DNA from: Planctomycetota bacterium
Lineage (GTDB): Bacteria > Planctomycetota > MHYJ01 > WSZJ01
Length of the DNA: 57,999 bases
Assembly: GCA_038060895.1 (NCBI GenBank)
Contig: JBBTCT010000021.1
Coordinates: 36,370-94,368, forward strand
Direction of reading: 5' to 3'
Shown here: positions 1 through 57,999 of the stretch, piece by piece
Position numbering within the stretch: position 1 is the stretch's first letter
How the letters are laid out: each line of letters begins with the position of its first letter
The notes under the pieces: generated by a model
Databases searched by the model: none
What the model was told of the DNA's origin: nothing
The model's input: only the letters and a program-made list of their open reading frames with translations
Translations under genes and position numbers: made by a program

Positions 1-76
1 GCGGCCGGCGGGCGGGAGAGCGAAGCGAAGTAGCCCGCCGGCCGCTTCACTTCACAAGTCGCACCCTCGTCCGCGA

Positions 77-148
77 GGGCGATTAGCTCAGCGGCGGAGC
101 GGCTGCTTTACACGCAGCGGGTCGGGGGTTCGAATCCCTCATCGCCCA
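77..148 (+). tRNA. tRNA-Val(TAC), CCA not encoded
   Basis: Acceptor stem GGGCGAT/ATCGCCC-A; D arm GCTC...GAGC; anticodon stem GCTGC/GCAGC with loop TT-TAC-AC; T loop GGTTCGAATCC. Confidence 0.95.
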
Positions 149-349
149 CTTTCAGGTTGGTGAATGCGGATACGAACTCGATCGACGATTTTCGGGCTGA
201 AACGGGGCAAAGAGCGAGCTTGAGTTAGTTCGTGATTCCTTTACCAACGGAGAGGTTGGTGAAACCACGAACTCGTTCGCGTGCCGGGCGTGTGGGCCTC
301 GGGCGCTGGGTTCCGTTCGATCCCATCCTGCACATTCAGGAGGACGGAC

Positions 350-493
350 ATGGAGACTCAAAACGAAGAGTCGGACCTGCTGGAGTACCAACTCCCGGAG
401 ACGATGACTCCTGAGCAGCGACTCAAGAGAATCGCCCAGCTTCTTTTCAAAGCCATTCGCGTTCAAAGCTGTCGTCACATTGGAACCAGGTGA
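350..493 (+). CDS. Small hypothetical protein (47 aa, MTPEQRLKRIAQLL motif)
   Basis: AGGAGG RBS before ATG350. Resembles small helical proteins at the edges of recombinase-bearing elements (recollection, not searched). Confidence 0.45.
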   Translation: METQNEESDLLEYQLPETMTPEQRLKRIAQLLFKAIRVQSCRHIGTR

Positions 494-524
494 ATCTTCG
501 TGGAGGCGAATCGTCTGCTTCGAC

Positions 525-2258
525 CTAACCACGCCGGAACATACTCCCGAGCGAACGCGGTGGCGAATCGAGCGTGTCGCGCACTTTGCGAAGAAGATCA
601 GCGGACGCGAACGGCTTTTGAAGAAATGGTGTGTCCTCGGCGAGTTCTCCTTGCTGAAGGATTGCTCCATCCGGATAGCCGGACATGAAAAGGACCCGCA
701 GGCCGGGCCAATCGACGTTGAGCCGCTTGACCAGGTCGAATCCGCCCATTTCAGGCATGACAACGTCCGTGATCACCAAGTCGAGACCTCCGGAGAGCCT
801 CGCCTTGACGGCCAGCGCGTCCGCACCGTTCCGGGCTTCCTCTACATGATATCCCTGCGCTGTGAGCCTTGTGGTGATGAGGTTACGAACCGCCTCCTCA
901 TCCTCGACAACGAGGACCCTTTCATTCCTGGCACGAGGCGGCGCGATCGCAACCCGGGGAGCACCCGAAGCGTGCTCATTCAGGACGCGTGGGAAGAAGA
1001 CCTTGAAGGTCGTCCCGTGCCCAAGCTCGGTGTAGACGAGAATCTGCCCCTGGCTCTGCGACACGATTCCATACGTCGTGGCAAGACCCAAGCCCGTGCC
1101 TTCTCCGACTGGCTTGGTCGTGAAGAACGGCTCGAAGAGTCGCGCACGCACTTCAGGAGTCATTCCGGTACCGGTGTCCGTCACGGCGAGCATCACGTAA
1201 GAGCCGGGGAGGATTCCATACCTGGTGGCAACAGGAGCATCCAGGTTCGTATTCGAAGTTTCGATCGTGAGTTTTCCCCCTCCGGGCATCGCGTCACGCG
1301 CATTCAAAGCGAGATTCATGATCACCTGCTGAATCTGGCCCGGGTCCGCGCGGACGCTCCACACATCCTCGTGCCTCACCGCGGCGAGTTGGACATCCTC
1401 ACCAATGAGACGCCGGAGCATTCGCTCCATCTCGGACAGGATCGAGTTGAGGTTGAGCACCTTCGGTTGCACGACCTGCTTGCGGCCGAAAACGAGGAGC
1501 TGGCGGGTGAGTCCGGCGGCCCGCTCCGCGGCCTTGATGATCTCATCGATGCAAACTCTGGGCGACGAGCCGACCATCGATGGATCGAGCAGCGTCTGTG
1601 CGTACCCCAGTATCACCGTCAGGAGGTTGTTGAAATCGTGCGCGATCCCTCCGGCGAGCCGTCCGATCGCGTTAAGTTTCTGCGACTGCCGAAGCTGTTC
1701 TTCGACGCGCTTCTGCTCAGTCACATCGGTACCGATGGATGCCGTGTACAGTCCCCGGGTGTCCTTGACTTCGAAACGGAGCATCCGGAACTCGAGCTTC
1801 TCCGACCCAACCTGCCACGTCTCGAGGATCTCATTTGGCTTGCCGGCGCCCTTTGCGGCGAGCGCTTCGTTCTGGCGCCGCTGCGCGAACTCTGCCCCGA
1901 ACAAGTCGGCGTCGGTGCGACCCACCAGCTCCCGCCACGAAAAACCCGCCAGCTCCTGCAGCCGCCGATTCGCGTACGTGTAACGTCTCTGGGAATCCTT
2001 CATGGACGCGAGAAGGGGGCTTGCGTCCATGAAAGTGAAGAACAGGTCGCGCTGGTATCGGAGGCTGGTGTTCGCTTCTACCAGTTCCCTCGAGCTGATC
2101 TCGAGCGCATGCTCGTTGAGTTTGCGATCCGCGTCGTTGTCGCGGTAGGCCCTGCTGACGGCTTCAAGGAACACCCCGAGCTGCGCATTGGACGGGTCGA
2201 ACATCGACATATGACGTCGCAGCTGGCGGACAAGAAGCGGGTGAAGCTCCTCACTCAT
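525..2258 (-). CDS. Hybrid sensor histidine kinase/response regulator (PAS-HisKA-HATPase-REC)
   Basis: H-box [14 protein letters not shown]-box [34 protein letters not shown], receiver LVVEDE...TDVVMP...KPF. Confidence 0.95.
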
Positions 2259-2259
2259 G

Positions 2260-3393
2260 TCACGCTTCTCCGAGCGTTGTGATCGTCATTGTCTGGTTGT
2301 GAAGTTCGCAACGGGCCGCCGGGGTGAATGGGGAAATTTCCCCGTAAGAGTAGAACCCGATCAGCGACGGACGATCGCCCAGTACCGCGCGGACGCCTTC
2401 GACTTCTTCCTCGACGCGTTGCTTGAGCACTAGCTTGCGTCCTACGCAAGAGATCAGAAGCGCGAGTTCAGGAGCCCCGCAAGAGGGCGAGGTCTGGCTT
2501 ACCTTGGCTGCTCCGATGGCGCCCTCGACCAGCCTATCGAAGTTCGCCTTCATGAGCCGCGCAAAGCTGCCTTCCGGGACGTCGCCGGCAAAGGTGAGGC
2601 TTCGAGCTTTCTCATCGATCGCGAGCAGGGTGCGCACGACGGGTGCGACGGAGCCCGGAAGAGTGACGCTGAGGGGAAAGAGCAGTCCTGCGGCCGGGAG
2701 TTCCGCAGCTCTGTCCCCAAGGTAGCTCTTGTAGAGGTCCAGCGCGGGCATGCCGTCCAACTCGAACAACGTGTTCTCATTCGAACGCGTAATCAAACGC
2801 TCGGTGCCAAAGGAGTCCCATCCGCCCAGACTCGCATAGCCTACCCGCAGGCTCTTTCCGTACAGCCCGACAGCCGCGATGATGCCGCTCTCGGCAGGGC
2901 CATCCAACATGACCAATGTTCGGCCAAAGCGTGTGCCATCGCCGGACAATCCGCCGGTTACGGCGACTCCTGGAGGGAGCGCGGAGGTCAAGCCGGCAAC
3001 CAGCTTGGTGCCGTTGACCTGGATGCCTTCTGAGAGCACGAGGATGTGGGCGAGGTCATTTCCGGCAAGCGCCTTTGCCAACCGAACACCCGCCTGGAAG
3101 GCGTCGCCGACTTCACCCAGCGCTGCGCGCGCTGCGCGTACGTGCACGCGATCGAATCTCACTGCTGCGGCAACGACCGAATCGTCAGCGACCCGCGTTC
3201 CCAGAATCTCCCCGGCTGTGCTGCATCCGAAGACGATGGCCTTCGGAAAGGCGGCCTTAAGCGAGGGATAGAGCCGAGGATTGTCCAGTCCTGCAGTGGA
3301 GCCGAAAACGAGAAGGAGGTTCGCCTCACGACCGCCGGCTTCGCGCGTGACAAGTTGACAGTCCGGACGGACCTGGATTAGTTCCACTTTCAT
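2260..3393 (-). CDS. FIST N/FIST C domain signal-transduction protein
   Basis: GCSTAGEI, GGLSGDG, ISCVGRK, GFYSYGEI, LHNQTMT motifs; GGAG RBS before ATG3393; adjacent to the kinase gene. Confidence 0.92.
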   Translation of the reverse strand: MKVELIQVRPDCQLVTREAGGREANLLLVFGSTAGLDNPRLYPSLKAAFPKAIVFGCSTAGEILGTRVADDSVVAAAVRFDRVHVRAARAALGEVGDAFQAGVRLAKALAGNDLAHILVLSEGIQVNGTKLVAGLTSALPPGVAVTGGLSGDGTRFGRTLVMLDGPAESGIIAAVGLYGKSLRVGYASLGGWDSFGTERLITRSNENTLFELDGMPALDLYKSYLGDRAAELPAAGLLFPLSVTLPGSVAPVVRTLLAIDEKARSLTFAGDVPEGSFARLMKANFDRLVEGAIGAAKVSQTSPSCGAPELALLISCVGRKLVLKQRVEEEVEGVRAVLGDRPSLIGFYSYGEISPFTPAARCELHNQTMTITTLGEA

Positions 3394-3737
3394 GGGGACT
3401 CCTTGAGGCGAAGGTTGAGTCGGAAAGGAGGAGCGGGTTGCCTGCATTTACAGACTCTGCTCCGGAATCCGACAATTCATTTCGGAAATCCGACCGGACC
3501 GGTTCGTCGGCCAAAATTACCTGGAACGAATCTACTGCGTTGTGCTGAGCAACATCCGCCGTTCGGGTCGTCGGAACTGTCGGCTTTCGTGGGAGAATGC
3601 CGGTGAACCGACCCCCTCCCACCGGTAGGATCCGTCAGTCCAAGATTAGGTGAAGAAGTGACTACCGTTTTCGACGAACACTCCGGATTCTGGGGGGAGT
3701 CAAACTTCGGCCCGGTAGCCGGCGGGAGCGTGCGCCC

Positions 3738-4475
3738 ATGAACGACAAATCGCCGGACTCGAACATTGTCGGATTCCCGGCAACTATCTGGTCGAAGGTC
3801 TTGTTGGCAGGCAAGGGCTCCAGCGGAGCGTTGTCCCTGCTTTCGAGGTGGTACCGGCCGGTGGTTCTGAAGCTCGTTAACTGGTTTCTGAGAAGGAGGA
3901 ATCTCTCAGGATATGACCCCGAGGACGTTACTCAGGAGTTCTTCGTGCACTTGCTAGCGCATCGAGAGCAAGTGTTGGGACGCGCTGACCCTTCCCGAGG
4001 ACGCTTTCGGGCTTGGCTTCGAACATGCCTCGGCAATTGGCTCAGGAACTGGACAGAGAGCCTTCGCGCCCAGAAGAGAGGCGGCGACAGGATTGCCACA
4101 TCCCTAGACGGGCGGCCGGACGGGGAGTCCCCTCCGATCCCGGCTCCCGACGACCTAGATACAGAGTTCGATAGAGAGTGGGCGACCGACGTCGTGGCGA
4201 GAGCCACGGCTCGGCTGAGGAGCGAGGGGGGTTCCGGCCGCCTCGGGCCGCACGACATCGCCGTTTGGGACCTCAAGTTCGGGCTGGGAGGAGATTCCGA
4301 CCGGGCCATCGCTGTGCGCCTGGGCATTTCGGAAAATGACGTCACGACTTCTCTACGTCGGACGAAGCGCCGCTTCCGCGAGCATCTTCGCCAGGAAGTA
4401 CTGCCAACCATCGGCAGTCACTCCGATCTGGACGAGGAAGTGCGCGACCTGCTGCGAGCCCTTGGTGGAGTGTGA
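3738..4475 (+). CDS. ECF-type sigma-70 factor
   Basis: FPATIWS N-terminus, EDVTQEFF, DPSRGRFRAWL, FDREWA, C-terminal HTH and DLDEEVRDL. Confidence 0.88.
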   Translation: MNDKSPDSNIVGFPATIWSKVLLAGKGSSGALSLLSRWYRPVVLKLVNWFLRRRNLSGYDPEDVTQEFFVHLLAHREQVLGRADPSRGRFRAWLRTCLGNWLRNWTESLRAQKRGGDRIATSLDGRPDGESPPIPAPDDLDTEFDREWATDVVARATARLRSEGGSGRLGPHDIAVWDLKFGLGGDSDRAIAVRLGISENDVTTSLRRTKRRFREHLRQEVLPTIGSHSDLDEEVRDLLRALGGV

Positions 4476-5297
4476 GGCCCATCTCCCTCTGCCGGGCATC
4501 CCATGCGGCTGCGCATCCACGCAGGAACTCACGGATCTCCGCTTCCCGCCGCGGAATCGCAGTTCAGAATCTGGATTTCTCATCGGATTGAATTTGAAGA
4601 GCTGTAAGGGTGGGAGTGAACACCAGATCGAGGGCTGGACGCGCTCACCATGGAGTAGCATCGGAAGCGGGCGAGTGAGCTAGTGATCGACCGTTTCGAC
4701 TCGCCAGCTCGATCGAAGTTCGGAAACACAGCAACGGTGTAATGCCTTACTTTGGAGGACACAGAAAACCAGCCATTCCCTGGCCGTCCCCCCGACGGCC
4801 ACTCTTGACACCCCCCGGCCACCCCTCCGGCCGGGGGTACTTTGTTGCTTTGACGAGGCCACCGACAGCTGTGGCGGGGGAGAGCATGATTTGGAACTAC
4901 TCATTGCCGATCGGCTCTGTCAAAGGTGATCGCCGGACGCCCTGCCAAAAGCAGTGTACTCCGTGGTCGGCTTGGCGCGAGGCTCGCGCATCTGCCCGCG
5001 GCCGGTGCTTGGGTGTCGTCTTGGTTTTCCTCTCCCAGCCGCTGGTGCCCTTCTTTGGCGCGTCAGCGCAGGTCCTGGCATGCGTGCCGCCGGTCCTGAA
5101 GCTGGCGCCGGTGATTACGATTCCTACCGACTGATCCGCGAGATGCTGAAAGATTGATCGTCGAATTTTAGAGGGTCCCCTGTACAGGTCTATTGTCGAG
5201 CATGCTGGTTGTTCCCTCAGATCCAGAGAATGGCAAGACGACCTGAAGGTCGGATGCCTGTCCCGGCGCGCAAACCAGCTACGCTAAGGAGCCTGCC

Positions 5298-5579
5298 ATG
5301 AGACTTGCCTATATCGCCTTTTCCTTGCTATTGACGCTGGTGGCCGCGATCCCGGGATATAGCTGACCCCCTCCCAATGCCCCCCTTTACGAAGGGGGCA
5401 GTGCGGGCAGCGGTCCGCTGCCTGGTATGGACGGCATGAAGCCCGAGAGCCCGAAGCAAGGTGAGCCTCCCCCCAAGGGCTCCAGGCAGGAACCCGTTCC
5501 CGGCGGCGAAACGCCAACAAGTGAGGAATCCACCCAGCCAGCGCAGGAAGAAGTGGCGACGGAAGAAGTAGCCATGTAG
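5298..5579 (+). CDS. Small secreted low-complexity protein with in-frame TGA (codon 23); candidate recoded gene or pseudogene
   Basis: TAAGGAG RBS; signal peptide MRLAYIAFSLLLTLVAAIPGYS, then TGA 5364-5366; frame stays open 70 more codons to TAG 5577-5579; hairpin at 5378-5400. Confidence 0.45.
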
Positions 5580-6176
5580 TGCGGAGGTCCAATTCGCGAA
5601 CGACGATTCGTACGGCGCACCCTGAATGAAACCGAACCGGCACGCCAAGTGTGGGGAAAATTTGTACCGACGAACGCCCTCAGCGGTGGCGACGACCGAA
5701 CAGCCGATTGACCTAATGCGCTACCACGCGTAAGGGACTGGGATATGTGTGGATTCGCTTCCGGGGCCTTCACGGCATCCCTCTCGAAGCGAGCAGGGGG
5801 TCAGCTTCTCGGCTTGCTCGCCTCCTTCCCGGCGCGCAATCTTTCTTGGTAGAGGCGACTAACGGGCTCGGCGCGACATTCCAAGCGAGGCTCGGCTTAC
5901 TCAAGCTCTGAGGAATGCGGAAAAACACCATGAGCCGACACGTGCAGGTTTGTCCGTAGTTCGTATCCGCATTCATCATCGCCCATCGCGGAGGGGGGTG
6001 GATGGAAGCGAGGGCTCCGGCGGCAGGAGGCACGGCCCGGCGCGCGGGTGGGTCTCTGGTGAGGGAGGGGTTCAACGCACCGGGCCGCGCCCCCCGCCTC
6101 CTCCGCCTTCGCTTCCACCCAACCCCCCCCGCGATCGAAGTGCGAAGGACGGAGATCTGCTGCCTGGGGGTACCAG

Positions 6177-7217
6177 TTAGTAAACCGGCCCCGTGCTCTC
6201 GACCTTGCCGTCCCTCGAGATCTTCATCAGCCGGCACGCCGAAGTCACACCCCAGAACCCGCCGTCCGCCGCGGGCGCGAATCCCGCCCAGTACTCCGGC
6301 CACCCGGGAAGGCGGTCGACCTCGAACTTCACCGCGGTGCCGCCGTCCAGCGTGCAGATCGCGCCCGATCTCAACCCGCCGCCAATCGCCAACTTTCCGT
6401 CGGCGGACCACCCGCGCCCGTAGTTGTAGCTCGTCGTCACTTCAAAAATCGTCACGTCTCCCTTGGGCGTGATCCGCGCGCACACGTCGTCGTACGTCAC
6501 GATCCAGGCGAAGTCGCCCGCCGACATCACTCCGACCCTGCCGCGCGCTGAGAAAAATGTCTTCGCTTCCGCGAGCACCTTGCCCGACGGCGCCTCGAGC
6601 CATTTCACCGTCGCCGCCTGCGCGTCGTTCTTCTGGATCCATTCCTTCCGCGGCGCGCCTTTCAGTTCCTTCGGGATCGCGGCGTACTCGGCCTTCGGCT
6701 CCGCCTTGTCCTCGGCCGACTCCATAAGCACCACGGCCTTCGTCCCCGCCGAGTCGAGCCCGATCGACCCGATCCGGCCTTCGACCGCGGTCTTGCCTTT
6801 CTCGGCGCCGTCCGTCATCGACAGGAAACGGACCCCTTTCTCCTTCGCTGAAACCGCGAGCAGGAGATCCGCCGCGGGCGCGAACGCGCAATCCCCGGCG
6901 TCGGCGACCTTCTGGACTTCCTTCCACGTGGAAGTGTCAAAGATGTGGAGGACCTCGTCGTCGTCCTCGAGGCAGAGGCGCGAGCCGTCCTTCGAAAATG
7001 ACAGCGCGCCGACGCGCGACTGGATCCAGATCCGCTGTTTGACTTCGCGCGTCGCGGCGTCGAGGACGTAGAGCACGCGGTTTTCGCCGCCGCAGACGAC
7101 GGTCTTGCCGTCCGGGCTCGCGGCCACGGCGCCCAGGCCGCCCCACTCAGGATCGCGGGCGGCGGAGAGGGAAGCGCAGGCAGCGACGAGGGCGAGCGAG
7201 ACGAGAGTGCGGCGCAT
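6177..7217 (-). CDS. Secreted WD40/YVTN-like beta-propeller protein
   Basis: Signal peptide; repeats SPDGK, FSKDGS, WSADGK. Confidence 0.8.
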   Translation of the reverse strand: MRRTLVSLALVAACASLSAARDPEWGGLGAVAASPDGKTVVCGGENRVLYVLDAATREVKQRIWIQSRVGALSFSKDGSRLCLEDDDEVLHIFDTSTWKEVQKVADAGDCAFAPAADLLLAVSAKEKGVRFLSMTDGAEKGKTAVEGRIGSIGLDSAGTKAVVLMESAEDKAEPKAEYAAIPKELKGAPRKEWIQKNDAQAATVKWLEAPSGKVLAEAKTFFSARGRVGVMSAGDFAWIVTYDDVCARITPKGDVTIFEVTTSYNYGRGWSADGKLAIGGGLRSGAICTLDGGTAVKFEVDRLPGWPEYWAGFAPAADGGFWGVTSACRLMKISRDGKVESTGPVY

Positions 7218-7268
7218 GGCGAATCTCCGGAGAATTGGAATGCCGGAGGCTATTCCGCGAACGGCCGC

Positions 7269-8129
7269 TTAGCAATCGTTGCGCAGAAGTTCGAGCTCGA
7301 GGCGCGCTTCCCGCTCCGTCGCCGGGTTCTGGGCATTGAGGACCGCGCGTTCCGCGAGGCGGAGGAGGATGGCTTTGCTGGCGAGAATTCTCTCAGCGTT
7401 GCCCAGGCGGTCGCGCGCCGAATCGAGGGCGCGAAGGAGGCGAAGGGCCCGCCAGGCGTGTTCTTCGAGCGAGTCGTCGTTGCGGCGTAAAGAGGCCGAA
7501 TAACCGCCGTCCGCGACGCGTTCGGCCATCTGTAGCGATTCGTCGAACAGCTCCGGTTCTTCGGGGCGAACGACGCGCATCCACGCTTCGAACGCCTGCG
7601 AATCCGCGCTCCGCGCCAGGGAGTACCGGGCTCTTTCGCGAATGACGGCATTCTGGTCGCGCGCCGCGGCTGCTTCGAGGGAACTGATCGCCGAGGCCCG
7701 ATAAGTCGCGTGCTCGTCGTCCATGCGCGCGATGTCCGCGAGGTCGAGGATGGCCCGCATGCGGGTGAGCGGATCGCCCGAGCCAGCACGGTCGAGGAGG
7801 AGCCGGAAACTGCCCTCGTCCAGAGGGCCGAAACCGGCTCTTCAGCCCATCGCTACGCCGCGAAGGCGGTCTTCAAGGGACCTCTGCGGTGGCGGGGGGA
7901 CAGGGACCGGTTCGACGGGTTTGACCACGGAGACTTCGATCTCGAACGGTCCGGCATCTCCAATCTGCGGAGGATCTTCCGGCCTCGCCGTCGCGGACTC
8001 TTCGATTTGCGCAGGAGTCTCGACGGCCGGCGAGCGGCGAAGCGCGACGACAGGTGCCGCGGCGCTGGAAGCGCAAAGCAGGGCCAGCAGGATGACTTTC
8101 CTCGCCTTTCCGCTCTCTTCGCCGCGCAT
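7269..8129 (-). CDS. Exported helical (HEAT-like) protein with in-frame TGA (codon 96), candidate selenoprotein, 286 aa
   Basis: ORFs 7842-8252 and 7269-7760 share a frame and are separated only by TGA 7844-7842 (VAMG-U-RAGFGPLDEG); two-stem hairpin follows; N-terminal hydrophobic segment and Pro-rich linker. Confidence 0.65.
7800..7841 (-). promoter_or_regulatory. Candidate bacterial SECIS element
   Basis: mRNA: UGA A GAGCCGG UUUCG GCCCUC UGGAC GAGGGC AGUUU CCGGCUC, i.e. 7-bp lower stem, internal loop, 6-bp upper stem, G-containing apical loop at +20 to +24. Confidence 0.65.
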
Positions 8130-8485
8130 GGCACCTGTCTCCGGCACTTGGGTTCTGCCACCTGAGTGACCGACAGTGCTCGGTTCAATACCGCAAATTT
8201 GGATTTGTGTGGCAGGGAATGGCGAATTCATGAGGCTGGAGCAGTTCCGCAAGTGAGTAGACTATGTCCGGTCGCGGTAAGGGATCGGAGACGATGCCGG
8301 ATATTGGTGAAGTGCTCGGGCAGAACGCAATCGGCGGGACCGAAAAGAAGCCGATTTCCCACGATGCCGCGGCATTGGGAAAGTGAGGGCTCCTGACCCT
8401 CGAATACGCAGCCAGTCTGGCGCGGACCGGTGTTTCTCGCGACTACGTCGCCCGGGCGCTCCTTGCGCGGGGCCTCGATCCGGAA

Positions 8486-8734
8486 GTGACGCGAGAGATC
8501 GTTCAGCATTCGTTCCAGCTGGCGAGCGACAGGGCATCCCGCAAAGCTTCCTCCGTCAGGCTTGTGGGCTTTGGACTGATCCTTGCGGGCGCCGTCACGG
8601 CCGTGGCCGCAGCGGCAGGAGCCTCTGGGCCTGCCCTGAAGCACCACACCGGAACCGGCCTCAGCCTGATCAGCTTCGGGATCGCCACTTGTGTGATCGG
8701 CTTGCGCCGCTTTTGGAGCCCGCGACCTGGCTAG
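8486..8734 (+). CDS. Small membrane protein (two hydrophobic segments)
   Basis: 82-aa ORF with two TM-like stretches in an intergenic gap. Confidence 0.45.
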   Translation: MTREIVQHSFQLASDRASRKASSVRLVGFGLILAGAVTAVAAAAGASGPALKHHTGTGLSLISFGIATCVIGLRRFWSPRPG

Positions 8735-8737
8735 ATC

Positions 8738-10822
8738 TCATTTCCCGGCGTTCTTGTCCGCGATCGCCTGCACGTAGCTCTTCCCGTTCGCCGCGAATTC
8801 CGCGAGCTGTTTCAGCTCGTCGTCGGTCAACGCGCGATCCCAGATGGCCAGCTCGTCCATCGCGCCTGCGAAGGCGGACAGTCCCTGGGCGCCCGACTGC
8901 TTCGGCCGACCTACCATTATGGCGTCCGCCTCAGGAGCGGGCTTCTCGGGAAGCGAGAACGGCGGCGCCGTCAGTTCGGGGCGGTCTGCGGGCCGGGGCG
9001 GGCGTCCGCCGGCGAGGACGAAGCCGTCGGCGAGGACGCCGTCGATCGCAACGCGCACGGAGCGGTCGCCGTCCCAGACGACCGCAACGTGATGCCAGCC
9101 CTCGAACACTCCCGGAGCTGCGGTCATCACGCCCGCTTCGACAAAGGACAGGAACGCGCCATCGCCGCCGCGCCCCGCTACCCCGCGCTCCGCATGCGCG
9201 AGACCCGCCGTGAACCCCTTCAGCTTCCGCGCATCCCCGCCGTCGTACCACACCACTGATTTCGCCTTCGCGGGCTTGAGCCAGGCGGCGACGGTGCGCT
9301 GGGGAAGAGGCATGAGCGAGAGGTAGGCGGAAGTGCCGTTGAAGACGGCGCCCTTTCCGATCCGGCCGTCGCCGGTGACGACCTGGATGGAAATGGCGAA
9401 GTATCGCGACCCCGCGACGTCCTGCCAGCCGCGGTGCGTGCCCCCGCTGGCTTCGATTTCATCTTCGGTTTCGGGCTCGAACGTGTAGCCGAGGAGGCAG
9501 CCCTGGTCGAGGGTGAAGACCTTCGGGGGCGGGACGACGACGGGATCGGGCGGCTTCGTGAGGGGATCAGGTGGTTTGGTGATGGGATCCGGCGGCTTCA
9601 CCACCGGATCCGGAGGCTTCACGACAGGGTCGGGCGGCTTCGTCCCGGGGTCAGGCGCCGTGCCTCCGTCTGTCGAAGCGGTCTTCCGAGGAGTCACGGG
9701 AAGCTCTTCTCCCGACTTCATCATCATGCGAATCGCGAAGAAGAGCAGGAGGACGCAGCAGCCTGCGATCACGTAGACGGCTTTCTGCGTCGCGGCCGAG
9801 GGAGGCGCGCCGGGAAGCGGCGTGGTGAGATCAACGGGGCCGTCGGAGGGGACCAGCATGCTGGGACCGCCGGGAACGGCGCCCGCCACCGGCGCACGGA
9901 CCGCGCTTCCGCTCGATGCGATCACGGGGGCGCCGCCGCGCGGCGATTCGGGCGCCAGCTCGAGCGCGGGTCCGCCCTTCGCAAGGTCCGCGAGGACATC
10001 GGCCGGCGTCTGGTACCGGTCCTCAGGCTGCTTCTCGAGCATCCGCTGGATCACGCGGGCCGTCCCCTCGCTCACGTCGGGACGCGCCACGCGGATGTCG
10101 GGCGCCGGTGTGTTCATGACCTTGTTGAGAACGGCGTAGATTTCGGTGCCGGGGAACGGCGGTGACATGGCGAGGAGGTGATAGAGGGTGGCGCCCAGGC
10201 TGTAGATGTCGCCGCGGATGTCTACGTGACTGGTGTCCTGGATCTGCTCCGGGCTCATGTAGTGCGGCGTGCCCATGGTCATGTTCGCCTGGGTGATGGC
10301 TGGCGCCGACGAAGGGCCGCCGGTGCGCTTGGCGAGGCCGAGGTCCGCGAGTTTCACCTGGCCGTCTTTCGTGACCAGGATGTTGTCGGGCTTGATGTCG
10401 CGATGAACGATCCCTTTTTTCATCGCCGCCTGAAGGGCCTTGAGAATCCCTGCCGTCGCGGCGAGCGCCGACTTTTCGCTGAACGCGCCCTTGGCCTGCA
10501 GGCGTTCGCGCAGGGATCCGCCGTCGATGTACTCCTCGACGATGTAGTAGAGCCCAGTCGCCTCGTCCCGGTCCGCGTCCATGATCGAGACGACGTTCGG
10601 GTGGCGGATCGCGGCGGCCATGCGGGCTTCCCGGAGAAAGCGCTGCGCGTAATCGGGAGACTTGAGCGAGATGTCCTGCGGCAGGACCTTGACGGCGACG
10701 TCCACGTTGAGCGTCATGTGGCGCGCGAGGTAGACGGCCCCCATCCCGCCGCGGCCGAGCTCGCGGACGATTTTGCATTTGCCGACGATCGAGCCCGCAG
10801 TGAGGTTGGACATCCGCCCCAT
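8738..10822 (-). CDS. Membrane Ser/Thr protein kinase with Pro-rich repeat linker and LamG/concanavalin-A-like domain
   Basis: LGRGGMGAVY, VAVK, HRDIKPDN, DLGLAK, GTPHYMSPE; TM; KPPDPxx repeats; WHHVAVVWDG...MDELAIWDRALT. Confidence 0.93.
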   Translation of the reverse strand: MGRMSNLTAGSIVGKCKIVRELGRGGMGAVYLARHMTLNVDVAVKVLPQDISLKSPDYAQRFLREARMAAAIRHPNVVSIMDADRDEATGLYYIVEEYIDGGSLRERLQAKGAFSEKSALAATAGILKALQAAMKKGIVHRDIKPDNILVTKDGQVKLADLGLAKRTGGPSSAPAITQANMTMGTPHYMSPEQIQDTSHVDIRGDIYSLGATLYHLLAMSPPFPGTEIYAVLNKVMNTPAPDIRVARPDVSEGTARVIQRMLEKQPEDRYQTPADVLADLAKGGPALELAPESPRGGAPVIASSGSAVRAPVAGAVPGGPSMLVPSDGPVDLTTPLPGAPPSAATQKAVYVIAGCCVLLLFFAIRMMMKSGEELPVTPRKTASTDGGTAPDPGTKPPDPVVKPPDPVVKPPDPITKPPDPLTKPPDPVVVPPPKVFTLDQGCLLGYTFEPETEDEIEASGGTHRGWQDVAGSRYFAISIQVVTGDGRIGKGAVFNGTSAYLSLMPLPQRTVAAWLKPAKAKSVVWYDGGDARKLKGFTAGLAHAERGVAGRGGDGAFLSFVEAGVMTAAPGVFEGWHHVAVVWDGDRSVRVAIDGVLADGFVLAGGRPPRPADRPELTAPPFSLPEKPAPEADAIMVGRPKQSGAQGLSAFAGAMDELAIWDRALTDDELKQLAEFAANGKSYVQAIADKNAGK

Positions 10823-10858
10823 TGTATGTCCCCGGAGTTGCGGGCGAAGTGCGTCTCG

Positions 10859-13800
10859 CTACTTCGCCTTCAAGTGCCGCTGGATTTCCTCGCAGTAGCT
10901 CTTCTTCTCGTCGGCATACCCGGCCAGCGACGTCAGCTCTTCGACCGTCAGCGGCCGGTCCCAGATCGCGAATTCGTCGATCATCCCCCTGAAACCGGCG
11001 AATTCCGTTCCGCCGGCTTTTCTCGAAGTGCCGATCAGCCCGACGCCGTTGTTGGCCGGAGCCGGGCGGCGTGCGAGCTTCGCTTTCGTCTCGAACGTCC
11101 CCAGCGCGCCCGCCCATGTCGAGCCCGGCGAGATCTTGCCGTCCACCGCGACGAGAACGGTCCGGTCGCCGTCCCACGAGAGCGCCAGGTGATGCCAGCC
11201 GTCGAAAATGTCGTCAACGGGCACAATGACGTCGTTTTGCCAGAAGCCGAGGCTGACGCCGTCCTTGTCCTGATCCCAGAAATCCCACGTTTCCGCAAGG
11301 TGGACCCCGACGAGGAAGCCCGAGTCCCGCCGGTCGCACGTCCCGCCGTCGTACACCACCCCCGCCCGCCGCTCGCTGCACTTGAACCAGAACGCAATGG
11401 CGCGCTCCTCGATCGGCGGCACCTGCAGCATCGCCCTGTCCGCATCTCTCCAGACGCCGTCAAAGCCCATCGCCTGGTCGGGAGTTTTCGGAGTATGAAG
11501 CCGCCCGATGCCGAATTTGCTGCTTCCGAACTTGGACGCGTCATTCCCCTTCCCGCTCAGGTCGCTGATCACCCCGCGCTTCTTGTCCGTCGCCTGGTCC
11601 TCGAACGACAGCGCCAGCACGCACCCGTCCGACAGCGCCTTCCCCGCGACCGGCTTCGGGACTTCAGGCTTCGGGTCGACCGGCTTCGGGTCGGCAGCGA
11701 CCTCAACCGGCGGCGGCTTCGGAGCACGCTTCGCAATCTCCGCGCAGTAACTTTCGCCTTTCTGCGCGAACACCCACAGCCCTTCCATTTCCATCACCGT
11801 CAGCGCCCGGTCCCACACGACGACCTCGTCCATCGTCCCCATGAATCCCGCCCGCCCGATGCCGTTCCACGCCTTCAGCGTCGCCCCCAGGATCGCCGGC
11901 GCCGCCGCGACGGCGGGGGGGCGGGGAAGCGTGATCGGCTGCGGGGCCTCTGGTGAGCCGACAGCGAAGCCGTCAGGGAACCTGCCGTCGATCGTGACAC
12001 GGGCTTCCGTCGCACCGTTCCACGACACGATGACGTGGTGCCATCCTGACGCGATTGGGTCGAACGGGATCGCGGCGTCGCACCCGCCGATGGACACGAA
12101 CACACCGGCCTTGGTTTCTTCCTTCGCGCCCGTGATGCCGCGCGGCTGGAACATCCCGACCGAAAGCCCGGCCCCGGCGCCCGCGGCGTCGAACCAGCCC
12201 TGCTGAAGCGGGATTCCGGACTTGACCCACATTGCGATCGAGCATGCCGCGACGGGGGGGAATTCCACCGAGTCGCGCATCCCGTCGAAGCTGATCCCGC
12301 GGCCGACTTTTCCCTCGGCAAACTTCGGCACGCCGCGGAAGACGCCGTCGCGGGAAGCGCCGCTCTGGTCGCGCACGGGCTTCGCGTCGGCGGCCGCGTT
12401 CGGGTCCGCTTCGAAATCGAGAACCAGCAGCGCGCCCTGGTGAAGCGTGAACGCGATTTCCGGCGGGGGCTGGATGGGGCTCGGTTTGCTCGTGCCCGAG
12501 GGCGGCGGATCCGCCGGTTTTGCGACGCCGGGGTCCTTCGGCGTCACAGGATCCGGCGGCTGGACGCTCCTGGGGTCCGCAGGCCGGTTCCGCTCGGCTT
12601 CAGCCTTCGCCACCTCCTCCGCGCGCTTCTCCCGGGCGAGCGCCAATTCCGCCATCTGGCGCATTTCGTCCCGCTTGTAGTTCACGAAGAGGACGGTCAC
12701 GACGATGAGCCCGAAGATCGCGAGCATGGCGATGCCCGCGAGAATCGCGAACTTGTCCTTCGAACGGCCGTGCGCAGCCGCGGACATGTCGATCACGACC
12801 CGCCCCTGCTCGTGGATGGACACCGGCGTCGGCGGCCCGCCCTGGCCGGAAACCGCAAGCGGCGTCGGGGGCGTGCCCGCCGCGATGGACAGGGGAGCCA
12901 TCGGCTCCAGTTCGAGACCGATGACGCCGCCGGCGGCGCTCTTCACGAGGTCGCTCAGCACGTCGCTCGGTGTCTGGTAACGCTTCGAAGCGTCCTTATC
13001 CAGCATCTTCATGCAGATCGCCGAGTTCGATTCAGAGAGGTCCGACTTCACGGATCGAGGGTCCGGCACCGGCGAGGTCATCACCGCGTGAAGCACGTTG
13101 TAGACCTCGTTCCCCGGGTAAGGCGGCCGCCCGGTCATCATGTGGAAGAACGTCGCGCCCAGGCTGTAGATGTCGCTCCGGATGTCGACGCGCTTCGAGT
13201 CCTGGATCTGCTCCGGCGACATGTAGAACGGCGTCCCGAGCGCCGACGACGACTGCGTGATGTCCGCCTGCCCGGCGCGCTTCGCCAGTCCCAGGTCGGC
13301 GAGCTTCACGCGCCCGTCCTTCGTCACGAGAATGTTCGCGGGCTTGATGTCGCGATGGATGACGCCCTGCTTCTCCGCTGTCGAAAGTGCCTTCGCGATT
13401 CCGTTCACGACCTGCGCCGCAGATTTTTCCGTCATCGGCCCACGCGCCAGGCGGTCGGCGATCGAGCCGCCGTCGACGTACTCCATGACCATGTAGTAGA
13501 GGCCGGTCGCCGGGTCCTTGTCCGCGTCCATGACAGCGAGGACGTTCGGATGTCGAAGCGTCGCGACGAGCCGCGCCTCGCGCAGGAACCGCTCCGCGAA
13601 TTCGCCCGACTTCGCGATCGAAGCCGGCAGCACTTTCACAGCGACCAGCACGTCGAGCGTCGTGTGCTTGGCGAGGTAAACCGCCCCCATCCCGCCGCGA
13701 CCGAGCTCGCGGATGATCGCGCACTTGCCGATGATCTGGCCTTCGCGAAGCGCGACCTCCGGCTTGACCTGGACGGTAGGGGACTCGCTGGCTCGCTGGC

Positions 13801-13870
13801 CGACGGCCGCTTCTACGAAGGCGGCTTTCATGCGCTTGCGCTGGGATTCGTTGGGAGGGTTCATGAACAT
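10859..13870 (-). CDS. Membrane Ser/Thr protein kinase with two LamG-like domains (start approximate, 13870 or 13864)
   Basis: Complete kinase motifs (HRDIKPAN, DLGLAK, GTPFYMSPE), TM, two WHH...DE..WDR LamG units; paralogue of 8738-10822. Confidence 0.92.
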   Translation of the reverse strand: MFMNPPNESQRKRMKAAFVEAAVGQRASESPTVQVKPEVALREGQIIGKCAIIRELGRGGMGAVYLAKHTTLDVLVAVKVLPASIAKSGEFAERFLREARLVATLRHPNVLAVMDADKDPATGLYYMVMEYVDGGSIADRLARGPMTEKSAAQVVNGIAKALSTAEKQGVIHRDIKPANILVTKDGRVKLADLGLAKRAGQADITQSSSALGTPFYMSPEQIQDSKRVDIRSDIYSLGATFFHMMTGRPPYPGNEVYNVLHAVMTSPVPDPRSVKSDLSESNSAICMKMLDKDASKRYQTPSDVLSDLVKSAAGGVIGLELEPMAPLSIAAGTPPTPLAVSGQGGPPTPVSIHEQGRVVIDMSAAAHGRSKDKFAILAGIAMLAIFGLIVVTVLFVNYKRDEMRQMAELALAREKRAEEVAKAEAERNRPADPRSVQPPDPVTPKDPGVAKPADPPPSGTSKPSPIQPPPEIAFTLHQGALLVLDFEADPNAAADAKPVRDQSGASRDGVFRGVPKFAEGKVGRGISFDGMRDSVEFPPVAACSIAMWVKSGIPLQQGWFDAAGAGAGLSVGMFQPRGITGAKEETKAGVFVSIGGCDAAIPFDPIASGWHHVIVSWNGATEARVTIDGRFPDGFAVGSPEAPQPITLPRPPAVAAAPAILGATLKAWNGIGRAGFMGTMDEVVVWDRALTVMEMEGLWVFAQKGESYCAEIAKRAPKPPPVEVAADPKPVDPKPEVPKPVAGKALSDGCVLALSFEDQATDKKRGVISDLSGKGNDASKFGSSKFGIGRLHTPKTPDQAMGFDGVWRDADRAMLQVPPIEERAIAFWFKCSERRAGVVYDGGTCDRRDSGFLVGVHLAETWDFWDQDKDGVSLGFWQNDVIVPVDDIFDGWHHLALSWDGDRTVLVAVDGKISPGSTWAGALGTFETKAKLARRPAPANNGVGLIGTSRKAGGTEFAGFRGMIDEFAIWDRPLTVEELTSLAGYADEKKSYCEEIQRHLKAK

Positions 13871-13920
13871 GGAGACAGGAAATGCGCGGGTTTCGGCGGG
13901 GAAAAAGGCCAGGACAACCC

Positions 13921-14063
13921 CAGATCCCAACTCCAACCCCAAATCCCAATGGGGTAAGGAGTTGTGGCCGTGAAGATTCTGGGCTTCAACGTGATGCGGA
14001 GTCCCAGCCGCATTCCGGGCTCCGGATCACCACCTTGGGATTTGGAGTTGGGGTTGGGATCTG
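13921..14063. repeat. Intergenic inverted repeat built from hexamer units (29-bp arms, 27/29 match)
   Basis: CAGATCCCAACTCCAACCCCAAATCCCAA 13921-13949 versus TTGGGATTTGGAGTTGGGGTTGGGATCTG 14035-14063. Confidence 0.85.
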
Positions 14064-14164
14064 CCTTCACCCTTCGGGCTTCGGCGGACAAGTTTTGGAG
14101 TTGTCCTTCGTCTTCCGTTGCCCTTCGCCCCCTTCTCCTACCCGGTTACGATCACCCCCACCTC

Positions 14165-14884
14165 ATGCCTCAACCCCTCTCTTCTCCGCAGCCCTACCCC
14201 TCAACCCTCTGGTCCGCCGTCCTGGGCGCGCAAGACCGCACTTCCCCCGACCACCGCAACCGCCTCGATCGCCTCATCCGCCTCTACTGGAAACCCGTCT
14301 ACTGGTCCCTCCGCTCCCGCTGGCGCAAGCAGCACGCCGACGCCCTCGACCTCACCCAGACCTTCTTCGCTCACCTCCTCGAAAAAGACGCCCTCGCCTC
14401 CGTCGCCCCCGACAAGGGCCGCTTCCGCGCCTGGCTCCGCGTCGTCCTCGACAACTTCATGCGCAACGAACTGGAAGCGGCAAAAGCGCAGAAGCGCGGA
14501 GGCGGCCTGAAACCGTTGTCGATCGACGGCGAAGACGATGCTCCGCCGGTGCCGGACGACTCCCTGACGCCGGATCAAGCGTTCGACCGCACGTGGGCCA
14601 TCCATCTCTTTCGTTCCGCCGTCGAGGACATGCGCCTGCTCTACCACTCCGAAGGGCGCGACGCCGCCTTCGCCTGGTTCGAGCGCCACGAACTCGACCC
14701 GGATCCCCCGACCTGCGCCCAGATGGCGGAAGCGGCAGGCCGGAAGCCGCACGAGGTCGAGAACGCGCTCAAGGCCGCGCGCGTGGCATTCGCGAGAATC
14801 CTGAGGGAGAAGGTGACGGAGACGGTGGCGGACCCGTCGCGCGTGGAAGAGGAGCTTCAGGCGCTGGCGGAGGCGATGGGCTAA
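14165..14884 (+). CDS. ECF-type sigma-70 factor, divergent from two Ser/Thr kinases
   Basis: YPSTLWS, YWKPVY, DLTQTFF, KGRFRAWL, AQKRGGG, FDRTWA; paralogue of 3738-4475. Confidence 0.9.
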   Translation: MPQPLSSPQPYPSTLWSAVLGAQDRTSPDHRNRLDRLIRLYWKPVYWSLRSRWRKQHADALDLTQTFFAHLLEKDALASVAPDKGRFRAWLRVVLDNFMRNELEAAKAQKRGGGLKPLSIDGEDDAPPVPDDSLTPDQAFDRTWAIHLFRSAVEDMRLLYHSEGRDAAFAWFERHELDPDPPTCAQMAEAAGRKPHEVENALKAARVAFARILREKVTETVADPSRVEEELQALAEAMG

Positions 14885-14970
14885 CTTCGGCTTGTCCTGA
14901 ATTTGTTGGAACCGCCGGACCGGCGGCGCGTCTCACTTCCAGAACAGAAACCCATTCCGGAGACCCCCTC

Positions 14971-17223
14971 ATGCTGTCCCGCATCCTTCGTTCCCTCGCC
15001 GTCCTCGCGCTCCTGGCCACCCTGGCCCGCGCCGACGGGTTCATGCAGATCGACCGCCCCTCGCGCAACGCGATTCCGATGGCGGTCAAGTACCACAAGG
15101 TGGACGTTGCGATCGACAACCAGGTGGCGACGACGAAAGTGGACCAGGTGTTCGTGAACCCGAACGGGTTCAACGTCGAAGCAACGTACATGTTCCCGAT
15201 CCCGGCCGGCGCTTCGGTGTCCAAGCTGTCGATGTGGATCGACGGCAAGGAGATGGAAGCGGAGCTGCTGGACGCCGACAAGGCGCGGGCGACGTACGAG
15301 GAGATCGTGCGGTCGCAGCAGGATCCGGCGCTTCTGGAGTACGTCGGGACCAGGATGTTCAAACTGCGCGTGTTCCCGATCCTGCCCGGCGAGGAAAAGC
15401 GCGTGAAGCTGGAGTATTCGGAAACGATCAAGGCGGACAGCGGGCTGTGCGTGTACCGCTATCCGCTGAACACCGAGAAATTCAGCTCGCGGCCGCTGAA
15501 CGAGTGCCGCGTGGCAGTGAACGTGAAGTCGAACGTGCCGCTGAAGTCGCTGATGAGCCCGACGCACTCGGTGGACGTCGCCCGCAAGAACGATCTCGAA
15601 GGCACGGTGGTGTACGAAGCCGCGAACGTGCTGCCAGACAAGGACTTCCTCCTCTACTTCACGCAGCAGGACGGCGACTTCGGCATGAACATGGTCGCCC
15701 AGCGTGAGGCCGGCGAAGACGGGTACTTCATGCTGATGCTCTCGCCCAAGGCCGAAGCCACGGACGCGGAACTGGTGAAGCGCGACGTCTGCTTCGTGAT
15801 CGACAACTCGATGTCGATGGCCGAGGAAGACCGGATGCCGCAGGCGAAGAAGGCGCTCAAGGCCGGGCTGGAGACGCTGAACCCGGGCGACCGCTTCAAC
15901 ATCGTCCGGTTCTCGACGGAGGCGGCGAAGTGGAAAGATGCGCTGGTTGAGGTGAGTGCGGAGAACCTGGCGGACGCGAACAAGTTCATCGACGCGATCA
16001 AGGCCCGCGGCGGCACGAACATTTCCGAGGCGATGACGACCGCGCTGGCGATGAACCCGGGCGACGCGGCGAGGCCGTACATGGTGATCTTCATGACGGA
16101 CGGCGAGCCGACGCTGGGCGAGACGGACCCGGAGAAGATCGTGAAGGTGACGCGCGACGCGAACGGCAAGATGGCCCGCATCTTCACGCTGGGTGTCGGG
16201 TTCGAGCTGAACGTGAACTTGCTCGACCGGATCGCCGGGGAAAACCGGGGGCTGAACGAGTACATCACGCCCACGGAATCGCTCGAGACGAAGATGGCCG
16301 GGTACTACGAGAAGATCGGCGCGCCGGTGCTGTCCGACATCAAGATCGAGTTCGGCGGCGAGAGCGCCGAGATCTACGACATCTATCCGAAGAACCTGTC
16401 CGACGTGTTCAAGGGCCAGCAGATCTCGGTCTTCGGGCGCTTCAAGGGCTCCGGCAGCAAGTCGATCAAGCTCAAGGGCTCAGTGAACGGCAAGCCGCGT
16501 GAGTTCGTGTACGAAGCCAGCTTCCCGAAGGACAACGGGACGCACGAATCGATTCCGCGCCTGTGGGCGATCAGCAAGATCGGGCACATGATGGATGCGA
16601 TCCGGCTGCACGGTGAGAAGGAAGAGCTGAAGAAGGAGATCGTCGCGCTGGCGAAGGAGTTCGGCGTGATGACGAAGTACACGTCCTGGCTGGTGCTCGA
16701 GGACAACGCGCGGCTGCGCCGCGACCTGCCCCCGGGTGCGCGTCCGGCCCCGGCGGCGCCGGCGGACGGGGCGTGGAGGAAGGGTGCGGACACGGATCAC
16801 AACGAAGAGCTTGAGAAGACGGCGGAGGCAGGACGGTCGGGGATGGGCGCGGGCGGCGGCGAGAACGGAGTCGCGGCGAGCAAGGACCTGAAAGAGATGC
16901 AGGCGGGCAAGGCCGACGACGCGCTGGCGTTCAAGCGCAAGAGCGGCAAGCTTTCCGGCGAAAAGAAGCAGAGCGACGAAGGCGCCGTGACGACGGTCGG
17001 GAACAAGACCTTCTACTGCGTCGACGGAGTCTGGATGGACCAGAAGTTCAAGATGGGCGGGGAAACGATGAAGGTCGAGTACCTGTCCGACGAGTACTTC
17101 AAGCTGCTCTCGGCGGTCCCGGCGGCTGGAAAATACTTCGCGCTCGGCGATCACGTGATCGTGATCCTGGATGGGAAGACTTACGAAGTGATGCCGAAGA
17201 AAGAGACTGAGGAAAAGAAGTGA
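14971..17223 (+). CDS. Secreted VIT and vWA domain protein (inter-alpha-trypsin inhibitor heavy chain-like)
   Basis: Signal peptide; VIT region (EATYMFPIP, ARATYEEIV...DPALLE); MIDAS DNSMSM; RGGTNI; FMTDGEPT. Confidence 0.92.
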   Translation: MLSRILRSLAVLALLATLARADGFMQIDRPSRNAIPMAVKYHKVDVAIDNQVATTKVDQVFVNPNGFNVEATYMFPIPAGASVSKLSMWIDGKEMEAELLDADKARATYEEIVRSQQDPALLEYVGTRMFKLRVFPILPGEEKRVKLEYSETIKADSGLCVYRYPLNTEKFSSRPLNECRVAVNVKSNVPLKSLMSPTHSVDVARKNDLEGTVVYEAANVLPDKDFLLYFTQQDGDFGMNMVAQREAGEDGYFMLMLSPKAEATDAELVKRDVCFVIDNSMSMAEEDRMPQAKKALKAGLETLNPGDRFNIVRFSTEAAKWKDALVEVSAENLADANKFIDAIKARGGTNISEAMTTALAMNPGDAARPYMVIFMTDGEPTLGETDPEKIVKVTRDANGKMARIFTLGVGFELNVNLLDRIAGENRGLNEYITPTESLETKMAGYYEKIGAPVLSDIKIEFGGESAEIYDIYPKNLSDVFKGQQISVFGRFKGSGSKSIKLKGSVNGKPREFVYEASFPKDNGTHESIPRLWAISKIGHMMDAIRLHGEKEELKKEIVALAKEFGVMTKYTSWLVLEDNARLRRDLPPGARPAPAAPADGAWRKGADTDHNEELEKTAEAGRSGMGAGGGENGVAASKDLKEMQAGKADDALAFKRKSGKLSGEKKQSDEGAVTTVGNKTFYCVDGVWMDQKFKMGGETMKVEYLSDEYFKLLSAVPAAGKYFALGDHVIVILDGKTYEVMPKKETEEKK

Positions 17224-17274
17224 GTTGGGAGTGATGAGTCGTGAGTAGGGAGTCGTGCGGAGTCTGGAGTTGAG

Positions 17275-17312
17275 AGCCGGGCGCGGGGTTGATCCCTCGC
17301 GCCCGGCTTTGT
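17275..17312 (+). terminator. Probable intrinsic terminator hairpin
   Basis: AGCCGGGCGCGGGG...CCCTCGCGCCCGGCT followed by a short T tract, downstream of the VIT-vWA gene. Confidence 0.6.
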
Positions 17313-17373
17313 TGCTGAAGATTGCGATGGGCCGACTCTCGAGGCGACTCCGTCGCCTCGATGGTGGTCGGGA

Positions 17374-17618
17374 GTTGTTGGTTGGTTTGGAGTTCTGGGT
17401 TCCGGAAGTTGAGATCCGGGTTCCGTGTTCCGAGTTCCGGGTGGGGTTCCGGGTTCGGAGTTTGGGGTTTTCGTCGGGGCGGCCACCGTTGGAATGAACG
17501 CTGCGCTGCCTGCCGACGACACAACTCGAAACTCGCAACACCCAACCCCACTCGGAACCCGGAACGCGGAACCCGGATCTCAACTTCCGGAACACCGAAC
17601 TCCAAACCCCCCAACAAC
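17374..17618. repeat. Long imperfect inverted repeat made of heptamer units (GGGTTCC/GAGTTCC)
   Basis: Perfect 26-bp core 17400-17425 versus 17567-17592; arms about 100 bp. Confidence 0.88.
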
Positions 17619-17625
17619 ACGCAAC

Positions 17626-20394
17626 TCACCTCTCCAGCACCCGCCGCACCTCGTCCCGAAGCCTTACTGCCTCCGCCCAGTCCTTACTCGCAGGCTTCAC
17701 GACCTCCCGCGCCGTCACGCTCACTACCCCTCTCCGCGGCGCCCACGTTTTGTCCCGCAGCACGTCCCTCGTCCCCCGCACCACGACGGGCACAATCCCC
17801 GTCCCCGTCTGCGCCGCGGTCACGAACGCCCCCATCCGGAACGGGAGCAGCCCCGGCTCGCGCCGGAACGTTCCCTCGGGGAAGATGACGAGCGACTTCC
17901 CGGCGCGCAGCGCGGCGGCGACTCCTTCGGTGTCCTGGACCGATTGCTCGGGGTCGAAGCGCTCCACGAAGACGGCGCCGAGCCGCTTCAGCAGCGGCGC
18001 CAGCACGAGGTTCCGGGACAGCTCACGCTTTACGACAAACCCGAATCGCGGCGGGAGCGCGGCGGTCATGAGAAGCGCGTCCATGTACGACTGGTGATTG
18101 GGCGCGAGGATGACGGGATCCGGCGGGAGGCGGTCGAGGCCGCTCGCGCGGACGGGGATGAAGAGGAGGCGGAAGACGAGCTTCATCCAGAGGCGCAGGA
18201 CCGCGCGGCGGAATGACAATGTCGGCCCGAGGACCGTGGTGAGCCAGGCGGGCGGAACGACGGTGAGGAAGACGATCCAGCTCCATGCGGCGTAGAGCCG
18301 CGCCAGCCCAGCGCGTGCGAACCGCCGGATCTCCGGGATCATTGCTGCCAGGAGAATGTGAAACATCTGCGCCGCCGCGCCCGGCGGCTCGCGGTGGAAC
18401 GCACCCTTCTCATACAGCTCCCGAGCCGCGCCGCGGCGGATCTTCCCGCTCGGCGTCTTGGGGACGGTGCGGGGCGAAGCGAGGACGATCTCGTCGGGCG
18501 GGCCTTCGAGGAGGGGAGTAACCGCGTCGGCGATGGCTTTCTGGAGAGCCGCGCGTTCGTCGTCCGCCTTCAGCGCCGTCTCTGCGATCACCACGATGCG
18601 CTCCGTCCCCGATTTCGGATCGTGCACGCCGATCACCGCCACGCAGCCGCGCCGCACGCCCGGAAGCACGGTCACCGCTTCTTCAATCTCCGTCGGGATG
18701 ATGTTGCGGCCGCCCTTGATGATGAGGTCCTTGGCGCGGCCGGCGGGGAAGACTTCGCCGTCGGCGATGTAGGCGAGGTCGCCGGAGTCGAGCCAGTCGC
18801 CGTCGAACAGTTTCCGGGTGGCCTCGGGGTTGCGGAAATAGCCGCCGGTGGCGCTGGGGCCGCGGAACTGGAGGCGGCCGTGCTCGCGCTCGCCGGCCTC
18901 GCGGCCGTGTTCATCGACGATGCGGACTTCCATGTTGGCGAGGGGGCGGCCGCAGCCGACGAAGGTCAGGGCGGAAGGGTCGCCTGCCTCGGCGGGCGTG
19001 GCGCGCCGGCGGTGGAGAAGGTCGTCGCGGCGGACGCGGTCGAGGCGCGGGCCGCGGCCCGGCGGCGGGAATGTGACGCCCAGGCAGTTTTCGGCGAGGC
19101 CGTAGACCGGGGTCATGGCTTCGCGGCGGAAGCCCTGTTTTGCGAAGCGCGCGATGAAGTTTTCCAGCGTGTCGGGGTGAACGGCCTCCGCGCCATTGAA
19201 CGCGAGGCGCCAGGCCGAGAGGTCCAGCGCTTCTACGTCATGGTCGGGGAGTTTCGCGGCGCAGAGGTCGTAGGCAAAATTCGGCGCGGCGGTGATGGTG
19301 CCGCGTTCGCGGGTCATGGTCTTGAGCCAGCGCGGGGGCCGCGCGAGGAAGAGCATGGGCGACATGAGGACCGCGCGCGCGCCGCTGTAAAGCGAGCCGA
19401 GCCAGGCGCCGATGAGGCCCATGTCGTGGTAGAGCGGGAGCCACGAAATAAAAACATCGGTCGAGCAGATCCCCGACGCCGCCTGCATCGCGCGGATGTT
19501 CGCGAGCAGATTCGCGTGCGACAGCGTCACGCCCTTGGGCGCCCCCGTCGAGCCCGAGGTGTACTGCAGAAGCGCGGTGTCGCCGGGGCGAAGCGGCGGC
19601 GTTTCCGGCGAGGCCCCCGCGACGCGCAGCTCGGCCGGCGTCACCACGTCGCGCAGCGACGGCGCGAGAGACTTCACGAGCGCGGCCGGACGCTTCGCCT
19701 CTTCGGACGAAATCAGCATCGCCGCCAGGCACGAGTTGAGGATCCCAGCCTGCCGCTTCACGTGCTCCTCGATCTGCGTCGCCTTCGCCGGCGGGTAGAG
19801 CGGCACGGGAATGCCTCCGGCGCGCAGGACGCCGAAGAACGACTGAAAGTACTCGCGGCAGGTCTGAAGCATGAGCGCCACAGGCTGCGCGGGCTGAAGG
19901 TCGCGCGCGCGCAGGCCCGCAGCGATCTCTCCGGCCTCGTCCCAAAGCTGGCCGTAGGTGATCGACTGCGTGTGGTCGCCTTCCTCGACGAGGGTGATGT
20001 GGACGCGATCGCGGTGGTGGCGCGCGTACCACTCGAGGGCCTCGACGAGCGTGGAAGCGGTGACCGGCATCGCGGGAAGGCGTTCGGCTGGTGCGGCGAC
20101 GGTGGCGGGCGCGGATTCGCCTGCGGGGCGGCCGGATTCGAGGGCGCGAAGGAGGTCCCGGAGCGTTTCGGCGGCCATCGCGGCTGACTCGGGAACGGCG
20201 GTGCGGAAGGCTTTCTCGATCCGGAGGAGAAGTTCGACGCGCGCGAGGGAATCGATCCCGAGATCGTTCTGGAGGGAACTGTCGAGGGTCAAGGTGCCGT
20301 GCGTGAGGCCGGGGCGGACTTCCAGCGCGAGCTCCTCTGCGAGGTCGAGGAGTTGTTCGGCGGTCGTGCGTTGCGGGGAGAGGGGGGCGATCAT
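17626..20394 (-). CDS. ACP / fatty acyl-AMP ligase / PlsC-type acyltransferase fusion
   Basis: LGIDSL phosphopantetheine site; LQYTSGSTGAPKG, WLPLYHDMGLIG, YGLAE, PKTPSGK; NHQSYMD and FPEGT acyltransferase motifs. Confidence 0.93.
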   Translation of the reverse strand: MIAPLSPQRTTAEQLLDLAEELALEVRPGLTHGTLTLDSSLQNDLGIDSLARVELLLRIEKAFRTAVPESAAMAAETLRDLLRALESGRPAGESAPATVAAPAERLPAMPVTASTLVEALEWYARHHRDRVHITLVEEGDHTQSITYGQLWDEAGEIAAGLRARDLQPAQPVALMLQTCREYFQSFFGVLRAGGIPVPLYPPAKATQIEEHVKRQAGILNSCLAAMLISSEEAKRPAALVKSLAPSLRDVVTPAELRVAGASPETPPLRPGDTALLQYTSGSTGAPKGVTLSHANLLANIRAMQAASGICSTDVFISWLPLYHDMGLIGAWLGSLYSGARAVLMSPMLFLARPPRWLKTMTRERGTITAAPNFAYDLCAAKLPDHDVEALDLSAWRLAFNGAEAVHPDTLENFIARFAKQGFRREAMTPVYGLAENCLGVTFPPPGRGPRLDRVRRDDLLHRRRATPAEAGDPSALTFVGCGRPLANMEVRIVDEHGREAGEREHGRLQFRGPSATGGYFRNPEATRKLFDGDWLDSGDLAYIADGEVFPAGRAKDLIIKGGRNIIPTEIEEAVTVLPGVRRGCVAVIGVHDPKSGTERIVVIAETALKADDERAALQKAIADAVTPLLEGPPDEIVLASPRTVPKTPSGKIRRGAARELYEKGAFHREPPGAAAQMFHILLAAMIPEIRRFARAGLARLYAAWSWIVFLTVVPPAWLTTVLGPTLSFRRAVLRLWMKLVFRLLFIPVRASGLDRLPPDPVILAPNHQSYMDALLMTAALPPRFGFVVKRELSRNLVLAPLLKRLGAVFVERFDPEQSVQDTEGVAAALRAGKSLVIFPEGTFRREPGLLPFRMGAFVTAAQTGTGIVPVVVRGTRDVLRDKTWAPRRGVVSVTAREVVKPASKDWAEAVRLRDEVRRVLER

Positions 20395-20428
20395 GACGAA
20401 GATCCGCCGCGTTCAGCGATGAAGCCGT

Positions 20429-20530
20429 TTCCGTGACCTTCCGTCCCTCCGTGGTTTCCGTGTTCTGCCTTTGTGCCTTCAAGAAAAAGGCCGAACACGG
20501 AAACCACGGAGGGACGGAAACACACGGAAC
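20429..20530. repeat. Intergenic inverted repeat with perfect 27-bp arms (CACGGA-type units)
   Basis: TTCCGTCCCTCCGTGGTTTCCGTGTTC 20439-20465 versus GAACACGGAAACCACGGAGGGACGGAA 20493-20519. Confidence 0.9.
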
Positions 20531-20590
20531 CCTGCCCGGCAGGTCTCCGGCTAACTGGTCGTCCCGACCGCAATCCGGGCGCCCTGAACT

Positions 20591-22924
20591 TCACTTGTCC
20601 TTCTTCGGCATCGCCGGATTCAACTCCCCATCCAGCACAAACCCGTATTTCTTTCCGATCTCCACCCGGAAATGCGCGACACCCACCCTCTTCTCTTTTC
20701 CCTTCGGCGCTTCTATCGCGATGTCCACGTCCCCGGGGAAAAGCCCGATCTCCTTGCTAGCGACCTTCCCCTGTCCGCCCGGCGCCGCAGGCAACGGCAC
20801 GTCGCGCGGAGCGAGGCCGCCGATGTGGATCAGCACCGGATCCGGTCCCGCGTTCCCTACGATCAGCCGCGGCATGAGCGCGCCGGTCAGCGCTTCGGAA
20901 GGCGGCGCTTTGACCTGCACCGGTTTTCCCTGCGTCGACAGATCCTCCAGCACCTTCATCGCACGCTGCGCGACGCCTTTCGAGGGCACTTCGAACATCC
21001 CTGACCCGAAGTCCGCGAGCGCCAATGCCGACCTCTCGATCTCCGCCTTGTCCTTCGCGCGCCCCGCCGCCGTCGAGAGCGCTTTCCAGGACGTCTTCCA
21101 GGCGGCGACATCCTCCGCGGCGTCGGGAGTGATCTGAACCGCTCCCTGAAGCGCCTTGAGCGCCCCGGGGTAGTCCCGCGCAGACTCGCAAGCCTTCGCC
21201 AGCCCCATCGCGGCGCCGCGGTCGTTCGGGTTGCGTTTCACGGCGTCCGCCAGGTACGTCACCGCCGCGGCAGCGTCGCCGGCCTTGAGGCAGCAGTCGC
21301 CGAGGAGTTCCATCGACTCGGCGCCGGCGCCGTTTTCGACCGCTTTCTTCAGGATCGGGATCGCGTCCTTGAACTTGCCGGTGGCGGCGAGCGCCTTGCC
21401 GAGCGGCTCGGCGGCCTCGACGGAATCGGGGACGACCTTGCGCGCGTTCTCGAGCGCGGCGATCGCGGGCGCGTGCTTCCCGGTTTCGCCGAGCAGTTTC
21501 CCGACGCCGACATTCGCTTCGTAGTTCATCGGCGAAATCGCCAGCGCCTTCTCGAACCCAGCGAGCTTCGCCTTGGGGTCGGCTGCGCCACCCGCTTCCA
21601 GAAGCGCCCCGAGCAGGACCTTCACCGTCCCCGTCCCCGGCGCGATCGTGCGCGCCGCCATTTCGCGCTGCAGGAACGACATGTCCTTCGTCCCGCCCGC
21701 GAACTTGACCGGCAAGCTGGCCAGCGAATCGAGAACCGCCTCTGCGCCTTCAAGGTCGTTCGCGTCGAGCGCGGCCGCGAGCCGGTCGTACGCCTGCGTC
21801 GCGATCGCGAAGTTCTTCTCCTGCGGCTCCTTCATCCCTTTCGACCACGGCGCGTACAGCGGATCGCCGACGTACACGCACATCCACGAATTGATGCGCG
21901 CCGCCATCGCCCCCGCTTCGCCCCACGTGTACCCCTTCAGCATCCGGTCGTAGAGGATGTTCATGGCGGGGAAGCCGACGGTAAACGGCTCGTAGACCGT
22001 GCCCAGCGTGCACGTGATCCCGTGCGCCAGGAGCGGCCCGACCCACTGCGCCTTGTCGCTCCGGATCGTCGTCGCGCTGAACGAATGCAGGTGCGCGCCG
22101 ACCGCCCCCGGATTGAACGTGTACGCCTTCGTCCCGTTGTACTGCCCGGTGTACCAGCCCCAGTAGAACAGCGCGTTGGCGCACGTCGAAACGTCGACCA
22201 GCTCCGGCGTGTCCTCGTCCTTGTGCTCGATCTTGTACTCGTCCCACACCGGCAGGCACTGGCGCATCTCGCAGTCCGTCGAGCCGTAACTCCCACCGTC
22301 CTCCTGGAACCCGCGCGTGTCCAGCCAGGCGATCCCCCTCGGCCCGTACGTCTCCGCATACACCGCCTTGTCCACCAGCGCCCGCGCGATCGCCGGCGTC
22401 GGCCCGTCGAGGCGCGACACCATCAGATACTGGTCGTCGCGCGTGATGCGGCGATCCTTTCGGAACAGCGGGTTGTCCACCCACGCTTCAGTTTCATGAA
22501 GCGGCTGCAGCGCGAGCGCGAGTTCCGCATCCACGCACGCCGAATTCCCCAGGCCCATCGGCTGCGATTCCGGGTTCTTGTCGGATTTCTCGTTCGCGAT
22601 GCGCAGGGGGATGCCGTAGGTCGGCACGACGAAAATCGCTTCAGGGAACTTGTCGAGGTGGTTGAGGAAGGGGCCCAGGATCTTCTCGAGGAAGTCCTTC
22701 CAGTTCGTGGTCTCTTCGCGCGCGACGGTGACGTGGCAGATGTTCGCCTCGGGGATGCGGCGCATCGCGCAGTAGTGTTTTCCGATGTCCACGGATTCCG
22801 GGACGGCGTCGTTGACGATGAGCACGACGGCGGTCGCCGGGTCGAAGGGACGGTCAACCTGGCCTGTTTCGGCGAGAGCGCCGAGCGGGGCGAGAAGGGC
22901 GGCCAGGGCGATGAGGAGACGCAT
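20591..22924 (-). CDS. TIGR03790-like protein with C-terminal TPR repeats
   Basis: Signal peptide; VSRLDGPT, YWGWY, PGAVGAHLHSFSATT, GTVYEP, SWM..VGDPLYAP; TPR helices. Confidence 0.85.
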   Translation of the reverse strand: MRLLIALAALLAPLGALAETGQVDRPFDPATAVVLIVNDAVPESVDIGKHYCAMRRIPEANICHVTVAREETTNWKDFLEKILGPFLNHLDKFPEAIFVVPTYGIPLRIANEKSDKNPESQPMGLGNSACVDAELALALQPLHETEAWVDNPLFRKDRRITRDDQYLMVSRLDGPTPAIARALVDKAVYAETYGPRGIAWLDTRGFQEDGGSYGSTDCEMRQCLPVWDEYKIEHKDEDTPELVDVSTCANALFYWGWYTGQYNGTKAYTFNPGAVGAHLHSFSATTIRSDKAQWVGPLLAHGITCTLGTVYEPFTVGFPAMNILYDRMLKGYTWGEAGAMAARINSWMCVYVGDPLYAPWSKGMKEPQEKNFAIATQAYDRLAAALDANDLEGAEAVLDSLASLPVKFAGGTKDMSFLQREMAARTIAPGTGTVKVLLGALLEAGGAADPKAKLAGFEKALAISPMNYEANVGVGKLLGETGKHAPAIAALENARKVVPDSVEAAEPLGKALAATGKFKDAIPILKKAVENGAGAESMELLGDCCLKAGDAAAAVTYLADAVKRNPNDRGAAMGLAKACESARDYPGALKALQGAVQITPDAAEDVAAWKTSWKALSTAAGRAKDKAEIERSALALADFGSGMFEVPSKGVAQRAMKVLEDLSTQGKPVQVKAPPSEALTGALMPRLIVGNAGPDPVLIHIGGLAPRDVPLPAAPGGQGKVASKEIGLFPGDVDIAIEAPKGKEKRVGVAHFRVEIGKKYGFVLDGELNPAMPKKDK

Positions 22925-22938
22925 GGTGAAGGAGAAGG

Positions 22939-23943
22939 CTACTCCTTGGAGAACGCATCCGCTTTCTCAAGCAGCTCGTCATTGCTCAATTCCGCGGGTG
23001 GATTCGCAGGGTCCAGCGCCAGAGCGATGAGCTTCGGCAGATCCTTCAGCCGCGACTGGATCCCGAACCGCTTTGCCGCCGTCGTCTCAAACCGCTCCGG
23101 CTGCGGTTTCTTGCGCGGGTCCTTGGGCTCGCGGCCCTTCTTTTCTTCCTCCTCCGCCTCGCGCCGTGCCTTTCGGTACTCGCCCGCATAGAACCCCGCG
23201 GCCTCGCGCCGCTGCGGCTCCGTGAGGAGCTTCGTGAGCCACCCTCGAAGCGCCGCGACTTGCGCGTTCCTGTCCGCACCCCCCGCGATCACGAACGCGT
23301 GCGCGCGCTCGATCGCCCGCTCGTCGCGCTTCAGCGAACCCGCAACCCGCGCGAAGTCGTCCGCGATGACCCCGATGGCGAGTTCGCACGCCCCCGGGGA
23401 ATCCTCAGAGAACTGCGCCGCGAGGAACCGGAAGTACGTCGCGGCCGCTTCCTCGTCCGCCGCCGTGCAGGCGGCCAGGCAGGCCTCGACCAGCTCGTCG
23501 GCCGTTTTTCGGTCGAATTTGCGGGACTCGTCGGCCGGTTCCGCCGAAGCGGGGTCGGAGAGGCAGAGGCCGACGACCTGGAGACCTTCCTTCGATTTCT
23601 TCAGGAAAACGATCTGCGAGTCCCCGGGCGCCGCGGGCTGCTCGAAAAAGGAAAGCGCCCGGCCGCGCATGCCGCCCGGCTCGGCGAGGTCGCCCAGGAG
23701 CCGCGCCGTCCAGGCCTCGGCGTCGATGACGAGCGAGACCGTGTCGCCCACCTTGAAGTCCCCCTTGAACGCGCGCTCGACGACGGCCGGCCGCGGGCCC
23801 TCGCATGCCTCACCGAGCTTCACGCGCAGCACGGCGTCGGCGTCACGCAGGTCGGCGCGGAGGCCCTGGTAGGCGGGTTCGTCCTCTGCAAAAGATGCGA
23901 GGGCGCTGAAAAGTAGGATGGAAACCACGAAGCGGATGCGCAT
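22939..23943 (-). CDS. Secreted hypothetical protein
   Basis: Signal peptide MRIRFVVSILLFSALASFA; co-oriented and closely spaced with the next gene. Confidence 0.75.
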   Translation of the reverse strand: MRIRFVVSILLFSALASFAEDEPAYQGLRADLRDADAVLRVKLGEACEGPRPAVVERAFKGDFKVGDTVSLVIDAEAWTARLLGDLAEPGGMRGRALSFFEQPAAPGDSQIVFLKKSKEGLQVVGLCLSDPASAEPADESRKFDRKTADELVEACLAACTAADEEAAATYFRFLAAQFSEDSPGACELAIGVIADDFARVAGSLKRDERAIERAHAFVIAGGADRNAQVAALRGWLTKLLTEPQRREAAGFYAGEYRKARREAEEEEKKGREPKDPRKKPQPERFETTAAKRFGIQSRLKDLPKLIALALDPANPPAELSNDELLEKADAFSKE

Positions 23944-24014
23944 GGAGGGGGAGTATAGACGCTGTTTCCCGATTTCTGCTGCCGCAGATCGGCCGCTTCG
24001 CGGACACTTCTCCC

Positions 24015-24839
24015 ATGACTCCCCGCGCCCTCCGCCTCCGCGCCGCGCTCATCGGCGGCCTCGGGCTGCTTGCCGTGAGCGGGATGTATTTCGTGAAGCG
24101 CATCCCCCAGGATCCCGAGTACCACAATTTCGCGGACCGCCGGCCCTTCGCCGGGATCCCGAATTTCGGCGACGTCGTGTCGAACCTGCCGTTCTGCGTC
24201 GTCGGCGCCGTCGCCTTCCTGTGGTTCGCAAAGCACCGCGAACGCGTCGGGTTCGGAAAGCCGTTTCTGACCTACCACGAGCTCCGGTCCTGGCTCGTCG
24301 TCTTTGCCGGGGTCTTCGTGACGGGACTCGGCTCCGCCTACTATCACTGGGCCCCCGACACCCCGCGTCTTTTCTGGGACCGCCTCCCGATGACGGTCGC
24401 ATTCATGGCCCTGCTCGGCGTGCAGGTCATGGAGCGGATCAGCGTGCGAGGCGGTTCGATGCTGATCGTCCCTTTCCTCGTCACGGGCGTCTCCAGCGTC
24501 GTCGCCTGGCGCCTCGGCGAAGGCGAAGGCACGGGCGACCTGCGCCTCTACGCCCTCGTGCAATTTTACCCTCTCGCCGCGATCCCCCTCATGCTGCTGC
24601 TCTACCCCGCCCGCTACAACCGCTCCGCCGATCTCATGCTCGCGTTTTCCATGTACGTCCTGGCCAAGGTCGGCGAAGAGTGGGACCTGCGGATCTTCAA
24701 CGCACTCGGGCACACCGTGAGCGGGCACACGATCAAGCATCTCTTCGCCGCGACGGGAACTGCGCTGATGCTGAGGATGCTCATGAAGCGACGTCCGCTG
24801 TCGGGGGCGCTTCCGGCGCCTCCGACCATGCTGACTTGA
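24015..24839 (+). CDS. Alkaline phytoceramidase-like (CREST-type) membrane protein
   Basis: IPQDPEYHNFADRR, SNLPF, GSAYYH, WDRLPMT, SGHTIKHL; multiple TM helices. Confidence 0.88.
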   Translation: MTPRALRLRAALIGGLGLLAVSGMYFVKRIPQDPEYHNFADRRPFAGIPNFGDVVSNLPFCVVGAVAFLWFAKHRERVGFGKPFLTYHELRSWLVVFAGVFVTGLGSAYYHWAPDTPRLFWDRLPMTVAFMALLGVQVMERISVRGGSMLIVPFLVTGVSSVVAWRLGEGEGTGDLRLYALVQFYPLAAIPLMLLLYPARYNRSADLMLAFSMYVLAKVGEEWDLRIFNALGHTVSGHTIKHLFAATGTALMLRMLMKRRPLSGALPAPPTMLT

Positions 24840-25276
24840 GTCCCTCCGGCCGTGGGATCTTCAGGTGAGTCGTTCCTCCCTCGATTTTGACGATCACCGC
24901 CTGCGATTTCCGGACGAGAGTCTGGCGGAGCACGACGAGTCCGACGATGAAGGCAAAGAAACCGAGAAACGCGCCGAAGACCGGCCCGGTGGGTTCCCGA
25001 GGAGTGAGCTGCACGCCCACGAAGGCAAAGAGCAGGGGGAATGCGAACACGCCGAGCCAGCGACGAAGCGCCGCGAAGAGAGCGCGGTGGGGGGGCAAAT
25101 TCCCGCGAACGCACCGGCCGCGCGGGCGGAGCAGCAGGCGGCGGGGCGACGGCCGGAGCGCTCGCTGCGCCTGGAACCCGGAAGCGCCCTTTGCATTTCG
25201 AGCAGACCGCTTCCTTTCCCGCAAACCGCGGGTCCAGCGAGTACGTGGCGCCACAACCGCAAGTCGCGCGAATCAT
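24781..25276 (-). pseudogene. Frameshifted zinc-ribbon membrane protein, paralogue of 25366-26037
   Basis: N-terminus (CGCG...CSKC) is in one frame and the TM/C-terminus in another. Removing one base from the G7 run at 25089-25095 joins them. Confidence 0.65.
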
Positions 25277-25365
25277 CCGTCGCCTCCCTGAAATCGACGA
25301 CCCTTAGCAGGGCGCAGTTTACGTCACACCGCGTTGCGCATCGCGAGGATTGGAACGCTGAATCC

Positions 25366-26037
25366 TCAAGCTTGCCGCTTCAGGTCCTCGGCATTCAACC
25401 ACGCATCCCGCAGCTCCTCCGGCCAGGGGACGCGGAGCCGGGTGACCGACGGGGAGATTTCCACGGCGGTCGCCTGGGAGCGGCCGATGAGAAAGAGCCG
25501 GAGCGCGATCATCCCTGCGACCCAGGCGACGATCCCGGCGATGAGCCCGCCGACCATCCCGATCGAACGCTTCGGCTCGACCGCGCTGCCGATCGTGCCG
25601 CCGACGAGCGGGAGGACGAAGACGCCGATCCACATGAAGAGGCGGAAGATGAGCGAAGCGCGTTTCCATTCCCGCAGGCACCGGTTGCAGAGGGGGCAGG
25701 TGACCGTCGCCTTGCGCCGCAGGAGCAGGGCGAGGAGTGCGAAGGGGGAGACGATGCTGAATTCCAGCGTCGTGGGGTAGATGGAGGATGTTCGAGTGCA
25801 GACAAGGCAGCAGTGCAGTGGAATGAATCCGTTCGGGGGAACGGAAATCTCTCCGCCCACCAGTGTGGCCGGCCCGCCGGGCCCTGGATGCCGGGGCGCC
25901 CGCTGGACGCGGGGCGCCTGGTCGTCGAGGGGTGGGACATGGAAGTGCTCGCAGCACTTCGAGCAGAGAGCCTCCTGGCCCGCCCAGGATTCATCGAGCG
26001 AGTGGACGGCGCCGCAGGCGCAAAGGGCATCAAGCAA
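25366..26037 (-). CDS. Cys-rich zinc-ribbon membrane protein
   Basis: CACG, CSKC, CCLVC, CPLCNRC motifs plus TM helices. Confidence 0.75.
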   Translation of the reverse strand: MLDALCACGAVHSLDESWAGQEALCSKCCEHFHVPPLDDQAPRVQRAPRHPGPGGPATLVGGEISVPPNGFIPLHCCLVCTRTSSIYPTTLEFSIVSPFALLALLLRRKATVTCPLCNRCLREWKRASLIFRLFMWIGVFVLPLVGGTIGSAVEPKRSIGMVGGLIAGIVAWVAGMIALRLFLIGRSQATAVEISPSVTRLRVPWPEELRDAWLNAEDLKRQA

Positions 26038-26087
26038 GCTCTCTCCCTGGAAGTCCCCGTTAGACCCGCCGGGATTCTACGCCACGG

Positions 26088-26972
26088 CTACTCCATCTCT
26101 TCCAGCGTCCTCGGCCAGTCCCCCTTGAGCAGCCTCGACAGCGACCGGTCCGCGAGGATCCGGCCGCCGGTCTGGCAGCGCGGACAGTAGTTCGTCTCGT
26201 TGTCGGCTTTCACGATCCGCTGAACGGGGGCGGCGCAGGCGGGGCAAGGTTTCCGGAAGCGGCCGTGGACGGCCATTTCGGGCCGGAACGCGGTGACACC
26301 CTCCGGGAAGTCTTCGCCGGACCCGGCGCGGAGGCGGTCGGTCCAGTCGCGGAGCGATTGACGCGCCGCGTCAAAAAGGCGCGCCGCCTCTTCATCGGTG
26401 AGCTTCGACGTCAGCGTGATCGGCGACAGCTTCGCCTTCCAGAGGATTTCGTCCGAGTACGCGTTCCCGATCCCTGCGAACGTCGCCGGGTCCGTCAGCG
26501 CTCGCTTGAGAGTCCGGTTATGGCGGCGAAGCGCCGCGACGAACGCTTCGCGCGTCGCGGTCAACGGCTCGACGCCGCCCGGGTCGTGCGCGGCCAGGGC
26601 CGCTTCGCCTCTCACGGCGTGAAGCGACGCGCGTTTCTTCGTTCCTGCCTCGGTGAGGATCAGCGTGCCTTCGGCGAAGTCGAACGCCGCCAAGCCGAGT
26701 TTGCCGGGCGGTCGCGCGCCAGCCGGTTTCCAGTGCAGCCGTCCGGCGATCATCAGGTGCAGGACGAGGAAAAGTTCGTCATCGAAGCAGAACACGATCC
26801 GTTTTCCAATCCGTCGGAAGCCGCGCACGGGCTTTCCACGGAAGGCGTCGAGAGGCGGCTCGACGGTGCGCAGGAGAAACATCGAGGGAAGCCGGATCCC
26901 GGCGAGCACGCGGCCGGTGCAGCGGCGGTCGAGGTGCTCGATGTAAATCTGCAGATCGGGGAGTTCCGGCAC
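26088..26972 (-). CDS. Fpg/Nei family DNA glycosylase
   Basis: N-terminal PELP, HLMIAG, H2TH GIGNAYSDEIL, zinc finger CPAC...CPRCQ. Confidence 0.93.
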   Translation of the reverse strand: MPELPDLQIYIEHLDRRCTGRVLAGIRLPSMFLLRTVEPPLDAFRGKPVRGFRRIGKRIVFCFDDELFLVLHLMIAGRLHWKPAGARPPGKLGLAAFDFAEGTLILTEAGTKKRASLHAVRGEAALAAHDPGGVEPLTATREAFVAALRRHNRTLKRALTDPATFAGIGNAYSDEILWKAKLSPITLTSKLTDEEAARLFDAARQSLRDWTDRLRAGSGEDFPEGVTAFRPEMAVHGRFRKPCPACAAPVQRIVKADNETNYCPRCQTGGRILADRSLSRLLKGDWPRTLEEME

Positions 26973-27020
26973 GGCGACAGTGTGGAGCCGGGGACAGGGA
27001 AATGCGAAAAGGAAAGTCGA

Positions 27021-27115
27021 GACGCTGAAAGGCGCTGAAACGGCACGCTGAAAAGCGCTGATTTGGCGGACGTTGGCAGCGCTTTTCAGCGGCCGTTTCA
27101 GCGCCTTTCAGCGTC
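27021..27115. repeat. Intergenic inverted repeat with CGCTGAAA units (39/40 match)
   Basis: 27021-27060 versus 27077-27115. Confidence 0.9.
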
Positions 27116-27137
27116 CCGGCTTTTGTCCTCTATCCAA

Positions 27138-27524
27138 CTACTTCAGCTTCGCCATTGCGTCGAGATAGACCTTTCCAGGCGTTCCCGACAGCGTCGGGTG
27201 CGCCGTGCCGGTGACGCGCTTGTGGAGATCCGCGACGTCGGCATTCGACTCGACCGGGAGCCACTTCTCGACGGTGCCGCGCTTGAGCTGCACCACGGGG
27301 CCTTTGCCTTTCGGCGAAGCGTCGTTGGGGATCACGGCGAACTGCCCGATGACCCACTCGTTGCCCGCGGAGTCCTTGATGGACTTTCCCTGGAGAGGCC
27401 GAAGCGCGGCCTGGCCGTCGCCGTCGGGGTAGGGGCCCGAATAGCCGGGCGGTTCCGGTTTCCGGGTGCAGCAGCACGCGGTGAGGGCGAACAGCAAGGG
27501 AAGGCAGGCGAGCCAGCGCTTCAT
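27138..27524 (-). CDS. Putative lipoprotein, last gene of the ECF/macroglobulin operon
   Basis: MKRWLACLPLLFALTAC lipobox followed by CC; ATGA overlap with the upstream stop. Confidence 0.8.
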   Translation of the reverse strand: MKRWLACLPLLFALTACCCTRKPEPPGYSGPYPDGDGQAALRPLQGKSIKDSAGNEWVIGQFAVIPNDASPKGKGPVVQLKRGTVEKWLPVESNADVADLHKRVTGTAHPTLSGTPGKVYLDAMAKLK

Positions 27525-30500
27525 TTCCTCTCCTTGACGACGATCCGGCGCGGACTGGACACGCCGTTGTTGTCGGGCGCATAGTATTCGTACACGCCGC
27601 TCGCCGGGGACTGGGCGACGATGGGGAAGCGCGGGCGGAGGTCGTAGGCGACGCGGATCGGGGCGCCGGGGGCGACCTTGCCGAAGTAAAGCGTGATCTG
27701 GCGGCCGGTGAGCGAGTACTTGTCTATCGCGCCGGATTCCTTCAGCCGCTCGAAAGCGGACGGGTCCGGCTCGAAACCGGGCGGGATGCCGAGGTCTGCG
27801 ATCACCATCGACGTCTCGCGGCCGCGAAGGGTCAGGCTCGCCGTCGCGTGAAGGACGCCGTCGAGGTCGATCTCCTGCTTGTCGTAGGCGACTTCGATGG
27901 AAAGGGGAGGGGCCTCGGGGCGAGGAGCGAGATGCCACGGGAGATAGAAGCGCCCCGCGACCTGGTACGACGCCGACAGCTCGCCGTCCGATTCCAGCTC
28001 GATCGTGTTCTCACCCTCCTCGACGGGGATCTCCGCCTGCTGGTACAGGTCAAACGTCTCCCCGTTGATCCCGCGGAACGCGCCGAGGATCTCCTTCCCA
28101 TTCACGCGCAGCTTCACGTGCACCGGTCGCTCCGGCTTTTTCGCCGCTCCGCCGTCTTCCAGCAACGCTTTGATCGCCAGAATCGTCGCCTGCGTCGAGC
28201 CCCAGTCGCCGTGCGGCTGCCGGTTCTTCGACAACCACGCCAGCGCTTCCGCCGCCCGCGGCGACCGCGTCCGCCCGCACGCCAGCGCCGCCAGCGCCGT
28301 CGCTTCGATCGCTGCCGTGTTGCCTCTCGCGCCGCAGAGCCCGTCCTGCGCCGTCCCCCAATGCGTCAGCGCCCCTTCGCGCACCGCCGATTTCTCGAGC
28401 GGAGCGACATCCGAAGCCCTTCCCAGCGCCAGCGCCACGAGTCCCTGCACGTACGGATCGGAAGCTTCCGCCGCGTGAGACGCGACCCAGGCCGTGCCTC
28501 GCTGGACTTCCGGGTCGTTGAGGCCGGCCTCGCGAAGCGCCCACACGACGTACGCCGTCATCGGAAGCCGCCCGTTGCCGAGCTGCCCCCACGTGTGCAT
28601 CCCGAGGTCGAGCGACCAGCCGCCGTCCTTGTCCTGCCGCGAATACAGCACCCGCTTCGCCCGAGCCACGACGTCCGGGTCCACGTCGCGCACCTTCGCC
28701 ATGTCCGTGAACAGGAGGATTCCGTACGCCGTCAGGATCGTCTTCGCCGGCGCCCGGCCGTACCAGTCGAACCCGCCGCCGCTCACTTCAAAGGTCAGCA
28801 GCCGCTGGTAGCCCGCGTTCAGCGCTTCGTCGAGCTTCATCTGCCATTCAGGGGTCAACTGACCCGTCTTCCGGAGGTAGGCCATCACGAGAACGTTCGG
28901 ATAGGCCACGCTCGAGGTCTGCTCGAATCAGCCATACGGCAGCCGCACGAGGCCTTCAAGGCCGCCGACGACTTCGGAGAAGCGGCTCGGGTAGAGGCGG
29001 ACCCAGGCGCGGGAAGCGCCGTCGACGGCGTCCGAGGGGATCGTGACTTTCGTGGAAGCGCGGTCGCGCAGGACGTCGTTGGCGGAGAGCGGCATCTCGC
29101 GGCCGTCCGGCACGACGTCGATCGCGCGGCGGATCGCGTCGGCAAACTCCGGCGACGTCGCGGTCACTTTCAGTTTGTGCCGTCCGAACTCGCGCGCCTT
29201 CACGTGGAAGTACACCGAGCGCACGTCGTTGGCGGCGATGGTCAGCGTCTTCTTCGCGTCGTCCTTGATCTCGAACCCGCTCTCGGCTTCGAACTCCAGC
29301 ACCACGCGCTGCTCCCGCTCGAGGTAGTTGTACACCGCGACCGGGATCCACACTTCGTCCCCCTGCGTCAGCGCCACCGGCAGGTCGATATCTGCAAAGA
29401 ATGGTTGGAACACCCGCAACGGCGCGTCCATCGCCCCCAGCCGCCCGCCCCGATCCACCGCCGACATCCCCATCCGCCACGTCGTGATCGAGTCCGCGCC
29501 GGGAAAGCGCAGCGTCGCGCGGCCCTCGTTGTCGGTGACGATCTCGGGGTTCCAGTAGAGGGTTTCGGGGAAGTATTCGCGGAGGCGGGGGGCGTTGGGT
29601 GTAGACGGCCCGACTTTGGACTCAGTCTTGAAGGCCACATCGACCACGTTCGGAGATGCGGCGCCACTCGCCGGCTTGGCGGATTCCCTCGCGGACAGGA
29701 CTCCGTCGAAACTGCGCCCCCTCGTGCTAGACAGGGAAGGCAGCAACAGGCCGGCGAAGATCACAATGAGGATGAGGCCCACCACGAGCGCCCCCAGCCA
29801 GGCATGTTCTTCCTTCGTGGTCTGGAGGACCGTCTGGATGACGACATAGATCAGGCCGCCCAGGATGGTCAGGACCAGCGTCAGCGCCCTGACCGCGTCG
29901 AGGGCGCCGTCCGAATCCGGCAAGAGCACCAGGAGCACGATCGTGCCGGCGAGCAGGGACAGCCAGATCCGTGTGTACTGCATTGCGAACCCGATCAACC
30001 TGAACACCCAAACAAGGACGATCAGTGCAGCGGTCCATGCCAGGACCGCCTGGGTGCCTGCCACCTCGCTTCGGCGCCACCGCGCGAACCGCTCGAGCTT
30101 GAGGTGCCATTCGTTGCTGGCGAACTGCTGTGCCGCGGGTTTTTCCGCGATCGCCACTCGCGCCGGTGACGGATCGTCGGATGCGAGCGCGCCCGCAGGC
30201 TTGAGCTGGAAACGCGGCTTGAGCAGCTCTTCCTGGATCGCGAAGTACGTCGCTTCGAGCCCCGGGCGCGCGTCGTTGAGCGCAAACACCGCTTCATCGA
30301 CCACCGACACGCTCAGCGCGGACGGCGCGGGCATCCCGTCCGGCCCGAACACCTGTACTTCCGCCGTCATTTCGTCCCCCGGCTTGAACGGCTCCGGGCG
30401 GATTGCGGGGCGGATCTCGAGGCCCTTGGCGGGCATGACGACGATCGGGCGCGAGTCGCGCCAGATGTGGCCGTCCTCGCGGACGCGGTAGACGGCGACG

Positions 30501-32182
30501 CGGGCGGAACCGCGCAGCTCGGTCGGCAGGTCGATCGCGATGTCGGCGCGGCCCTTCACGACGTCGATGGTCTTCGTGAGATACGTGAACGCGCCGCGCG
30601 TCAGGTCGAGGTAGACCGGGCCATCGGTGCGCGAGAGAACCGTGACTTGCATTGTCTGGCCGGTGCGGTACTGCGAGAAGTCGGTGCGCAGAAGGAAATC
30701 CTGCTCCGCGCGGCCGTCGCGGTCGAGGTCGGCGACCAGCCGGCCGCTTCGGCCGTCATCGTCGTGCGCGAGAAGTTCGAATCGCGGGCCGGGGATCGGG
30801 ACTTCGAGGACGCCGTTCTCGTCGGTCTGGCGCTCGCCTTGCCCCTTGAAGCGCACCCAGGCGCGTGCGGCGCTTCCGTCGGGGTAGGAGCAGACGATGT
30901 ACATCTTTTGGGCGACGCCGGGGACGTACTCGCCGCCTTCGGGGACGGCGACCAGGCGGAGCGGCGTGGCCGTGACAGGGAGGAGGACGGCCTTGCGCTC
31001 GACGTGGCCGGCCGTGTCGGTGACCGAAGCTTCGCACCGCACGAGCGCGCTGCCGCCTTCGAGCTCGGTGCCGTACAGCTTTTTCGGTATTTCCAGCATC
31101 AGCCGCGCGTGCCCTTTCTCGTCCGCGCGCATCACCGCAGTCCCCGCTTCCTTGAAGTCGTCTCCGACCCAGTGCGAGAGCGTCACGCGCACATCCGCGC
31201 CGGCGCAGGGCTTGCCGAAGAGGTAGTCGGCGTCGACGTCGGCGTACAGCGTGCGGCCGGGGGCGTAGAAGCGCTGGTCGGTCGCGAGGTCCACGCGAAA
31301 TTTCGGCAGAACGTAGCGCTTCACTTCGAAGACGCGCTCGCTCTCGACGCCGCCCGCGACGGCCTTGGCGCGCCACGGGCCGAGGAGAACTTCATCGGCG
31401 AGATCGAGGTCGAACGCGGCGATTCCGAACTCGGACGTCTTCAGCGTCTTGCGCTCGACCTTGTTGCCGTTGGCGTCCTCGATTTCGAGCGAGACCTCGC
31501 CCTTGAACGGCCTGAGCGCGACGTCGTCCATGGCGAGGATGCGGAAGTGGACCGTCTGCTCCGGCTGATAGATCGGCTTGTCCGTCGAGATGAGCACGCG
31601 CACCGGGCGCTCGATCGTGACCTTCTTCGTGATGCGGTCCTCGCCCATCGCCGAAATCACCGTGAGGATGAGCACCGCGTCGCGCGAGGCCGGTACCGGC
31701 AGCCGCACGTCGGCGCAGCCGTCCGCGCCGGAGACCGCTTCGACCTTCGCGCCGCCTTCGATCTCGGCGACGACTTTCGCGCCTGCGATCGCCGCCTGCG
31801 TCTGCCCGTTGCGCACGAGCACGCGCAGCGAACCAGTCGCGCCCTCGACCCACGTCCGGGCGCCGATCACCGAGACCTGCTGAACCTGCGGCTCCTGCTT
31901 CTCAATCCACGCGCGCCAGCCGCCGACGGCAAGAAGCGCGACCGCGGCCGCGGCGAGGAAGCCCCACTTGAACAGTCCGCCGCGCGCAGGGATCCGCACC
32001 GGCTTGCCGCCCGCCGCTTCGTCCTGGAGCCGTACCGCAGCCTGCGCGAGCAATCCATCCGCGCGCCGGAGCGTCTCCAGCTTCGCGCGGCACGCCTCGC
32101 AGCTGGCGAGATGCTGCTCGAGCTCCGGCGCCTTGCCATCGAGGTACCAGGAGAGCTTCGCTTCGCAGTCAACGCAGTTCAT
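27521..32182 (-). CDS. Zinc-finger anti-sigma / alpha-2-macroglobulin-family fusion with in-frame TGA at the thioester Cys (codon 1085), 1553 aa
   Basis: HLASCEAC zf-HC2 plus TM; TDKPIYQP and YVLPKF MG domains; VVDEAVFAL; LREYFPETLYW; DSITTW; LPYG-TGA-FEQTSS (TGA 28930-28928) in frame with ORF 27521-28909; GYQRLL; DLGIPPGF; VYEYYAP. Confidence 0.88.
28888..28927 (-). promoter_or_regulatory. Candidate SECIS element of the macroglobulin gene
   Basis: UGA UUCGAGCAGACCUC GAGCGU GGCCUAUCCGA ACGUUC: stem closes a loop starting GG at +21. An alternative UCGAG/CUCGA hairpin lies next to the UGA. Confidence 0.45.
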
Positions 32183-32202
32183 GGCGATTTCGTTCCTTCC
32201 TC

Positions 32203-32466
32203 TTAAGACCGGCGCGAACGGGCAAAGGCGTAAAACACGGTGAACACCAAGGCCAGGACCAGCAGGCACGGCACCGACCAGTTCTGGACCTCATCGGAGT
32301 TCGGGAACTCCCTCAGGAGTCGGCGTCCGGTTCGGGACACCGATGCGAAGAGGCCGCTCCGCGGCCCTCCACTGCGGGCTAACCCTCAGGTGTAATGCAC
32401 CGAAACGGGGACATGGATTGCCGTTCCCGCAGAACCGGCCGCGCGAGCGACCACAAGAGGCGTCAT
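32203..32466 (-). CDS. Small single-TM protein with in-frame TGA (codon 27), 87 aa, missed by the ORF track
   Basis: GGAAGGAG RBS and ATGA overlap; MTPLVV...VHYT-TGA-GLARSGG...SDEVQNWSVPCLLVLALVFTVFYAFARSRRS-TAA, ending just before the macroglobulin RBS; GGCCGC-GGA-GCGGCC hairpin at 32350-32369. Confidence 0.6.
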
Positions 32467-32720
32467 GATCGCGGCTCCTTCCACGCAACCTGGCCGGAGG
32501 GGCGCGGCTTGTGGAAGACCCACCAGGCCGCGAGCGAGAGCAGAAGCGCGATTCCCCCCAGGATCGCGACCTCTTCCGATCTCAGGCCGAAGTGTGAGCG
32601 TCCGCCGGGACAGCAGGGACGCAGCTGCGAAGTGCCGCACTTCACAGGCGCGGCCGTGTGCTTCACGAGCTTGCCGTCGACGATCCTGTCCTGGCACCAC
32701 GCCATCGGTTCACATCTCAT
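32463..32720 (-). CDS. Small Cys-rich single-TM protein
   Basis: ATGA overlaps at both ends; KCG and CC motifs; SEEV followed by a TM helix. Confidence 0.65.
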   Translation of the reverse strand: MRCEPMAWCQDRIVDGKLVKHTAAPVKCGTSQLRPCCPGGRSHFGLRSEEVAILGGIALLLSLAAWWVFHKPRPSGQVAWKEPRS

Positions 32721-33229
32721 GCGGGTTCTGCTCCCATTCTCTCGGTCACCATCTTCCGGACGCGGTGCAGCTTCTCGCCCACCGACGCCGCGGTCATGCC
32801 CAGGACTTCGCCGATCTCCGCGTAGCTCATCTGCTCCACGAATCTCAGCAGCACGAGCTGCCGGTAGTCCTCGCGCAGGCCGTCGACGATCCGCACGACC
32901 CGTTCGATCAGGTCGTCGGGCTTCTTTTCCGCCACCGGGGCCGCCACGTCCACCAGCTCCTCCGCTTTGTGCCGCTTCTCGCGCCGCAGCCAGTCGATGG
33001 CCGCGTTACGGGTCAGCGTGTACAGCCAGGTTTTCGCCTTCGACGGATCCCGCAGAGTCCCCAGCGCCTTCCACGCCCGCAGGAACGCTTCCTGCGTGAC
33101 GTCGTCGGCGGCGGACGGACTTCGGACCCAGGACAGGGCGAGGGCTCGCACCATCCGTTCGTGTGACTTCACGAAGGTGTCGAAATCCAGGGCCACGGTT
33201 CGGGTGGGAGCGCCTTGTTCCGGGTTCAA
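32717..33229 (-). CDS. ECF sigma-70 factor
   Basis: ADDVTQEAFLRAW, KTWLYTLTRN, region 4 LRFVEQMSYAEIGEVLG. Confidence 0.93.
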   Translation of the reverse strand: MNPEQGAPTRTVALDFDTFVKSHERMVRALALSWVRSPSAADDVTQEAFLRAWKALGTLRDPSKAKTWLYTLTRNAAIDWLRREKRHKAEELVDVAAPVAEKKPDDLIERVVRIVDGLREDYRQLVLLRFVEQMSYAEIGEVLGMTAASVGEKLHRVRKMVTERMGAEPA

Positions 33230-33471
33230 GAGTTAGGCGGGGCGGGAAGGGCCGCTATTAGAGGAAAATCCGAAAAATTATGGGGAAGGCGGGTTGGCCT
33301 CGGATCGGGCAGGGTCGAAGGTCGAGTGTTGGAGGTCTGCAGGCTCTCAATCCAGGCCCCTACCATTGTTCGCCCCACCCAGGCCCCGAATCACCCCGTG
33401 TCCGGATAGTTCGGGAAAGAGAATGTCCCGCCGGCGGGGACGGAAGTTCCACCCCCGCCGGCGCGCTGCTT

Positions 33472-34152
33472 CTACTTCTTCATGTCCTCTTCGCCCGAGG
33501 ACTCGATGTGGATCGTGAAACCGTTCTGCTTCGTGTACTTGTAGTCATACCCGTTGCCCTTGTACCAGTGCGTGGCGTAGCACAGGAAGAAGCCGTTGTT
33601 CTTCTGCGCCCCCCAGTACTTCACCTCTTTCAGCACCGACTGCTTCCCGTCCGTCATCGCAGGCTCCAGCGTCACCTCGCCCTTGTCGCCGCACTTCGCG
33701 TGCGCCGCGCCGCCGTCCTTCATCTCCCACGTGATCGCCGCCGTGTCCGTCTTCACGTCCTTCCACTTAACCGGATACACCTTCGTGATCAGGAACGACA
33801 GCGCTTCCTGCTGCTCCTTCGTCACCGTGGTGTCCCAGGTGATGACGCACCCGTCCATCTCGCCGTCGGCGAAGCTGCCGCCAAGGTTGCCGGAGATCCA
33901 GAACTTGCAGCCGTCGACCTTGACATCGCCGACGTAGCCGGAAGCGACCCTTACGGCGTTGTTGAACTCACAGTGGTGGCCGCCGGCGGGCTCGGTGTTG
34001 AAGTAACAGGTGCAGAACAACGGGCAGGAGCAGGCTTCGATGTAGTCCGCCTTGATTTCCCACTTCCGTTTCGCGTCCGCGCTGGTGGCGGGGGCAAAGA
34101 CGAGCAGGGCAGCTGCGGCGCAGGCGGCGGCGAACACGATACGCACTTTCAT
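33472..34152 (-). CDS. DUF1326-like Cys-rich protein with signal peptide
   Basis: W.I..DYIEACSCPLFCTC motif; AGGAG RBS before ATG34152. Confidence 0.8.
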   Translation of the reverse strand: MKVRIVFAAACAAAALLVFAPATSADAKRKWEIKADYIEACSCPLFCTCYFNTEPAGGHHCEFNNAVRVASGYVGDVKVDGCKFWISGNLGGSFADGEMDGCVITWDTTVTKEQQEALSFLITKVYPVKWKDVKTDTAAITWEMKDGGAAHAKCGDKGEVTLEPAMTDGKQSVLKEVKYWGAQKNNGFFLCYATHWYKGNGYDYKYTKQNGFTIHIESSGEEDMKK

Positions 34153-34408
34153 GGTCTCCTCCTTGAAGGGTTTTCCGTCACGTGTCTCGGGTCGTCGATT
34201 GGACTTCCCGATCCGGGTTCGGGGTGGACTATAGGTTTTCTCCGGGCCAGAACTCAACGCCTACCCGGAGGCGGGTCGTCGAGGACGCCGTTGCGTCCTC
34301 CGGACCGACCCGAGGCAGGAGGATGCGCTGGTTCAGGAGGAGTTGCCGCGGCTAGAATGGGCGTTCGTGAAGCGGCCGCTTCCCAGGACGATATGAAGGG
34401 CACTCTCG

Positions 34409-35620
34409 ATGCGAAATACGCGGATGCTGTGGATTCTCGGTCTTGCGGCGGGGGCAGCCATGACTCCGGCCCTCGCAGAGGACCCGCCCAGGGGCGCCGA
34501 GTTCACGGCTCCAGTGCGCCTGAAGGCCGCCGGTGAGTTCGTCCGGACCGAGGAGCCGGGCTACGCGGCGCCCTGCTGGGCCGACGCGGACGGCGACGGC
34601 AGGAAGGACCTGATCGTCGGCCAGTTCTCCGGGGGCAAAATGAAGGTCTATCGAAACCTCGGCGAAGGCAAGCTCGCGGAGGGGCGCTGGCTCGAGGCCG
34701 AGGGCAAGGTAGCCGAGGTGCCGGGGGTCTGGTGATGCACGAGCGCGACTCCACAGTTCGTGGATCTCAACGGTGACGGCAAGGTCGACATTCTTTCAGG
34801 CTCGTACTCGCGCGATGAAGGGGACATGGCGGGCCTGTTCCAGGTGTTGTGGGGAGTCGAGGGCGGGGGCTTCAAAGCGCCTGCGGTCCTCAACGGCACC
34901 GACGGCCAGCCCCTGATCATCGCGGACGACGACGACATTCCCAGGATCTGCACCCGGCCGACGGCGGTGGACCTCAACGGCGACGGCAAGCTGGACATCG
35001 TCTCGGGCAATTTCGCCGGCACGTTCGCGTTCTTCCCCGGCGAGGGCGAGGGCCGGTTCGCGCCGAAACACACGCTGCTGACCGGCGCCGACGGCGCTTC
35101 GCTCAACGTGGACGACCACAGCGATCCGTTCTTCGTCGACTGGGACGGCGACGGCGACCTCGACTTGCTCAGCGGGTCCGCTTCCGGCGGCGTGTCCCTG
35201 TTCGTCAATCTCGGCTCGAAGAAGGAAGCGAAGTTCGGCAAGCCGGTGGCACTGGTGCCGGCCGTCGAGAACGAGCCTTCCGGCGCCCGCATGGGCGATG
35301 AATGGCTGAAGGGGCCACAGTCGGATACCCGCGTCTGGGCCGACGACCTCAACGGCGACGGCAAGCTTGACCTCCTGATCGGAGACTCGGTCACGCTGGT
35401 GTACCCGGCGGCCGGGCTTGAAGTGGCGCAGGCTCGGGAGAAGCTCGCCGAGTGGTCGGCCAGAATGGAAAAGGCGGGAGCCGCGCTCCGCGCGGGCGGA
35501 GGGCCCACGGCAGAGGACAAGAAAAAGTACCAGGAGGAGTGGCAGAAGCTCCGGAAAGAGCGCGAGACGATCGTGCGCGAGGACTCGACCGGATTCGTCT
35601 GGGTGATGTACCGGAAGTAG
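34409..35620 (+). CDS. Secreted FG-GAP/VCBS repeat protein with in-frame TGA (codon 109, W-U-C), 403 aa
   Basis: ORFs 34409-34735 and 34760-35620 share a frame: VPGVW-TGA-CTSATPQFVDLNGDGKVD. DxxGDGxxDL repeats lie on both sides; hairpin TCCAC-AGTTC-GTGGA at 34750-34764. Confidence 0.82.
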
Positions 35621-35660
35621 GCGACTGAGCGCGCGAGAAACAGTCGTCCTGCGGCGCGCG

Positions 35661-35831
35661 ACGCCAGCTCATCCGGCGCGCGAGCGGGAAATCCGCGCGC
35701 TTACCCAGGCCGCCGATGAGCTGAACGTGCGCAAGCTGACCGTAGTCACGCTCGATACCGAAGACAAGATCCGCGAAGGCGGGATCGAAATCCCCGCGAT
35801 TCCCTGCAGGATCTGGCTGGCGGCGCTTTAG
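35661..35831 (+). pseudogene. C-terminal fragment resembling AAA_14/DUF4143 ATP-binding proteins
   Basis: Reads REREIRALTQAADELNVRKLTVVTLDTEDKIREGGIEIPAIPCRIWL-stop with no start or upstream domains. Confidence 0.5.
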
Positions 35832-35917
35832 TAGAAGTGCGCCTCGGAGTGACCCCAGCGCGCGAACGCGAAGACGAGGGCGGCGAAGACGGCGGGGATG
35901 GCGAGCAGGACGAGCAT
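35828..35917 (-). CDS. Possible 29-aa hydrophobic small protein
   Basis: MLVLLAIPAVFAALVFAFARWGHSEAHFY with GAGG upstream and GC-rich third positions. Confidence 0.3.
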   Translation of the reverse strand: MLVLLAIPAVFAALVFAFARWGHSEAHFY

Positions 35918-36038
35918 GAGTGGCCTCTGAAATGTCGTACTGCCGCCATCATGGGAAGCGGGAACCGGGCCGTCAATAGTAAGTTGATCACATTACTCAT
36001 GATTCCGCTCCTTTCCCCCCGTGCTCGCTCCGGTTCCA

Positions 36039-37190
36039 ATGGTCCCCGTGCGCATCCTCCACCTGTTCGGCGACCACAAATGGACCGGTCCCGCCGAGCC
36101 GACGGTCAACCTGTGCCTGGCGCTGAAAGAACGCCGCCACGAAGTCTGGTTCGCTTCGCGTAAGGCCGGCCCAGGCGAAATCGCCGCCCTCGATGACAAG
36201 GCGAAACAGCGCGGACTCGAGCCTCTTCACCTGTTCGCCCTCAACAAGTGGATCAACCTGCGCGACAACTGGTCGGACGTCCGCAAGCTGAGAAGGTTCA
36301 TCGAGGACAGCAAGGTCGAGGTGGTCCACGCGCATGCGTCGCACGACCACATGCTCGCCGGCTGGGCGGCGCGGCGCGCGAAGAACAAGCCGGTCGTCAT
36401 CCGGACGTACCACAAGGGCACGGCGTACGAGCCGGGACTTGGCGCCAAGGTACTGATGAAGCTCTACGTCGATGGCTGGATTTCTTACACGCCTGCCGGT
36501 CTCCGGGAGGACATCGCGAACTACGGCCTCCCGCCCGATCGCACTCTCACCGTCGAGGGAGCAGTGGACCTCGAACGCTTCGACCCTTCAAAGGCCCACA
36601 AGGTCCGCGAAGCGCTCGGTCTGCCATCCGACGCCGTCGTGGCAGGAATCGTCGCACGGATGCAGCGGCACCGGAGGTTCGGGGAACTGATGGAAGCGGT
36701 GGCGATGGCCTGCGGGAAAGTGCCGGGATTGCGCCTGCTGGCGATCGGGCGCGGCACGCACAAGGAGAAGGTCGCGGTCGGGCCGGCGAAGAAATTGGGG
36801 ATCGCCGACAAGGTCGTGTTCGCGGGGTACCGCGCGGCGGACTACGTGAACGTGCTGGCTTCGATCGACTTCAAGGTGTTCCTCGTGCCGGGATCGGACG
36901 GGTCATGCCGGGCCGTGCGCGAAGCGATGGCGATGGGAAAACCGGTGGTTGCAGCGCGGCGCGGGCTGCTGCCGGAACTGGTGACGCATGAAAAGACGGG
37001 GCTGCTCGTCGACGACACCGTCGAGAATCTCGCGGCGGCGATTGTGCGGATGGCGACGGAAACGAAATTGCGCGAGCGGCTGGGGCATGCCGCGCGGATG
37101 GACGCGGTCGCGCGGTTTTCGCCGCGAGTGCAGGCGGAGGCGATCGAGGAGTTTTACAAGCGCGTCTTGAAGCTGGGGCAGAGGCGATAA
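36039..37190 (+). CDS. Glycosyltransferase family 4 (GT-B)
   Basis: VVHAH, VDLERF, EAMAMGKPVV, ELVTHEKTGLLV. Confidence 0.92.
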   Translation: MVPVRILHLFGDHKWTGPAEPTVNLCLALKERRHEVWFASRKAGPGEIAALDDKAKQRGLEPLHLFALNKWINLRDNWSDVRKLRRFIEDSKVEVVHAHASHDHMLAGWAARRAKNKPVVIRTYHKGTAYEPGLGAKVLMKLYVDGWISYTPAGLREDIANYGLPPDRTLTVEGAVDLERFDPSKAHKVREALGLPSDAVVAGIVARMQRHRRFGELMEAVAMACGKVPGLRLLAIGRGTHKEKVAVGPAKKLGIADKVVFAGYRAADYVNVLASIDFKVFLVPGSDGSCRAVREAMAMGKPVVAARRGLLPELVTHEKTGLLVDDTVENLAAAIVRMATETKLRERLGHAARMDAVARFSPRVQAEAIEEFYKRVLKLGQRR

Positions 37191-37253
37191 GGGGTCGTAT
37201 CCGCGGAAACAGCCGCGGATACGGCGTCCTCCGGTCGCGCGCCCGCTCGATCC

Positions 37254-38267
37254 ATGCGAGAATCCCGCCCCGTGAAGGTCCTCTTCCTCATCCAGGGCGT
37301 CAACCAGCCCGCTTCCCGCTACCGCGTGAACCAGTTCCTCGAGTTCCTCCGCGCGGACGGGATCGAGTTCGAGACCCGCGACTACCCGCGTTCCATCCCG
37401 GCCTGGATCGGCGTCCTCCGCATGCGCCGCAAGGTCGATGTCGTCTTCTTCCAGAAAAAACGCGCCCCGCGCTGGCCCGTCATGCGCCTCCGCGCCGGCG
37501 GCGCCCGCGTCGTCTACGACGTCGACGACGCCGTCATGTTCGCCTCCAGCCGGCACGAGTCGCCGGAAGCGCCCGCGCGCATGAAGCGCTTCGCGACGAT
37601 GTGCTCCTCCAGCGACGCCGTGACGGCGGGGAACCGGTATCTTGCGGAGATGGCCCTCAAGCACTGCCCGAACGTGTCCGTCGTCCCGACGTGCATGGAC
37701 ATGCGCAAGTACGCGCCGCGCGGGCCGGCCGCGAACGGAAGCCGCGTCGTCCTCGGCTGGATCGGAGGGCGAAAATCGCTGCCGTTCCTGAAAGAGCTGG
37801 ACCCGGCGCTCGCGCTGCTGAAGGGAATGGGCGTGGATGCCACGCTCAAAGTCGTGTGCAACGAGTTCCCCTCGGACTGCCCCGTCCCGGTCGAAAAAAA
37901 AACATGGGTCGAGGCCGAAGAGGCCGCCGACGTCGCTTCCTTCGACATCGGCCTCGCGCCGCTTCCGGACGACCCCTGGAGCCGCGGCAAGTGCGCGACG
38001 AAATTGCTCCAGTGCATGGCGGCGCGCGTCCCCTGCGTCGCCGCGCCGGTGGGGGCGCACTGCGACATCGTGAAGGAAGGGGAGAACGGGTTCCTCGCCT
38101 CAAAGCCGGCCGAGTGGGCGGAGAAAATCGCGCGGCTGGCGAAGGATCCGGCGCTTCGCGACCGCCTCGGCGAGGCGGCCCGCGAAACTGTTGCGAAGGA
38201 GTACTCGGTGCAGGCCCACGCGCCCCGGCTCGCCGCCCTGCTTAAGTCACTGGCGAGGAGGGCCTGA
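37254..38267 (+). CDS. Glycosyltransferase family 4
   Basis: ASRYRV, YDVDDAV, FDIGLAPL, GKCATKLLQ, IVKEGENGFL. Confidence 0.9.
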   Translation: MRESRPVKVLFLIQGVNQPASRYRVNQFLEFLRADGIEFETRDYPRSIPAWIGVLRMRRKVDVVFFQKKRAPRWPVMRLRAGGARVVYDVDDAVMFASSRHESPEAPARMKRFATMCSSSDAVTAGNRYLAEMALKHCPNVSVVPTCMDMRKYAPRGPAANGSRVVLGWIGGRKSLPFLKELDPALALLKGMGVDATLKVVCNEFPSDCPVPVEKKTWVEAEEAADVASFDIGLAPLPDDPWSRGKCATKLLQCMAARVPCVAAPVGAHCDIVKEGENGFLASKPAEWAEKIARLAKDPALRDRLGEAARETVAKEYSVQAHAPRLAALLKSLARRA

Positions 38268-38270
38268 GCT

Positions 38271-38945
38271 GTGGGCAAGGATCCCGGACCCGTCGTCCCG
38301 AAGTTCCCCCGCGCGGATCTCGAAGCGCGGTCCGTCCGCGTCCTGCGTCCCAAGACCTGGGTGGCGCCCGACGTGCGCCTGCTCGACATGGACGGGCGGC
38401 CCGCGGTCCTCAAGGACTTCGCACCCCTTCCCATGGCCACCCGCCTCACCATCGGGCTTCCGCTCATCCGGTGGGAAGTCCCGATCCTCCGCCGACTCAT
38501 CGGCCTCGAGGGCGTCCCGCAGCTTCTCTACACGGTCGACCGCTTTGCGTTCGTCATGTCGTACATCGAGGCGAGGCCGCTCTACAAGCTGCCGACTGCG
38601 GAACTGCCCGCGGGAATCTTCGACCGCGTCCTCGACCTCGTCGATGCCATCCATGCCCGCGGTGTCGTCCACCTCGACCTGCGCCAGCGCAAGAACACGC
38701 TGATCACCTCCGCAAATCGCCCGGCGATCATCGACTTCGCCTCGGCGATGCACTTCGGCAAGGACGGCAAGATCTTCCGCTTCATGAAGAACGTCGACCG
38801 CACGGCGATTCTCAAGCTCAAGAACCGGGTGCTGCCGGGCTCGCTCACCGAGGAAGAAAAGGAGCAGCTGCACGCGTTCGACCGGATGAGGCGGTTCTGG
38901 CCGCTGAAGCGGCGCCGGCCGAATTTGAAGGACCGGATTAGCTAG
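38271..38945 (+). CDS. Kinase-like protein (RIO/Kdo/WaaP-like fold)
   Basis: VLKDF, HARGVVHLDL...N, IIDFA; follows two glycosyltransferases. Confidence 0.8.
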   Translation: MGKDPGPVVPKFPRADLEARSVRVLRPKTWVAPDVRLLDMDGRPAVLKDFAPLPMATRLTIGLPLIRWEVPILRRLIGLEGVPQLLYTVDRFAFVMSYIEARPLYKLPTAELPAGIFDRVLDLVDAIHARGVVHLDLRQRKNTLITSANRPAIIDFASAMHFGKDGKIFRFMKNVDRTAILKLKNRVLPGSLTEEEKEQLHAFDRMRRFWPLKRRRPNLKDRIS

Positions 38946-38990
38946 TGGGGCCGGCGGGCTTACCGAGGTGGTTGGCGAAAGGACGGAGGA

Positions 38991-39062
38991 GGTAGTGGGT
39001 AGGGGGTAGTAGGCAGGAATGCCTTCTGTAGCAACGGTCGTTTCTACCCTCTACCCACTACC
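38991..39062. repeat. Inverted repeat (GGTAG units, 18/19 match) between convergent genes
   Basis: GGTAGTGGGTAGGGGGTAG 38991-39009 versus CTACCCTCTACCCACTACC 39044-39062. Confidence 0.7.
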
Positions 39063-39107
39063 AACTTCCTTCTTTCCTCGACCACCAAAGTAATTCCCGA
39101 CTCCTCC

Positions 39108-42100
39108 CTAATTCGCCGTCTCGAATTCCTGCACGAACGCAGACCAGCCGTCCGTGTCGCGCAGGCGATGGAATCCCCAGTCCATGCGCACGGCGCCGAG
39201 TCGCCTCATGCCGTGGTCCCGGCAGATCCGCAGGTACGCCTTGGAGCCCTCGAAGTCCGCCTTCTCGGCGCAGATGCGGGCGCGGCGATAGGAGATCGCC
39301 CAGTCGTAGGAGGCCGGCTCCGGGAGCGTCTTGATGGCCTCGAGCGCCTGGTCCCACTTTTCGGCTTTCTCGTACATGTCGCCGGCGACCCAGTGGAGCG
39401 TGAAGATCGATGCCTCGTATTGCTTCTTGCGGTCTTCGCCCGAGACGCTGATCAGGATTTTCATCAGGCCGATGACCTGTTCGGCGAACTGCGCGATCCT
39501 GCCGGGTTCGGTGACGCCTTCGACCTGCTTCTCGAGGGCTTTGCGGGTGTTCTCGAACATCTTCCGCGCGGTCGGGGACATGTCGCCCAGCGCGACGGCG
39601 TCAAACATGTCTTTGATTCCGTCCTGGTAGAGCCCGGCCTGGAGCCGCGTGCGGCCGCGCGCCCAGAGGTACAGCCCGAACCCCGGGTCCGCCGCAAGCG
39701 CCTTGTCGAAACAGGCGATCGCGTCGGTGCTCTTGCCGATCGTGCGCAGGAAAATTCCCATCTGGAACCAGAGATCGTAATCCTCGGGATCCGCTTCGAG
39801 CGACTTGCGCCCCCACGCCTCAGCGGCCTCACCGTCGCCGATCAGCGACCCCGCCATGAACAGTCCTTCCAGCGCGTTCGCGTCCGAAGGATCCATCGTC
39901 ACCGCGGTGGTCAGGTCGCGGACCGCCAGTTCCAGCCTCTCGAACATGAGGTGCACCATCCCGCGCTCCCGATAGGTCCACGCCGCGTTCGGCGCGAGCT
40001 CGACCGCCTTGTCCAGGTGCGGCATCGCGTCTGAGTAGTTCGTCTGCAGGCCGGCAAGCGAAGCGCGCAGAAGCGGGTCAAAGGGAAGCGCCTTCGCCAG
40101 GTCGGCGTAGGCGACGCGGGCGTCCTTGTAGTTGGCGACTTCAACCAGGGCCTCTGCCCGCGCTCGCACCGCTTCGACCAGGTACGGATCCGCCTGGAGC
40201 GCCTTCGCGTAGGCCAGAAGCGCATCCGCAGGCCGGCCGTCGAGCTGCGCGAGGATCCCCTCGGCGTAGCGAGCCTGCGCTTCCGCCAGCCCGGCCTTCG
40301 CGAGTTTCTGGAGGTCCTCGGCGACCTGGGCGCGCATCTCAGCGGCCTTCGGGTCGCGTCGCAGAACGACGCGGCGCCGGCCCTGTCCGCCGAGGGAGAG
40401 GAACCCCGAGTAATCGACGACGGAGACCTGGCCCTTTGCGGAGCGGTAGAGGTCGAGGGAGGCGAGCACCTTGTCGTAGAGCGCGGGCCCGTCGTCGGGG
40501 CGCAGGGCGAGAGCGCGGTCGGATTCGACGACGGCCTCGACGACGTTGCCGCCGAGCCGGAGTGCGCGCGCGCGCAGCCGGCGGGCCTCGAAGTTCTTCG
40601 GGTCCTCGAGCAGCGCCGCATCCAGCTCGGCAAGCGCGTGATCCAGCGGTTCCCGGCTCGCCGACTGTCCGACGATCGCCACGACATCCGGCCGCATCGA
40701 GCGCTCCGCCTTTTCCAGCGACTGGCGTCCCTTGTGGACGTGTTCCTCCACGCTTCTGCGCTTCGCCGCTCGTGCCATCTCCTCGCCTTCGAGTCGCAGG
40801 CGTTCGCGAGCCTTGTCGTTCTTCTCGCGCACCAGCTTCGCAGTGAGAAAGGAGCCGGCCACGAGAAGCGCGACGGCGGCGATGCCGAGGACCGACACGA
40901 GGCGGTTCTTGAGGGCTTTGCGCACGAGGCGCACCGTCCACGGGATCGGGCGGGCAAGGATCGGGTCGCCCTTGAGGAAGCGGTCGAGGTCGTCCGCGAG
41001 GGCGGCGGCGGATTCGTAGCGGTCCTCGGGGCGCTTGGAGAGGGCCTTGAGGCAGATGACTTCGAGGTCGCGCGGAATTCCCGCCACGAGGGTCGAGGGC
41101 GGGACCGGATCGACGCCCGTGACTTTCCGGAGGATCTCGATGTTGCCCGCTCCCTCGAAGGGCGCCTTGCGCGTAAGTCCCTCGTAGAGGACCGTCCCGA
41201 GGCCGTAGACGTCGCTGCGTTCGTTGACCTGGTCGAGTTTCCCCTCGGCCTGCTCCGGGCTCATGTAGGCCGGCGTGCCGAGGATCTGGCCGGCGACGCT
41301 GACGCTCGAGCCGGCGCCGACTTCCTTCGCGAGGCCGAAGTCGGTGAGAAGCGGCCGCTTCGTGAGGTCGATCAGCACGTTGGCGGGCTTGAGGTCGCGG
41401 TGGACGATTCCCTCGGCGTGGGCCTGCGCAAGCCCCCGGGCCACCGCTTCCACGACCTCCGCCACGCGCCGCGGCGGCGCCTTGTCCACGTGGATCTCGC
41501 GATCGAAGGCCTGCCCTTCGATGTACTCCATCGTGAAATAAAAAACCCCGTTTTCCTCGCCGACGTCGTGTACCTGCACGAGGTTCGGGTGCTTGCCCAT
41601 CCGCGCCGCGGCCCGCGCTTCGCGGAGGAAGCGCTCGACGTGCTCTTCCGAGCCGGTCGCCAGCAGGGTCTTCAGCGCGACGACGCGGTCGAGTCCCGGG
41701 TGGCGCGCCTTGTAGACGACGCCCATTCCGCCGCGGCCGAGCTCGTCGATGATCTCGTACTTGCCGACGCGGTCGAGGCGGCCGAGGCGGCGAGGGAGGG
41801 AAGGGGAGCTCGGCGAGACGGCGGTGCGTCCTGCGGGTTCGGAGTGTGCCGAGAGGATCGTCGGGGTGCTTGAAGCAGGGCGCGTGTTCCGCGCGACCTT
41901 GGTGGCCGCGTCCGAAAATGGCGGGCGGGCCGCCATCGTTTCCGCGCTCGAGGACGGCGGACGGGGTGCGCCCGGTGCCGCCGCGGCGACCGAGCTCCTC
42001 GCGGCCGCTTCCAGCGACGCCAGCACGTCCGGAGGCGTGCCGCTTCGCAGCAGCGCGTCGCGAAGCGGGACATTCTCGGCTGCCGCGGCCGCGACGGCAG

Positions 42101-42179
42101 ACTCCAGCGTCGCGGCGGGGAGAAGTCCGCTGGCCGCGACCAGGCGGGCAAGGACCATATCCGTGGGGCTGAGCGGCAT
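39108..42179 (-). CDS. Ser/Thr protein kinase with TM and TPR repeats
   Basis: LGRGGMGVVY, HRDLKPAN, DFGLAK, GTPAYMSPE; TPR array. Confidence 0.93.
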   Translation of the reverse strand: MPLSPTDMVLARLVAASGLLPAATLESAVAAAAAENVPLRDALLRSGTPPDVLASLEAAARSSVAAAAPGAPRPPSSSAETMAARPPFSDAATKVARNTRPASSTPTILSAHSEPAGRTAVSPSSPSLPRRLGRLDRVGKYEIIDELGRGGMGVVYKARHPGLDRVVALKTLLATGSEEHVERFLREARAAARMGKHPNLVQVHDVGEENGVFYFTMEYIEGQAFDREIHVDKAPPRRVAEVVEAVARGLAQAHAEGIVHRDLKPANVLIDLTKRPLLTDFGLAKEVGAGSSVSVAGQILGTPAYMSPEQAEGKLDQVNERSDVYGLGTVLYEGLTRKAPFEGAGNIEILRKVTGVDPVPPSTLVAGIPRDLEVICLKALSKRPEDRYESAAALADDLDRFLKGDPILARPIPWTVRLVRKALKNRLVSVLGIAAVALLVAGSFLTAKLVREKNDKARERLRLEGEEMARAAKRRSVEEHVHKGRQSLEKAERSMRPDVVAIVGQSASREPLDHALAELDAALLEDPKNFEARRLRARALRLGGNVVEAVVESDRALALRPDDGPALYDKVLASLDLYRSAKGQVSVVDYSGFLSLGGQGRRRVVLRRDPKAAEMRAQVAEDLQKLAKAGLAEAQARYAEGILAQLDGRPADALLAYAKALQADPYLVEAVRARAEALVEVANYKDARVAYADLAKALPFDPLLRASLAGLQTNYSDAMPHLDKAVELAPNAAWTYRERGMVHLMFERLELAVRDLTTAVTMDPSDANALEGLFMAGSLIGDGEAAEAWGRKSLEADPEDYDLWFQMGIFLRTIGKSTDAIACFDKALAADPGFGLYLWARGRTRLQAGLYQDGIKDMFDAVALGDMSPTARKMFENTRKALEKQVEGVTEPGRIAQFAEQVIGLMKILISVSGEDRKKQYEASIFTLHWVAGDMYEKAEKWDQALEAIKTLPEPASYDWAISYRRARICAEKADFEGSKAYLRICRDHGMRRLGAVRMDWGFHRLRDTDGWSAFVQEFETAN

Positions 42180-42219
42180 GAGCGGCGCGGCATTGTACGA
42201 CGCCTTCGACCGGGGTCGC

Positions 42220-42969
42220 CTACTCCACGAATCTCAGCGGGCCGGAGGGGGGGGCGAGCTGAAGCGCCGCGGCGTGGCGCCAGAAAAGCTCCGCTCCGCG
42301 GCGCTCCTCGGGGCCGAAGTCAAACCGGATCGCCTCGCGAAGGTAATGCCGGCAGAGCTCGCGGCGCAGGCCGAGGCGCGGGGCCTCGGCATCGGCGATG
42401 TCGTCGCGACGCGCCAGGCCGGCGCGCGCCGACTCCTGGAGGGCGGTTGCGAGGCCGGGCAGCGGCTCGATCGTTACCCACGCCGCGAACACGAAGGGCA
42501 ACCCCGTCCACAGGAACCATTCGGCGGCGAGGTCGACTTCGTCGGAGACCGTTCCGAGAGCGCGGAGCGCGGCGTCGCCGATGAGCAACCGGCCGTCCGG
42601 GCGCTCGCCCCGAAGCGGCGGCGGAAGCGCGCGGTTCCATTTCAGTCCCGCGAGGATCTCGAAGAGCGCGTTGGACGTGTGCGATGCGGGGTCGCGCGCG
42701 ATCGACTGCGCCTGGGCCAGCGGCCGGTCGAGGAAGAGCCGGACCGAAAGCACCTCGCCCCGCGCCCCGATCGCCACCCCCGGGACGAGCCGTGCTCCCG
42801 GCGTGCGGAATGCGTCGATGACCGGCAGCAGCGCCGCTTCAAACTCCCCCCGCGCGAACCTCTCAGCCAGCTCTGCCGGCGGCGCTTCGCGCACCTCGAA
42901 CTCCGCCGGGATTGCGGCGAGAAGCGGGCGTGCATTCAGATAGGGGACGGATCCGAGGATGCGCGGCAT
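42220..42969 (-). CDS. mqnA: Chorismate dehydratase, futalosine menaquinone pathway
   Basis: GSVPYLNARPL, G.V.SV, SHTS, LLIGDAAL, DL..EW..WTGLPFVFAAW. Confidence 0.88.
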   Translation of the reverse strand: MPRILGSVPYLNARPLLAAIPAEFEVREAPPAELAERFARGEFEAALLPVIDAFRTPGARLVPGVAIGARGEVLSVRLFLDRPLAQAQSIARDPASHTSNALFEILAGLKWNRALPPPLRGERPDGRLLIGDAALRALGTVSDEVDLAAEWFLWTGLPFVFAAWVTIEPLPGLATALQESARAGLARRDDIADAEAPRLGLRRELCRHYLREAIRFDFGPEERRGAELFWRHAAALQLAPPSGPLRFVE

Positions 42970-43048
42970 GGGCTCATTATGAGTCGGGCAAGTCAGAAGG
43001 GGAATTGCGCGGCATAATGCGCGATCCCGCATTCAACGGAGCTCGCCC

Positions 43049-43648
43049 GTGGACGCCATGTTTCTTCCCGAGGTTGAAAAGGCGACACCCGGCGGCCTGC
43101 GGGGTCTCGAGATCAAGGCGGCGAAGGCCGTCGGCCTCCCCATCCCGCAGATTCTCCATCTCTTCGCGTTCAAACCGGACCGGACGAAATTCCTCATGGA
43201 TTTTACGCAGGCGGTGATGCGCGGCCCTTCACCGCTCACGGCGGGACAGCGCGAGCTGATCGCCGCGTTTGTCTCGCGTAAAAACGACTGCCGCTTCTGA
43301 ATCGGCTCCCACGCCGCGGTCGCGGCCGAGCTGCTCGGAAGGGAGTACGTCGATGCGATCCTGCGCGACTGGCATACGGCGCCGATTTCGGATCATGAGA
43401 GGAGGCTCTGGGCGCTCGTCGAAAAGGCCGGCACGGAATCGCACAAGGTCACTCGCGAGGACGTCGATGCGGCGCGCGTTTCAGGCTGGAGCGACGAGTC
43501 GATTCACGACGCGCTGACGGTGGTGTCGCTCTTCAAGTTCTACAACACCTGGATCGACTCGACCGGGGTTCACGACCTGCCGGCGATCGCGTACGGAATG
43601 CTGGGCAAGCGGATGGCGGAGAAAGGCTACGTGCCCCTCGATGCCTGA
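43049..43648 (+). CDS. AhpD-like/carboxymuconolactone decarboxylase family protein with CxxU motif, 199 aa
   Basis: RELIAAFVSRKNDCRF-TGA(43298-43300)-IGSHAAV; frame continues to TGA 43646-43648 with GWSDE..D...FKFYNTW; hairpin GCCGC-GGTC-GCGGC at 43313-43326. Confidence 0.9.
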
Positions 43649-44252
43649 CCGCCCCCAGGAGCCGATGTTCCTGCCCGACCTCGAGTCGAAGCCGGTCACC
43701 GGTGAGCGGGGGGAAATGCTCCGTGCGATGAAGGAATCGGGCCAGCACGTTCCCCAGATCTACTATCTGTTCAACTTCAAGCCCGACCGCAGCCGCCTGC
43801 TCGCGAGTTTCACGGAGGGCGTCATGCGCGGGCCGTCGCCGCTGGATTCCGGGATGCGCGAACTCATCGCAGCCTATACCTCCCGCCTCAACCGCTGCCT
43901 CTACTGAGACCGTTCCCACGCCGCGGGCGCGGCGGAGTTGACGCGGGACGCGAAACGCGTCGAAGAGATCCTCCGGGACCCGGAAGGATCAGCGATTGCG
44001 GAGAAGGAAAAGGCGCTTCTCCGATTCGTGAAGAAGGCCGCGACGGAGTCGGCGAAGATGACGGCGGCGGATGCCGCGGCCGCGCGTGCGGCAGGGTGGA
44101 CGGATGAAGCGCTCTACGATGCGGCGACGGTCGTCGCGCTGTTCCGCTTCTACAATACGTGGTGCGATTCGGCAGGAGTTCACGCGATGCCGGAAGAAGC
44201 ACACGCGTTGTCGGGGAAGCGGATCGCCGGGTCGGGGTACGGTTGGAAGTAG
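43641..44252 (+). CDS. Second AhpD-like protein with CxxU motif, 203 aa
   Basis: RELIAAYTSRLNRCLY-TGA(43905-43907)-DRSHAAG in frame with ORF 43938-44252; hairpin GCCGC-GGGC-GCGGC at 43920-43933. Confidence 0.9.
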
Positions 44253-44256
44253 GCCG

Positions 44257-45192
44257 CTACCAGGGTTTCCGGTTTGTGGCCGTCACGTACGGCTTCCCGT
44301 CCAGCACGATCATCGGATCGCCGGTGTTCTTCGGATGGTTCCGTTTCACCAGTTGCTGCGTGTAGGCACCGCCGCGGTCGGTCTTGAAAGAGATCGTTGT
44401 GTCGGTCGCCGACCACGTGCCGGTTTCATCCTCGGAACCCCAGGCGGCGCCGTTCGGGTTGGTGCTGACATGCTCGTAGTGCCATTTGTAGCGGCCGCTG
44501 ACGTCGAGGATGATCCAGGTGTCAGTCTGGCGGCCGCCGCCGTTGTTGGCCGCAAAGGTGGAAATCCAGATCCACTTCCCGCAAAGCTCCTGCCGGACGC
44601 TGCTCCCGCCGCTTCCGGTGGCAGCCGCTGCCGGAGCGGCCTTCGACATCGAACCGAGAATCGCTTCGATGTCCTTGTCCCGCTTTGAAATGAACTCCGG
44701 AAGCCCCAGGGCCACGAACGCGCAGGCCGAATCACCCATGAATGCGTACAGGCGAACCTCGGCGGTTTTCCCGTTCTGCGCCGGCATTGTGTAGATCCAG
44801 ACCCTTCCGTCGAGGTCGCCGAATTTACGTGAGTCCGGTCCGCTCTGTTTCGTGGCGCCGGCCCCCGAGATCTCCTGCACGATGCGGTCGGCGTCAGGCC
44901 CGTCGATCGACTTGATCGTCGGATCGGTGACCACGCCGTAAGCCTCTTCCAGCACCCCGCTCGCGTTCGCGCCCTCGGGCACGAGGCCGAGCTTGCCCTG
45001 GTTCAGCTGGGGTTTCCAGTTGGAAGGGATGTCGAAGGCGACGCCGCCGAAGCGCTGCTCGGAGCCGCCGGAAATTCGCCGGGCATTCGAACCGCTCGAG
45101 GCGGAAGAGCCGGAGGAAGAGGAACCGCCGTCGTCCTTGCCGCAGCCGGCGGCGGCGACCGCGAAGAGGGACAGGGCAATGGCGAGGCGCAT
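44257..45192 (-). CDS. Putative lipoprotein
   Basis: MRLAIALSLFAVAAAGC lipobox, Ser/Gly linker, AAGGAG RBS. Confidence 0.8.
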   Translation of the reverse strand: MRLAIALSLFAVAAAGCGKDDGGSSSSGSSASSGSNARRISGGSEQRFGGVAFDIPSNWKPQLNQGKLGLVPEGANASGVLEEAYGVVTDPTIKSIDGPDADRIVQEISGAGATKQSGPDSRKFGDLDGRVWIYTMPAQNGKTAEVRLYAFMGDSACAFVALGLPEFISKRDKDIEAILGSMSKAAPAAAATGSGGSSVRQELCGKWIWISTFAANNGGGRQTDTWIILDVSGRYKWHYEHVSTNPNGAAWGSEDETGTWSATDTTISFKTDRGGAYTQQLVKRNHPKNTGDPMIVLDGKPYVTATNRKPW

Positions 45193-45279
45193 GGGGTTCT
45201 CCTTGTTTGAGACGGGGATGTTGCCCGCGGTTCTTCCACGATCCAAGCAGAAACACGCGCCGCCCGATAAACTCCCCCC

Positions 45280-48200
45280 GTGTCCCGGGATCTCGAGCGT
45301 CGAAACCGCGCGCTGGCCGAACTGGCCCGGGCTCGCGACTGGGTTTCGGATGCGGACCTGGAGCGGGCCCACGCCGAAGCGGGGGCCTCCGGGGAGGAAC
45401 TGGGAGAGCGGCTCGGTCGCGCGGGGCTGCTCACGCCGGAGCAGGTGAGTTCCCTGCGGGAAGCGGTGGACGGCACGATGGTCACACGTCGCACCGCGTC
45501 CGACGCGACGATCACTGCGAGCGGCCCAGGCCCGCTTCCGATTCCCACCTCGACTCCGCAGCAGGTCGGGCCCTACCGGATTCTCCGCGAGCTCGGCCGC
45601 GGCGGTATGGGCGTCGTCTACCGCGCGCTCCATCCCGAGTTGCGCCGCGAGGTCGCACTGAAAGTGCTGCTGCACGCCGGGCAGGCCGACGACGACACGC
45701 TCGAACGCTTCCGCCGCGAGGCCTCGCTTGTCGCGAAGATCGGCAGGCACCCGCATCTCGTGCAGGTGCACGACGTCGGGCGCGAGGACGACCGGCTGTA
45801 CTTCACGATGGATTTCGTGGAAGGGCGCTCTCTCCGGCAGCGGATTGAAACCGAAGGGGCGTTACCGCCGAGGGAGGCGGCATCGATTGCGGCGGACATG
45901 GCGGGGGCGCTGGAGGCGGCGCACCGTGCGGGGGTGGTGCACCGGGATGTGAAGCCGCACAACGTTCTCATCGACGCGGCGGGCGCGGCCTTCCTGTCCG
46001 ATTTCGGGCTGGCCAAGGACCTGGCCAGTTCGCAGGGACTGACGGCGACGGGCGAGGTCTTCGGGACACCGGCGTACATGAGTCCCGAGCAGGCGGCGGG
46101 ACGCGCCCGGCATGCGACGCCGGCGTCGGACGTGTACTCGCTCGGCGCGACGCTCTACGAGATGCTCACGGGGCACGTCGCGTTCGCCGGGCAGACCGCC
46201 GTCGAGATGATGCGCCTCACCGTTTCCGCCGACCCGGCCCCGCCGCGGTCGCTTCGCCCGGACATTCATCCCGATCTGGAGATCATCTGCCTCCACGCCA
46301 TGCGCAAGGAACCTGAACGGCGCTACGCGTCCGCGGCGGCGTTCGAAGCCGACCTGCGGCACTTCCTTGCCGGTGAGCCGATTCTCGCGCGCCCCGCCGG
46401 CGCGTGGGAGAAGCTGCTTTCGCGTGCCCGGCGCCGGCGCGGCGTCGTTGCGGCCGCGGGTGTCGCGCTGCTGGCGGCGATGGGCGCGATGGCCTGGGCA
46501 GGAACGAAATTCGTGAAGAAACGCGAAGAGGAATCGGCGCGCGCGGAGATGGCGAGGCAGCGGCGCGGAACGGAGGAGGCGGCGCGCGGTCCTGCTGAAA
46601 AAGGCCGCTCGCTGGTCGAACTCGCAGTGCAGGCCGAACGCACGGGCGACCGGGCAAACCAGCGCCGCTTCGCCGACGAGGCGGCGAAACACCTGATGGA
46701 AGCGGCCCTGCTGATTCCCGACGACGCCGACCTGCGCTACGACCTGGGCCGCGCATTTCGCTTCGCGGACAAGCCCGACACGGCGATGCGCGAGCTGGAG
46801 GCGGCGGTGCGCCTGAAGCCGGCGCATGCGCTGGCCTGGTTTGAGCACGGGTTGCTCGCGGTGGAGCGGTTGCTGCTGGCGCGCGGGCGTTTGCGGCGGG
46901 GGATTGCGGTCCAGCGGTCGTACAACCTGGAGTCGTCGGGCGCTGCCGTGGCGGGCGTCACGGTGGCGCACATCGGAGGCGGAAGTGACGATCCGGAAGC
47001 GCTGTCCATGGCGGTGCGCGACTTCCAGAACGTGCTGGAGCTGAACGTTGCCGGTGAACGGGCGGCGTTCGGGCGGGGGATGCTGCACTACCTCGAGAAG
47101 CGGTACGAAGATGCGCGCCGCGAGCTCGACTCGGCCATCCTGGCGAACCCGTATTTCGTGGAAGCCGTGCGAGCGCGCGCCGACCTGACGGAAGTTGCAG
47201 GCGAGGGAATTGCGGCCGCTGTCGACGACCGCCGCCGCGCGCACGAACTCTGCCCGGGGAACAACCTCTACACGTACGAATTTGCGTTCTGCCTGGCGCT
47301 GTCCGGGAGAAAGGAAGACGCGCTGCTCCTGCTGCCCGAGGTCACGGCGCGCGACCCGAATTCGGCGAGTTACGACCAGGCCGCCAACCTTGCGGAGATC
47401 TGCTGGGCCCGCGAGATGGCGCTTGATTACCGCCGGCTTGCCGTCGAATCGGCGCGCGGGGAGGTCAACATCGACCTGGCGGCGCAGCGGTACTTCATGC
47501 ACCTCGTTCGCGAACAGGTGCCGGGCGCCCGCCAGAAGTTTCTCGACGAGTGCGGCGCGCGCCTGTCGCCGGGCATGCTGACCTGCATCGAGGCGCAGGG
47601 AAAGGCGCGCGCTTTCGACTGGAACGGCGCCGCGCGACTCTTCCGCAAACTCCCGGACGATTCGCCGTACCTCGCGGCGGCCGCGGAAGTCGGCGCGAAT
47701 GCGGAGTGGCTCTGCGGCAACCTCGACCGCGGCGCGATGATGGCCGATCTGGTCATCGCCAACCGGGTCGTCCTGGACGCGGAGCACTACCGCGCGCAGG
47801 TACGGCTGGACCGCGGCGACGTCGCGGGCGGCCTGGCGGACTACGAGGCCATCCGGCTGAGGGCGCCCGGCTACAACCAGAACCTCGTCCACCTCGCCGG
47901 CGCGCGGCTGCTCGCGGGCGATGCGACGGGATCGGCGGACGCACTCGTGGAAGCGATCGGGACGACGCCGCTCGCCGCGGAGCACCGCGCGGCCGCGCTC
48001 AAGTTCATGGATGCGATGAAAGAGCGGGCGAAGACGGCGGACACGCCGGAGAAGCGGAGAGGGCTCGTCGAGTCCGTCCTCGTTTCGCTGTCGGTCATCC
48101 AGGGATTTGCGCCGGACTCGCCACGCGTGCAGGACTCGATCGGGATCGCACAGCGCGGCTTGTGGTACCTGCTCCAGCGGCTCTATCTCGAGGCGGAACA

Positions 48201-48438
48201 CTTCGACAAATCCGTCGCCGCCGGGGACGCCTTCATGAAGTTCTACCGCGCGGGCGCCGTGCTCTTCCGGCAGTCCGCCGCAAGAGCGCTGCAGAAGAAA
48301 CCGAAGTCCGCGCTGAAACTGCTGCAGGAAGCGCTGGAAGCAGGGTTCGACGACGGAAGCCGGCTCGACGCGGACAAGGCCTTCGACTCGCTGCGTGAAA
48401 CGCCGGAGTTCCGGGAGCTGCGCGCGAAATGCCGCTGA
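45280..48438 (+). CDS. Ser/Thr protein kinase with TM and TPR repeats
   Basis: Complete kinase motifs (HRDVKPHN, DFGLAK, GTPAYMSPE); TPR C-terminus. Confidence 0.93.
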   Translation: MSRDLERRNRALAELARARDWVSDADLERAHAEAGASGEELGERLGRAGLLTPEQVSSLREAVDGTMVTRRTASDATITASGPGPLPIPTSTPQQVGPYRILRELGRGGMGVVYRALHPELRREVALKVLLHAGQADDDTLERFRREASLVAKIGRHPHLVQVHDVGREDDRLYFTMDFVEGRSLRQRIETEGALPPREAASIAADMAGALEAAHRAGVVHRDVKPHNVLIDAAGAAFLSDFGLAKDLASSQGLTATGEVFGTPAYMSPEQAAGRARHATPASDVYSLGATLYEMLTGHVAFAGQTAVEMMRLTVSADPAPPRSLRPDIHPDLEIICLHAMRKEPERRYASAAAFEADLRHFLAGEPILARPAGAWEKLLSRARRRRGVVAAAGVALLAAMGAMAWAGTKFVKKREEESARAEMARQRRGTEEAARGPAEKGRSLVELAVQAERTGDRANQRRFADEAAKHLMEAALLIPDDADLRYDLGRAFRFADKPDTAMRELEAAVRLKPAHALAWFEHGLLAVERLLLARGRLRRGIAVQRSYNLESSGAAVAGVTVAHIGGGSDDPEALSMAVRDFQNVLELNVAGERAAFGRGMLHYLEKRYEDARRELDSAILANPYFVEAVRARADLTEVAGEGIAAAVDDRRRAHELCPGNNLYTYEFAFCLALSGRKEDALLLLPEVTARDPNSASYDQAANLAEICWAREMALDYRRLAVESARGEVNIDLAAQRYFMHLVREQVPGARQKFLDECGARLSPGMLTCIEAQGKARAFDWNGAARLFRKLPDDSPYLAAAAEVGANAEWLCGNLDRGAMMADLVIANRVVLDAEHYRAQVRLDRGDVAGGLADYEAIRLRAPGYNQNLVHLAGARLLAGDATGSADALVEAIGTTPLAAEHRAAALKFMDAMKERAKTADTPEKRRGLVESVLVSLSVIQGFAPDSPRVQDSIGIAQRGLWYLLQRLYLEAEHFDKSVAAGDAFMKFYRAGAVLFRQSAARALQKKPKSALKLLQEALEAGFDDGSRLDADKAFDSLRETPEFRELRAKCR

Positions 48439-51400
48439 CCCCGCACGAGCGACGCACCGTGACCGTGCTCTTCGCGCGCGCGGAAGAGCTGGAGCACGGC
48501 TCGGCCGAGGAATCGGATGCCTTCTATGGAATTCTCCGGGGCGCCGTCGAGGGGCACGGGGGGACCGTGGACAAGTTCATCGGCGCCGAGTTCATGGCGG
48601 TCTTCGGCGCCCCGGTCGCGCACGAGGATGACTCTTCGCGCGCCGTCCGCGCCGCGCTCGAAATCGTCGATGCCGCGCGGTCGCGGGCCGTCGCGGTCCA
48701 CGCGGGACTGAACTGCGGGGAGGTCCTGTGGGGAAGCGTCGCGGGCGAACGGCCGACCGCGATAGGGGACCCGGTCAACGTCGCGCACCGGGTCATGGAG
48801 GCGGCGCCGCCGGGCGTCGTCCTGGTTTCCCGTGCCGTCGAGCGCGCCTGCCGCGGCGAAGTCCTCTTCCGCTCCCCCGAACGCCTCGAGATGCGCGGCC
48901 GCGGCGCCGACGTCGAAACGCTCGAAGCCTGGCGCGCTCCTTCCGGGCCGACGGAGGCGCGGCTGTCGCCGCTTCCGCTCACACCGTTCCTGGGCCGCGA
49001 CGCGGAGTTCGCGCGGATCATGGAGATCGCGGCCCGGCCGGGCGGGGGAGCGGCGCTGGTCCGCGGCGAGGCCGGGGCGGGGAAGAGCCGGATGCTGGCG
49101 GAACTCCGGCGCGAGCTGCGCGGCAGGATGCCGGGGCTTCGCTCGATGACCGGGCGGGCGCGCGACGCCGTTCGACTTCCGCTCCTGGCGTTCCGCGAAA
49201 TCGTGACCGCCGAGCTGGGCGCGCCGGGACTGGAAGTCTTCGACCCGGTGACGACGGCGGCGCGCCTGAAGTCCGACCTCGTGCGCGCCGGCGTCAAGGC
49301 GCGCGACGCAGCCTTGCGCGCGGACTTCATCGTGCTCTCGCTCGGCGCCGCGCTTCCCAACTCCCCCGCGCGCCACCTCGATCCCGCGAGTGCAGCGGCT
49401 GAAGCGCGCGCGGCGTGGGCAGACTGGTTCGCGTCGCGGGCGCGCGAAGCGCCGCTCCTCGTCTGCATCGAGGATCTCCACTGGGCGGACCCGGCGACGC
49501 TGGCGCTCGCGGAGCACCTGGCCGCGGCGCTGCCCGGCCGCGGAGTTGCGCTGGTGGCCTCGACCCGGCCGGAGGGGCGTTCCCTGGCGGCATTCGAGGA
49601 AATCGCCGTCCGCGAACTCTCGCCCGAAGCGGCCGCGGGAGTCGCGCGGATGGTGCTCGGGGGTGACATGGTCCCCGCTCTGCAGGACTGGCTCTTCGAG
49701 AAGACCGGCGGCAATCCGCTCTTCATCCAGGAACTCTGCGCGTACCTGCGCGACCGGGAGCTCGTCAAAGGCTCGCCGCTCGCGCTCGATGCCGCGCCCG
49801 CGAGCATCCCCGAAGGGCTGCAAGCACTGCTGGTGGCGCGGCTTGACGTTCTTCCCGCGGCGGAACGCGAGGCGCTGAAAGCCGCGAGCGTGCTCGGGCG
49901 TGTCTTTGGCGCGCGGCTCCTCTCCGCGATCGCGGGCGCCGACGCAATTCTCGCCGCGGGAGAGGCCTTGAAACGCGGGCTCATCCTGCCCCAGGACCGT
50001 TCGCTCATCCCCGGGGACGCCGAGTACGCGTTCCACCACGCGCTCTTCCGGGACGCGGCCTATTCGCTTCTGACGAAGAAGGACCGGTCGAGGCTCCATG
50101 GTCTCGCCGCCGGCGCGCTCCTCGCCGGGTCGCCGGGGCGCGCGCTCCGGGCGCTCGCCGCGCGCCACCGCGAACTCGAGGGACGCGCGAAGGACGCGGC
50201 CGCGATCTGGCTCGGCGTCGCCGAAGATTCGGTCAAGGGCGGAACGCAGGTCGAGACCTCCGACGCGTCGGCCGAGGCGATCCGGCTGGGCGCCGGGGCC
50301 CGCGCGTATGTCCTCGGGGCCGGCTCGTCGCTTCACCTGGCCCGGTTCCCCGAAGCCGAAACGCTGGCGGCGAAGGCGCTCGAAGGAGCGACGTCGGAGA
50401 AAGAAGCCGGCCGCGCGCGGATCCTCATGGCGCGGGCGCGCTTCGCACTTGGGCGAAGCGAAGAATCGCTGGCGGACCTGGGCTTCGTGGCGCAAGGGGG
50501 CTCGGTGGAGAGGCGCATCGAGGGGCTCATCATCCGCGCGGACTTCCTCAGCCGGCTGGGCCGTGCGCCGGAAGCGGCGGAAGCGGCGGCGGCTGCGGGG
50601 GCCCAGCTCGCGGCGGACACTTCGATGCCCGAGGGAGAGCGCGCCGAGTTCGCGGTTTCGCTCCAGTCCACGCTCGGCCAGGTTTCGATCGCCCAGGGGT
50701 TCTACCCGAGGGCGCTCGAACATTTCCGCAACAGCCTCAAGGGCTGTCTTGAACGCGGGCTTCGCGGACGAGCCATCACCACCGAAGGAAACGTCGGCAT
50801 CGCGCTCTACGAACTCGGCCGGATCGAGGAAGCCGAGGTCGCCTTCAGCAACGTGCTCGAAGCGGCCCGCGAAATCGGCGACCGGCGCGCGGTCGCCGCT
50901 TCGTTGAACAATCTCTCCATGATCCGCAGGCGCTCGGGCGACGTGAACGCCGCCGAGCGCATGCTGGTCGAGGCGGTCGCGCTGAATCGCGAGATCGGCT
51001 TTACGAGCGGCGCGATCAACGCCCTGCACAACCTTTCCCAGATTCACCTCGACCGGGGCGACCCGGATCGGGCGGAGGCAATGGCGCGGCAGGTGCTGGC
51101 GGAAGCGCAAGCCACGGGCTCGACGCGCGAGATCAACTCCGCGGCGGGGTTTCTTGGAAACGTCCATTTCTTCCGCGGCGAGCTGGATGAAGCGGAGCCC
51201 CGGTTTGACGAAGCGGACCGGCACGCGGCGGAGCGCAGCGACCGCGTGTCCGCGGCGACCGCGCGGGTGGACCGCGCCGTCTGCAGATTCCTGCGCGCCG
51301 ATTTGACGGGCGCCGAGGCCCTTGCACGCGATGCCGCCGGGGTGCTTCGGGACGGCGGGCATCCGTTCGGGGAAGCTCGGGCGCTGGCAGCGCTGGCGGA

Positions 51401-51881
51401 GACGCTGGAGGCGGCCGGACGGATGCCGAAGGCCGAGGCGGCTGCGGCCGAGTCGGCGGCGCTCTGGACGAGAGTGGGCGATCCCGAATTCTCGGTTTCC
51501 GCCGCGATCCTCCGCTGCCGGCTCGCGCTGGCGCGCGGCGACCGGCCGGAGGCGCGCCGGCGGCTCGACGCGGCGCCGCGCAAGGGCGCGGGGCACGAAT
51601 TCCTCATCCTGCGATTCGCGGAAGCGAGGATGCTGGCGGCCGAGGGGCGCATCGAGGAAGCGCGTTCTGCGATCGAGGCGGCGCGGCACGACCCGGAGTA
51701 TCAACGCCTCCAGGTGGTCGATCGCCTTCACGTCCTTTCGCTCGAGGCCGAGGCGCTTCGCGACGCGGGAGACGCCGCCGGCGCGACGGGTGCCGCAGGG
51801 GAGGGACTCGATCTCGCGCAGGCTCGCGGTATGGCCGTCTGGAAGCCGCGATTCCAGGCCGCCGGGGGGCGTGTAGGATGA
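48429..51881 (+). CDS. Adenylate/guanylate cyclase-like domain + AAA (STAND-type) ATPase + TPR protein
   Basis: ERRTVTVLF, GGTVDKFIG, GDPVNVAHR; Walker A GEAGAGKS; IEDLHWAD; TGGNPLF; FHHALFRDAAY; TPRs. Confidence 0.92.
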   Translation: MPLTPHERRTVTVLFARAEELEHGSAEESDAFYGILRGAVEGHGGTVDKFIGAEFMAVFGAPVAHEDDSSRAVRAALEIVDAARSRAVAVHAGLNCGEVLWGSVAGERPTAIGDPVNVAHRVMEAAPPGVVLVSRAVERACRGEVLFRSPERLEMRGRGADVETLEAWRAPSGPTEARLSPLPLTPFLGRDAEFARIMEIAARPGGGAALVRGEAGAGKSRMLAELRRELRGRMPGLRSMTGRARDAVRLPLLAFREIVTAELGAPGLEVFDPVTTAARLKSDLVRAGVKARDAALRADFIVLSLGAALPNSPARHLDPASAAAEARAAWADWFASRAREAPLLVCIEDLHWADPATLALAEHLAAALPGRGVALVASTRPEGRSLAAFEEIAVRELSPEAAAGVARMVLGGDMVPALQDWLFEKTGGNPLFIQELCAYLRDRELVKGSPLALDAAPASIPEGLQALLVARLDVLPAAEREALKAASVLGRVFGARLLSAIAGADAILAAGEALKRGLILPQDRSLIPGDAEYAFHHALFRDAAYSLLTKKDRSRLHGLAAGALLAGSPGRALRALAARHRELEGRAKDAAAIWLGVAEDSVKGGTQVETSDASAEAIRLGAGARAYVLGAGSSLHLARFPEAETLAAKALEGATSEKEAGRARILMARARFALGRSEESLADLGFVAQGGSVERRIEGLIIRADFLSRLGRAPEAAEAAAAAGAQLAADTSMPEGERAEFAVSLQSTLGQVSIAQGFYPRALEHFRNSLKGCLERGLRGRAITTEGNVGIALYELGRIEEAEVAFSNVLEAAREIGDRRAVAASLNNLSMIRRRSGDVNAAERMLVEAVALNREIGFTSGAINALHNLSQIHLDRGDPDRAEAMARQVLAEAQATGSTREINSAAGFLGNVHFFRGELDEAEPRFDEADRHAAERSDRVSAATARVDRAVCRFLRADLTGAEALARDAAGVLRDGGHPFGEARALAALAETLEAAGRMPKAEAAAAESAALWTRVGDPEFSVSAAILRCRLALARGDRPEARRRLDAAPRKGAGHEFLILRFAEARMLAAEGRIEEARSAIEAARHDPEYQRLQVVDRLHVLSLEAEALRDAGDAAGATGAAGEGLDLAQARGMAVWKPRFQAAGGRVG

Positions 51882-51888
51882 TGCGCCG

Positions 51889-54800
51889 ATGAGCGCGAAA
51901 TTCCAGAACCTGGCCCCGCGCGACCGCGCGTTCGCCGAACTCGTCCGCGCCCGCGGCTGGGCCGACGACCCGACGATCGATCGCTTCCTCCTGGAGTCTT
52001 CCAGCTCCGGACGTCCCGCCGACGTCGCCGCGAGGCTGCGCGCGGCGGGCGTGCTGACCGAAGCACAGGTCGCGTCGATCTGGGAGGCGGTGGATGGCGT
52101 GGAAATGTCGGGGATCCGCGCGCGAACGGGGTCCTGGGGGGACCCCGGCTCGGAGGCGACGATCCGGCCGGCGGGAAGTGCGTCGGCGGCTCCGTCCGCC
52201 AGCGACGCAACCCTGACGCCGGCCTCGCCGCGCGGCACGGCCAGCTCTTCGGATGCAACGATGGCGCCCGCCTCGTCGGCTTCCGCGGCCTCGGGCTCGA
52301 ACGCTTCCTTCCTCACGAAATCGACGACCGGCGGAAAGACCGGCGACCGGATCGGCCCGTACAAACTGATGCGGGAACTCGGGCGCGGCGGCATGGGAGT
52401 CGTGTACCGGGCGATGCACGTCGAGCTGCGGCGGGAAGTCGCGCTGAAGATCATGCTCACGGGGCTGCCGGCGGACGATCCCGACACCGAGCGCTTCCGC
52501 CGTGAAGCAGGGCTCGTCGCGCGCGTCGGACGCCATCCTCACCTGGTCACGGTGCACGAAATCGGCCGCGAAGAAGACCGGCTGTTCTTCACGATGGACT
52601 ACATTGACGGCCGCTCTGCGCGCCAGCGCACCGAGGACGAGGGCGCATTCCCGCCTCGCGAGGCGGCCGCGCTCTGCGCGGACATCGCCGCGGCGCTGGA
52701 ATTCGTGCACAAGGCCGGCGTGCTTCACCGCGACGTGAAACCGCACAACGTGCTGATCGACGCCAGCGGGAGGGGCTACCTCTCGGACTTCGGGCTGGCG
52801 AAGGCGGAGGACGGAGGCAAGGGGCTGACCGTGACGGGGGCGGCGCTCGGGACCCCTTCGTACATGGCGCCTGAAATCGCCGCGCGCGGGGCGAAGGAAG
52901 CGTCCGCGCGGTCCGACGTGTACTCGCTGGGCGCGACGCTTTTCGAAATGCTGACCGGCCGGCCGCCTTTCACGGGCCTCAGCGGCATCGAGCTCATCCG
53001 CGCCGTGGCCGAGCAGGACCCGCCTTCGCCGCGCGGCTTGCGCGCCGAGCTCCACCCCGATCTCGACGTCATCTGCCAGAAAGCGATGGAGAAGGATCCC
53101 GCCCGCCGCTACGCGACCGCGGAGGAACTCGAGGCCGACCTGCGACGCTTCGTGAACAGCGAACCAATCCGCGCCCGCCCGATCTCCCGCTGGGAGAAGC
53201 TCGGTCGGAAGGCGCGGCGGCATGCCGGCGTCCTCGCCGCGGTCGTCCTCGCCATCGCCGTTCTCTCCGTCGTCGGCGGCTGGAGCGGACTTCGCTGGTG
53301 GCGCAACGAAAAGGCGCGCCGCGCCGTCGCGGAAGAACTCGCCGGCCGCAAGGCGAATGCCGCGCCGCTTCTCCAGGAGGGAGTTTCCGCGATCGACGTG
53401 TCCGACGAAGCGGAAATTTCCGGCCGCCCCGGCGAGCAGGGGCAGCGGGCCGCGCGCGCGGCAGAGGTGCTGGCGCAGGCCGCCGCGCTTCTCCCGGACG
53501 ACGCCGAAATCCGCTTCCAGCTCGGCCGCGCCCTGCGGCGGGCGGGCAGGCCGCTGGAAGCCCTGGAGGAACTGGAGCGGGCGGTGGAGCTCAATCCGAG
53601 GCACACGCTCGCTTGGTTCGAGCACGGGATGATCGCGCAGGACGCGTGGCTCAAGGTTCGCGGCACGTTCGGACGGCGCATCAATCTCGCGCGCCCGAAC
53701 GAATTCGGCTACCGGACTTCCAGCGAGCCGGCGTTCACTTCGTGGATTTCAGCCGGGAAAGGAAAAACGGACCGGCCATGGAAGGAGATTGCCGCGCGCG
53801 ATTTCGAGCGGGCGGTCGGAACGGGCGCAGGCAAGGAACTGGGCGCGTACGGGCGGGCGATGCTCCTGTATCTCGAGGGGAAGCATGCCGAAGCGCTGAA
53901 GGAAATGGACGCCGCCGTCGCGATCAATCCCTATTTCGCGCCGGCGCTCGCGGCGGAAGCGGAGATTCGCGAGTTCACGTCGAAGCGCGCGGAGGACGGC
54001 CTGGAGTGGCGCGGGAAGCTTGCGGAAGTCCAGCCGCGCAACCCGGCGGTCCTCCTGGAGTACGCGGTCTCGCTCGCGGCAGTCGGCCGCCGCGCCGAGG
54101 CGCGCGAGAAAGTGCTGCTGGCCCTCGAGGGGCGCGAGGTCTACAGCTGGCTCGCCTACGGGGCGTGGACGCTCATCACGGCCGGCGCATTTCCGGATGC
54201 CGAGTCCGTTTCGCGCCGCGCCGTCGCCGCCGCAGTTGCCCGGACCGACAAGATCCAGGCGCTCTACACGCTTCGTGAAGCGCTCCTGTTCCAGAAGCGC
54301 TACGCCGACGCGCGCGCCGTCCTCCAGGAACACAGCGCGTTCCTCGGCGAAGACTTCGTTCTCGCCTACACGGGCTCCGACTACGCCGAGGAGGGGTTGT
54401 ACACCGGGGCGATCGCGAGTTTCCGGGCGCTTCCCGAGCGCTCCGCGCTGAAGGCCGCCTTCCGCCATCCGGCGGCCTACGCGGAGTGGACCTGCGGCAA
54501 CATTCACCGCGCGAAAGCGATGTCCTTGCAGGATCTGGCACCGGGGCAGCTGCCCCCGGTCAACCTCCCGATTTTCCGGCTCGACCTGGGCGAGATCGAC
54601 CAGGCCCTGACGGAGGTAGAACAGCTCATCGCCTCAGATCCCGAGAGCTCCTCGCTCCGCAGCAATCTCGCCGGCGCGCTCTTCATGAAGGGCGACTACT
54701 CAAGAGCCATCGAAGCGCTCGAGCAGGCCTTCCTGCGTTCCCCGGTGCAGCAGGCCCTGAAAGACCAGGTGACGAAGCTGTTCGTGGACCTCAAGAAGCG

Positions 54801-55212
54801 CGCGGCGGCGGCGAAGACGCCGGCCGAGGCGGGGAAGCTGGTGGAGGGGATCGGCGCGATGGTGACGTTCGCGGTGAGCCAGGGCGGCGCGGACGCGGAA
54901 GGGGCCGGCGCGGGCCGGGTCGCTCTTCAGGCGCTGTGGTGGGCGCTTCAGGAGTTCTACTGGATCAACGGGATGCCGAAGGAGTCTCTCGCGTGCGGCT
55001 CGCGCTATCTCACCCTGAGAAGGCACGGCAACATCCTGTACAAGCAGGCGCGGGCCTACGCGGCGCGCGGGAAGCCCGACACGGCGCTGCAGGCGCTTCG
55101 CGAAGCGATGGAGCAGGGATTTGACGAGGCGAAGAGGCTGGATGGGGAGCCGGCGTTTGACGCGGTGCGTCAATTGCCGGCGTTCGTCGAGATACGCAAG
55201 AAGTGCCGGTGA
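51889..55212 (+). CDS. Ser/Thr protein kinase with TM and TPR repeats
   Basis: Complete kinase motifs; paralogous to 45280-48438 along its whole length. Confidence 0.93.
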   Translation: MSAKFQNLAPRDRAFAELVRARGWADDPTIDRFLLESSSSGRPADVAARLRAAGVLTEAQVASIWEAVDGVEMSGIRARTGSWGDPGSEATIRPAGSASAAPSASDATLTPASPRGTASSSDATMAPASSASAASGSNASFLTKSTTGGKTGDRIGPYKLMRELGRGGMGVVYRAMHVELRREVALKIMLTGLPADDPDTERFRREAGLVARVGRHPHLVTVHEIGREEDRLFFTMDYIDGRSARQRTEDEGAFPPREAAALCADIAAALEFVHKAGVLHRDVKPHNVLIDASGRGYLSDFGLAKAEDGGKGLTVTGAALGTPSYMAPEIAARGAKEASARSDVYSLGATLFEMLTGRPPFTGLSGIELIRAVAEQDPPSPRGLRAELHPDLDVICQKAMEKDPARRYATAEELEADLRRFVNSEPIRARPISRWEKLGRKARRHAGVLAAVVLAIAVLSVVGGWSGLRWWRNEKARRAVAEELAGRKANAAPLLQEGVSAIDVSDEAEISGRPGEQGQRAARAAEVLAQAAALLPDDAEIRFQLGRALRRAGRPLEALEELERAVELNPRHTLAWFEHGMIAQDAWLKVRGTFGRRINLARPNEFGYRTSSEPAFTSWISAGKGKTDRPWKEIAARDFERAVGTGAGKELGAYGRAMLLYLEGKHAEALKEMDAAVAINPYFAPALAAEAEIREFTSKRAEDGLEWRGKLAEVQPRNPAVLLEYAVSLAAVGRRAEAREKVLLALEGREVYSWLAYGAWTLITAGAFPDAESVSRRAVAAAVARTDKIQALYTLREALLFQKRYADARAVLQEHSAFLGEDFVLAYTGSDYAEEGLYTGAIASFRALPERSALKAAFRHPAAYAEWTCGNIHRAKAMSLQDLAPGQLPPVNLPIFRLDLGEIDQALTEVEQLIASDPESSSLRSNLAGALFMKGDYSRAIEALEQAFLRSPVQQALKDQVTKLFVDLKKRAAAAKTPAEAGKLVEGIGAMVTFAVSQGGADAEGAGAGRVALQALWWALQEFYWINGMPKESLACGSRYLTLRRHGNILYKQARAYAARGKPDTALQALREAMEQGFDEAKRLDGEPAFDAVRQLPAFVEIRKKCR

Positions 55213-55214
55213 GC

Positions 55215-56525
55215 ATGGACGCGGAGCGGGTCTACTTCTTCCGCCACGCACTCCTGCGCGACGCGGCATACCAGCTGCAGCTTCCAGGCGCCCGCGCGAG
55301 GCTGCACGGATTGGCGCTTGCGGCCATCGAGGGAATCTTCGGCGGGCGGCCGCCCACGCCGCCTCCCCTGGAGGCGCCGGGACCGCTGACACCCGCGACT
55401 CACCCCTCGGATCCGTGGGCCGAGGAACTCGCCGGCCACGCCCGGTTCGCGCTCAGTCCTGCCGCAGGACCCGGCGTGTCCCCGGATCTCGTCGATGTCG
55501 AGAAGACCTACGTGCGCCGCGCCGCGGAGCAGGGCGAAAGGCACTTCCGCCTCCCGGCCGCCCGGGTGCTCTGGGAGCGCTACGCGGAACTCTCCTCCGG
55601 CGTCGAAAAGGCTGAATCCCTCCGCCGCGCCGGCGGCGTGGCACAGCAGGCAGGACTTCTTCGCATTGCAGAACCCCTGTTCGAATCGGCTCTCGCCCTC
55701 GTCGCGGAATCCGGAAACGGCCGCATCCACGGCGCCGTCCTCGTCTCCGTCGCCGCCCTCGACCGCGAAATGGGACGCATCGACCAGGCCGAACTCCGGC
55801 TTCAGCGCGCTATTGCGCTTCACAGGGACCGCGCCGACCGGCGCAACGAGGGCATTGCGCTTGGCGGACTCGGCAACCTCTTCAGGGAAACCGCCCGCCA
55901 GGAGCAGGCAGAGCCGCTTCTCCTCGAGTCGCTGGCCATCCTGCGCGAATTTCATGACCGGCGCCTAGAGGGCATCACCCTGTCCAACCTCGCGACGCTC
56001 ACGGCGGATACCGGGAGAGAAGCGCTGGCCGGGTCGATGTTCCTGGAGGCGGCTGCGATTCATCGGGAGTGCGGCAACAGGCGCTCCGAGGCCGTCGTTC
56101 TCGGGAATCTTGCCGTGCTCTTCGGGAGAACGCAAAGGACCGCCGAAGCGGAGCGTGCCTACCTCCGCGCGCTCGAGCTGAATCGCGACATCGGCGACAG
56201 GAGGCTGGAGGGAGTCACGCTTGGCAATTACGCGGGGCTCCTCGCGTTCACCGGGCGCGCAGGCCAAGCCGAAGAATTCCTCAGGCAGGCGATCGACATC
56301 CACCGGGACGTTGGAAACCGGAGATTTGAGGGCGTGCACCAGCTGGAACTCGCCGGCCTGAAACTCCGCCAGGGCCGGGTGGAAGAAGCGAGGGCCGACT
56401 GGGCGCCCGGGGCCGCGATCCTGCGCGAGGTCCGCGCCTTGCCGGATCTCGAACGCCAGAAGGCAAGCGCCCGCGCGACATGCGAACGGCTCGGGATTGA
56501 GTTCCCGGAGGCGGACGAGTTGTAG
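55215..56525 (+). CDS. TPR protein starting with the STAND-linker FRHALLRDAAY motif
   Basis: YFFRHALLRDAAY...RLHGLA followed by EG..L.NL-type TPR repeats; start may be 55209 or 55215. Confidence 0.85.
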   Translation: MDAERVYFFRHALLRDAAYQLQLPGARARLHGLALAAIEGIFGGRPPTPPPLEAPGPLTPATHPSDPWAEELAGHARFALSPAAGPGVSPDLVDVEKTYVRRAAEQGERHFRLPAARVLWERYAELSSGVEKAESLRRAGGVAQQAGLLRIAEPLFESALALVAESGNGRIHGAVLVSVAALDREMGRIDQAELRLQRAIALHRDRADRRNEGIALGGLGNLFRETARQEQAEPLLLESLAILREFHDRRLEGITLSNLATLTADTGREALAGSMFLEAAAIHRECGNRRSEAVVLGNLAVLFGRTQRTAEAERAYLRALELNRDIGDRRLEGVTLGNYAGLLAFTGRAGQAEEFLRQAIDIHRDVGNRRFEGVHQLELAGLKLRQGRVEEARADWAPGAAILREVRALPDLERQKASARATCERLGIEFPEADEL

Positions 56526-56618
56526 GCGCCCCGCGGTTCCGGGTCGGCGGTGCCGCAGGGGATTCCGCACCTTATACTTTCGTCCCATGTCGAGCGGCTC
56601 CCACTCCCTTGGGAATCA

Positions 56619-56755
56619 GCAACTACAAGACCGCGAACTTTCAAGCAAACGAAGAACTACAAGACAGCAACGAACGGCCCGCCCGAACCACGGATCGATA
56701 AAGTTGCCGTCTTGTAGTTCCCAGTTTGCTTGAAAGTTCGCGGTTTTGAAGTTGC
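56619..56755. repeat. Intergenic inverted repeat with 53-bp arms (47/53 match)
   Basis: 56619-56671 versus 56703-56755, with internal AACTACAAGAC duplication. Confidence 0.88.
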
Positions 56756-56795
56756 GGTTTCGGCCTTTAGAGGTCCCCCCAGGATCGAACCCTCC

Positions 56796-57999
56796 CTGCC
56801 GCAATCCCTTGCCCCGCGCGATCGCGCCTTCGCCGAAGTCGCACGCGCGCGCGGCTGGGCCGACGACGCCGCGCTCGCCCGCGCCGCCGCCGAATCCGCA
56901 GCCGGCGGCCATTCCCTTCCAGACACGCTCTTCCGCTCCGGCGTTCTCACGGTGGAGCAGATCCGATCGTTGTCGGAAGCCGTCGATGGCGTCCCCTCGA
57001 CGGTCGTCCCGCGCGGCGAGCCTGCTGTGGGCGCCGCCCCGCCGCCCGAGGGCGCGAGCATCGGTCCCTACCGCCTCGTCAAGGAACTCGGCCGTGGCGG
57101 CGTCGGCGTGGTCTATCGAGCGCTTCACACCGGCCTTCTTCGTGAAGTCGCGCTGAAAGTTCTCCTGCGCGGCGCCGACGCGTCCGAAGAACAGGAGGCG
57201 CGCTTCCGCCGCGAGGCCGAAGTGCTGGCGAAACTCGGGCGCCATCCCAATCTCGTGCAGGTGTACGACGTGGGGCGCGAGGAAGGCCGGCTCTGGTTCG
57301 CGATGGACTTCGTGGACGGGCCCGCGCTCTCCGAAATCGCGCGCGGGAAAACACCGCTGCCGCCTCGCGAGGCTGCTTCCATTGTCGCCGACGCCGCGTC
57401 CGGCCTCGCCGCGGCCCACGCCGCCGGGATCGTCCACCGCGACGTCAAGCCCGCCAACATCCTCGTCGCGCACGACGGCCGCGGCGTCGTCGGCGACTTC
57501 GGACTCGCCCGCGACCAACGCGGCTCTTCCGGCCTCACCCTCAGCGGCGACGTCTTCGGCACGCCCGCGTACATGAGCCCCGAGCAGGCGGCCGGAGGCG
57601 GCCGCCACGCGACGGCCGCTTCGGACATTTTTTCGCTCGGCGCTTCGCTGTACGAAGCTCTGACCGGGAAGCAGCCGTTCGACGGGATGTCAATGGCCGA
57701 CCTGCTGAAAAAGGTCATCGAGGAAGAGCCGCTTCCGCCGGCGTCGCTGCGACCGGAGTTGCATGCGGACCTGGAGGTGATCTGCCTGAAGGCGATGCGA
57801 AAGAGGCCGGAGGGCCGGTATGCGTCGGCGAAGGCGATGGAGTCCGACCTGCGGCGCTGGCTTGCGGGGGAGCCGATCGAGGCGCGGCCGCAGGGGGCGC
57901 TGGAGCGTTGGGGCGCGTGGGCGGGGCGTCGGCGGGGGCTGGTGGCGGCGGTCGTGATCGCGGCCGTGGCCGCGGCCGGGGGAGTGGGAAGATCGGAAG
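56796..57999 (+). CDS. Ser/Thr protein kinase, runs off the window end; start codon uncertain
   Basis: Manual translation: LAPRDRAFAEVARARGWADD...LGRGGVGVVY...HRDVKPAN...DFGLAR...GTPAYMSPE. No in-frame ATG before the kinase domain; CTG56796 or TTG56730 are possible starts. Confidence 0.85.
   Translation, partial: MPQSLAPRDRAFAEVARARGWADDAALARAAAESAAGGHSLPDTLFRSGVLTVEQIRSLSEAVDGVPSTVVPRGEPAVGAAPPPEGASIGPYRLVKELGRGGVGVVYRALHTGLLREVALKVLLRGADASEEQEARFRREAEVLAKLGRHPNLVQVYDVGREEGRLWFAMDFVDGPALSEIARGKTPLPPREAASIVADAASGLAAAHAAGIVHRDVKPANILVAHDGRGVVGDFGLARDQRGSSGLTLSGDVFGTPAYMSPEQAAGGGRHATAASDIFSLGASLYEALTGKQPFDGMSMADLLKKVIEEEPLPPASLRPELHADLEVICLKAMRKRPEGRYASAKAMESDLRRWLAGEPIEARPQGALERWGAWAGRRRGLVAAVVIAAVAAAGGVGRSE

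Follow-up and report, generated by a model that had tools for sequence, protein, structure and literature searches.

Probable decoding of in-frame UGA as selenocysteine in many genes of a Planctomycetota bacterium, among them an alpha-2-macroglobulin-type gene

In this Planctomycetota genome, UGA is very probably decoded as selenocysteine (Sec) by the ordinary bacterial route, in exceptionally many genes. The TGA codons are conserved and pair with Cys or TGA in homologues, the hairpins that follow them carry compensated changes, the genome has the Sec machinery, and in-frame TGA is enriched genome-wide. From these observations we infer that selenium is actually inserted. SelD would provide selenophosphate, SelA would convert Ser-tRNA-Sec to Sec-tRNA-Sec, and SelB would bring the product to a UGA followed by a SECIS hairpin.

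In-frame TGA codons of the window

The window, the whole stretch of 57,999 nucleotides that was analysed, had been described from its letters alone as carrying seven in-frame TGAs, mostly in genes for exported non-redox proteins, each followed by a stem-loop. All seven triplets were found at the positions and on the strands given, 5364(+), 7844(-), 28930(-), 32388(-), 34733(+), 43298(+) and 43905(+), and the ordinary stops named in that sequence-only reading (4475, 17223, 48438 and 55212) are indeed all TGA. Six of the seven are in frame inside continuing open reading frames (ORFs), and 32388(-) lies outside any gene. Four of the six real genes encode an N-terminal signal or membrane segment. 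The description as non-redox does not apply to the two AhpD-like genes, which belong to a classical redox family, and is unproven for the FG-GAP protein with its U-C/C-C pair. Five sites (7844, 28930, 34733, 43298 and 43905) are well supported by comparative evidence as predicted Sec codons, 5364 is ambiguous, and 32388 is a false site (Table 1).

A hairpin was seen after every site, as had been claimed, and a hairpin alone is little proof. A fixed rule (stem of at least 5 bp, loop starting 15-31 nt from the U, and G followed by G or U early in the loop), written after the candidates had been inspected, had a background of about 10%: 154 of 1471 TGA terminators, 150 of 1755 TAG/TAA terminators and 341 of 3009 random coding positions. 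Among the window sites, 7844, 34733, 43298, 43905 and the false 32388 passed, and 5364 and 28930 failed.

Table 1. Features of the window that bear on in-frame TGA codons
Feature	Position	Strand	Remarks
Small signal-peptide protein, 93 aa	5298..5579	+	TGA 5364-5366 is codon 23; Sec or nonsense-mutated copy
Orphan protein, 286 aa	7269..8129	-	N-terminal hydrophobic helix (residues 12-30); C-terminal part helical, weakly HEAT-like
SECIS-like hairpin, orphan	7812..7828	-	Stem GCCCUC/GAGGGC, loop UGGAC
Predicted Sec codon, orphan	7842-7844	-	Residue 96
Alpha-2-macroglobulin-type thioester protein, 1553 aa	27521..32182	-	Pfam; N-terminal zf-HC2 anti-sigma fusion
SECIS-like hairpin, macroglobulin	28880..28906	-	Conserved; alignment columns 25-34 paired with 41-51
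Predicted Sec codon, macroglobulin	28928-28930	-	Residue 1085, motif G-U-F-E-Q
Rejected TGA	32386..32388	-	In frame with no gene
ECF sigma factor gene	32720..33229	-	Pfam Sigma70_r2, Sigma70_r4_2, Sigma70_ECF; upstream of the anti-sigma-macroglobulin gene
Secreted FG-GAP/VCBS repeat protein, 403 aa	34409..35620	+	Pfam FG-GAP_3, FG-GAP
Predicted Sec codon, FG-GAP	34733-34735	+	Residue 109, motif W-U-C-T-S
SECIS-like hairpin, FG-GAP	34749..34765	+	Stem 5-6 bp, loop AGUUC (AGGUY in relatives)
AhpD-like/peroxidase-related protein 1	43058..43648	+	TIGR01926 95.6 bits (cut-off 81.8); Pfam CMD
Predicted Sec codon, AhpD-like 1	43298-43300	+	Motif C-R-F-U
SECIS-like hairpin, AhpD-like 1	43313..43326	+	GCCGC-GGUC-GCGGC
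AhpD-like/peroxidase-related protein 2	43665..44252	+	In tandem with protein 1; TIGR01926 101.2 bits (cut-off 81.8)
Predicted Sec codon, AhpD-like 2	43905-43907	+	Motif C-L-Y-U
SECIS-like hairpin, AhpD-like 2	43919..43934	+	CGCCGC-GGGC-GCGGCG

The AhpD-like family is tabulated as a CxxU selenoprotein family in a table of the review PMC13188914. The two genes here resemble its members in their C-x-x-U motif and in scoring above the TIGR01926 cut-off, and differ in being two tandem copies. For the first, whose own stop is an ordinary TGA, a paralogue has TGA in the same column; in the second, the in-frame stop lies within the CMD domain. A third CMD-family gene with an in-frame TGA is on contig C14.

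In the FG-GAP gene, too, the in-frame stop lies within a Pfam domain. Its best 11 matches were nine from other genomes, the query gene itself and one paralogue from the same genome, and a single TGA was present in nine of the ten non-query matches; the comparison genomes are related, and these and the later counts across genomes are not independent. A motif search placed TGA in the same column at nine loci, the window's gene included. The full-length database homologues P0008, P0010, P0014 and P0023 have C-C at the U-C position. Among the 120 database matches listed, most are fragments of about 265-310 aa with a query coverage of about 66-71%, the pattern that gene calls ending at the TGA would produce. 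Hairpin pair 21-29 is G-C in five sequences, A-U in four and broken in none. The U-C/C-C pair could be redox-active or metal-binding.

For the orphan gene, TGA is kept in the same column in all four congeneric orthologues, with conserved flanking residues on both sides. One orthologue has the stem GUCCUC/GAGGAC, in which both sides have changed and pairing is kept. No Cys homologue or paralogue was found, and the two database matches are both fragments. A genus-restricted, membrane-anchored protein with a predicted Sec is well supported by these comparisons.

The TGA at 5364 occupies the invariant Cys column of 'FA-C-PPPPAPGYDG' in every copy recovered, from same-genus genomes and one same-order genome; 15 distinct Cys copies were counted, and none of the copies recovered was a second TGA copy. 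The fold at this site (-18.4 kcal/mol) is no stronger than the mean of the 15 Cys copies (-17.8 kcal/mol). The downstream coding score was indecisive, and the protein had no Pfam or NCBIfam match. The site is ambiguous because TGA occurs in this copy alone and the hairpin here does not surpass those of the Cys copies. The gene may encode Sec as the first residue past the signal peptide, or may be a dead copy.

The TGA at 32388 was rejected as an in-frame codon. Its frame lacks a coding signal (3.5 upstream, 0.07 downstream), and its ORF had no counterpart in five same-genus genomes (best E 0.004, in unrelated places). The coding frame in the gap around it is another one, 32463-32720(-).

The alpha-2-macroglobulin-type protein

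In this membrane-anchored protein, the alignments give good support for a predicted Sec in place of the Cys that forms the thioester in the CxEQ motif. The protein has the Pfam domains MG2, MG3, A2M_BRD, A2M, TED_complement (1.3e-37) and A2M_recep, and hydrophobic helices at residues 68-93 and, four more, within 712-814; the gene's own stop is an ordinary TGA. Its best solved relatives are CD109 (4.5e-41), human alpha-2-macroglobulin and A2ML1, and the U falls in the thioester Cys column of CD109 ('PYG-U-FEQ' against 'PYG-C-GEQ').

In 41 related genomes, all 29 matches at E <= 1.1e-81 contained one TGA each, and most of the weaker ones contained none. The G-U-F-E-Q motif holds TGA in 17 of 17 relatives' loci, and three distant loci have G-C-x-E-Q with TGC or TGT. 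The public homologues have G-C-F-E-Q in 80 of 80 cases. In an even sample of the phylum (151 genomes), 17 of the 30 close matches had a single TGA; these came from nine genomes in several families.

The hairpin downstream of this codon is weaker and lies farther away, with its loop about 31 nt past the codon; the site fails the fixed rule, and the consensus fold of this hairpin is weak (-3.24 kcal/mol). Both sides have changed in five of its nine pairs. Hairpin cells were paired in 90.2% of cases in the 17 TGA forms versus 63.1% in the 80 Cys forms (Mann-Whitney p = 3e-8), and the mean fold energies were -14.6 and -5.9 kcal/mol, respectively.

We found no report of Sec in alpha-2-macroglobulins or in FG-GAP proteins in the selenoprotein literature searched. 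The word 'macroglobulin' does not occur in the 2026 review PMC13188914, in the deep-Sep paper or in the BSepDB text and supplement searched.

The UGAs might mostly terminate translation, with Sec insertion minor or selenium-dependent and UGA serving as a selenium-sensing switch. In that case mostly truncated proteins would be made; for this gene, a macroglobulin without its thioester domain. In bacteria, release factor 2 competes with Sec insertion, which is often inefficient; an exported protein as long as 1553 aa that hangs on one UGA would be costly if selenium were scarce, and all-Cys macroglobulin paralogues are also kept in the genome (a match on contig C9 is free of stops). However, the sequence past the UGA is strongly conserved and in frame across species, which points to selection on the full-length product, and the hairpins are kept with compensatory changes. 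We consider a switch improbable.

Sec machinery and genome-wide enrichment

The draft genome has 47 contigs, a completeness of 86.5% and a contamination of 1.5%. It encodes SelA, a SelB winged-helix domain and SelD, and the selD gene itself contains one TGA. One tRNA-Sec gene, on contig C4, scored 71.7 bits against an Rfam gathering score of 47.

The sequence-only reading had offered, beside a large selenoproteome, a system in which UGA is read as Cys, dependent on the hairpin and SelB and served by a tRNA-Sec-like tRNA charged with Cys. Such tRNAs, of the selC* type, are known from some bacteria. ARAGORN called two UCA-anticodon tRNAs, and the supported sites align to Cys in homologues (the orphan 7844, for which none was found, excepted), as Cys insertion would also predict. 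The second tRNA call, on contig C1, however, has a mismatched acceptor stem and no match to the Rfam tRNA or tRNA-Sec models at E <= 0.1. Searches for UCA-anticodon tRNAs and SelB paralogues yielded one Rfam-confirmed tRNA, which is tRNA-Sec, and one SelB match. SelA and the TGA-containing SelD also count against Cys insertion, as does the co-occurrence of SelA with the TGA form of the macroglobulin: SelA was found in five of five tested phylum-mates with that form versus one of five with the Cys form only. Reading as Cys found no support and is, in our judgement, very unlikely.

Same-frame ORF pairs numbered 185 for TGA, 181 for TAG and 91 for TAA, or 7.5%, 9.2% and 10.8% of the terminators of each type. 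This raw count has no TGA excess because it is dominated by tightly packed adjacent genes (spacers of 0-4 codons). The counts by stop type, which had been put forward as a means of refutation, are similar for all three stops and would mislead for the same reason. Enrichment of TGA emerges only once the events are filtered by homology or by hairpin. The stop lay within a Pfam domain in 30 of 97 TGA events versus 0 of 53 TAG/TAA events under the same selection rule. A paralogue with Cys or another in-frame TGA was found for 47 of 185 TGA, 0 of 181 TAG and 1 of 91 TAA events, so that alignment to Cys, a check that the sequence-only reading had suggested, is enriched for TGA and not for TAG/TAA. 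The union of the Pfam and paralogue tests contains 54 TGA events, 41 of which have a SECIS-like hairpin, versus the background of about 10%. The hairpin rule was passed by 69 of the 185 in-frame TGAs flanked by coding sequence on both sides.

Could these TGAs be nonsense mutations, or sequencing or assembly errors, in decaying or mis-assembled genes? The genome is a draft, TGC or TGT becomes TGA by one base change, the TGA copy at 5364 stands alone in an otherwise all-Cys family, and one control gene (protein 51) has an in-frame TAG between a signal peptide and a domain. Against this, the TGA column is kept across species at 35-89% identity in the macroglobulin, 36-74% in the FG-GAP protein and 43-59% in the orphan. 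Decay would affect all stop types and random columns; the TAG/TAA controls, with none of 53 Pfam-covered and 0 to 1 of 272 aligned to Cys or TGA, therefore count against it. We regard decay or error as highly unlikely. Genome-wide reassignment of UGA to Trp, Gly or another standard amino acid, favoured by the open frames only, is practically excluded: TGA closes 2476 of 5293 confident ORFs, genes of the window included, and the paralogue residues opposite in-frame TGAs are mainly TGA (108) and Cys (28), with Trp and Gly outside the eight commonest.

Comparison with known systems

The putative Sec system resembles that of the E. coli fdhF type in having all four components (SelA, SelB, SelD and tRNA-Sec), a short distance between UGA and hairpin, TGA still used as a stop elsewhere, and apical loops rich in G (among them GGUC, GGGC, AGGUC and UGGAC), of which GGUC matches the E. 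coli fdhF loop. In contrast to E. coli, there are far more target genes, many of them for exported, non-enzymatic-looking repeat proteins.

Published large selenoproteomes have 57 and 63 (PMC13188914), 63 (BSepDB Table 2) and 46 members (deep-Sep paper); the holders of the largest sets given in these sources are the Olavius algarvensis Delta 1 symbiont, a Methylomirabilota MAG and Desulfosediminicola. With at least 54 supported TGA sites, an uncurated count that does not compare directly with published ones, the set predicted here may be among the largest and would rival the published records of 57-63. The evidence from machinery and from TGA enrichment at Cys/Sec columns and inside Pfam domains supports the proposal that the selenoproteome is unusually large and extends to secreted and membrane proteins. 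The scale is similar, and the thioredoxin-like, AhpC/TSA, MsrA, deiodinase-like, MoeB/ThiF and DUF1223 families are found here as well, but a large share consists of exported repeat proteins (macroglobulin, FG-GAP and BNR/sortilin-like). The lineage also differs: the source names of the closest database homologues likewise point to Planctomycetota, of which the passage on selenoprotein-rich clades in PMC13188914 makes no mention.

The macroglobulin shares its MG2, MG3, bait-region, A2M, TED and receptor-binding domains with alpha-2-macroglobulin, CD109, TEP and complement C3. It differs in the predicted Sec in place of the thioester Cys, in an N-terminal zf-HC2 anti-sigma domain adjoining an ECF sigma gene, and in four hydrophobic helices inserted between the bait-region and A2M domains. 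Sec and the conserved Gln would form a gamma-glutamyl selenoester. If this is true, the selenoester would exceed the usual thioester in reactivity as an acyl donor, and attacking proteases would be trapped more quickly.

In-frame UGA codons in the window

All seven TGA triplets of the sequence-only reading, 5364(+), 7844(-), 28930(-), 32388(-), 34733(+), 43298(+) and 43905(+), were found where it had placed them in this DNA of about 66% G+C. Its view that each is in frame within a gene held for six, five of them strongly. Reading through TGA gave six continuous genes (see table). The coding sequence flanking the UGA was conserved on either side at 7844, 28930, 34733, 43298 and 43905, and weakly so at 5364; this signal was absent at 32388. 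The UGA aligned to Cys in homologues at 28930, 34733 and 5364. A stem-loop had been described after every TGA. It passed our hairpin rule (a stem of at least 5 bp, a loop starting 15-31 nt from the selenocysteine (Sec, U) codon and G[G/U] early in the loop) at 7844, 34733, 43298 and 43905, and it was backed by covariation at 28930 and 34733, while the fold at 5364 was no better than in gene copies with Cys.

Genes with in-frame TGA and associated features (plain numbers, window positions; C numbers, contigs of the same genome)
Feature	Location	Strand	Remarks
Signal-peptide protein, 93 aa	5298-5579	+	TGA 5364 read through
Orphan, 286 aa, N-terminal hydrophobic helix	7269-8129	-	TGA 7844 read through
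Alpha-2-macroglobulin-type protein, 1553 aa	27521-32182	-	TGA 28930; continuous with TGA read through
ECF sigma gene	upstream of macroglobulin, region 27521-33229	-	85-codon ORF 32463-32720 between
FG-GAP/VCBS protein, 403 aa	34409-35620	+	TGA 34733; continuous with TGA read through
CMD/AhpD-like protein 1	43058-43648	+	C-R-F-U, TGA 43298
CMD/AhpD-like protein 2	43665-44252	+	C-L-Y-U, TGA 43905
Seven FG-GAP paralogues, ~1100-1200 aa	C24:198382-201759, C30:13851-17141, C36:18388-21837, C36:36803-52511		'APD[YFW]-U-T[HF]FWRQV'
Two BNR/sortilin-Vps10-like proteins	C1:187608-188729, C42:7230-9206		'G[TQ]-U-VHK'

The remaining site, 32388(-), was rejected as a Sec codon. Its own frame showed no coding signal, the real coding frame being that of the 85-codon ORF, and its ORF had no counterpart in five genomes of the same genus, all of which keep the adjoining macroglobulin at 63-89% identity. 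Two other TGAs were also discarded. The TGA at 8384(+), in an ORF at 8264-8734(+), is probably not a Sec codon: the single homologue recovered, in a congener (G001), has no stop there, and the facing residue, read by eye from the printed translation, is not Cys. At 38265(+), the TGA closes a glycosyltransferase gene as a normal stop codon, and a RIO-like kinase gene comes next.

The proteins at 43298 and 43905 are predicted selenoproteins of a known type. They scored 95.6 and 101.2 bits, respectively, against TIGR01926 ('peroxidase-related enzyme', cut-off 81.8), and the C-x-x-U motif of both fits the CxxU under which TIGR01926 AhpD-like proteins are listed in the available part of PMC13188914. 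In both genes, a G-C stem of 5-6 bp carries a loop, GGUC or GGGC, that starts 17 nt past the codon.

For the orphan protein, the TGA lies at a common column in orthologues of three congeners (43-59% identical), with both flanks conserved ('DRLRG..G-U-....P.DE') and no start codon nearby. Its stem, GCCCUC/GAGGGC, becomes GUCCUC/GAGGAC in one orthologue. No Cys homologue was recovered in the genus genomes or in a large protein database, which held two fragments of this protein and nothing more. Conservation alone marks 7844 as a probable Sec codon.

The TGA at 5364 faces the invariant Cys in '..FA-C-PPPPAPGYDG..', a motif shared by a family of small proteins with signal peptides; many copies were found in the genus, all with Cys, and no TGA orthologue was recovered among them. 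The local fold (-18.4 kcal/mol) was no stronger than the folds of 15 copies with Cys, which averaged -17.8 and reached -24.4 at best. A Sec variant and a dead copy are here about equally probable. A signal-peptide-like helix precedes the site, and the Cys or TGA follows 'TFA' or 'GYS', which does not fit the usual lipobox pattern, L-[AS]-[GA]-C. A VIT-domain protein elsewhere in the genome (C12:64186 onward, locus L173:1-504) has a TGA in the corresponding place, just past a signal-peptide-like N-terminus ('PRTAHS-U-WVY').

Predicted selenocysteine at the macroglobulin thioester position

The macroglobulin-type protein matched, above Pfam cut-offs, MG2, MG3, the bait-region domain, A2M, the thioester domain (TED, 1.3e-37) and the receptor-binding domain. 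In the thioester motif, CxEQ in the family, the TGA at 28930 takes the leading position: P-Y-G-U-F-E-Q here faces P-Y-G-C-G-E-Q of CD109, the best solved relative. The Glu and Gln of U-F-E-Q were invariant, and the position of the family's Cys was TGA.

This TGA was conserved. A comparison with 41 related genomes gave 29 matches at E <= 1.1e-81, every one of them with exactly one TGA, and most weaker matches had none. When loci were extracted, G-U-F-E-Q held TGA in 17 of 17, and three distant loci had G-C-x-E-Q. Across 151 evenly sampled genomes from the phylum, 17 of 30 close matches had one TGA; these 17 came from 9 genomes of several families and were interspersed with Cys forms. The genome of the window has a second Sec-macroglobulin gene, two in total. 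SelA was found in all five TGA-form genomes tested and in one of five genomes with Cys forms only, though these are small numbers from related genomes.

The Cys control consisted of 80 homologues, 42-50% identical and spread over many phyla, obtained by scanning public contigs with the macroglobulin alignment. All 80 had G-C-F-E-Q; U was entered as C in the search pattern, and the scan therefore gave Cys forms alone. In the TGA forms, RNAalifold predicted a hairpin between columns 25-34 and 41-51. Its pairing came to 90.2%, 5 of its 9 pairs varied on both sides, and it outdid slid and shuffled controls. For the 80 Cys forms, pairing in the equivalent columns was only 63.1% (Mann-Whitney p = 3e-8), and the mean fold energy of the region was -14.6 kcal/mol in TGA forms versus -5.9 in Cys forms. 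These differences tie the hairpin to the TGA and not to the encoded peptide.

That Glu and Gln stay invariant behind U suggests, at the level of sequence, that the internal ester is still formed, as a selenoester between Sec and Gln. A selenolate surpasses a thiolate both as a nucleophile and as a leaving group, so formation of the ester and its later attack by protease amines would both be faster, and protease capture would be quicker. At its N-terminus the protein carries a zf-HC2 anti-sigma domain and a membrane helix, and four extra hydrophobic helices (residues 712-814) separate its bait-region and A2M domains. Upstream of its gene is one for an ECF sigma factor. We speculate that this arrangement senses protease attack on the envelope and could couple it to release of the sigma factor.

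Genome-wide extent and decoding of the UGA codons

The sequence-only reading had offered two explanations for the UGAs, an unusually large selenoproteome or a hairpin-directed system that decodes UGA as Cys, and had proposed to look for a TGA excess among same-frame ORF pairs split by one stop. The raw count gave none: 185 pairs were split by TGA, 181 by TAG and 91 by TAA, with coding signal on both sides. This count was uninformative because gene packing is tight, with many start codons only 0-4 codons past the preceding stop. Across the genome, many same-frame neighbours of this kind leave no room for a Shine-Dalgarno spacer. We therefore dropped the raw count with its codon-usage score and used filters based on start codons, hairpins, Pfam domains and paralogues.

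We used a fixed hairpin descriptor with controls instead of a covariance model of the SECIS (the hairpin 3' of the UGA), because spacing, stem and loop lengths vary too much for the hairpins to be aligned in register. The rule was passed by 69 of 185 TGA pairs, versus about 10% in all controls (154 of 1471 TGA terminators, 150 of 1755 TAG/TAA terminators, 25 of 272 TAG/TAA pairs and, for positions drawn at random from coding sequence, 341 of 3009). For domain continuity, we took events with either a hairpin or both no start within 8 codons and coding sequence right after the stop, and required at least 5 domain residues on each side. A Pfam domain spanned the stop in 30 of 97 TGA events versus 0 of 53 TAG/TAA events. 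Within the genome, a paralogue had Cys or an in-frame TGA at the stop in 47 of 185 TGA, 0 of 181 TAG and 1 of 91 TAA events. A single TAG/TAA control resembled one interrupted gene: a DUF1259/DUF1529 protein (L249, C9:3561-4184) with an in-frame TAG between signal peptide and domain.

Together, the domain and paralogue tests gave 54 TGA events, 41 of them with a hairpin. Among the other 131 TGA pairs, 28 had a hairpin versus about 14 expected, which suggests some 20 further true Sec sites there. The scan is blind to Sec codons less than 40 codons from the preceding or next in-frame stop, and it missed 7844 and 5364; 54 is thus a floor, in a genome that is 86.5% complete. With at least 54 homology-supported TGA events, the proposal of an unusually large selenoproteome was supported.

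The genome (5.42 Mb in 47 contigs) encodes SelA (C4:24975-26063) and SelD, the latter in a gene that itself has one in-frame TGA, and gave one match to the SelB winged-helix domain. ARAGORN called two tRNA-SeC(UCA) genes. The one at C4:13533-13625 alone was confirmed by Rfam, as tRNA-Sec (71.7 bits, gathering score 47). The other, C1:472898-472990, is 75% G+C and pairs G with G at one place in its acceptor stem; it matched no Rfam tRNA model at E <= 0.1 and was probably called in error. The tRNA-Sec gene, the SelA gene and a thioredoxin-like TGA gene (C4:12873-13310) lie within 13 kb on C4 (11500-26063).

TGA also remains an ordinary terminator, as had been claimed: the four gene ends quoted for this are indeed TGA, as are 2476 of 5293 confident ORF ends genome-wide (ends whose last 40 codons score best of the six frames), and TGA also closes the genes for the macroglobulin and AhpD-like protein 1. 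TAG was an unusually common terminator for 66% G+C, with 1975 ends, TAA accounting for 842. With one confirmed tRNA-Sec and one SelB match, decoding of UGA as Cys is not supported. Sec would be inserted by the standard SelB/SECIS route, judging from the genes present. The predicted decoding mechanism is ordinary. What is new is how large the selenoproteome is, which lineage has it and, most of all, the predicted use of Sec in exported repeat proteins and at a thioester warhead.

Exported repeat proteins and the composition of the predicted selenoproteome

Many members of the selenoproteome are thioredoxin-like, AhpC/TSA, DsbH-like, MsrA, deiodinase-like, ThiF/MoeB, DUF1223 and CMD proteins, families of an already known kind. 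One AhpC/TSA-like gene (C15:157573-158436) has two apparent in-frame TGAs, in 'LSPN-U-QAAKGY' and 'FAFG-U-PIP'.

The FG-GAP protein of the window scored 88 bits with FG-GAP_3 (Pfam cut-off 26.9) in 4 stretches, and the genome has two genes for such 'U-C' proteins. Its best 11 matches were nine from other genomes, the gene itself and one paralogue from its own genome; 9 of the 10 non-self matches had one TGA. A motif search placed the TGA in a common column, G/W-U-C, at nine loci including the window gene; two more TGA-bearing loci and the single match without TGA lay outside the pattern. Four full-length database homologues had W-C-C-T-S where the window protein has W-U-C-T-S. The hairpin loop is AGUUC here and AGGUY elsewhere, and one pair is G-C in five and A-U in four and is never broken. 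Among the 120 database matches listed, several bore the name VCBS repeat protein and came from MAGs of Planctomycetes or Planctomycetota, and most were fragments of about 265-310 aa spanning about 66-71% of the query, the product expected of gene callers that stop at the TGA.

The seven longer FG-GAP paralogues all have TGA in the motif, typically 'APDY-U-THFWRQV', and no Cys form was found within the genome; the C30 copy departs from the consensus. Four are in tandem on C36 and a fifth is close by on the opposite strand. In the BNR/sortilin proteins, the 'U-VHK' column is Cys in paralogues, and a Pfam domain spans the stop in one of the two.

Known bacterial selenoproteins are overwhelmingly redox enzymes, and the UGA-bearing proteins of the window had been described as mostly exported and non-redox. 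The exported part of this description stands. The vicinal U-C of the FG-GAP protein could be a selenenylsulfide or a metal site, so that the 'non-redox' label is not established.

In the literature searched, the Sec macroglobulin, the FG-GAP 'U-C' protein, the 'APDY-U' paralogues and the BNR/sortilin 'U-VHK' proteins were found without prior mention. A full-text search for Sec or selenoprotein with macroglobulin gave nothing relevant, and 'macroglobulin' and 'FG-GAP' were absent from the available text of PMC13188914, PMC12013277 and PMC13326102 and from one supplement. NCBIfam release 20 gave no selenoprotein-family match for the macroglobulin, the FG-GAP protein, the orphan or the small protein at 5364. 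In the parts of these papers available, the largest selenoproteomes have 57 and 63 members (PMC13188914), 63 (BSepDB Table 2, PMC13326102) and 46 (deep-Sep paper, PMC12013277). An earlier planctomycete genome had a handful of selenoproteins, according to the accessible part of PMC4807772, and selenoprotein-rich bacteria are described in PMC13188914 as mainly anaerobic Thermodesulfobacteriota, Synergistota and Clostridia. The present genome suggests that both the size records and this anaerobic-clade view (PMC13188914) are incomplete.

For methods, counts of same-frame ORF pairs fail where gene spacing is very tight, while domain continuity and Cys/TGA alignment work. Ordinary gene callers split such genes, most of the listed FG-GAP relatives being C-terminal fragments, and whole families of exported selenoproteins are consequently mis-annotated in metagenome-assembled genomes.

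We put forward tentatively, with somewhat less than even confidence, the combined reading that a clade of bacterial macroglobulins traps proteases with a gamma-glutamyl selenoester warhead, by acyl transfer and not by redox chemistry; that this protein here forms the extracytoplasmic portion of an anti-sigma factor, which could both trap proteases that attack the envelope and signal the attack to an ECF sigma factor; and that the lineage uses Sec in dozens of exported structural and repeat proteins, in what is possibly the largest bacterial selenoproteome yet. If this is true, Sec at the macroglobulin thioester position would give the 21st amino acid a chemical function that is new for it, that of a more reactive acyl-donor bond.

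Follow-up and report, generated by a model that had tools for sequence, protein, structure and literature searches.

Does the single in-frame TGA of an alpha-2-macroglobulin (A2M)-like gene from a Planctomycetota bacterium terminate translation, reflect an error or encode selenocysteine (Sec)? The gene is located on the minus strand at positions 27521-32182 of the window, i.e. the whole stretch of 57,999 nucleotides which was analysed. It consists of 1553 codons and a terminal TGA (27521-27523). The start is the ATG at 32182, which is backed by orthologues beginning with MECRDCEAKLSWYLDG. The initial annotation had proposed that two ORFs of the same frame are joined by one TGA with no other lesion. 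The minus-strand translation bears this out: the only internal stop is a TGA between LEGLVRLPYG and FEQTSSVAYPN. It occupies positions 28928-28930 (minus strand), is codon 1085 in P-Y-G-U-F-E-Q and falls opposite the thioester Cys in the alignment with human A2M. The initial guess of Planctomycetota as the source was correct. The best explanation of the sequence is a single product, a predicted inner-membrane protein of 1553 residues from the A2M/C3/TEP family of thioester proteins.

The domain organization is in line with this assignment. Pfam domains were matched in A2M order, all above cut-offs: MG2 (E-value 9.4e-22), MG3 (1.3e-6), A2M_BRD (2.5e-12), A2M (9.6e-19), TED_complement (1.3e-37) and A2M_recep (8.2e-13). 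TED_complement corresponds to the thioester domain (TED; residues 1070-1341; 28160-28975, minus strand), which contains the nucleophile-x-E-Q motif with the predicted Sec, not Cys, as nucleophile. Residues 860-1553 matched human A2M (6tav) with an E-value of 4e-45 and 680 aligned residues; G-U-F-E-Q was thereby aligned with G-C-G-E-Q of PYGCGEQ. [U/C]-F-E-Q, including the Gln, was kept at all loci examined. By the bait coordinates of human A2M, residues 636-861 fill the position of the bait region, from BRD to MG7. Within this segment, between the A2M_BRD and A2M domains, approximately residues 707-821 form four hydrophobic helices (29720-30064, minus strand).

Next, the codon was followed across homologues. 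At the Sec column all 20 genome loci carried TGA, as did 15 of a further 29 and 29 of the 80 loci from metagenomes. In the tree of genome and metagenome sequences 52 distinct forms have Sec and 72 have Cys, encoded by TGC or TGT; the TGA column is conserved beside Cys orthologues. At least seven switches between Sec and Cys are required, four of which are forced by supported branches. Just one TGC>TGA change would suffice for a pseudogene or for an error of sequencing or assembly. Yet dozens of assemblies independent of one another have the identical codon, contigs from other studies carry it as well, and dN/dS downstream of the TGA was 0.17-0.25, close to the 0.14-0.17 upstream. For practical purposes this refuted an error or pseudogene; neither relaxed selection downstream nor a TGA unique to this genome, which the initial annotation had named as possible objections, was observed. 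A contig from an independent study spans the codon with the TGA intact. An RNA contig over the Sec site stops short of bridging the codon, and RNA libraries can contain DNA.

The TGA might also be a true stop in a conserved split gene, which would encode an N-terminal protein of 1084 residues and perhaps a separate C-terminal protein of 460 residues. Indeed, gene callers break the gene in two, a GTG is located 7 codons past the UGA, and a set of 5.8 billion proteins contained no read-through protein of more than 52% identity. However, the break is a TGA in 52 of 52 distinct forms and always falls precisely on the codon of the thioester Cys, midway through the TED motif. Furthermore, it tracks selA and is accompanied by a stem-loop specific for the Sec forms (see below). 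We consider a split gene highly improbable. The stops which close the Sec-form genes are TAA, TAG or TGA and are located 440-508 codons past the Sec codon.

Does the organism possess the means to insert Sec? Its genome contains a tRNA-Sec with the anticodon UCA (71.7 bits) and selA, selB and selD, all above cut-offs. Among 24 genomes with a TGA form, selA was above the cut-off in 23, the sole exception being a genome that is 59% complete. Of 13 genomes with a Cys form as their best copy, 7 gave no selA match. Elsewhere in this genome TGA is a normal stop; it terminates 692 of 1693 long coding-like ORFs. The initial annotation had also counted six more TGAs in frame within the window, a number which was not confirmed. 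A crude scan returned seven candidates, that of the A2M-like gene included, and only one other was confirmed, in an FG-GAP gene (34733-34735), where it is conserved as TGA among homologues. Two further candidates were rejected as antisense to the A2M gene and one as an ordinary stop.

A possible hairpin 3' of the UGA had been noted initially, and it exists. Hairpin 1, a SECIS candidate (28874-28913, minus strand; +17 to +56, counted from the U of the UGA), has about 16 base pairs and an apical loop, ACGUUC, 31 nt past the UGA. Its stem, loop size, spacing (31 nt) and energy agree with the bSECIS model; the loop G is third, not first or second, and therefore hairpin 1 deviates in one of the four bSECIS criteria. 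Against shuffled sequences the 64 nt downstream of the UGA in the window were unremarkable (z = -0.99), whereas judged against Cys-form homologues the hairpin was highly specific. At equal GC, 26 Sec forms had a minimum free energy of -14.15 kcal/mol at +18 to +58 and 16 Cys forms one of -4.79; the metagenome set gave -10.64 versus -4.63. The Mann-Whitney p-values exaggerate the difference because Sec and Cys sequences are phylogenetically related. In a fixed-column structure 74.7% of the cells were paired in Sec forms, compared to 33.5-49.6% when the structure was slid; the 36.1% in Cys forms equalled background. Covariation of this structure in the Sec forms exceeded 500 of 500 shuffles. One subgroup, GUFEQ-STS, has a canonical bSECIS with a 7-bp stem and a GGU or GGC loop 17 nt past the UGA, in agreement with all four criteria. 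Its geometry is that of the selD SECIS of this genome and of the published bSECIS model (PMC13188914, section 5). A second hairpin, GGGUC-AGUU-GACCC (28852-28865, minus strand; +65 to +78), is present in the main clade only. It is similar to the SECIS of selD in this genome. In the metagenome set it was not general (-5.79 versus -5.90). Its role is uncertain because it overlaps the conserved peptide TGQLTP, a motif conserved even in human A2M.

These data bear on whether the UGA is read by something other than Sec-tRNA. Near-cognate decoding by a Cys or Trp tRNA, or another recoding, would yield an ordinary thioester or no ester at all. The aberrant loop G of hairpin 1 speaks for it. Opposed to it are the co-occurrence of TGA forms with selA, the canonical SECIS in one subgroup, the tRNA-Sec(UCA) and the frequent use of TGA as a true stop in this genome; we regard it as very unlikely. 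Programmed recoding to Sec, as initially proposed, is strongly supported: the TGA column is conserved, homologues have Cys in its place, the genome encodes the Sec machinery, a SECIS-like structure is present and selection downstream is purifying. We infer from the sequences that the UGA at the thioester-Cys position is very probably decoded as Sec. SelA, SelB, SelD and tRNA-Sec of the organism would read the UGA, directed by the stem-loop which starts about 17 nt past it, and Sec would take the place of the Cys in the thioester motif to give G-U-F-E-Q.

What is the protein attached to? Residues 1-70 (31973-32182, minus strand) comprise a zinc anti-sigma (ZAS)-like domain with the motif H24-x3-C28-x2-C31; H24, C28 and C31 of this HxxxCxxC motif were invariant in six of six aligned orthologues. 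The Pfam zf-HC2 match of the window protein was below the cut-off (17.3 vs 22.2 bits); PF13490 is precomputed on its relatives. A Kyte-Doolittle scan indicated a first transmembrane helix at about residues 68-93 (31904-31981, minus strand). Directly upstream is a gene for an ECF sigma factor (32717-33229, minus strand; Sigma70_r2 and Sigma70_r4_2). Such a gene also directly precedes 11 more distinct genes (8 Sec, 3 Cys) among the 22 loci searched; 4 of the 14 non-window rows in this count repeat the same contigs (L050-L053), which would reduce the Sec forms to 7 distinct ones. A model of the sigma/anti-sigma complex scored 0.82, the best control 0.01; the runs shared 82% or more of their contacts and the partner pLDDT was at least 81. 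Of 80 solved complexes 58 reach the mark applied, of 110 mismatched pairs 2; these counts are only a rough guide because custom alignments were used. Because sigma/anti-sigma is a textbook pair, the result may reflect likeness to solved complexes. The architecture suggests that the window protein is also an anti-sigma factor with the upstream ECF sigma factor as partner. The anti-sigma fusion and the transmembrane helices in the bait position had been missing from the initial annotation.

Does the Sec form an ester? After folding, the selenol may attack the side-chain amide of Gln1088 to generate an internal selenoester. This would be an acyl donor of higher reactivity than a Cys-Gln thioester and, once exposed, could couple covalently to a target nucleophile. 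Compared with a thioester, a selenoester is thermodynamically harder to make from an amide and more labile, and Sec could have another role. Sec may be inserted without a stable selenoester. Its selenol, within the anti-sigma ectodomain, would then sense redox state or electrophiles, bind a metal or be no more than a transient nucleophile. The intrinsic lability of selenoesters and the signalling role of the host protein as an anti-sigma factor favor such a role, and the selenoproteins known so far are mostly of the redox type (PMC13188914, section 7). It is less easily reconciled with E-Q after the nucleophile in all Sec forms examined, with a Sec/Cys swap inside an otherwise unchanged thioester motif and with purifying selection on the entire MG/TED/RBD machinery; we consider it possible but rather doubtful. 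The repeated interchange of Cys and Sec at this single site argues for the selenoester. Provided that Sec is inserted, we consider a Sec-Gln selenoester, suggested by the invariant U-F-E-Q motif, fairly probable.

How might selenoester and anti-sigma domain cooperate? From the architecture, the product of the upstream ECF sigma gene would be bound by the N-terminal HxxxCxxC domain. The MG/TED ectodomain would be outside the cytoplasmic membrane, and the four-helix membrane segment would replace the bait region. A trigger at the ectodomain or membrane, e.g. proteolysis or reaction of the warhead, may then release the sigma factor. The whole chain of Sec decoding, selenoester and anti-sigma signalling we rate as somewhat better supported than not. 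The chances are about even that this is a widespread bacterial family which stores a Sec-Gln selenoester warhead, in many members wired to an ECF sigma factor via the anti-sigma domain.

In nearly all selenoproteins Sec is thought to act in redox catalysis, and Sec at a thioester residue implies selection for acyl-selenium chemistry. The data point to a natural, undescribed selenium-based 'selenoester' warhead. If true, it would represent the first protein selenoester found in nature, a use of Sec for non-redox acyl transfer, and a new envelope sensor that controls transcription through an A2M machine, either by covalent capture or when proteolysis triggers the machine. Because Sec is conserved at the thioester-forming residue, a natural selenoester becomes directly testable. 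No A2M/TED entry is contained in a 2026 catalogue of 119 prokaryotic selenoprotein families (PMC13188914), and the A2M-like family extends the prokaryotic selenoproteome. The initial statement that non-redox use of Sec is undescribed was too broad; predicted non-redox selenoproteins, e.g. a methylated-DNA-protein-cysteine methyltransferase and a glutamine-amidotransferase-like protein, are listed in its Table 1. The signalling design, too, points to something undescribed, an anti-sigma factor with an A2M machine as sensor; among the papers listed with both 'macroglobulin' and 'anti-sigma factor', none appears to treat such a sensor. Gene callers systematically split these selenoprotein genes, and probably hundreds are mis-annotated as two fragments.

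Among the closest known proteins are Cys-form relatives from Planctomycetota and, by source names, Armatimonadota, Hydrogenedentota, Anaerolineae and others. They are 38-52% identical to the part after the UGA, have the GCFEQ motif and often share the zf-HC2 N-terminus; some are named 'zf-HC2 domain-containing protein' or 'anti-sigma factor RsiW' and some have an ECF sigma gene upstream, as in the window. They differ from the Sec forms by TGC or TGT for TGA and lack the downstream stem-loop. With thioester proteins of the eukaryote type (human A2M 6tav, CD109, A2ML1, insect TEP1, complement C3/C4) the window protein shares the order MG2, MG3, BRD, A2M, TED and RBD, and with human A2M also PYG-x-x-EQ and QLTPE. 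Planctomycetota and relatives thus possess eukaryote-like thioester proteins. Unlike those, the window protein is bacterial, has Sec in place of the thioester Cys, an N-terminal anti-sigma domain, a membrane anchor, and a 226-residue segment with four transmembrane helices where the bait region (or the C3 ANA domain) sits. Proteobacterial A2Ms (E. coli ECAM/YfhM 4ziq, Salmonella A2M 4u48) are likewise bacterial, anchored in the inner membrane, periplasmic and equipped with a CxEQ thioester. Their motif has the form CLEQ and they function as protease traps. They matched only part of the query distantly (E-values 1e-5 to 8e-5) and are Cys-bearing lipoproteins without an anti-sigma fusion, whereas the window protein combines Sec with such a fusion. 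Zinc-binding anti-sigma factors of the RsrA, RslA and ChrR type have the N-terminal HxxxCxxC and an adjoining ECF sigma gene in common with it, and contacts to sigma regions 2 and 4 are predicted for it as well; in the window protein, however, an entire A2M-like thioester/selenoester machine would serve as the extracytoplasmic sensor. Finally, known Sec/Cys families (e.g. SelD, FdhA) and the glutamine-amidotransferase-like selenoprotein (GxUxG; PMC13188914, Table 1) share a UGA followed immediately by a SECIS. As in the A2M-like family, Cys orthologues exist and switches between Sec and Cys are patchy. In the amidotransferase Sec would be an acyl-accepting nucleophile toward the glutamine amide. 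There the acyl-selenium bond would be a catalytic intermediate; in the A2M-like protein it would be a stored intramolecular warhead.

The A2M-like gene runs from 32182 to 27521 on the minus strand of the window (1553 codons plus a terminal TGA). Its sole internal stop is the TGA at 28930-28928, codon 1085, within LEGLVRLPYG-TGA-FEQTSSVAYPN. The Pfam domains of the product are in canonical order, MG2, MG3, A2M_BRD, A2M, TED_complement and A2M_recep, with TED_complement matched at residues 1070-1341 (E 1.3e-37). In the alignment with human A2M the cysteine of PYGCGEQ shares its column with the TGA. The initial annotation had placed a single in-frame TGA at the thioester cysteine of an A2M-family protein; translation, Pfam and the human A2M alignment bear this out. 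The closest solved structures in a sequence search were eukaryote-type thioester proteins, i.e. human A2M (4e-45 over 680/694 residues) as well as CD109, A2ML1, TEP1 and C3, whereas the proteobacterial A2Ms (Salmonella 4u48, E. coli YfhM) matched weakly (1e-5 to 8e-5). The fold is set by sequence, via the match to human A2M. NCBIfam 20.0 had no model for the protein and returned only weak squalene-cyclase and anti-sigma matches; an Rfam scan of the window identified a tRNA-Val and nothing else. A single polypeptide with Sec as the residue at the thioester nucleophile site is strongly supported.

Is the TGA conserved? A six-frame search found homologues in 41 of 61 related genomes. The best-match loci had TGA at exactly the same column in 20/20 cases (38-100% identity); remoter homologues carried GCFEQ or GCVEQ, encoded by TGC or TGT. 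Across the phylum, 172 of 401 sampled genomes had a match at E <= 1e-20, and the 29 loci returned were 15 Sec forms (G-U-FEQ) and 14 Cys forms (G-C-FEQ). The named relatives were Planctomycetota or Planctomycetia MAGs. A metagenome scan, in which one search pattern favoured Cys forms, added 80 loci; TGA was present in 29 of these and Cys in 51. In a deduplicated FastTree phylogeny (52 Sec and 72 Cys sequences) at least seven Sec/Cys changes were counted, four of which are forced by well-supported branches; a smaller IQ-TREE tree of 49 rows needed two. Despite the repeated swaps at this one position, the U/C-F-E-Q motif was retained in all loci examined.

No alternative base at 28928-28930 was present in any aligned run, as judged from contigs rather than raw reads. 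The UGA codon is bridged by a contig of a slightly diverged strain from an independent study (X6); a contig of X4 covers it and 27 letters beyond. The metatranscriptome contig X11 covers the codon without bridging and may be DNA. Segments of the window that have no cover in X3, X4 and X11 are uninformative. Compared with four congeners, dN/dS was 0.14-0.17 upstream of the UGA (225 codons) and 0.17-0.25 downstream (440 codons). Relaxed selection downstream, which according to the initial annotation would have spoken against recoding, was therefore not observed. A sequencing error or a pseudogene is ruled out by the TGA in genomic and metagenomic homologues, by the independent contig and by the downstream dN/dS. 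Sec-form genes continue for 440-508 codons past the UGA and then end with TAA, TAG or TGA, with no further TGA between, and genome-wide TGA terminates 692 of 1693 long coding-like ORFs. This rules out a general reassignment of TGA. Two further loci, L067 and L083, had been flagged with one TGA each; these are terminal stops, not a second Sec site.

The genome (5.4 Mb in 47 contigs, 86.5% complete) contains what the initial annotation had wanted to see, namely selA (541 bits), selB (310.7 bits), selD (364 bits) and a tRNA-Sec with the anticodon UCA (71.7 bits). The selD gene is located outside of the window on contig C2 (48628-49548, minus strand) and has a UGA of its own (SSCAG-U-ASKLGP), with a compact SECIS, GGGUCC-GGC-GGACCU, the loop being 17 nt after the UGA. 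All 24 genomes with a verified TGA form were searched. selA scored over the cut-off in 23; the remaining one, G240, has a completeness of 59%. For tRNA-Sec the cut-off was exceeded in 21 of the 24. Among 13 genomes in which the best homologue has no TGA (Cys codon confirmed in 12, the exception being G081), selA exceeded the cut-off in 5 and was fragmentary in 1; the other 7 gave no match. Because control genomes also yield low-scoring tRNA-Sec matches, such matches are unreliable; selA is the better marker of the Sec machinery. We consider it highly probable that the UGA is decoded as Sec.

Minimum free energy folding in the clade of the window gene gave two hairpins downstream of the UGA, a long one at +17 to +56 whose apical loop, ACGUUC, is placed 31 nt downstream of the UGA (hairpin 1) and a small one, GGGUC-AGUU-GACCC, at +65 to +78 (hairpin 2). 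In the genome set the segment +18 to +58 folded with -14.15 kcal/mol in 26 distinct Sec forms versus -4.79 kcal/mol in 16 Cys forms, at equal GC (0.55 and 0.56); the folding energy of an upstream control window was alike in both. An independent metagenome set gave -10.64 (26 Sec) versus -4.63 (48 Cys) for hairpin 1. The p-values of the SECIS comparison, 2e-7 and 4e-7, overstate independence because the sequences are related. The stem sequence of hairpin 1 differs between clades. With a fixed-column structure, 74.7% of cells in the Sec alignment were paired versus 33.5-49.6% with the partner column slid, and the covariation score of 0.145 (shuffled mean 0.089) was reached by none of 500 shuffles. 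In 14 Cys forms these columns were 36.1% paired, with no excess of covariation. Folded alone, the 64 nt downstream of the UGA in the window gene were unremarkable against shuffles (z = -0.99).

Hairpin 2 overlaps the codons for TGQLTP, a peptide retained in close Cys forms and also, in the form QLTPE, in human A2M; it is uncertain for this reason. In the metagenome set it did not differ between Sec and Cys forms (-5.79 versus -5.90). As a general SECIS it was rejected on both counts; within the main clade it may be relevant.

A bSECIS model with four criteria is quoted in section 5 of a 2026 review of prokaryotic selenoproteins (PMC13188914). By the criteria quoted there, hairpin 1 of the window gene fits three of four, with the loop G at the third position. 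A Sec subgroup with GUFEQ-STS has a textbook element, GUACGUC-GG(U/C)-GACGUAC, with the loop 17 nt after the UGA, which fits all four criteria of that section. It matches the selD SECIS of the window's genome, where the loop is also at 17 nt. In GUFEQ-STS-(V/A)-TY sequences the codons for S-T-S-V-T-Y themselves build the canonical SECIS. The members are on metagenome contigs (L125, L127, L129, L134, L136, L137, L143, L146, L148-L151, L162, L167, L183, L185 and L186), and in the tree the clade contains four nested Cys forms.

At the N-terminus of the protein, residues 1-70 contain H24-x3-C28-x2-C31, invariant in 6/6 aligned orthologues, followed by a transmembrane helix at about residues 68-93. 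An ECF sigma factor gene (32717-33229, minus strand) is located upstream. Using its product as a tblastn query at 22 loci, a sigma gene was found directly upstream in the genus orthologues, in the remoter Sec forms L095 (59% identity), L094 (37%) and L028 (27%), and in three Cys forms, L085, L088 and L086. With this query none was found at L084, L087 and L089-L093; most of L087 and L089-L093 have a signal-peptide-like N-terminus in place of the anti-sigma domain. A modelled complex of the sigma factor with residues 1-75 scored 0.82, versus 0.01 for the best control; the runs agreed in at least 82% of contacts with partner pLDDT of at least 81. Solved complexes attained this mark in 58 of 80 cases and mismatched pairs in 2 of 110, counts which are rough because our own alignments were used. 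As this is a textbook pair, the predicted complex indicates likeness, not binding. That the protein carries a fused anti-sigma domain is strongly supported. The two genes are separated by about 530 nt (32183-32716), which may be a long leader or regulatory region. The only ORF therein (104 codons, 32386-32700, minus strand) has no Pfam family and failed a coding filter applied across the window (GC3 above 0.78, GC2 below 0.6).

Between the end of A2M_BRD (residue 635) and the resumed alignment with human A2M (about residue 862) are 226 residues, at what we take to be the position of the bait region. A hydropathy scan predicted about four hydrophobic helices herein (about residues 707-821; window 29720-30064, minus strand). 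Because this number is even, both halves of the A2M machine would lie at the outer face of the membrane. Among the homologues L084-L095 a crude hydropathy scan gave from 0 to about 7 helices at this position, in Sec and Cys forms alike. In some Cys forms of other phyla (P0016, P0018, P0026, P0027, P0044 and others) a PF08334 N-terminus (type II secretion pseudopilin-like) replaces the anti-sigma domain. Hence, the A2M module is coupled to several kinds of membrane anchor.

How might such a protein operate? A selenoester would form by attack of Sec on Gln1088. A trigger acting on the ectodomain or the membrane would expose the selenoester and, once relayed, would lead to release of the sigma factor. 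The main support for a selenoester is that U/C-F-E-Q is kept while Sec and Cys swap, and repeated swapping is the pattern of functionally equivalent Sec and Cys nucleophiles. Given Sec, we lean on balance towards formation of the selenoester, judging from sequence.

Other genes with TGA were noted. An A2M-like paralogue on contig C12 of the same genome, outside of the window (about 4809-6848, plus strand), is 36% identical and also has G-U-FEQ, with two downstream hairpins (loops GGCCGA and GGG); related genomes have several Sec-form paralogues each. Within the window, a gene for an FG-GAP/VCBS-repeat protein (34409-35617, plus strand, 403 codons) has an in-frame TGA at 34733-34735 in the context ...VPGVW-U-C-TSATPQFVDLNGDG. 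Among homologue matches from 31 related genomes, 9 of 11 had one TGA, and 8 distinct genes share the TGA at the G/W-U-C column, among them the genome's own second copy on contig C14. 'FG-GAP' is absent from the 2026 catalogue (PMC13188914). The gene probably stands for another selenoprotein family that has not been described. In-frame TGAs at 57154-57156 (plus strand) and 50335-50333 (minus strand) are flanked on each side by at least 90 high-GC3 codons; in a genome of high GC these may be artefacts of the reading frame.

In a collection of 5.8 billion proteins none of 854-2718 residues was more than 52% identical to the part after the UGA, yet public MAGs contain genomic orthologues (75-89% identity). 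Gene callers therefore split the Sec forms. The main texts of PMC13188914, PMC12013277 (deep-Sep; its supplementary lists might list such a gene) and PMC9312934 (a 2022 review) never mention macroglobulin, thioester or planctomycet, nor does PMC4807772 mention macroglobulin, although its Table S9 might list such a gene. In the full-text literature nothing was found that links Sec with A2M or thioester proteins, although supplements might mention it, or A2M with anti-sigma factors. Table 1 of PMC13188914 has 119 prokaryotic selenoprotein families and subfamilies, and no A2M, MG2, TED or FG-GAP entry in the whole table. The gene represents a genuine selenoprotein family, one that is apparently undescribed. 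The initial annotation went too far in regarding a non-redox use of selenium as undescribed, as predicted non-redox selenoproteins are already in that table. The signalling architecture of the family is unexpected, and a stored protein selenoester, if true, would be new.

What the first reader, a model, noticed from the sequence alone, without database searches (positions are those of the whole stretch)
27138..33229. Five-gene ECF operon that may couple a macroglobulin trap to transcription
Seen: ECF sigma, small Cys-rich TM protein, small UGA-containing TM protein, anti-sigma/macroglobulin fusion and lipoprotein, linked by three ATGA overlaps and one 20-nt gap. The macroglobulin begins with a HxxxCxxC zinc-finger anti-sigma domain and a TM helix. 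Known: zf-HC2 domains sequester cognate ECFs, and macroglobulins change conformation and bind covalently after bait cleavage. Inference: an extracytoplasmic protease or attack sensor that releases the sigma factor, with two selenium-dependent steps. Termination at the UGA would give a trap lacking its reactive domain.
Basis: partly seen in the sequence, partly recalled or inferred. Interest (0 to 1): 0.88.

Follow-up and report, generated by a model that had tools for sequence, protein, structure and literature searches.

The report
Selenocysteine-armed macroglobulin fused to anti-sigma factor
An ECF sigma factor gene is followed by a membrane protein that joins a zinc-finger anti-sigma domain to an alpha-2-macroglobulin-type trap whose reactive thioester cysteine is encoded by UGA, most likely selenocysteine, a feature shared by about a hundred related genes in several phyla and not found in the papers searched.

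Summary
The ORFs, three ATGA overlaps and the 20-nt gap are as described. The important point was understated. The in-frame UGA of the macroglobulin (28928-28930) is the thioester cysteine codon itself (LPYG-U-FEQT; Cys homologues read GCFEQT).

- **Conservation of the UGA:** it is kept in 21 of 21 genes from the window and relatives. It also sits in 78 of 80 fetched loci from a pattern scan, in Planctomycetota, Chloroflexota and other phyla.
- **Support for selenocysteine:** hairpins with compensatory changes follow the UGA. The genome has selA, selB, selD and tRNA-Sec.
- **Sigma/anti-sigma link:** 12 of 13 fusion genes have an ECF sigma directly upstream, and a complex model supports binding.
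- **Bait region:** it holds four membrane helices between two disordered linkers.

Not supported:
- The five-gene unit is not conserved. The small Cys-rich ORF has weak counterparts in two relatives only.
- The small "UGA" ORF has no counterpart, and its part upstream of the UGA looks non-coding.
- The lipoprotein is confined to the genus.

That attack on the trap releases the sigma factor remains inference. Nine literature searches found no description.

The parts
32717..33229 (-). ECF sigma factor (170 aa, TTG start; ATG at the same place in a relative)
   Evidence: Pfam Sigma70_r2 1.9e-21 and Sigma70_r4_2 3.4e-13. NCBIfam TIGR02937 scores 104 bits against a cut-off of 42.9. Orthologues lie directly upstream of the fusion gene in relatives.
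33258..33262 (-). TCTAA core of a conserved T-rich motif about 30-40 nt upstream of the sigma start; candidate promoter element
   Evidence: TCTAA (CTAA in L035 and L042), preceded by a T-rich stretch, is seen in the upstream sequences of the window and 8 relatives printed. This was read by eye and was not tested statistically.
32463..32720 (-). Small Cys-rich single-pass membrane ORF (85 aa); possibly a real but fast-evolving gene
   Evidence: GC3 is 0.80. ORFs of 98 and 82 aa occupy the same slot in L032 and L035, at 24-29% identity with a shared C-terminal [VI][AS]W[KQ][EN]. It is absent where sigma and fusion gene abut. No Pfam or NCBIfam hit.
32203..32466 (-). Second small reading frame with in-frame TGA (32386-32388); most likely non-coding upstream of the TGA, with a possible 45-aa ORF from GTG 32340
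   Evidence: No counterpart in any relative. GC3 is 0.59 upstream of the TGA and 0.79 downstream. The hairpin after the TGA is not significant on its own, z = -1.23.
31985..32182 (-). Cytoplasmic zinc-binding anti-sigma domain (residues 1-66 from ATG 32182)
   Evidence: C3, H24, C28 and C31 are invariant in 11 of 11 sequences. Pfam zf-HC2 scores 17.3 bits, below the cut-off of 22.2. The complex model with the sigma scores 0.82 against 0.35 for the best control.
31913..31981 (-). First transmembrane helix
   Evidence: Hydropathy scan.
30278..31597 (-). Macroglobulin domains MG2, MG3 ... A2M_BRD (extracytoplasmic)
   Evidence: Pfam MG2 1e-21, MG3 1.4e-06 and A2M_BRD 2.7e-12. The AF2 model of residues 520-1110 has beta domains at pLDDT around 90.
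29606..30220 (-). Bait-region replacement: disordered linker (30113-30220), four membrane helices (29744-30109), disordered linker (29606-29743)
   Evidence: Hydropathy scan. AF2 gives helices at 721-842 flanked by stretches with pLDDT below 50 at 684-719 and 843-888. The alignment to CD109 and human A2M resumes just after their bait regions at query 889-891. Even-numbered TM inserts also occur in homologues.
29294..29563 (-). A2M (MG7) domain
   Evidence: Pfam PF00207 9.9e-19.
28928..28930 (-). UGA at the thioester cysteine position: predicted selenocysteine (residue 1085 from ATG)
   Evidence: LPYG-U-FEQT. UGA is at the same column in 21 of 21 genes and in 78 of 80 pattern loci. 117 of 120 full-length database homologues read GCFEQ. 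CD109's thioester Cys aligns here.
28877..28909 (-). SECIS-like hairpin, 22-54 nt after the U of UGA
   Evidence: RNAalifold on 14 sequences gives 12 pairs, 91% of cells paired and 4 pairs with compensatory changes. 0 of 500 shuffles reach the observed pairing or covariation score.
28160..28975 (-). Thioester domain (TED), spans the UGA
   Evidence: Pfam TED_complement 1.4e-37 over residues 1099-1370.
27563..27817 (-). Receptor-binding (MG8-like) domain
   Evidence: Pfam A2M_recep 8.6e-13.
27138..27524 (-). Small lipoprotein of unknown function, ATGA-coupled to the fusion gene
   Evidence: tblastn finds it downstream in 4 same-genus loci only. GC3 is 0.87. No Pfam or NCBIfam hit. Atlas hits are below the useful range.
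27013..27123 (.). Compound palindrome just after the last gene; possible terminator or REP-like element
   Evidence: 32-nt arms 94% complementary, plus nested arms. Partial copies lie on two other contigs.

Best explanation
The core of the locus is two genes, possibly three, not five.

**What it is.** An ECF sigma factor is held at the membrane by the N-terminal zinc-finger anti-sigma domain of a 1553-aa membrane protein. The rest of that protein is an alpha-2-macroglobulin/CD109-type thioester trap on the outer face of the cytoplasmic membrane. Two features set it apart:
1. The reactive cysteine of the G-C-x-E-Q motif is encoded by UGA and read as selenocysteine. The internal ester with the glutamine side chain would then be a selenoester. 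Selenoesters are expected from general chemistry (recalled, not tested here) to form readily and to acylate nucleophiles faster than thioesters.
2. The bait region is a loop of four membrane helices bracketed by two disordered linkers. The trap is therefore stitched to the membrane at its trigger.

**Proposed working (inferred).** A foreign protease, or another agent that cuts or disturbs the linker-helix-linker segment, triggers the usual macroglobulin rearrangement. The selenoester captures the attacker covalently. The cut or rearranged N-terminal fragment (anti-sigma domain, TM1, MG1-6) becomes a substrate for regulated proteolysis. The sigma factor is freed and switches on its regulon, probably including this operon.

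**With little selenium.** Termination at the UGA would give an anti-sigma protein without TED.

**Shown and not shown.**
- Shown: the domain make-up, the UGA position and its conservation, the hairpins, the Sec machinery, and the sigma adjacency.
- Supported by a model only: sigma binding.
- Inferred: selenoester formation, the trigger, and sigma release.
For: **UGA is the thioester Cys codon**
- Searches place it there.
- It is kept in 21 of 21 genes from the window plus 20 loci of relatives.
- In one search, the 29 best of 61 matched places in 41 genomes each carry exactly one TGA, down to 35% identity. Two of the 32 weaker places do.
- A scan of species genomes for G-UGA-F-E-Q-N15-Y-P-N gave 108 stretches. 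My rough estimate of chance matches is about 2. Of the 80 fetched, 78 lie in the ..P-x-G-U-FEQ.. macroglobulin context and 2 are chance.
- 117 of 120 full-length database homologues have GCFEQ.

**Translation continues past the UGA**
- Ser at +6 is kept in 79 of 80 unique sequences using both TCN and AGY codons. That position was not fixed by the search pattern.

**Hairpins after the UGA**
- Window clade: 12 pairs, 91% paired, 4 with compensatory changes, and 0 of 500 shuffles as good.
- Another clade pairs CCGUGACC/GGUCGCGG or CCAGGGCG/CGCCCUGG at the same place.
- UACGUC-N3-GACGUA, starting 11 nt after the UGA, is in 38 of 82 unique UGA forms and 0 of 20 Cys forms.

**Sec machinery**
- selB, selA, selD (itself with a TGA) and tRNA-Sec are all over cut-off in the genome.
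- All 18 relatives' genomes with a UGA form have selA. None of the 5 genomes without a selA match over cut-off has one.

**Anti-sigma link**
- C3, H24, C28 and C31 are invariant.
- 12 of 13 C..HxxxCxxC-bearing genes have an ECF sigma directly upstream on the same strand. The 13th is cut by its locus end.
- Complex model score 0.82, best of 3 controls 0.35. That mark was reached by 116 of 157 solved complexes and 2 of 215 mismatched pairs. The runs agree in at least 97% of contacts and the partner's pLDDT is at least 88. Contacts fall on sigma residues 16-53 and 107-166. My own alignments were used, and this is a textbook type of pair, so the pass may reflect likeness to solved complexes.

**Trap architecture**
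- Pfam finds MG2, MG3, A2M_BRD, A2M, TED_complement and A2M_recep.
- Best solved relatives by sequence are CD109 at 3e-61 and human A2M at 2e-60. Foldseek gives CD109 at 1e-21.

**Membrane-threaded bait**
-.
Against: - There are no expression, proteomic or selenium-labelling data. The genome is a draft, 86.5% complete.
- The hairpin of the single window sequence is not significant alone: z = -0.99, and 32 of 200 shuffles fold as well.
- Raw folding energies of UGA and Cys forms do not differ (Mann-Whitney p = 0.44). Only composition-corrected z-scores do (-1.24 against -0.39, p = 0.005), and the sequences are kin, so the test overstates.
- No formal bacterial SECIS model was available, and Rfam gave no hit.
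- The window's zf-HC2 Pfam score is below the cut-off.
- selA is present in 36 of 41 relatives, so its co-occurrence with UGA forms says little.
- F, E, Q, Y, P and N after the UGA were fixed by the pattern in the 80 named loci, so their conservation there is by construction.
- Nothing tested here shows that the ester forms with selenium, that a protease is the trigger, or that the sigma is released.
- Most UGA-type macroglobulins (64 of 77) lack the anti-sigma domain. Selenium use and sigma coupling are therefore separable traits.
Confidence: 0.6

Rival explanations
1. The macroglobulin part is a covalent trap or shield in its own right. The sigma factor is released by a different signal acting on the zinc-finger anti-sigma domain itself, for example thiol oxidation as in redox-sensing ZAS proteins. 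The fusion merely co-localises two functions.
For: All four putative zinc ligands are invariant. 64 of 77 UGA-type macroglobulins work without any anti-sigma domain. So the trap does not need the signalling part.
Against: The fusion and its sigma neighbour are kept together across families of the class, in both Sec and Cys forms. That is hard to explain if the extracytoplasmic 1400 residues gave no input. Membrane-spanning anti-sigma factors as a rule sense outside (general knowledge, recalled).
Confidence: 0.15
2. The ester is used for covalent attachment, not for trapping proteases. It would attach to the cell's own envelope or to another cell or surface, as complement C3/TEPs and Gram-positive thioester adhesins do. 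The sigma factor would then report attachment.
For: The closest solved relatives include C3, TEP1 and CD109, which tag surfaces. The canonical soluble bait loop is replaced by membrane helices. So a classical bait-and-trap cycle is not assured.
Against: Disordered linkers of about 36 and 46 residues still flank the helices where the bait lies. The A2M_BRD and receptor-binding domains are kept. No target is known.
Confidence: 0.15
3. The UGA is a real stop. The gene is split or decaying, giving an anti-sigma protein without TED, with a separate or silent downstream ORF.
For: Under table 11 the frame stops at 28928-28930, and a GTG lies 7 codons downstream. 48 of 80 unique sequences have a start-like codon within 12 codons after the UGA.
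Against: - The stop sits on the one codon that is Cys in 117 of 120 homologues.
- It is conserved in-frame in about 100 genes from several phyla.
- The codons between the UGA and any start are under protein-level constraint.
- 32 of 80 sequences have no start-like codon nearby.
- The Sec machinery is present.
Confidence: 0.03
4. One reading: a five-gene operon in which both the small membrane protein and the macroglobulin need selenocysteine.
For: The three ATGA overlaps and the 20-nt gap are real. A GC-rich hairpin lies about 20 nt after the small ORF's TGA.
Against: - No homologue of either small ORF was found by tblastn in 20 loci.
- The 534-nt spacer (32183-32716) is unique to this genome.
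- GC3 upstream of the small ORF's TGA is 0.59.
- Sigma and fusion gene abut in three same-genus relatives.
Confidence: 0.05

Closest known systems
Eukaryote-type thioester proteins: CD109, human alpha-2-macroglobulin, A2ML1, insect TEP1, complement C3/C4
   Same: The domain order is the same (MG2, MG3, bait-region domain, A2M/MG7, TED, receptor-binding domain), and so is the G-C-x-E-Q thioester motif position. They are the best solved matches by sequence (CD109 3.2e-61, A2M 1.8e-60) and by fold.
   Different: UGA (Sec) replaces the Cys codon. An N-terminal cytoplasmic anti-sigma domain and a TM helix are added. Four membrane helices sit in the bait region. The host is bacterial.
Bacterial alpha-2-macroglobulins (E. 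coli ECAM/YfhM, Salmonella SaA2M)
   Same: Both are membrane-tethered periplasmic macroglobulins with a thioester and a bait. The fold is matched at E of about 1e-16 (5a42, 4u48).
   Different: Those are lipoproteins with Cys, paired with a penicillin-binding protein (recalled, not tested here). They have no sigma/anti-sigma link and no TM insert. The Pfam bacterial MG families score weakly or not at all here (bMG5 scores 21.4, below its cut-off).
ZAS-type anti-sigma factors (zf-HC2: RsrA, ChrR, RslA, RsiW)
   Same: The H-x3-C-x2-C motif plus an upstream Cys is present. The cognate ECF sigma gene lies directly upstream. The model places the domain between sigma regions 2 and 4.
   Different: The sensor part is a 1400-residue thioester trap. 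The Pfam score of the window's copy is below the cut-off.
Anti-sigma factors that act as receptors for a hostile enzyme (RsiV-sigmaV with lysozyme; recalled)
   Same: The proposed logic is the same: the anti-sigma ectodomain meets an attacking enzyme directly, and is then removed by regulated proteolysis.
   Different: Here the enzyme would be captured covalently and would itself make the first cut. This is untested.
Bacterial selenoproteins with a coding-region SECIS hairpin (e.g. formate dehydrogenase FdhF)
   Same: An in-frame UGA aligns with Cys in homologues, a hairpin begins 11-22 nt downstream, and selABCD are present.
   Different: Known bacterial selenoproteins are nearly all redox enzymes (abstracts of PMC13188914 and PMC9312934, seen in the listing). 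Here Sec sits at an acyl-ester site of a non-enzymatic trap.

Membership tests
Alpha-2-macroglobulin / thioester-containing protein superfamily | Series of MG domains, with A2M (MG7) and the C-terminal receptor-binding domain | tested here: met
   Pfam MG2 77.5 bits, MG3 28.9, A2M_BRD 47.6, A2M 67.4 and A2M_recep 49.2, all over their cut-offs. Foldseek finds CD109 at 1e-21.
Alpha-2-macroglobulin / thioester-containing protein superfamily | TED with the C-x-E-Q thioester motif | tested here: inconclusive
   TED_complement scores 129.9 bits. The motif is G-U-F-E-Q, so E and Q are kept and the Cys codon is UGA. Whether an ester forms with selenium cannot be told from sequence.
Alpha-2-macroglobulin / thioester-containing protein superfamily | Exposed, protease-sensitive bait region between the bait-region domain and MG7 | tested here: inconclusive
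   The position is occupied by linker, four TM helices, linker. The linkers have pLDDT below 50. Cleavage was not tested.
ZAS (zf-HC2) anti-sigma factors | H-x3-C-x2-C zinc motif in an N-terminal cytoplasmic domain followed by a TM helix | tested here: met
   C3, H24, C28 and C31 are invariant in 11 of 11 sequences. TM helix found. 7 of the 120 listed homologues carry PF13490.
ZAS (zf-HC2) anti-sigma factors | Pfam PF13490 over its gathering score | tested here: not met
   17.3 bits against a cut-off of 22.2 for the window's protein.
ZAS (zf-HC2) anti-sigma factors | Cognate ECF sigma gene adjacent and bound by the domain | tested here: met
   Adjacency in 12 of 13 genes and in 10 of 20 relatives' loci. 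Binding is supported only by a model: 0.82 against a best control of 0.35, a mark reached by 116 of 157 solved and 2 of 215 mismatched pairs.
Bacterial selenoproteins | In-frame UGA aligned with Cys in homologues and conserved among orthologues | tested here: met
Bacterial selenoproteins | SECIS hairpin shortly downstream of the UGA | tested here: met
   Conserved hairpins with compensatory changes. UACGUC-N3-GACGUA is in 38 of 82 UGA forms and 0 of 20 Cys forms. This is in silico only, without a formal SECIS model.
Bacterial selenoproteins | selA, selB, selD and tRNA-Sec in the genome | tested here: met
   All four are over cut-off.
Bacterial selenoproteins | Selenium shown in the protein | not testable with these tools
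   Needs 75Se labelling or mass spectrometry.
Five-gene operon as proposed | All five genes kept together in relatives | tested here: not met
   The small ORFs are absent from all 20 loci by tblastn. The lipoprotein is in 4 same-genus loci only.

The most novel reading that the evidence does not exclude
Nature makes a protein selenoester. In a widespread family of bacterial macroglobulin/complement-type traps, selenocysteine replaces the thioester cysteine and forms a Sec-Gln selenolactone warhead. That would be a non-redox, acyl-transfer use of selenium. In Planctomycetota this warhead is built into an anti-sigma factor whose bait is threaded through the membrane. Covalent capture of an attacker would then be wired directly to transcription.
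Probability: 0.5. Interest if true: 0.92.

Novelty: new variant of a known kind. Interest (0 to 1): 0.85.

Why it matters
Three points matter.

1. **A new kind of selenoprotein.** It would add a large, multi-phylum family to the bacterial selenoproteome. Gene callers split these genes in two at the UGA. The selenium would sit at an ester-forming site and not a redox site. That raises a directly testable chemical question: does a selenoester form, and is it a faster warhead than the thioester of complement and alpha-2-macroglobulin?

2. **A new sensor logic.** The fusion to a ZAS anti-sigma domain, always next to an ECF sigma, suggests a sensor in which the attacking enzyme is both ligand and first protease. 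None of the searched papers describes such an ECF input.

3. **A membrane-threaded bait.** The bait region (2, 4 or 6 helices in different members) is an unexplained structural variation on a well-studied fold.

There is also a practical consequence. Annotation pipelines should join these split ORFs.

Tried and rejected
- **Single-sequence folds.** Folding after either UGA gave z = -0.99 and -1.23, not significant. Only the comparative analysis was informative.
- **Rfam.** A permissive scan of 27000-33400 found no SECIS or riboswitch. It gave only sub-threshold miRNA-like matches on the palindrome at 27016-27120.
- **Promoter and terminator scan.** One sigma-70-like site on the wrong strand, and terminator-like sites no more frequent than in shuffles.
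- **selA co-occurrence.** It is consistent but weakly informative, because 36 of 41 relatives have selA.
- **Raw MFE comparison.** UGA and Cys forms show no difference, p = 0.44.
- **Lipoprotein.** No family in Pfam or NCBIfam. ESM Atlas hits score 0.79 or less and TM is below 0.5, so nothing usable.
- **Spacer 32183-32716.** No repeat copy in the genome and no DNA similarity in relatives beyond the coding start of the fusion gene. A mobile-element origin was not supported.
- **Sec/Cys tree.** The tree (80 UGA and 120 Cys forms) gave about 9 state changes by parsimony on a midpoint root. The Cys set was chosen by likeness to the window, so I draw no direction of change from it.
- **Literature.** Nine searches and term look-ups in the main text of two selenoproteome papers (PMC13188914; PMC12013277) found no macroglobulin selenoprotein and no anti-sigma/macroglobulin fusion. 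Their supplementary tables were not read and could list such a family.

Full report
**What is at the coordinates.** On the minus strand the ORF list and the sequence show the following:
- An ECF sigma gene at 32717-33229.
- An 85-codon Cys-rich ORF at 32463-32720.
- An 87-codon frame at 32203-32466 interrupted by TGA at 32386-32388.
- A long macroglobulin gene from ATG 32182 to the stop at 27521-27523, with one in-frame TGA at 28928-28930.
- A 128-codon lipoprotein-like ORF at 27138-27524.

- Pfam calls the sigma (Sigma70_r2 76 bits, r4_2 49.5 bits).
- In the long protein, Pfam finds MG2, MG3, A2M_BRD, A2M, TED_complement (129.9 bits) and A2M_recep.
- zf-HC2 scores 17.3 bits, under its cut-off of 22.2.
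- NCBIfam adds nothing specific.

**The UGA is the thioester cysteine.** Read through, the long frame gives ...GLVRLPYG-U-FEQTSSVAYPNV....
- In CD109, the best solved relative (3.2e-61), the aligned residues are ...LIRMPYG-C-GEQ..., which is the thioester site.
- Among the 120 best full-length database homologues, 117 read GCFEQ. In the other three my regular expression hit elsewhere, and I did not look further.
- The nearest full-length (Cys) homologue is only 52% identical. That fits the closer relatives being split in two by gene callers.

**Conservation of the UGA.**
- A six-frame search of 41 genomes (the window's own and 40 relatives) with 300 residues around the site gave 61 places. The 29 best (E of 1.6e-53 or lower, down to 35% identity, several families of the class) each hold exactly one TGA. 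Two of the 32 weaker places do.
- I fetched 20 of these places. With the window, 21 of 21 have UGA at the Cys column: P-[YHG]-G-U-F-E-Q-[TS].
- A scan of one genome per species for GGN-TGA-TTY-GAR-CAR-N15-TAY-CCN-AAY found 108 stretches. I estimate about 2 by chance from the pattern's information content.
- Of the 80 whose DNA was fetched, 78 sit in the ..P-x-G-U-FEQ.. context of long macroglobulin-like frames. The 2 others (L091, L109) are chance.
- Their titles name Planctomycetota (including Gemmatales and a Kuenenia MAG), Chloroflexota (Anaerolineae, Caldilineae, Thermoflexales), Deltaproteobacteria/Myxococcales, Eisenbacteria, Abditibacteriales, Vulcanimicrobiota and an acidobacterial MAG.
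- The window's genome holds a second copy of another subtype (L051).

**Is it selenocysteine?**
- *Machinery.* The genome has selB (310.7 bits), selA (541 bits), selD (364 bits, itself with one TGA) and tRNA-Sec (71.7 bits), all over cut-off.
- *Co-occurrence.* All 18 genomes with a UGA form have selA over cut-off. None of the 5 genomes without one has a UGA form. As 36 of 41 genomes have selA, this says little.
- *Translation after the UGA.* Position +6 is Ser in 79 of 80 unique sequences, encoded by both TCN and AGY. Positions +4, +5, +7 and +8 are also conserved though not fixed by the pattern. F, E, Q, Y, P and N were fixed by the pattern in the named loci. They count only for the 21 genes found by protein search.
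- *Hairpin in the window's clade.* In 14 sequences a hairpin 22-54 nt after the UGA is 91% paired. Four pairs have changes on both sides, for example GUGGCC/GGCCUAC against GUGACC/GGUUAC against GUGACU/AGUUAC. None of 500 shuffles reaches the observed pairing or covariation, and the slid controls drop to 31-54%.
- *Hairpins in other clades.* Another Planctomycetota clade pairs CCGUGACC/GGUCGCGG or CCAGGGCG/CGCCCUGG at the same place. The Chloroflexota genes have UACGUC-N3-GACGUA beginning 11 nt after the UGA. It is present in 38 of 82 unique UGA forms and in none of 20 Cys-type genes from relatives.
- *Weaker results.* The window's hairpin alone is not significant. Raw folding energies of UGA and Cys forms do not differ (p = 0.44). 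Only z-scores do (p = 0.005, and the sequences are kin). Rfam has no hit.
- *Sec/Cys switches.* UGA and Cys forms interleave on a tree of the TED region, with about 9 changes. This is usual for Sec/Cys pairs.

I put selenocysteine insertion at about 0.9.

**The sigma/anti-sigma pair.**
- The N-terminus has C3, H24, C28 and C31 invariant in 11 of 11 sequences, followed by a TM helix.
- tblastn found the sigma directly upstream of the fusion gene in 10 of the 20 relatives' loci. The other 10 are macroglobulins with signal-peptide or plain TM starts, or cut contigs.
- Among 77 long UGA-type genes of named records, 13 have C..HxxxCxxC. Of these, 12 have an ECF sigma directly upstream on the same strand, and the 13th is cut at the locus end. 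All 13 are labelled Planctomycetota or a subgroup of it (Planctomycetia, Planctomycetales).
- Cys-type fusions exist too: 7 of the 120 listed homologues carry PF13490, and sources call them 'zf-HC2 domain-containing protein' or 'anti-sigma factor RsiW'.
- A complex model of the sigma with residues 1-66 scored 0.82 against a best control of 0.35. That mark was reached by 116 of 157 solved complexes and 2 of 215 mismatched pairs. The runs agree in at least 97% of contacts and the partner's pLDDT is at least 88.
- The domain touches sigma residues 16-53 and 107-166, that is regions 2 and 4.
- This is a well-known kind of pair and my own alignments were used. The pass shows likeness to solved complexes, not proof that this copy binds.

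**The bait region runs through the membrane.**
- Between A2M_BRD (residues 527-664, GTG-start numbering) and the conserved R-E-Y-F-P-E-T-L-Y-W that follows the bait in CD109 and A2M (query 889-899) lie four hydrophobic helices.
- An AlphaFold model of residues 520-1110 (63-row alignment, mean pLDDT 76.7) gives confident beta domains. It then gives a disordered stretch at 684-719, helices at 721-842, a disordered stretch at 843-888, and MG7.
- The model matches CD109, A2M and complement structures.
- Relatives have 2, 4 or about 6 helices there. The Chloroflexota forms and the Cys-type fusions have them too. An even number keeps both flanks outside.
- No Pfam family covers the insert.
- I read the two linkers as the likely bait. 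This was not tested.

**The other three ORFs.**
- Neither small ORF has a tblastn match in the 20 loci. The spacer 32183-32716 is unique in the genome and in relatives.
- Five same-genus loci hold both the sigma and the start of the fusion gene (L032, L033, L035, L036, L037). In three of them (L033, L036, L037) the two genes abut.
- In L032 and L035 a 98- and an 82-codon ORF with one TM helix fill the slot. Each starts over the sigma's stop and ends just before the fusion gene. They are 24-29% identical to the window's 85-aa ORF and share a [VI][AS]W[KQ][EN] tail. With GC3 of 0.80, the first small ORF may be a real, fast-evolving accessory gene.
- The second has no counterpart. Its 27 codons before the TGA have GC3 of 0.59, against 0.79 after it. 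A GTG at 32340 would give a 45-aa ORF without any UGA. I see no support for a second selenocysteine.
- The lipoprotein is found downstream only in four same-genus loci and has no recognisable family.
- A compound palindrome at 27013-27123 follows it.

**How it most likely works.**
- *Shown:* the architecture, the recoded site, the pairing with a sigma.
- *Model-supported:* sigma binding.
- *Inferred:* the resting protein holds the sigma at the membrane, and the ectodomain carries a buried Sec-Gln ester. A protease that cuts a linker springs the trap. The ester acylates the attacker. The severed N-terminal fragment is then cleared by regulated proteolysis, and the sigma is freed.

Selenium would make the ester easier to form and faster to react. 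This rests on general selenoester chemistry, which I recall and did not test. The abstract of PMC10096412 in the listing states only that selenium is more nucleophilic than sulfur.

Rivals are that the sigma answers a redox signal at the zinc finger, that the ester serves attachment and not trapping, or that the UGA is a stop. The last is very unlikely.

**Novelty.** Nine full-text searches found no paper linking selenocysteine with macroglobulins or thioester proteins in bacteria, and none linking anti-sigma factors with macroglobulins.
- A 2026 review of the prokaryotic selenoproteome (PMC13188914) has no occurrence of 'macroglobulin', 'MG2' or 'thioester' in its main text.
- Neither has the deep-Sep paper (PMC12013277).
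- I saw only passages and listings, and no supplements.
- Subscription journals are not in the library, so 'not in print' holds only for what was searched.

**Verdict.** The conserved unit is a sigma plus a Sec-bearing anti-sigma/macroglobulin fusion, not five genes. Only one selenium-dependent step is supported. That step, at the thioester site of a widespread family, is the most interesting part.

Noticed in passing
window 34409-35620 (+): Two same-frame ORFs are joined by TGA at 34733-34735. Together they give a 403-aa secreted FG-GAP-repeat protein with a ...GVW-U-C-TS... dyad. All 8 matches in 21 genomes (window's own plus 20 relatives) carry exactly one in-frame TGA. I did not check that it is the same column. 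This is a second likely selenoprotein in the window.
   Followed up: partly
G000:C12, locus L051 1095-6869 (+): A second UGA-type macroglobulin in the same genome (1925 aa, PHG-U-FEQS). It has a lipoprotein-like start and no anti-sigma domain. A long non-membrane insert sits where the bait lies.
   Followed up: partly
G000:C2:48628-49548 (-), locus L010: The selD match has one in-frame TGA, so selenophosphate synthetase is probably itself a selenoprotein here.
   Followed up: no
window 27013-27123: A compound palindrome built of GCGCTGAAA(A/G)GCG-like units lies between the lipoprotein gene and the fpg-like gene. Its 32-nt arms are 94% complementary. Partial copies lie on contigs C7 and C20, and the core motif occurs 16 times in the genome. 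It may be a terminator or a REP-like element.
   Followed up: partly
window 33258-33275 and upstream regions of L032, L033, L035, L036, L037, L039, L042, L043: A T-rich stretch followed by TCTAA (CTAA in L035 and L042) is conserved upstream of the sigma genes. It is a candidate autoregulated promoter element. It was read by eye only.
   Followed up: no
L043 2823-3122 (+): This relative's fusion protein starts with two tandem zinc-finger anti-sigma modules (H-x3-C-x2-C twice, 55 codons apart) before the TM helix.
   Followed up: no
proteins P0009, P0015, P0016, P0019, P0020, P0027, P0055, P0057, P0058, P0110, P0116: Some Cys-type homologues carry a type II secretion pseudopilin (PF08334, GspG) domain by precomputed Pfam. 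This suggests macroglobulins fused to a pilin-like domain.
   Followed up: no
window 33472-34257 (-) and 26088-26972 (-): The flanking genes are a DUF1326 protein with a signal-like start and a formamidopyrimidine-DNA glycosylase. Neither has an evident link to the locus.
   Followed up: no
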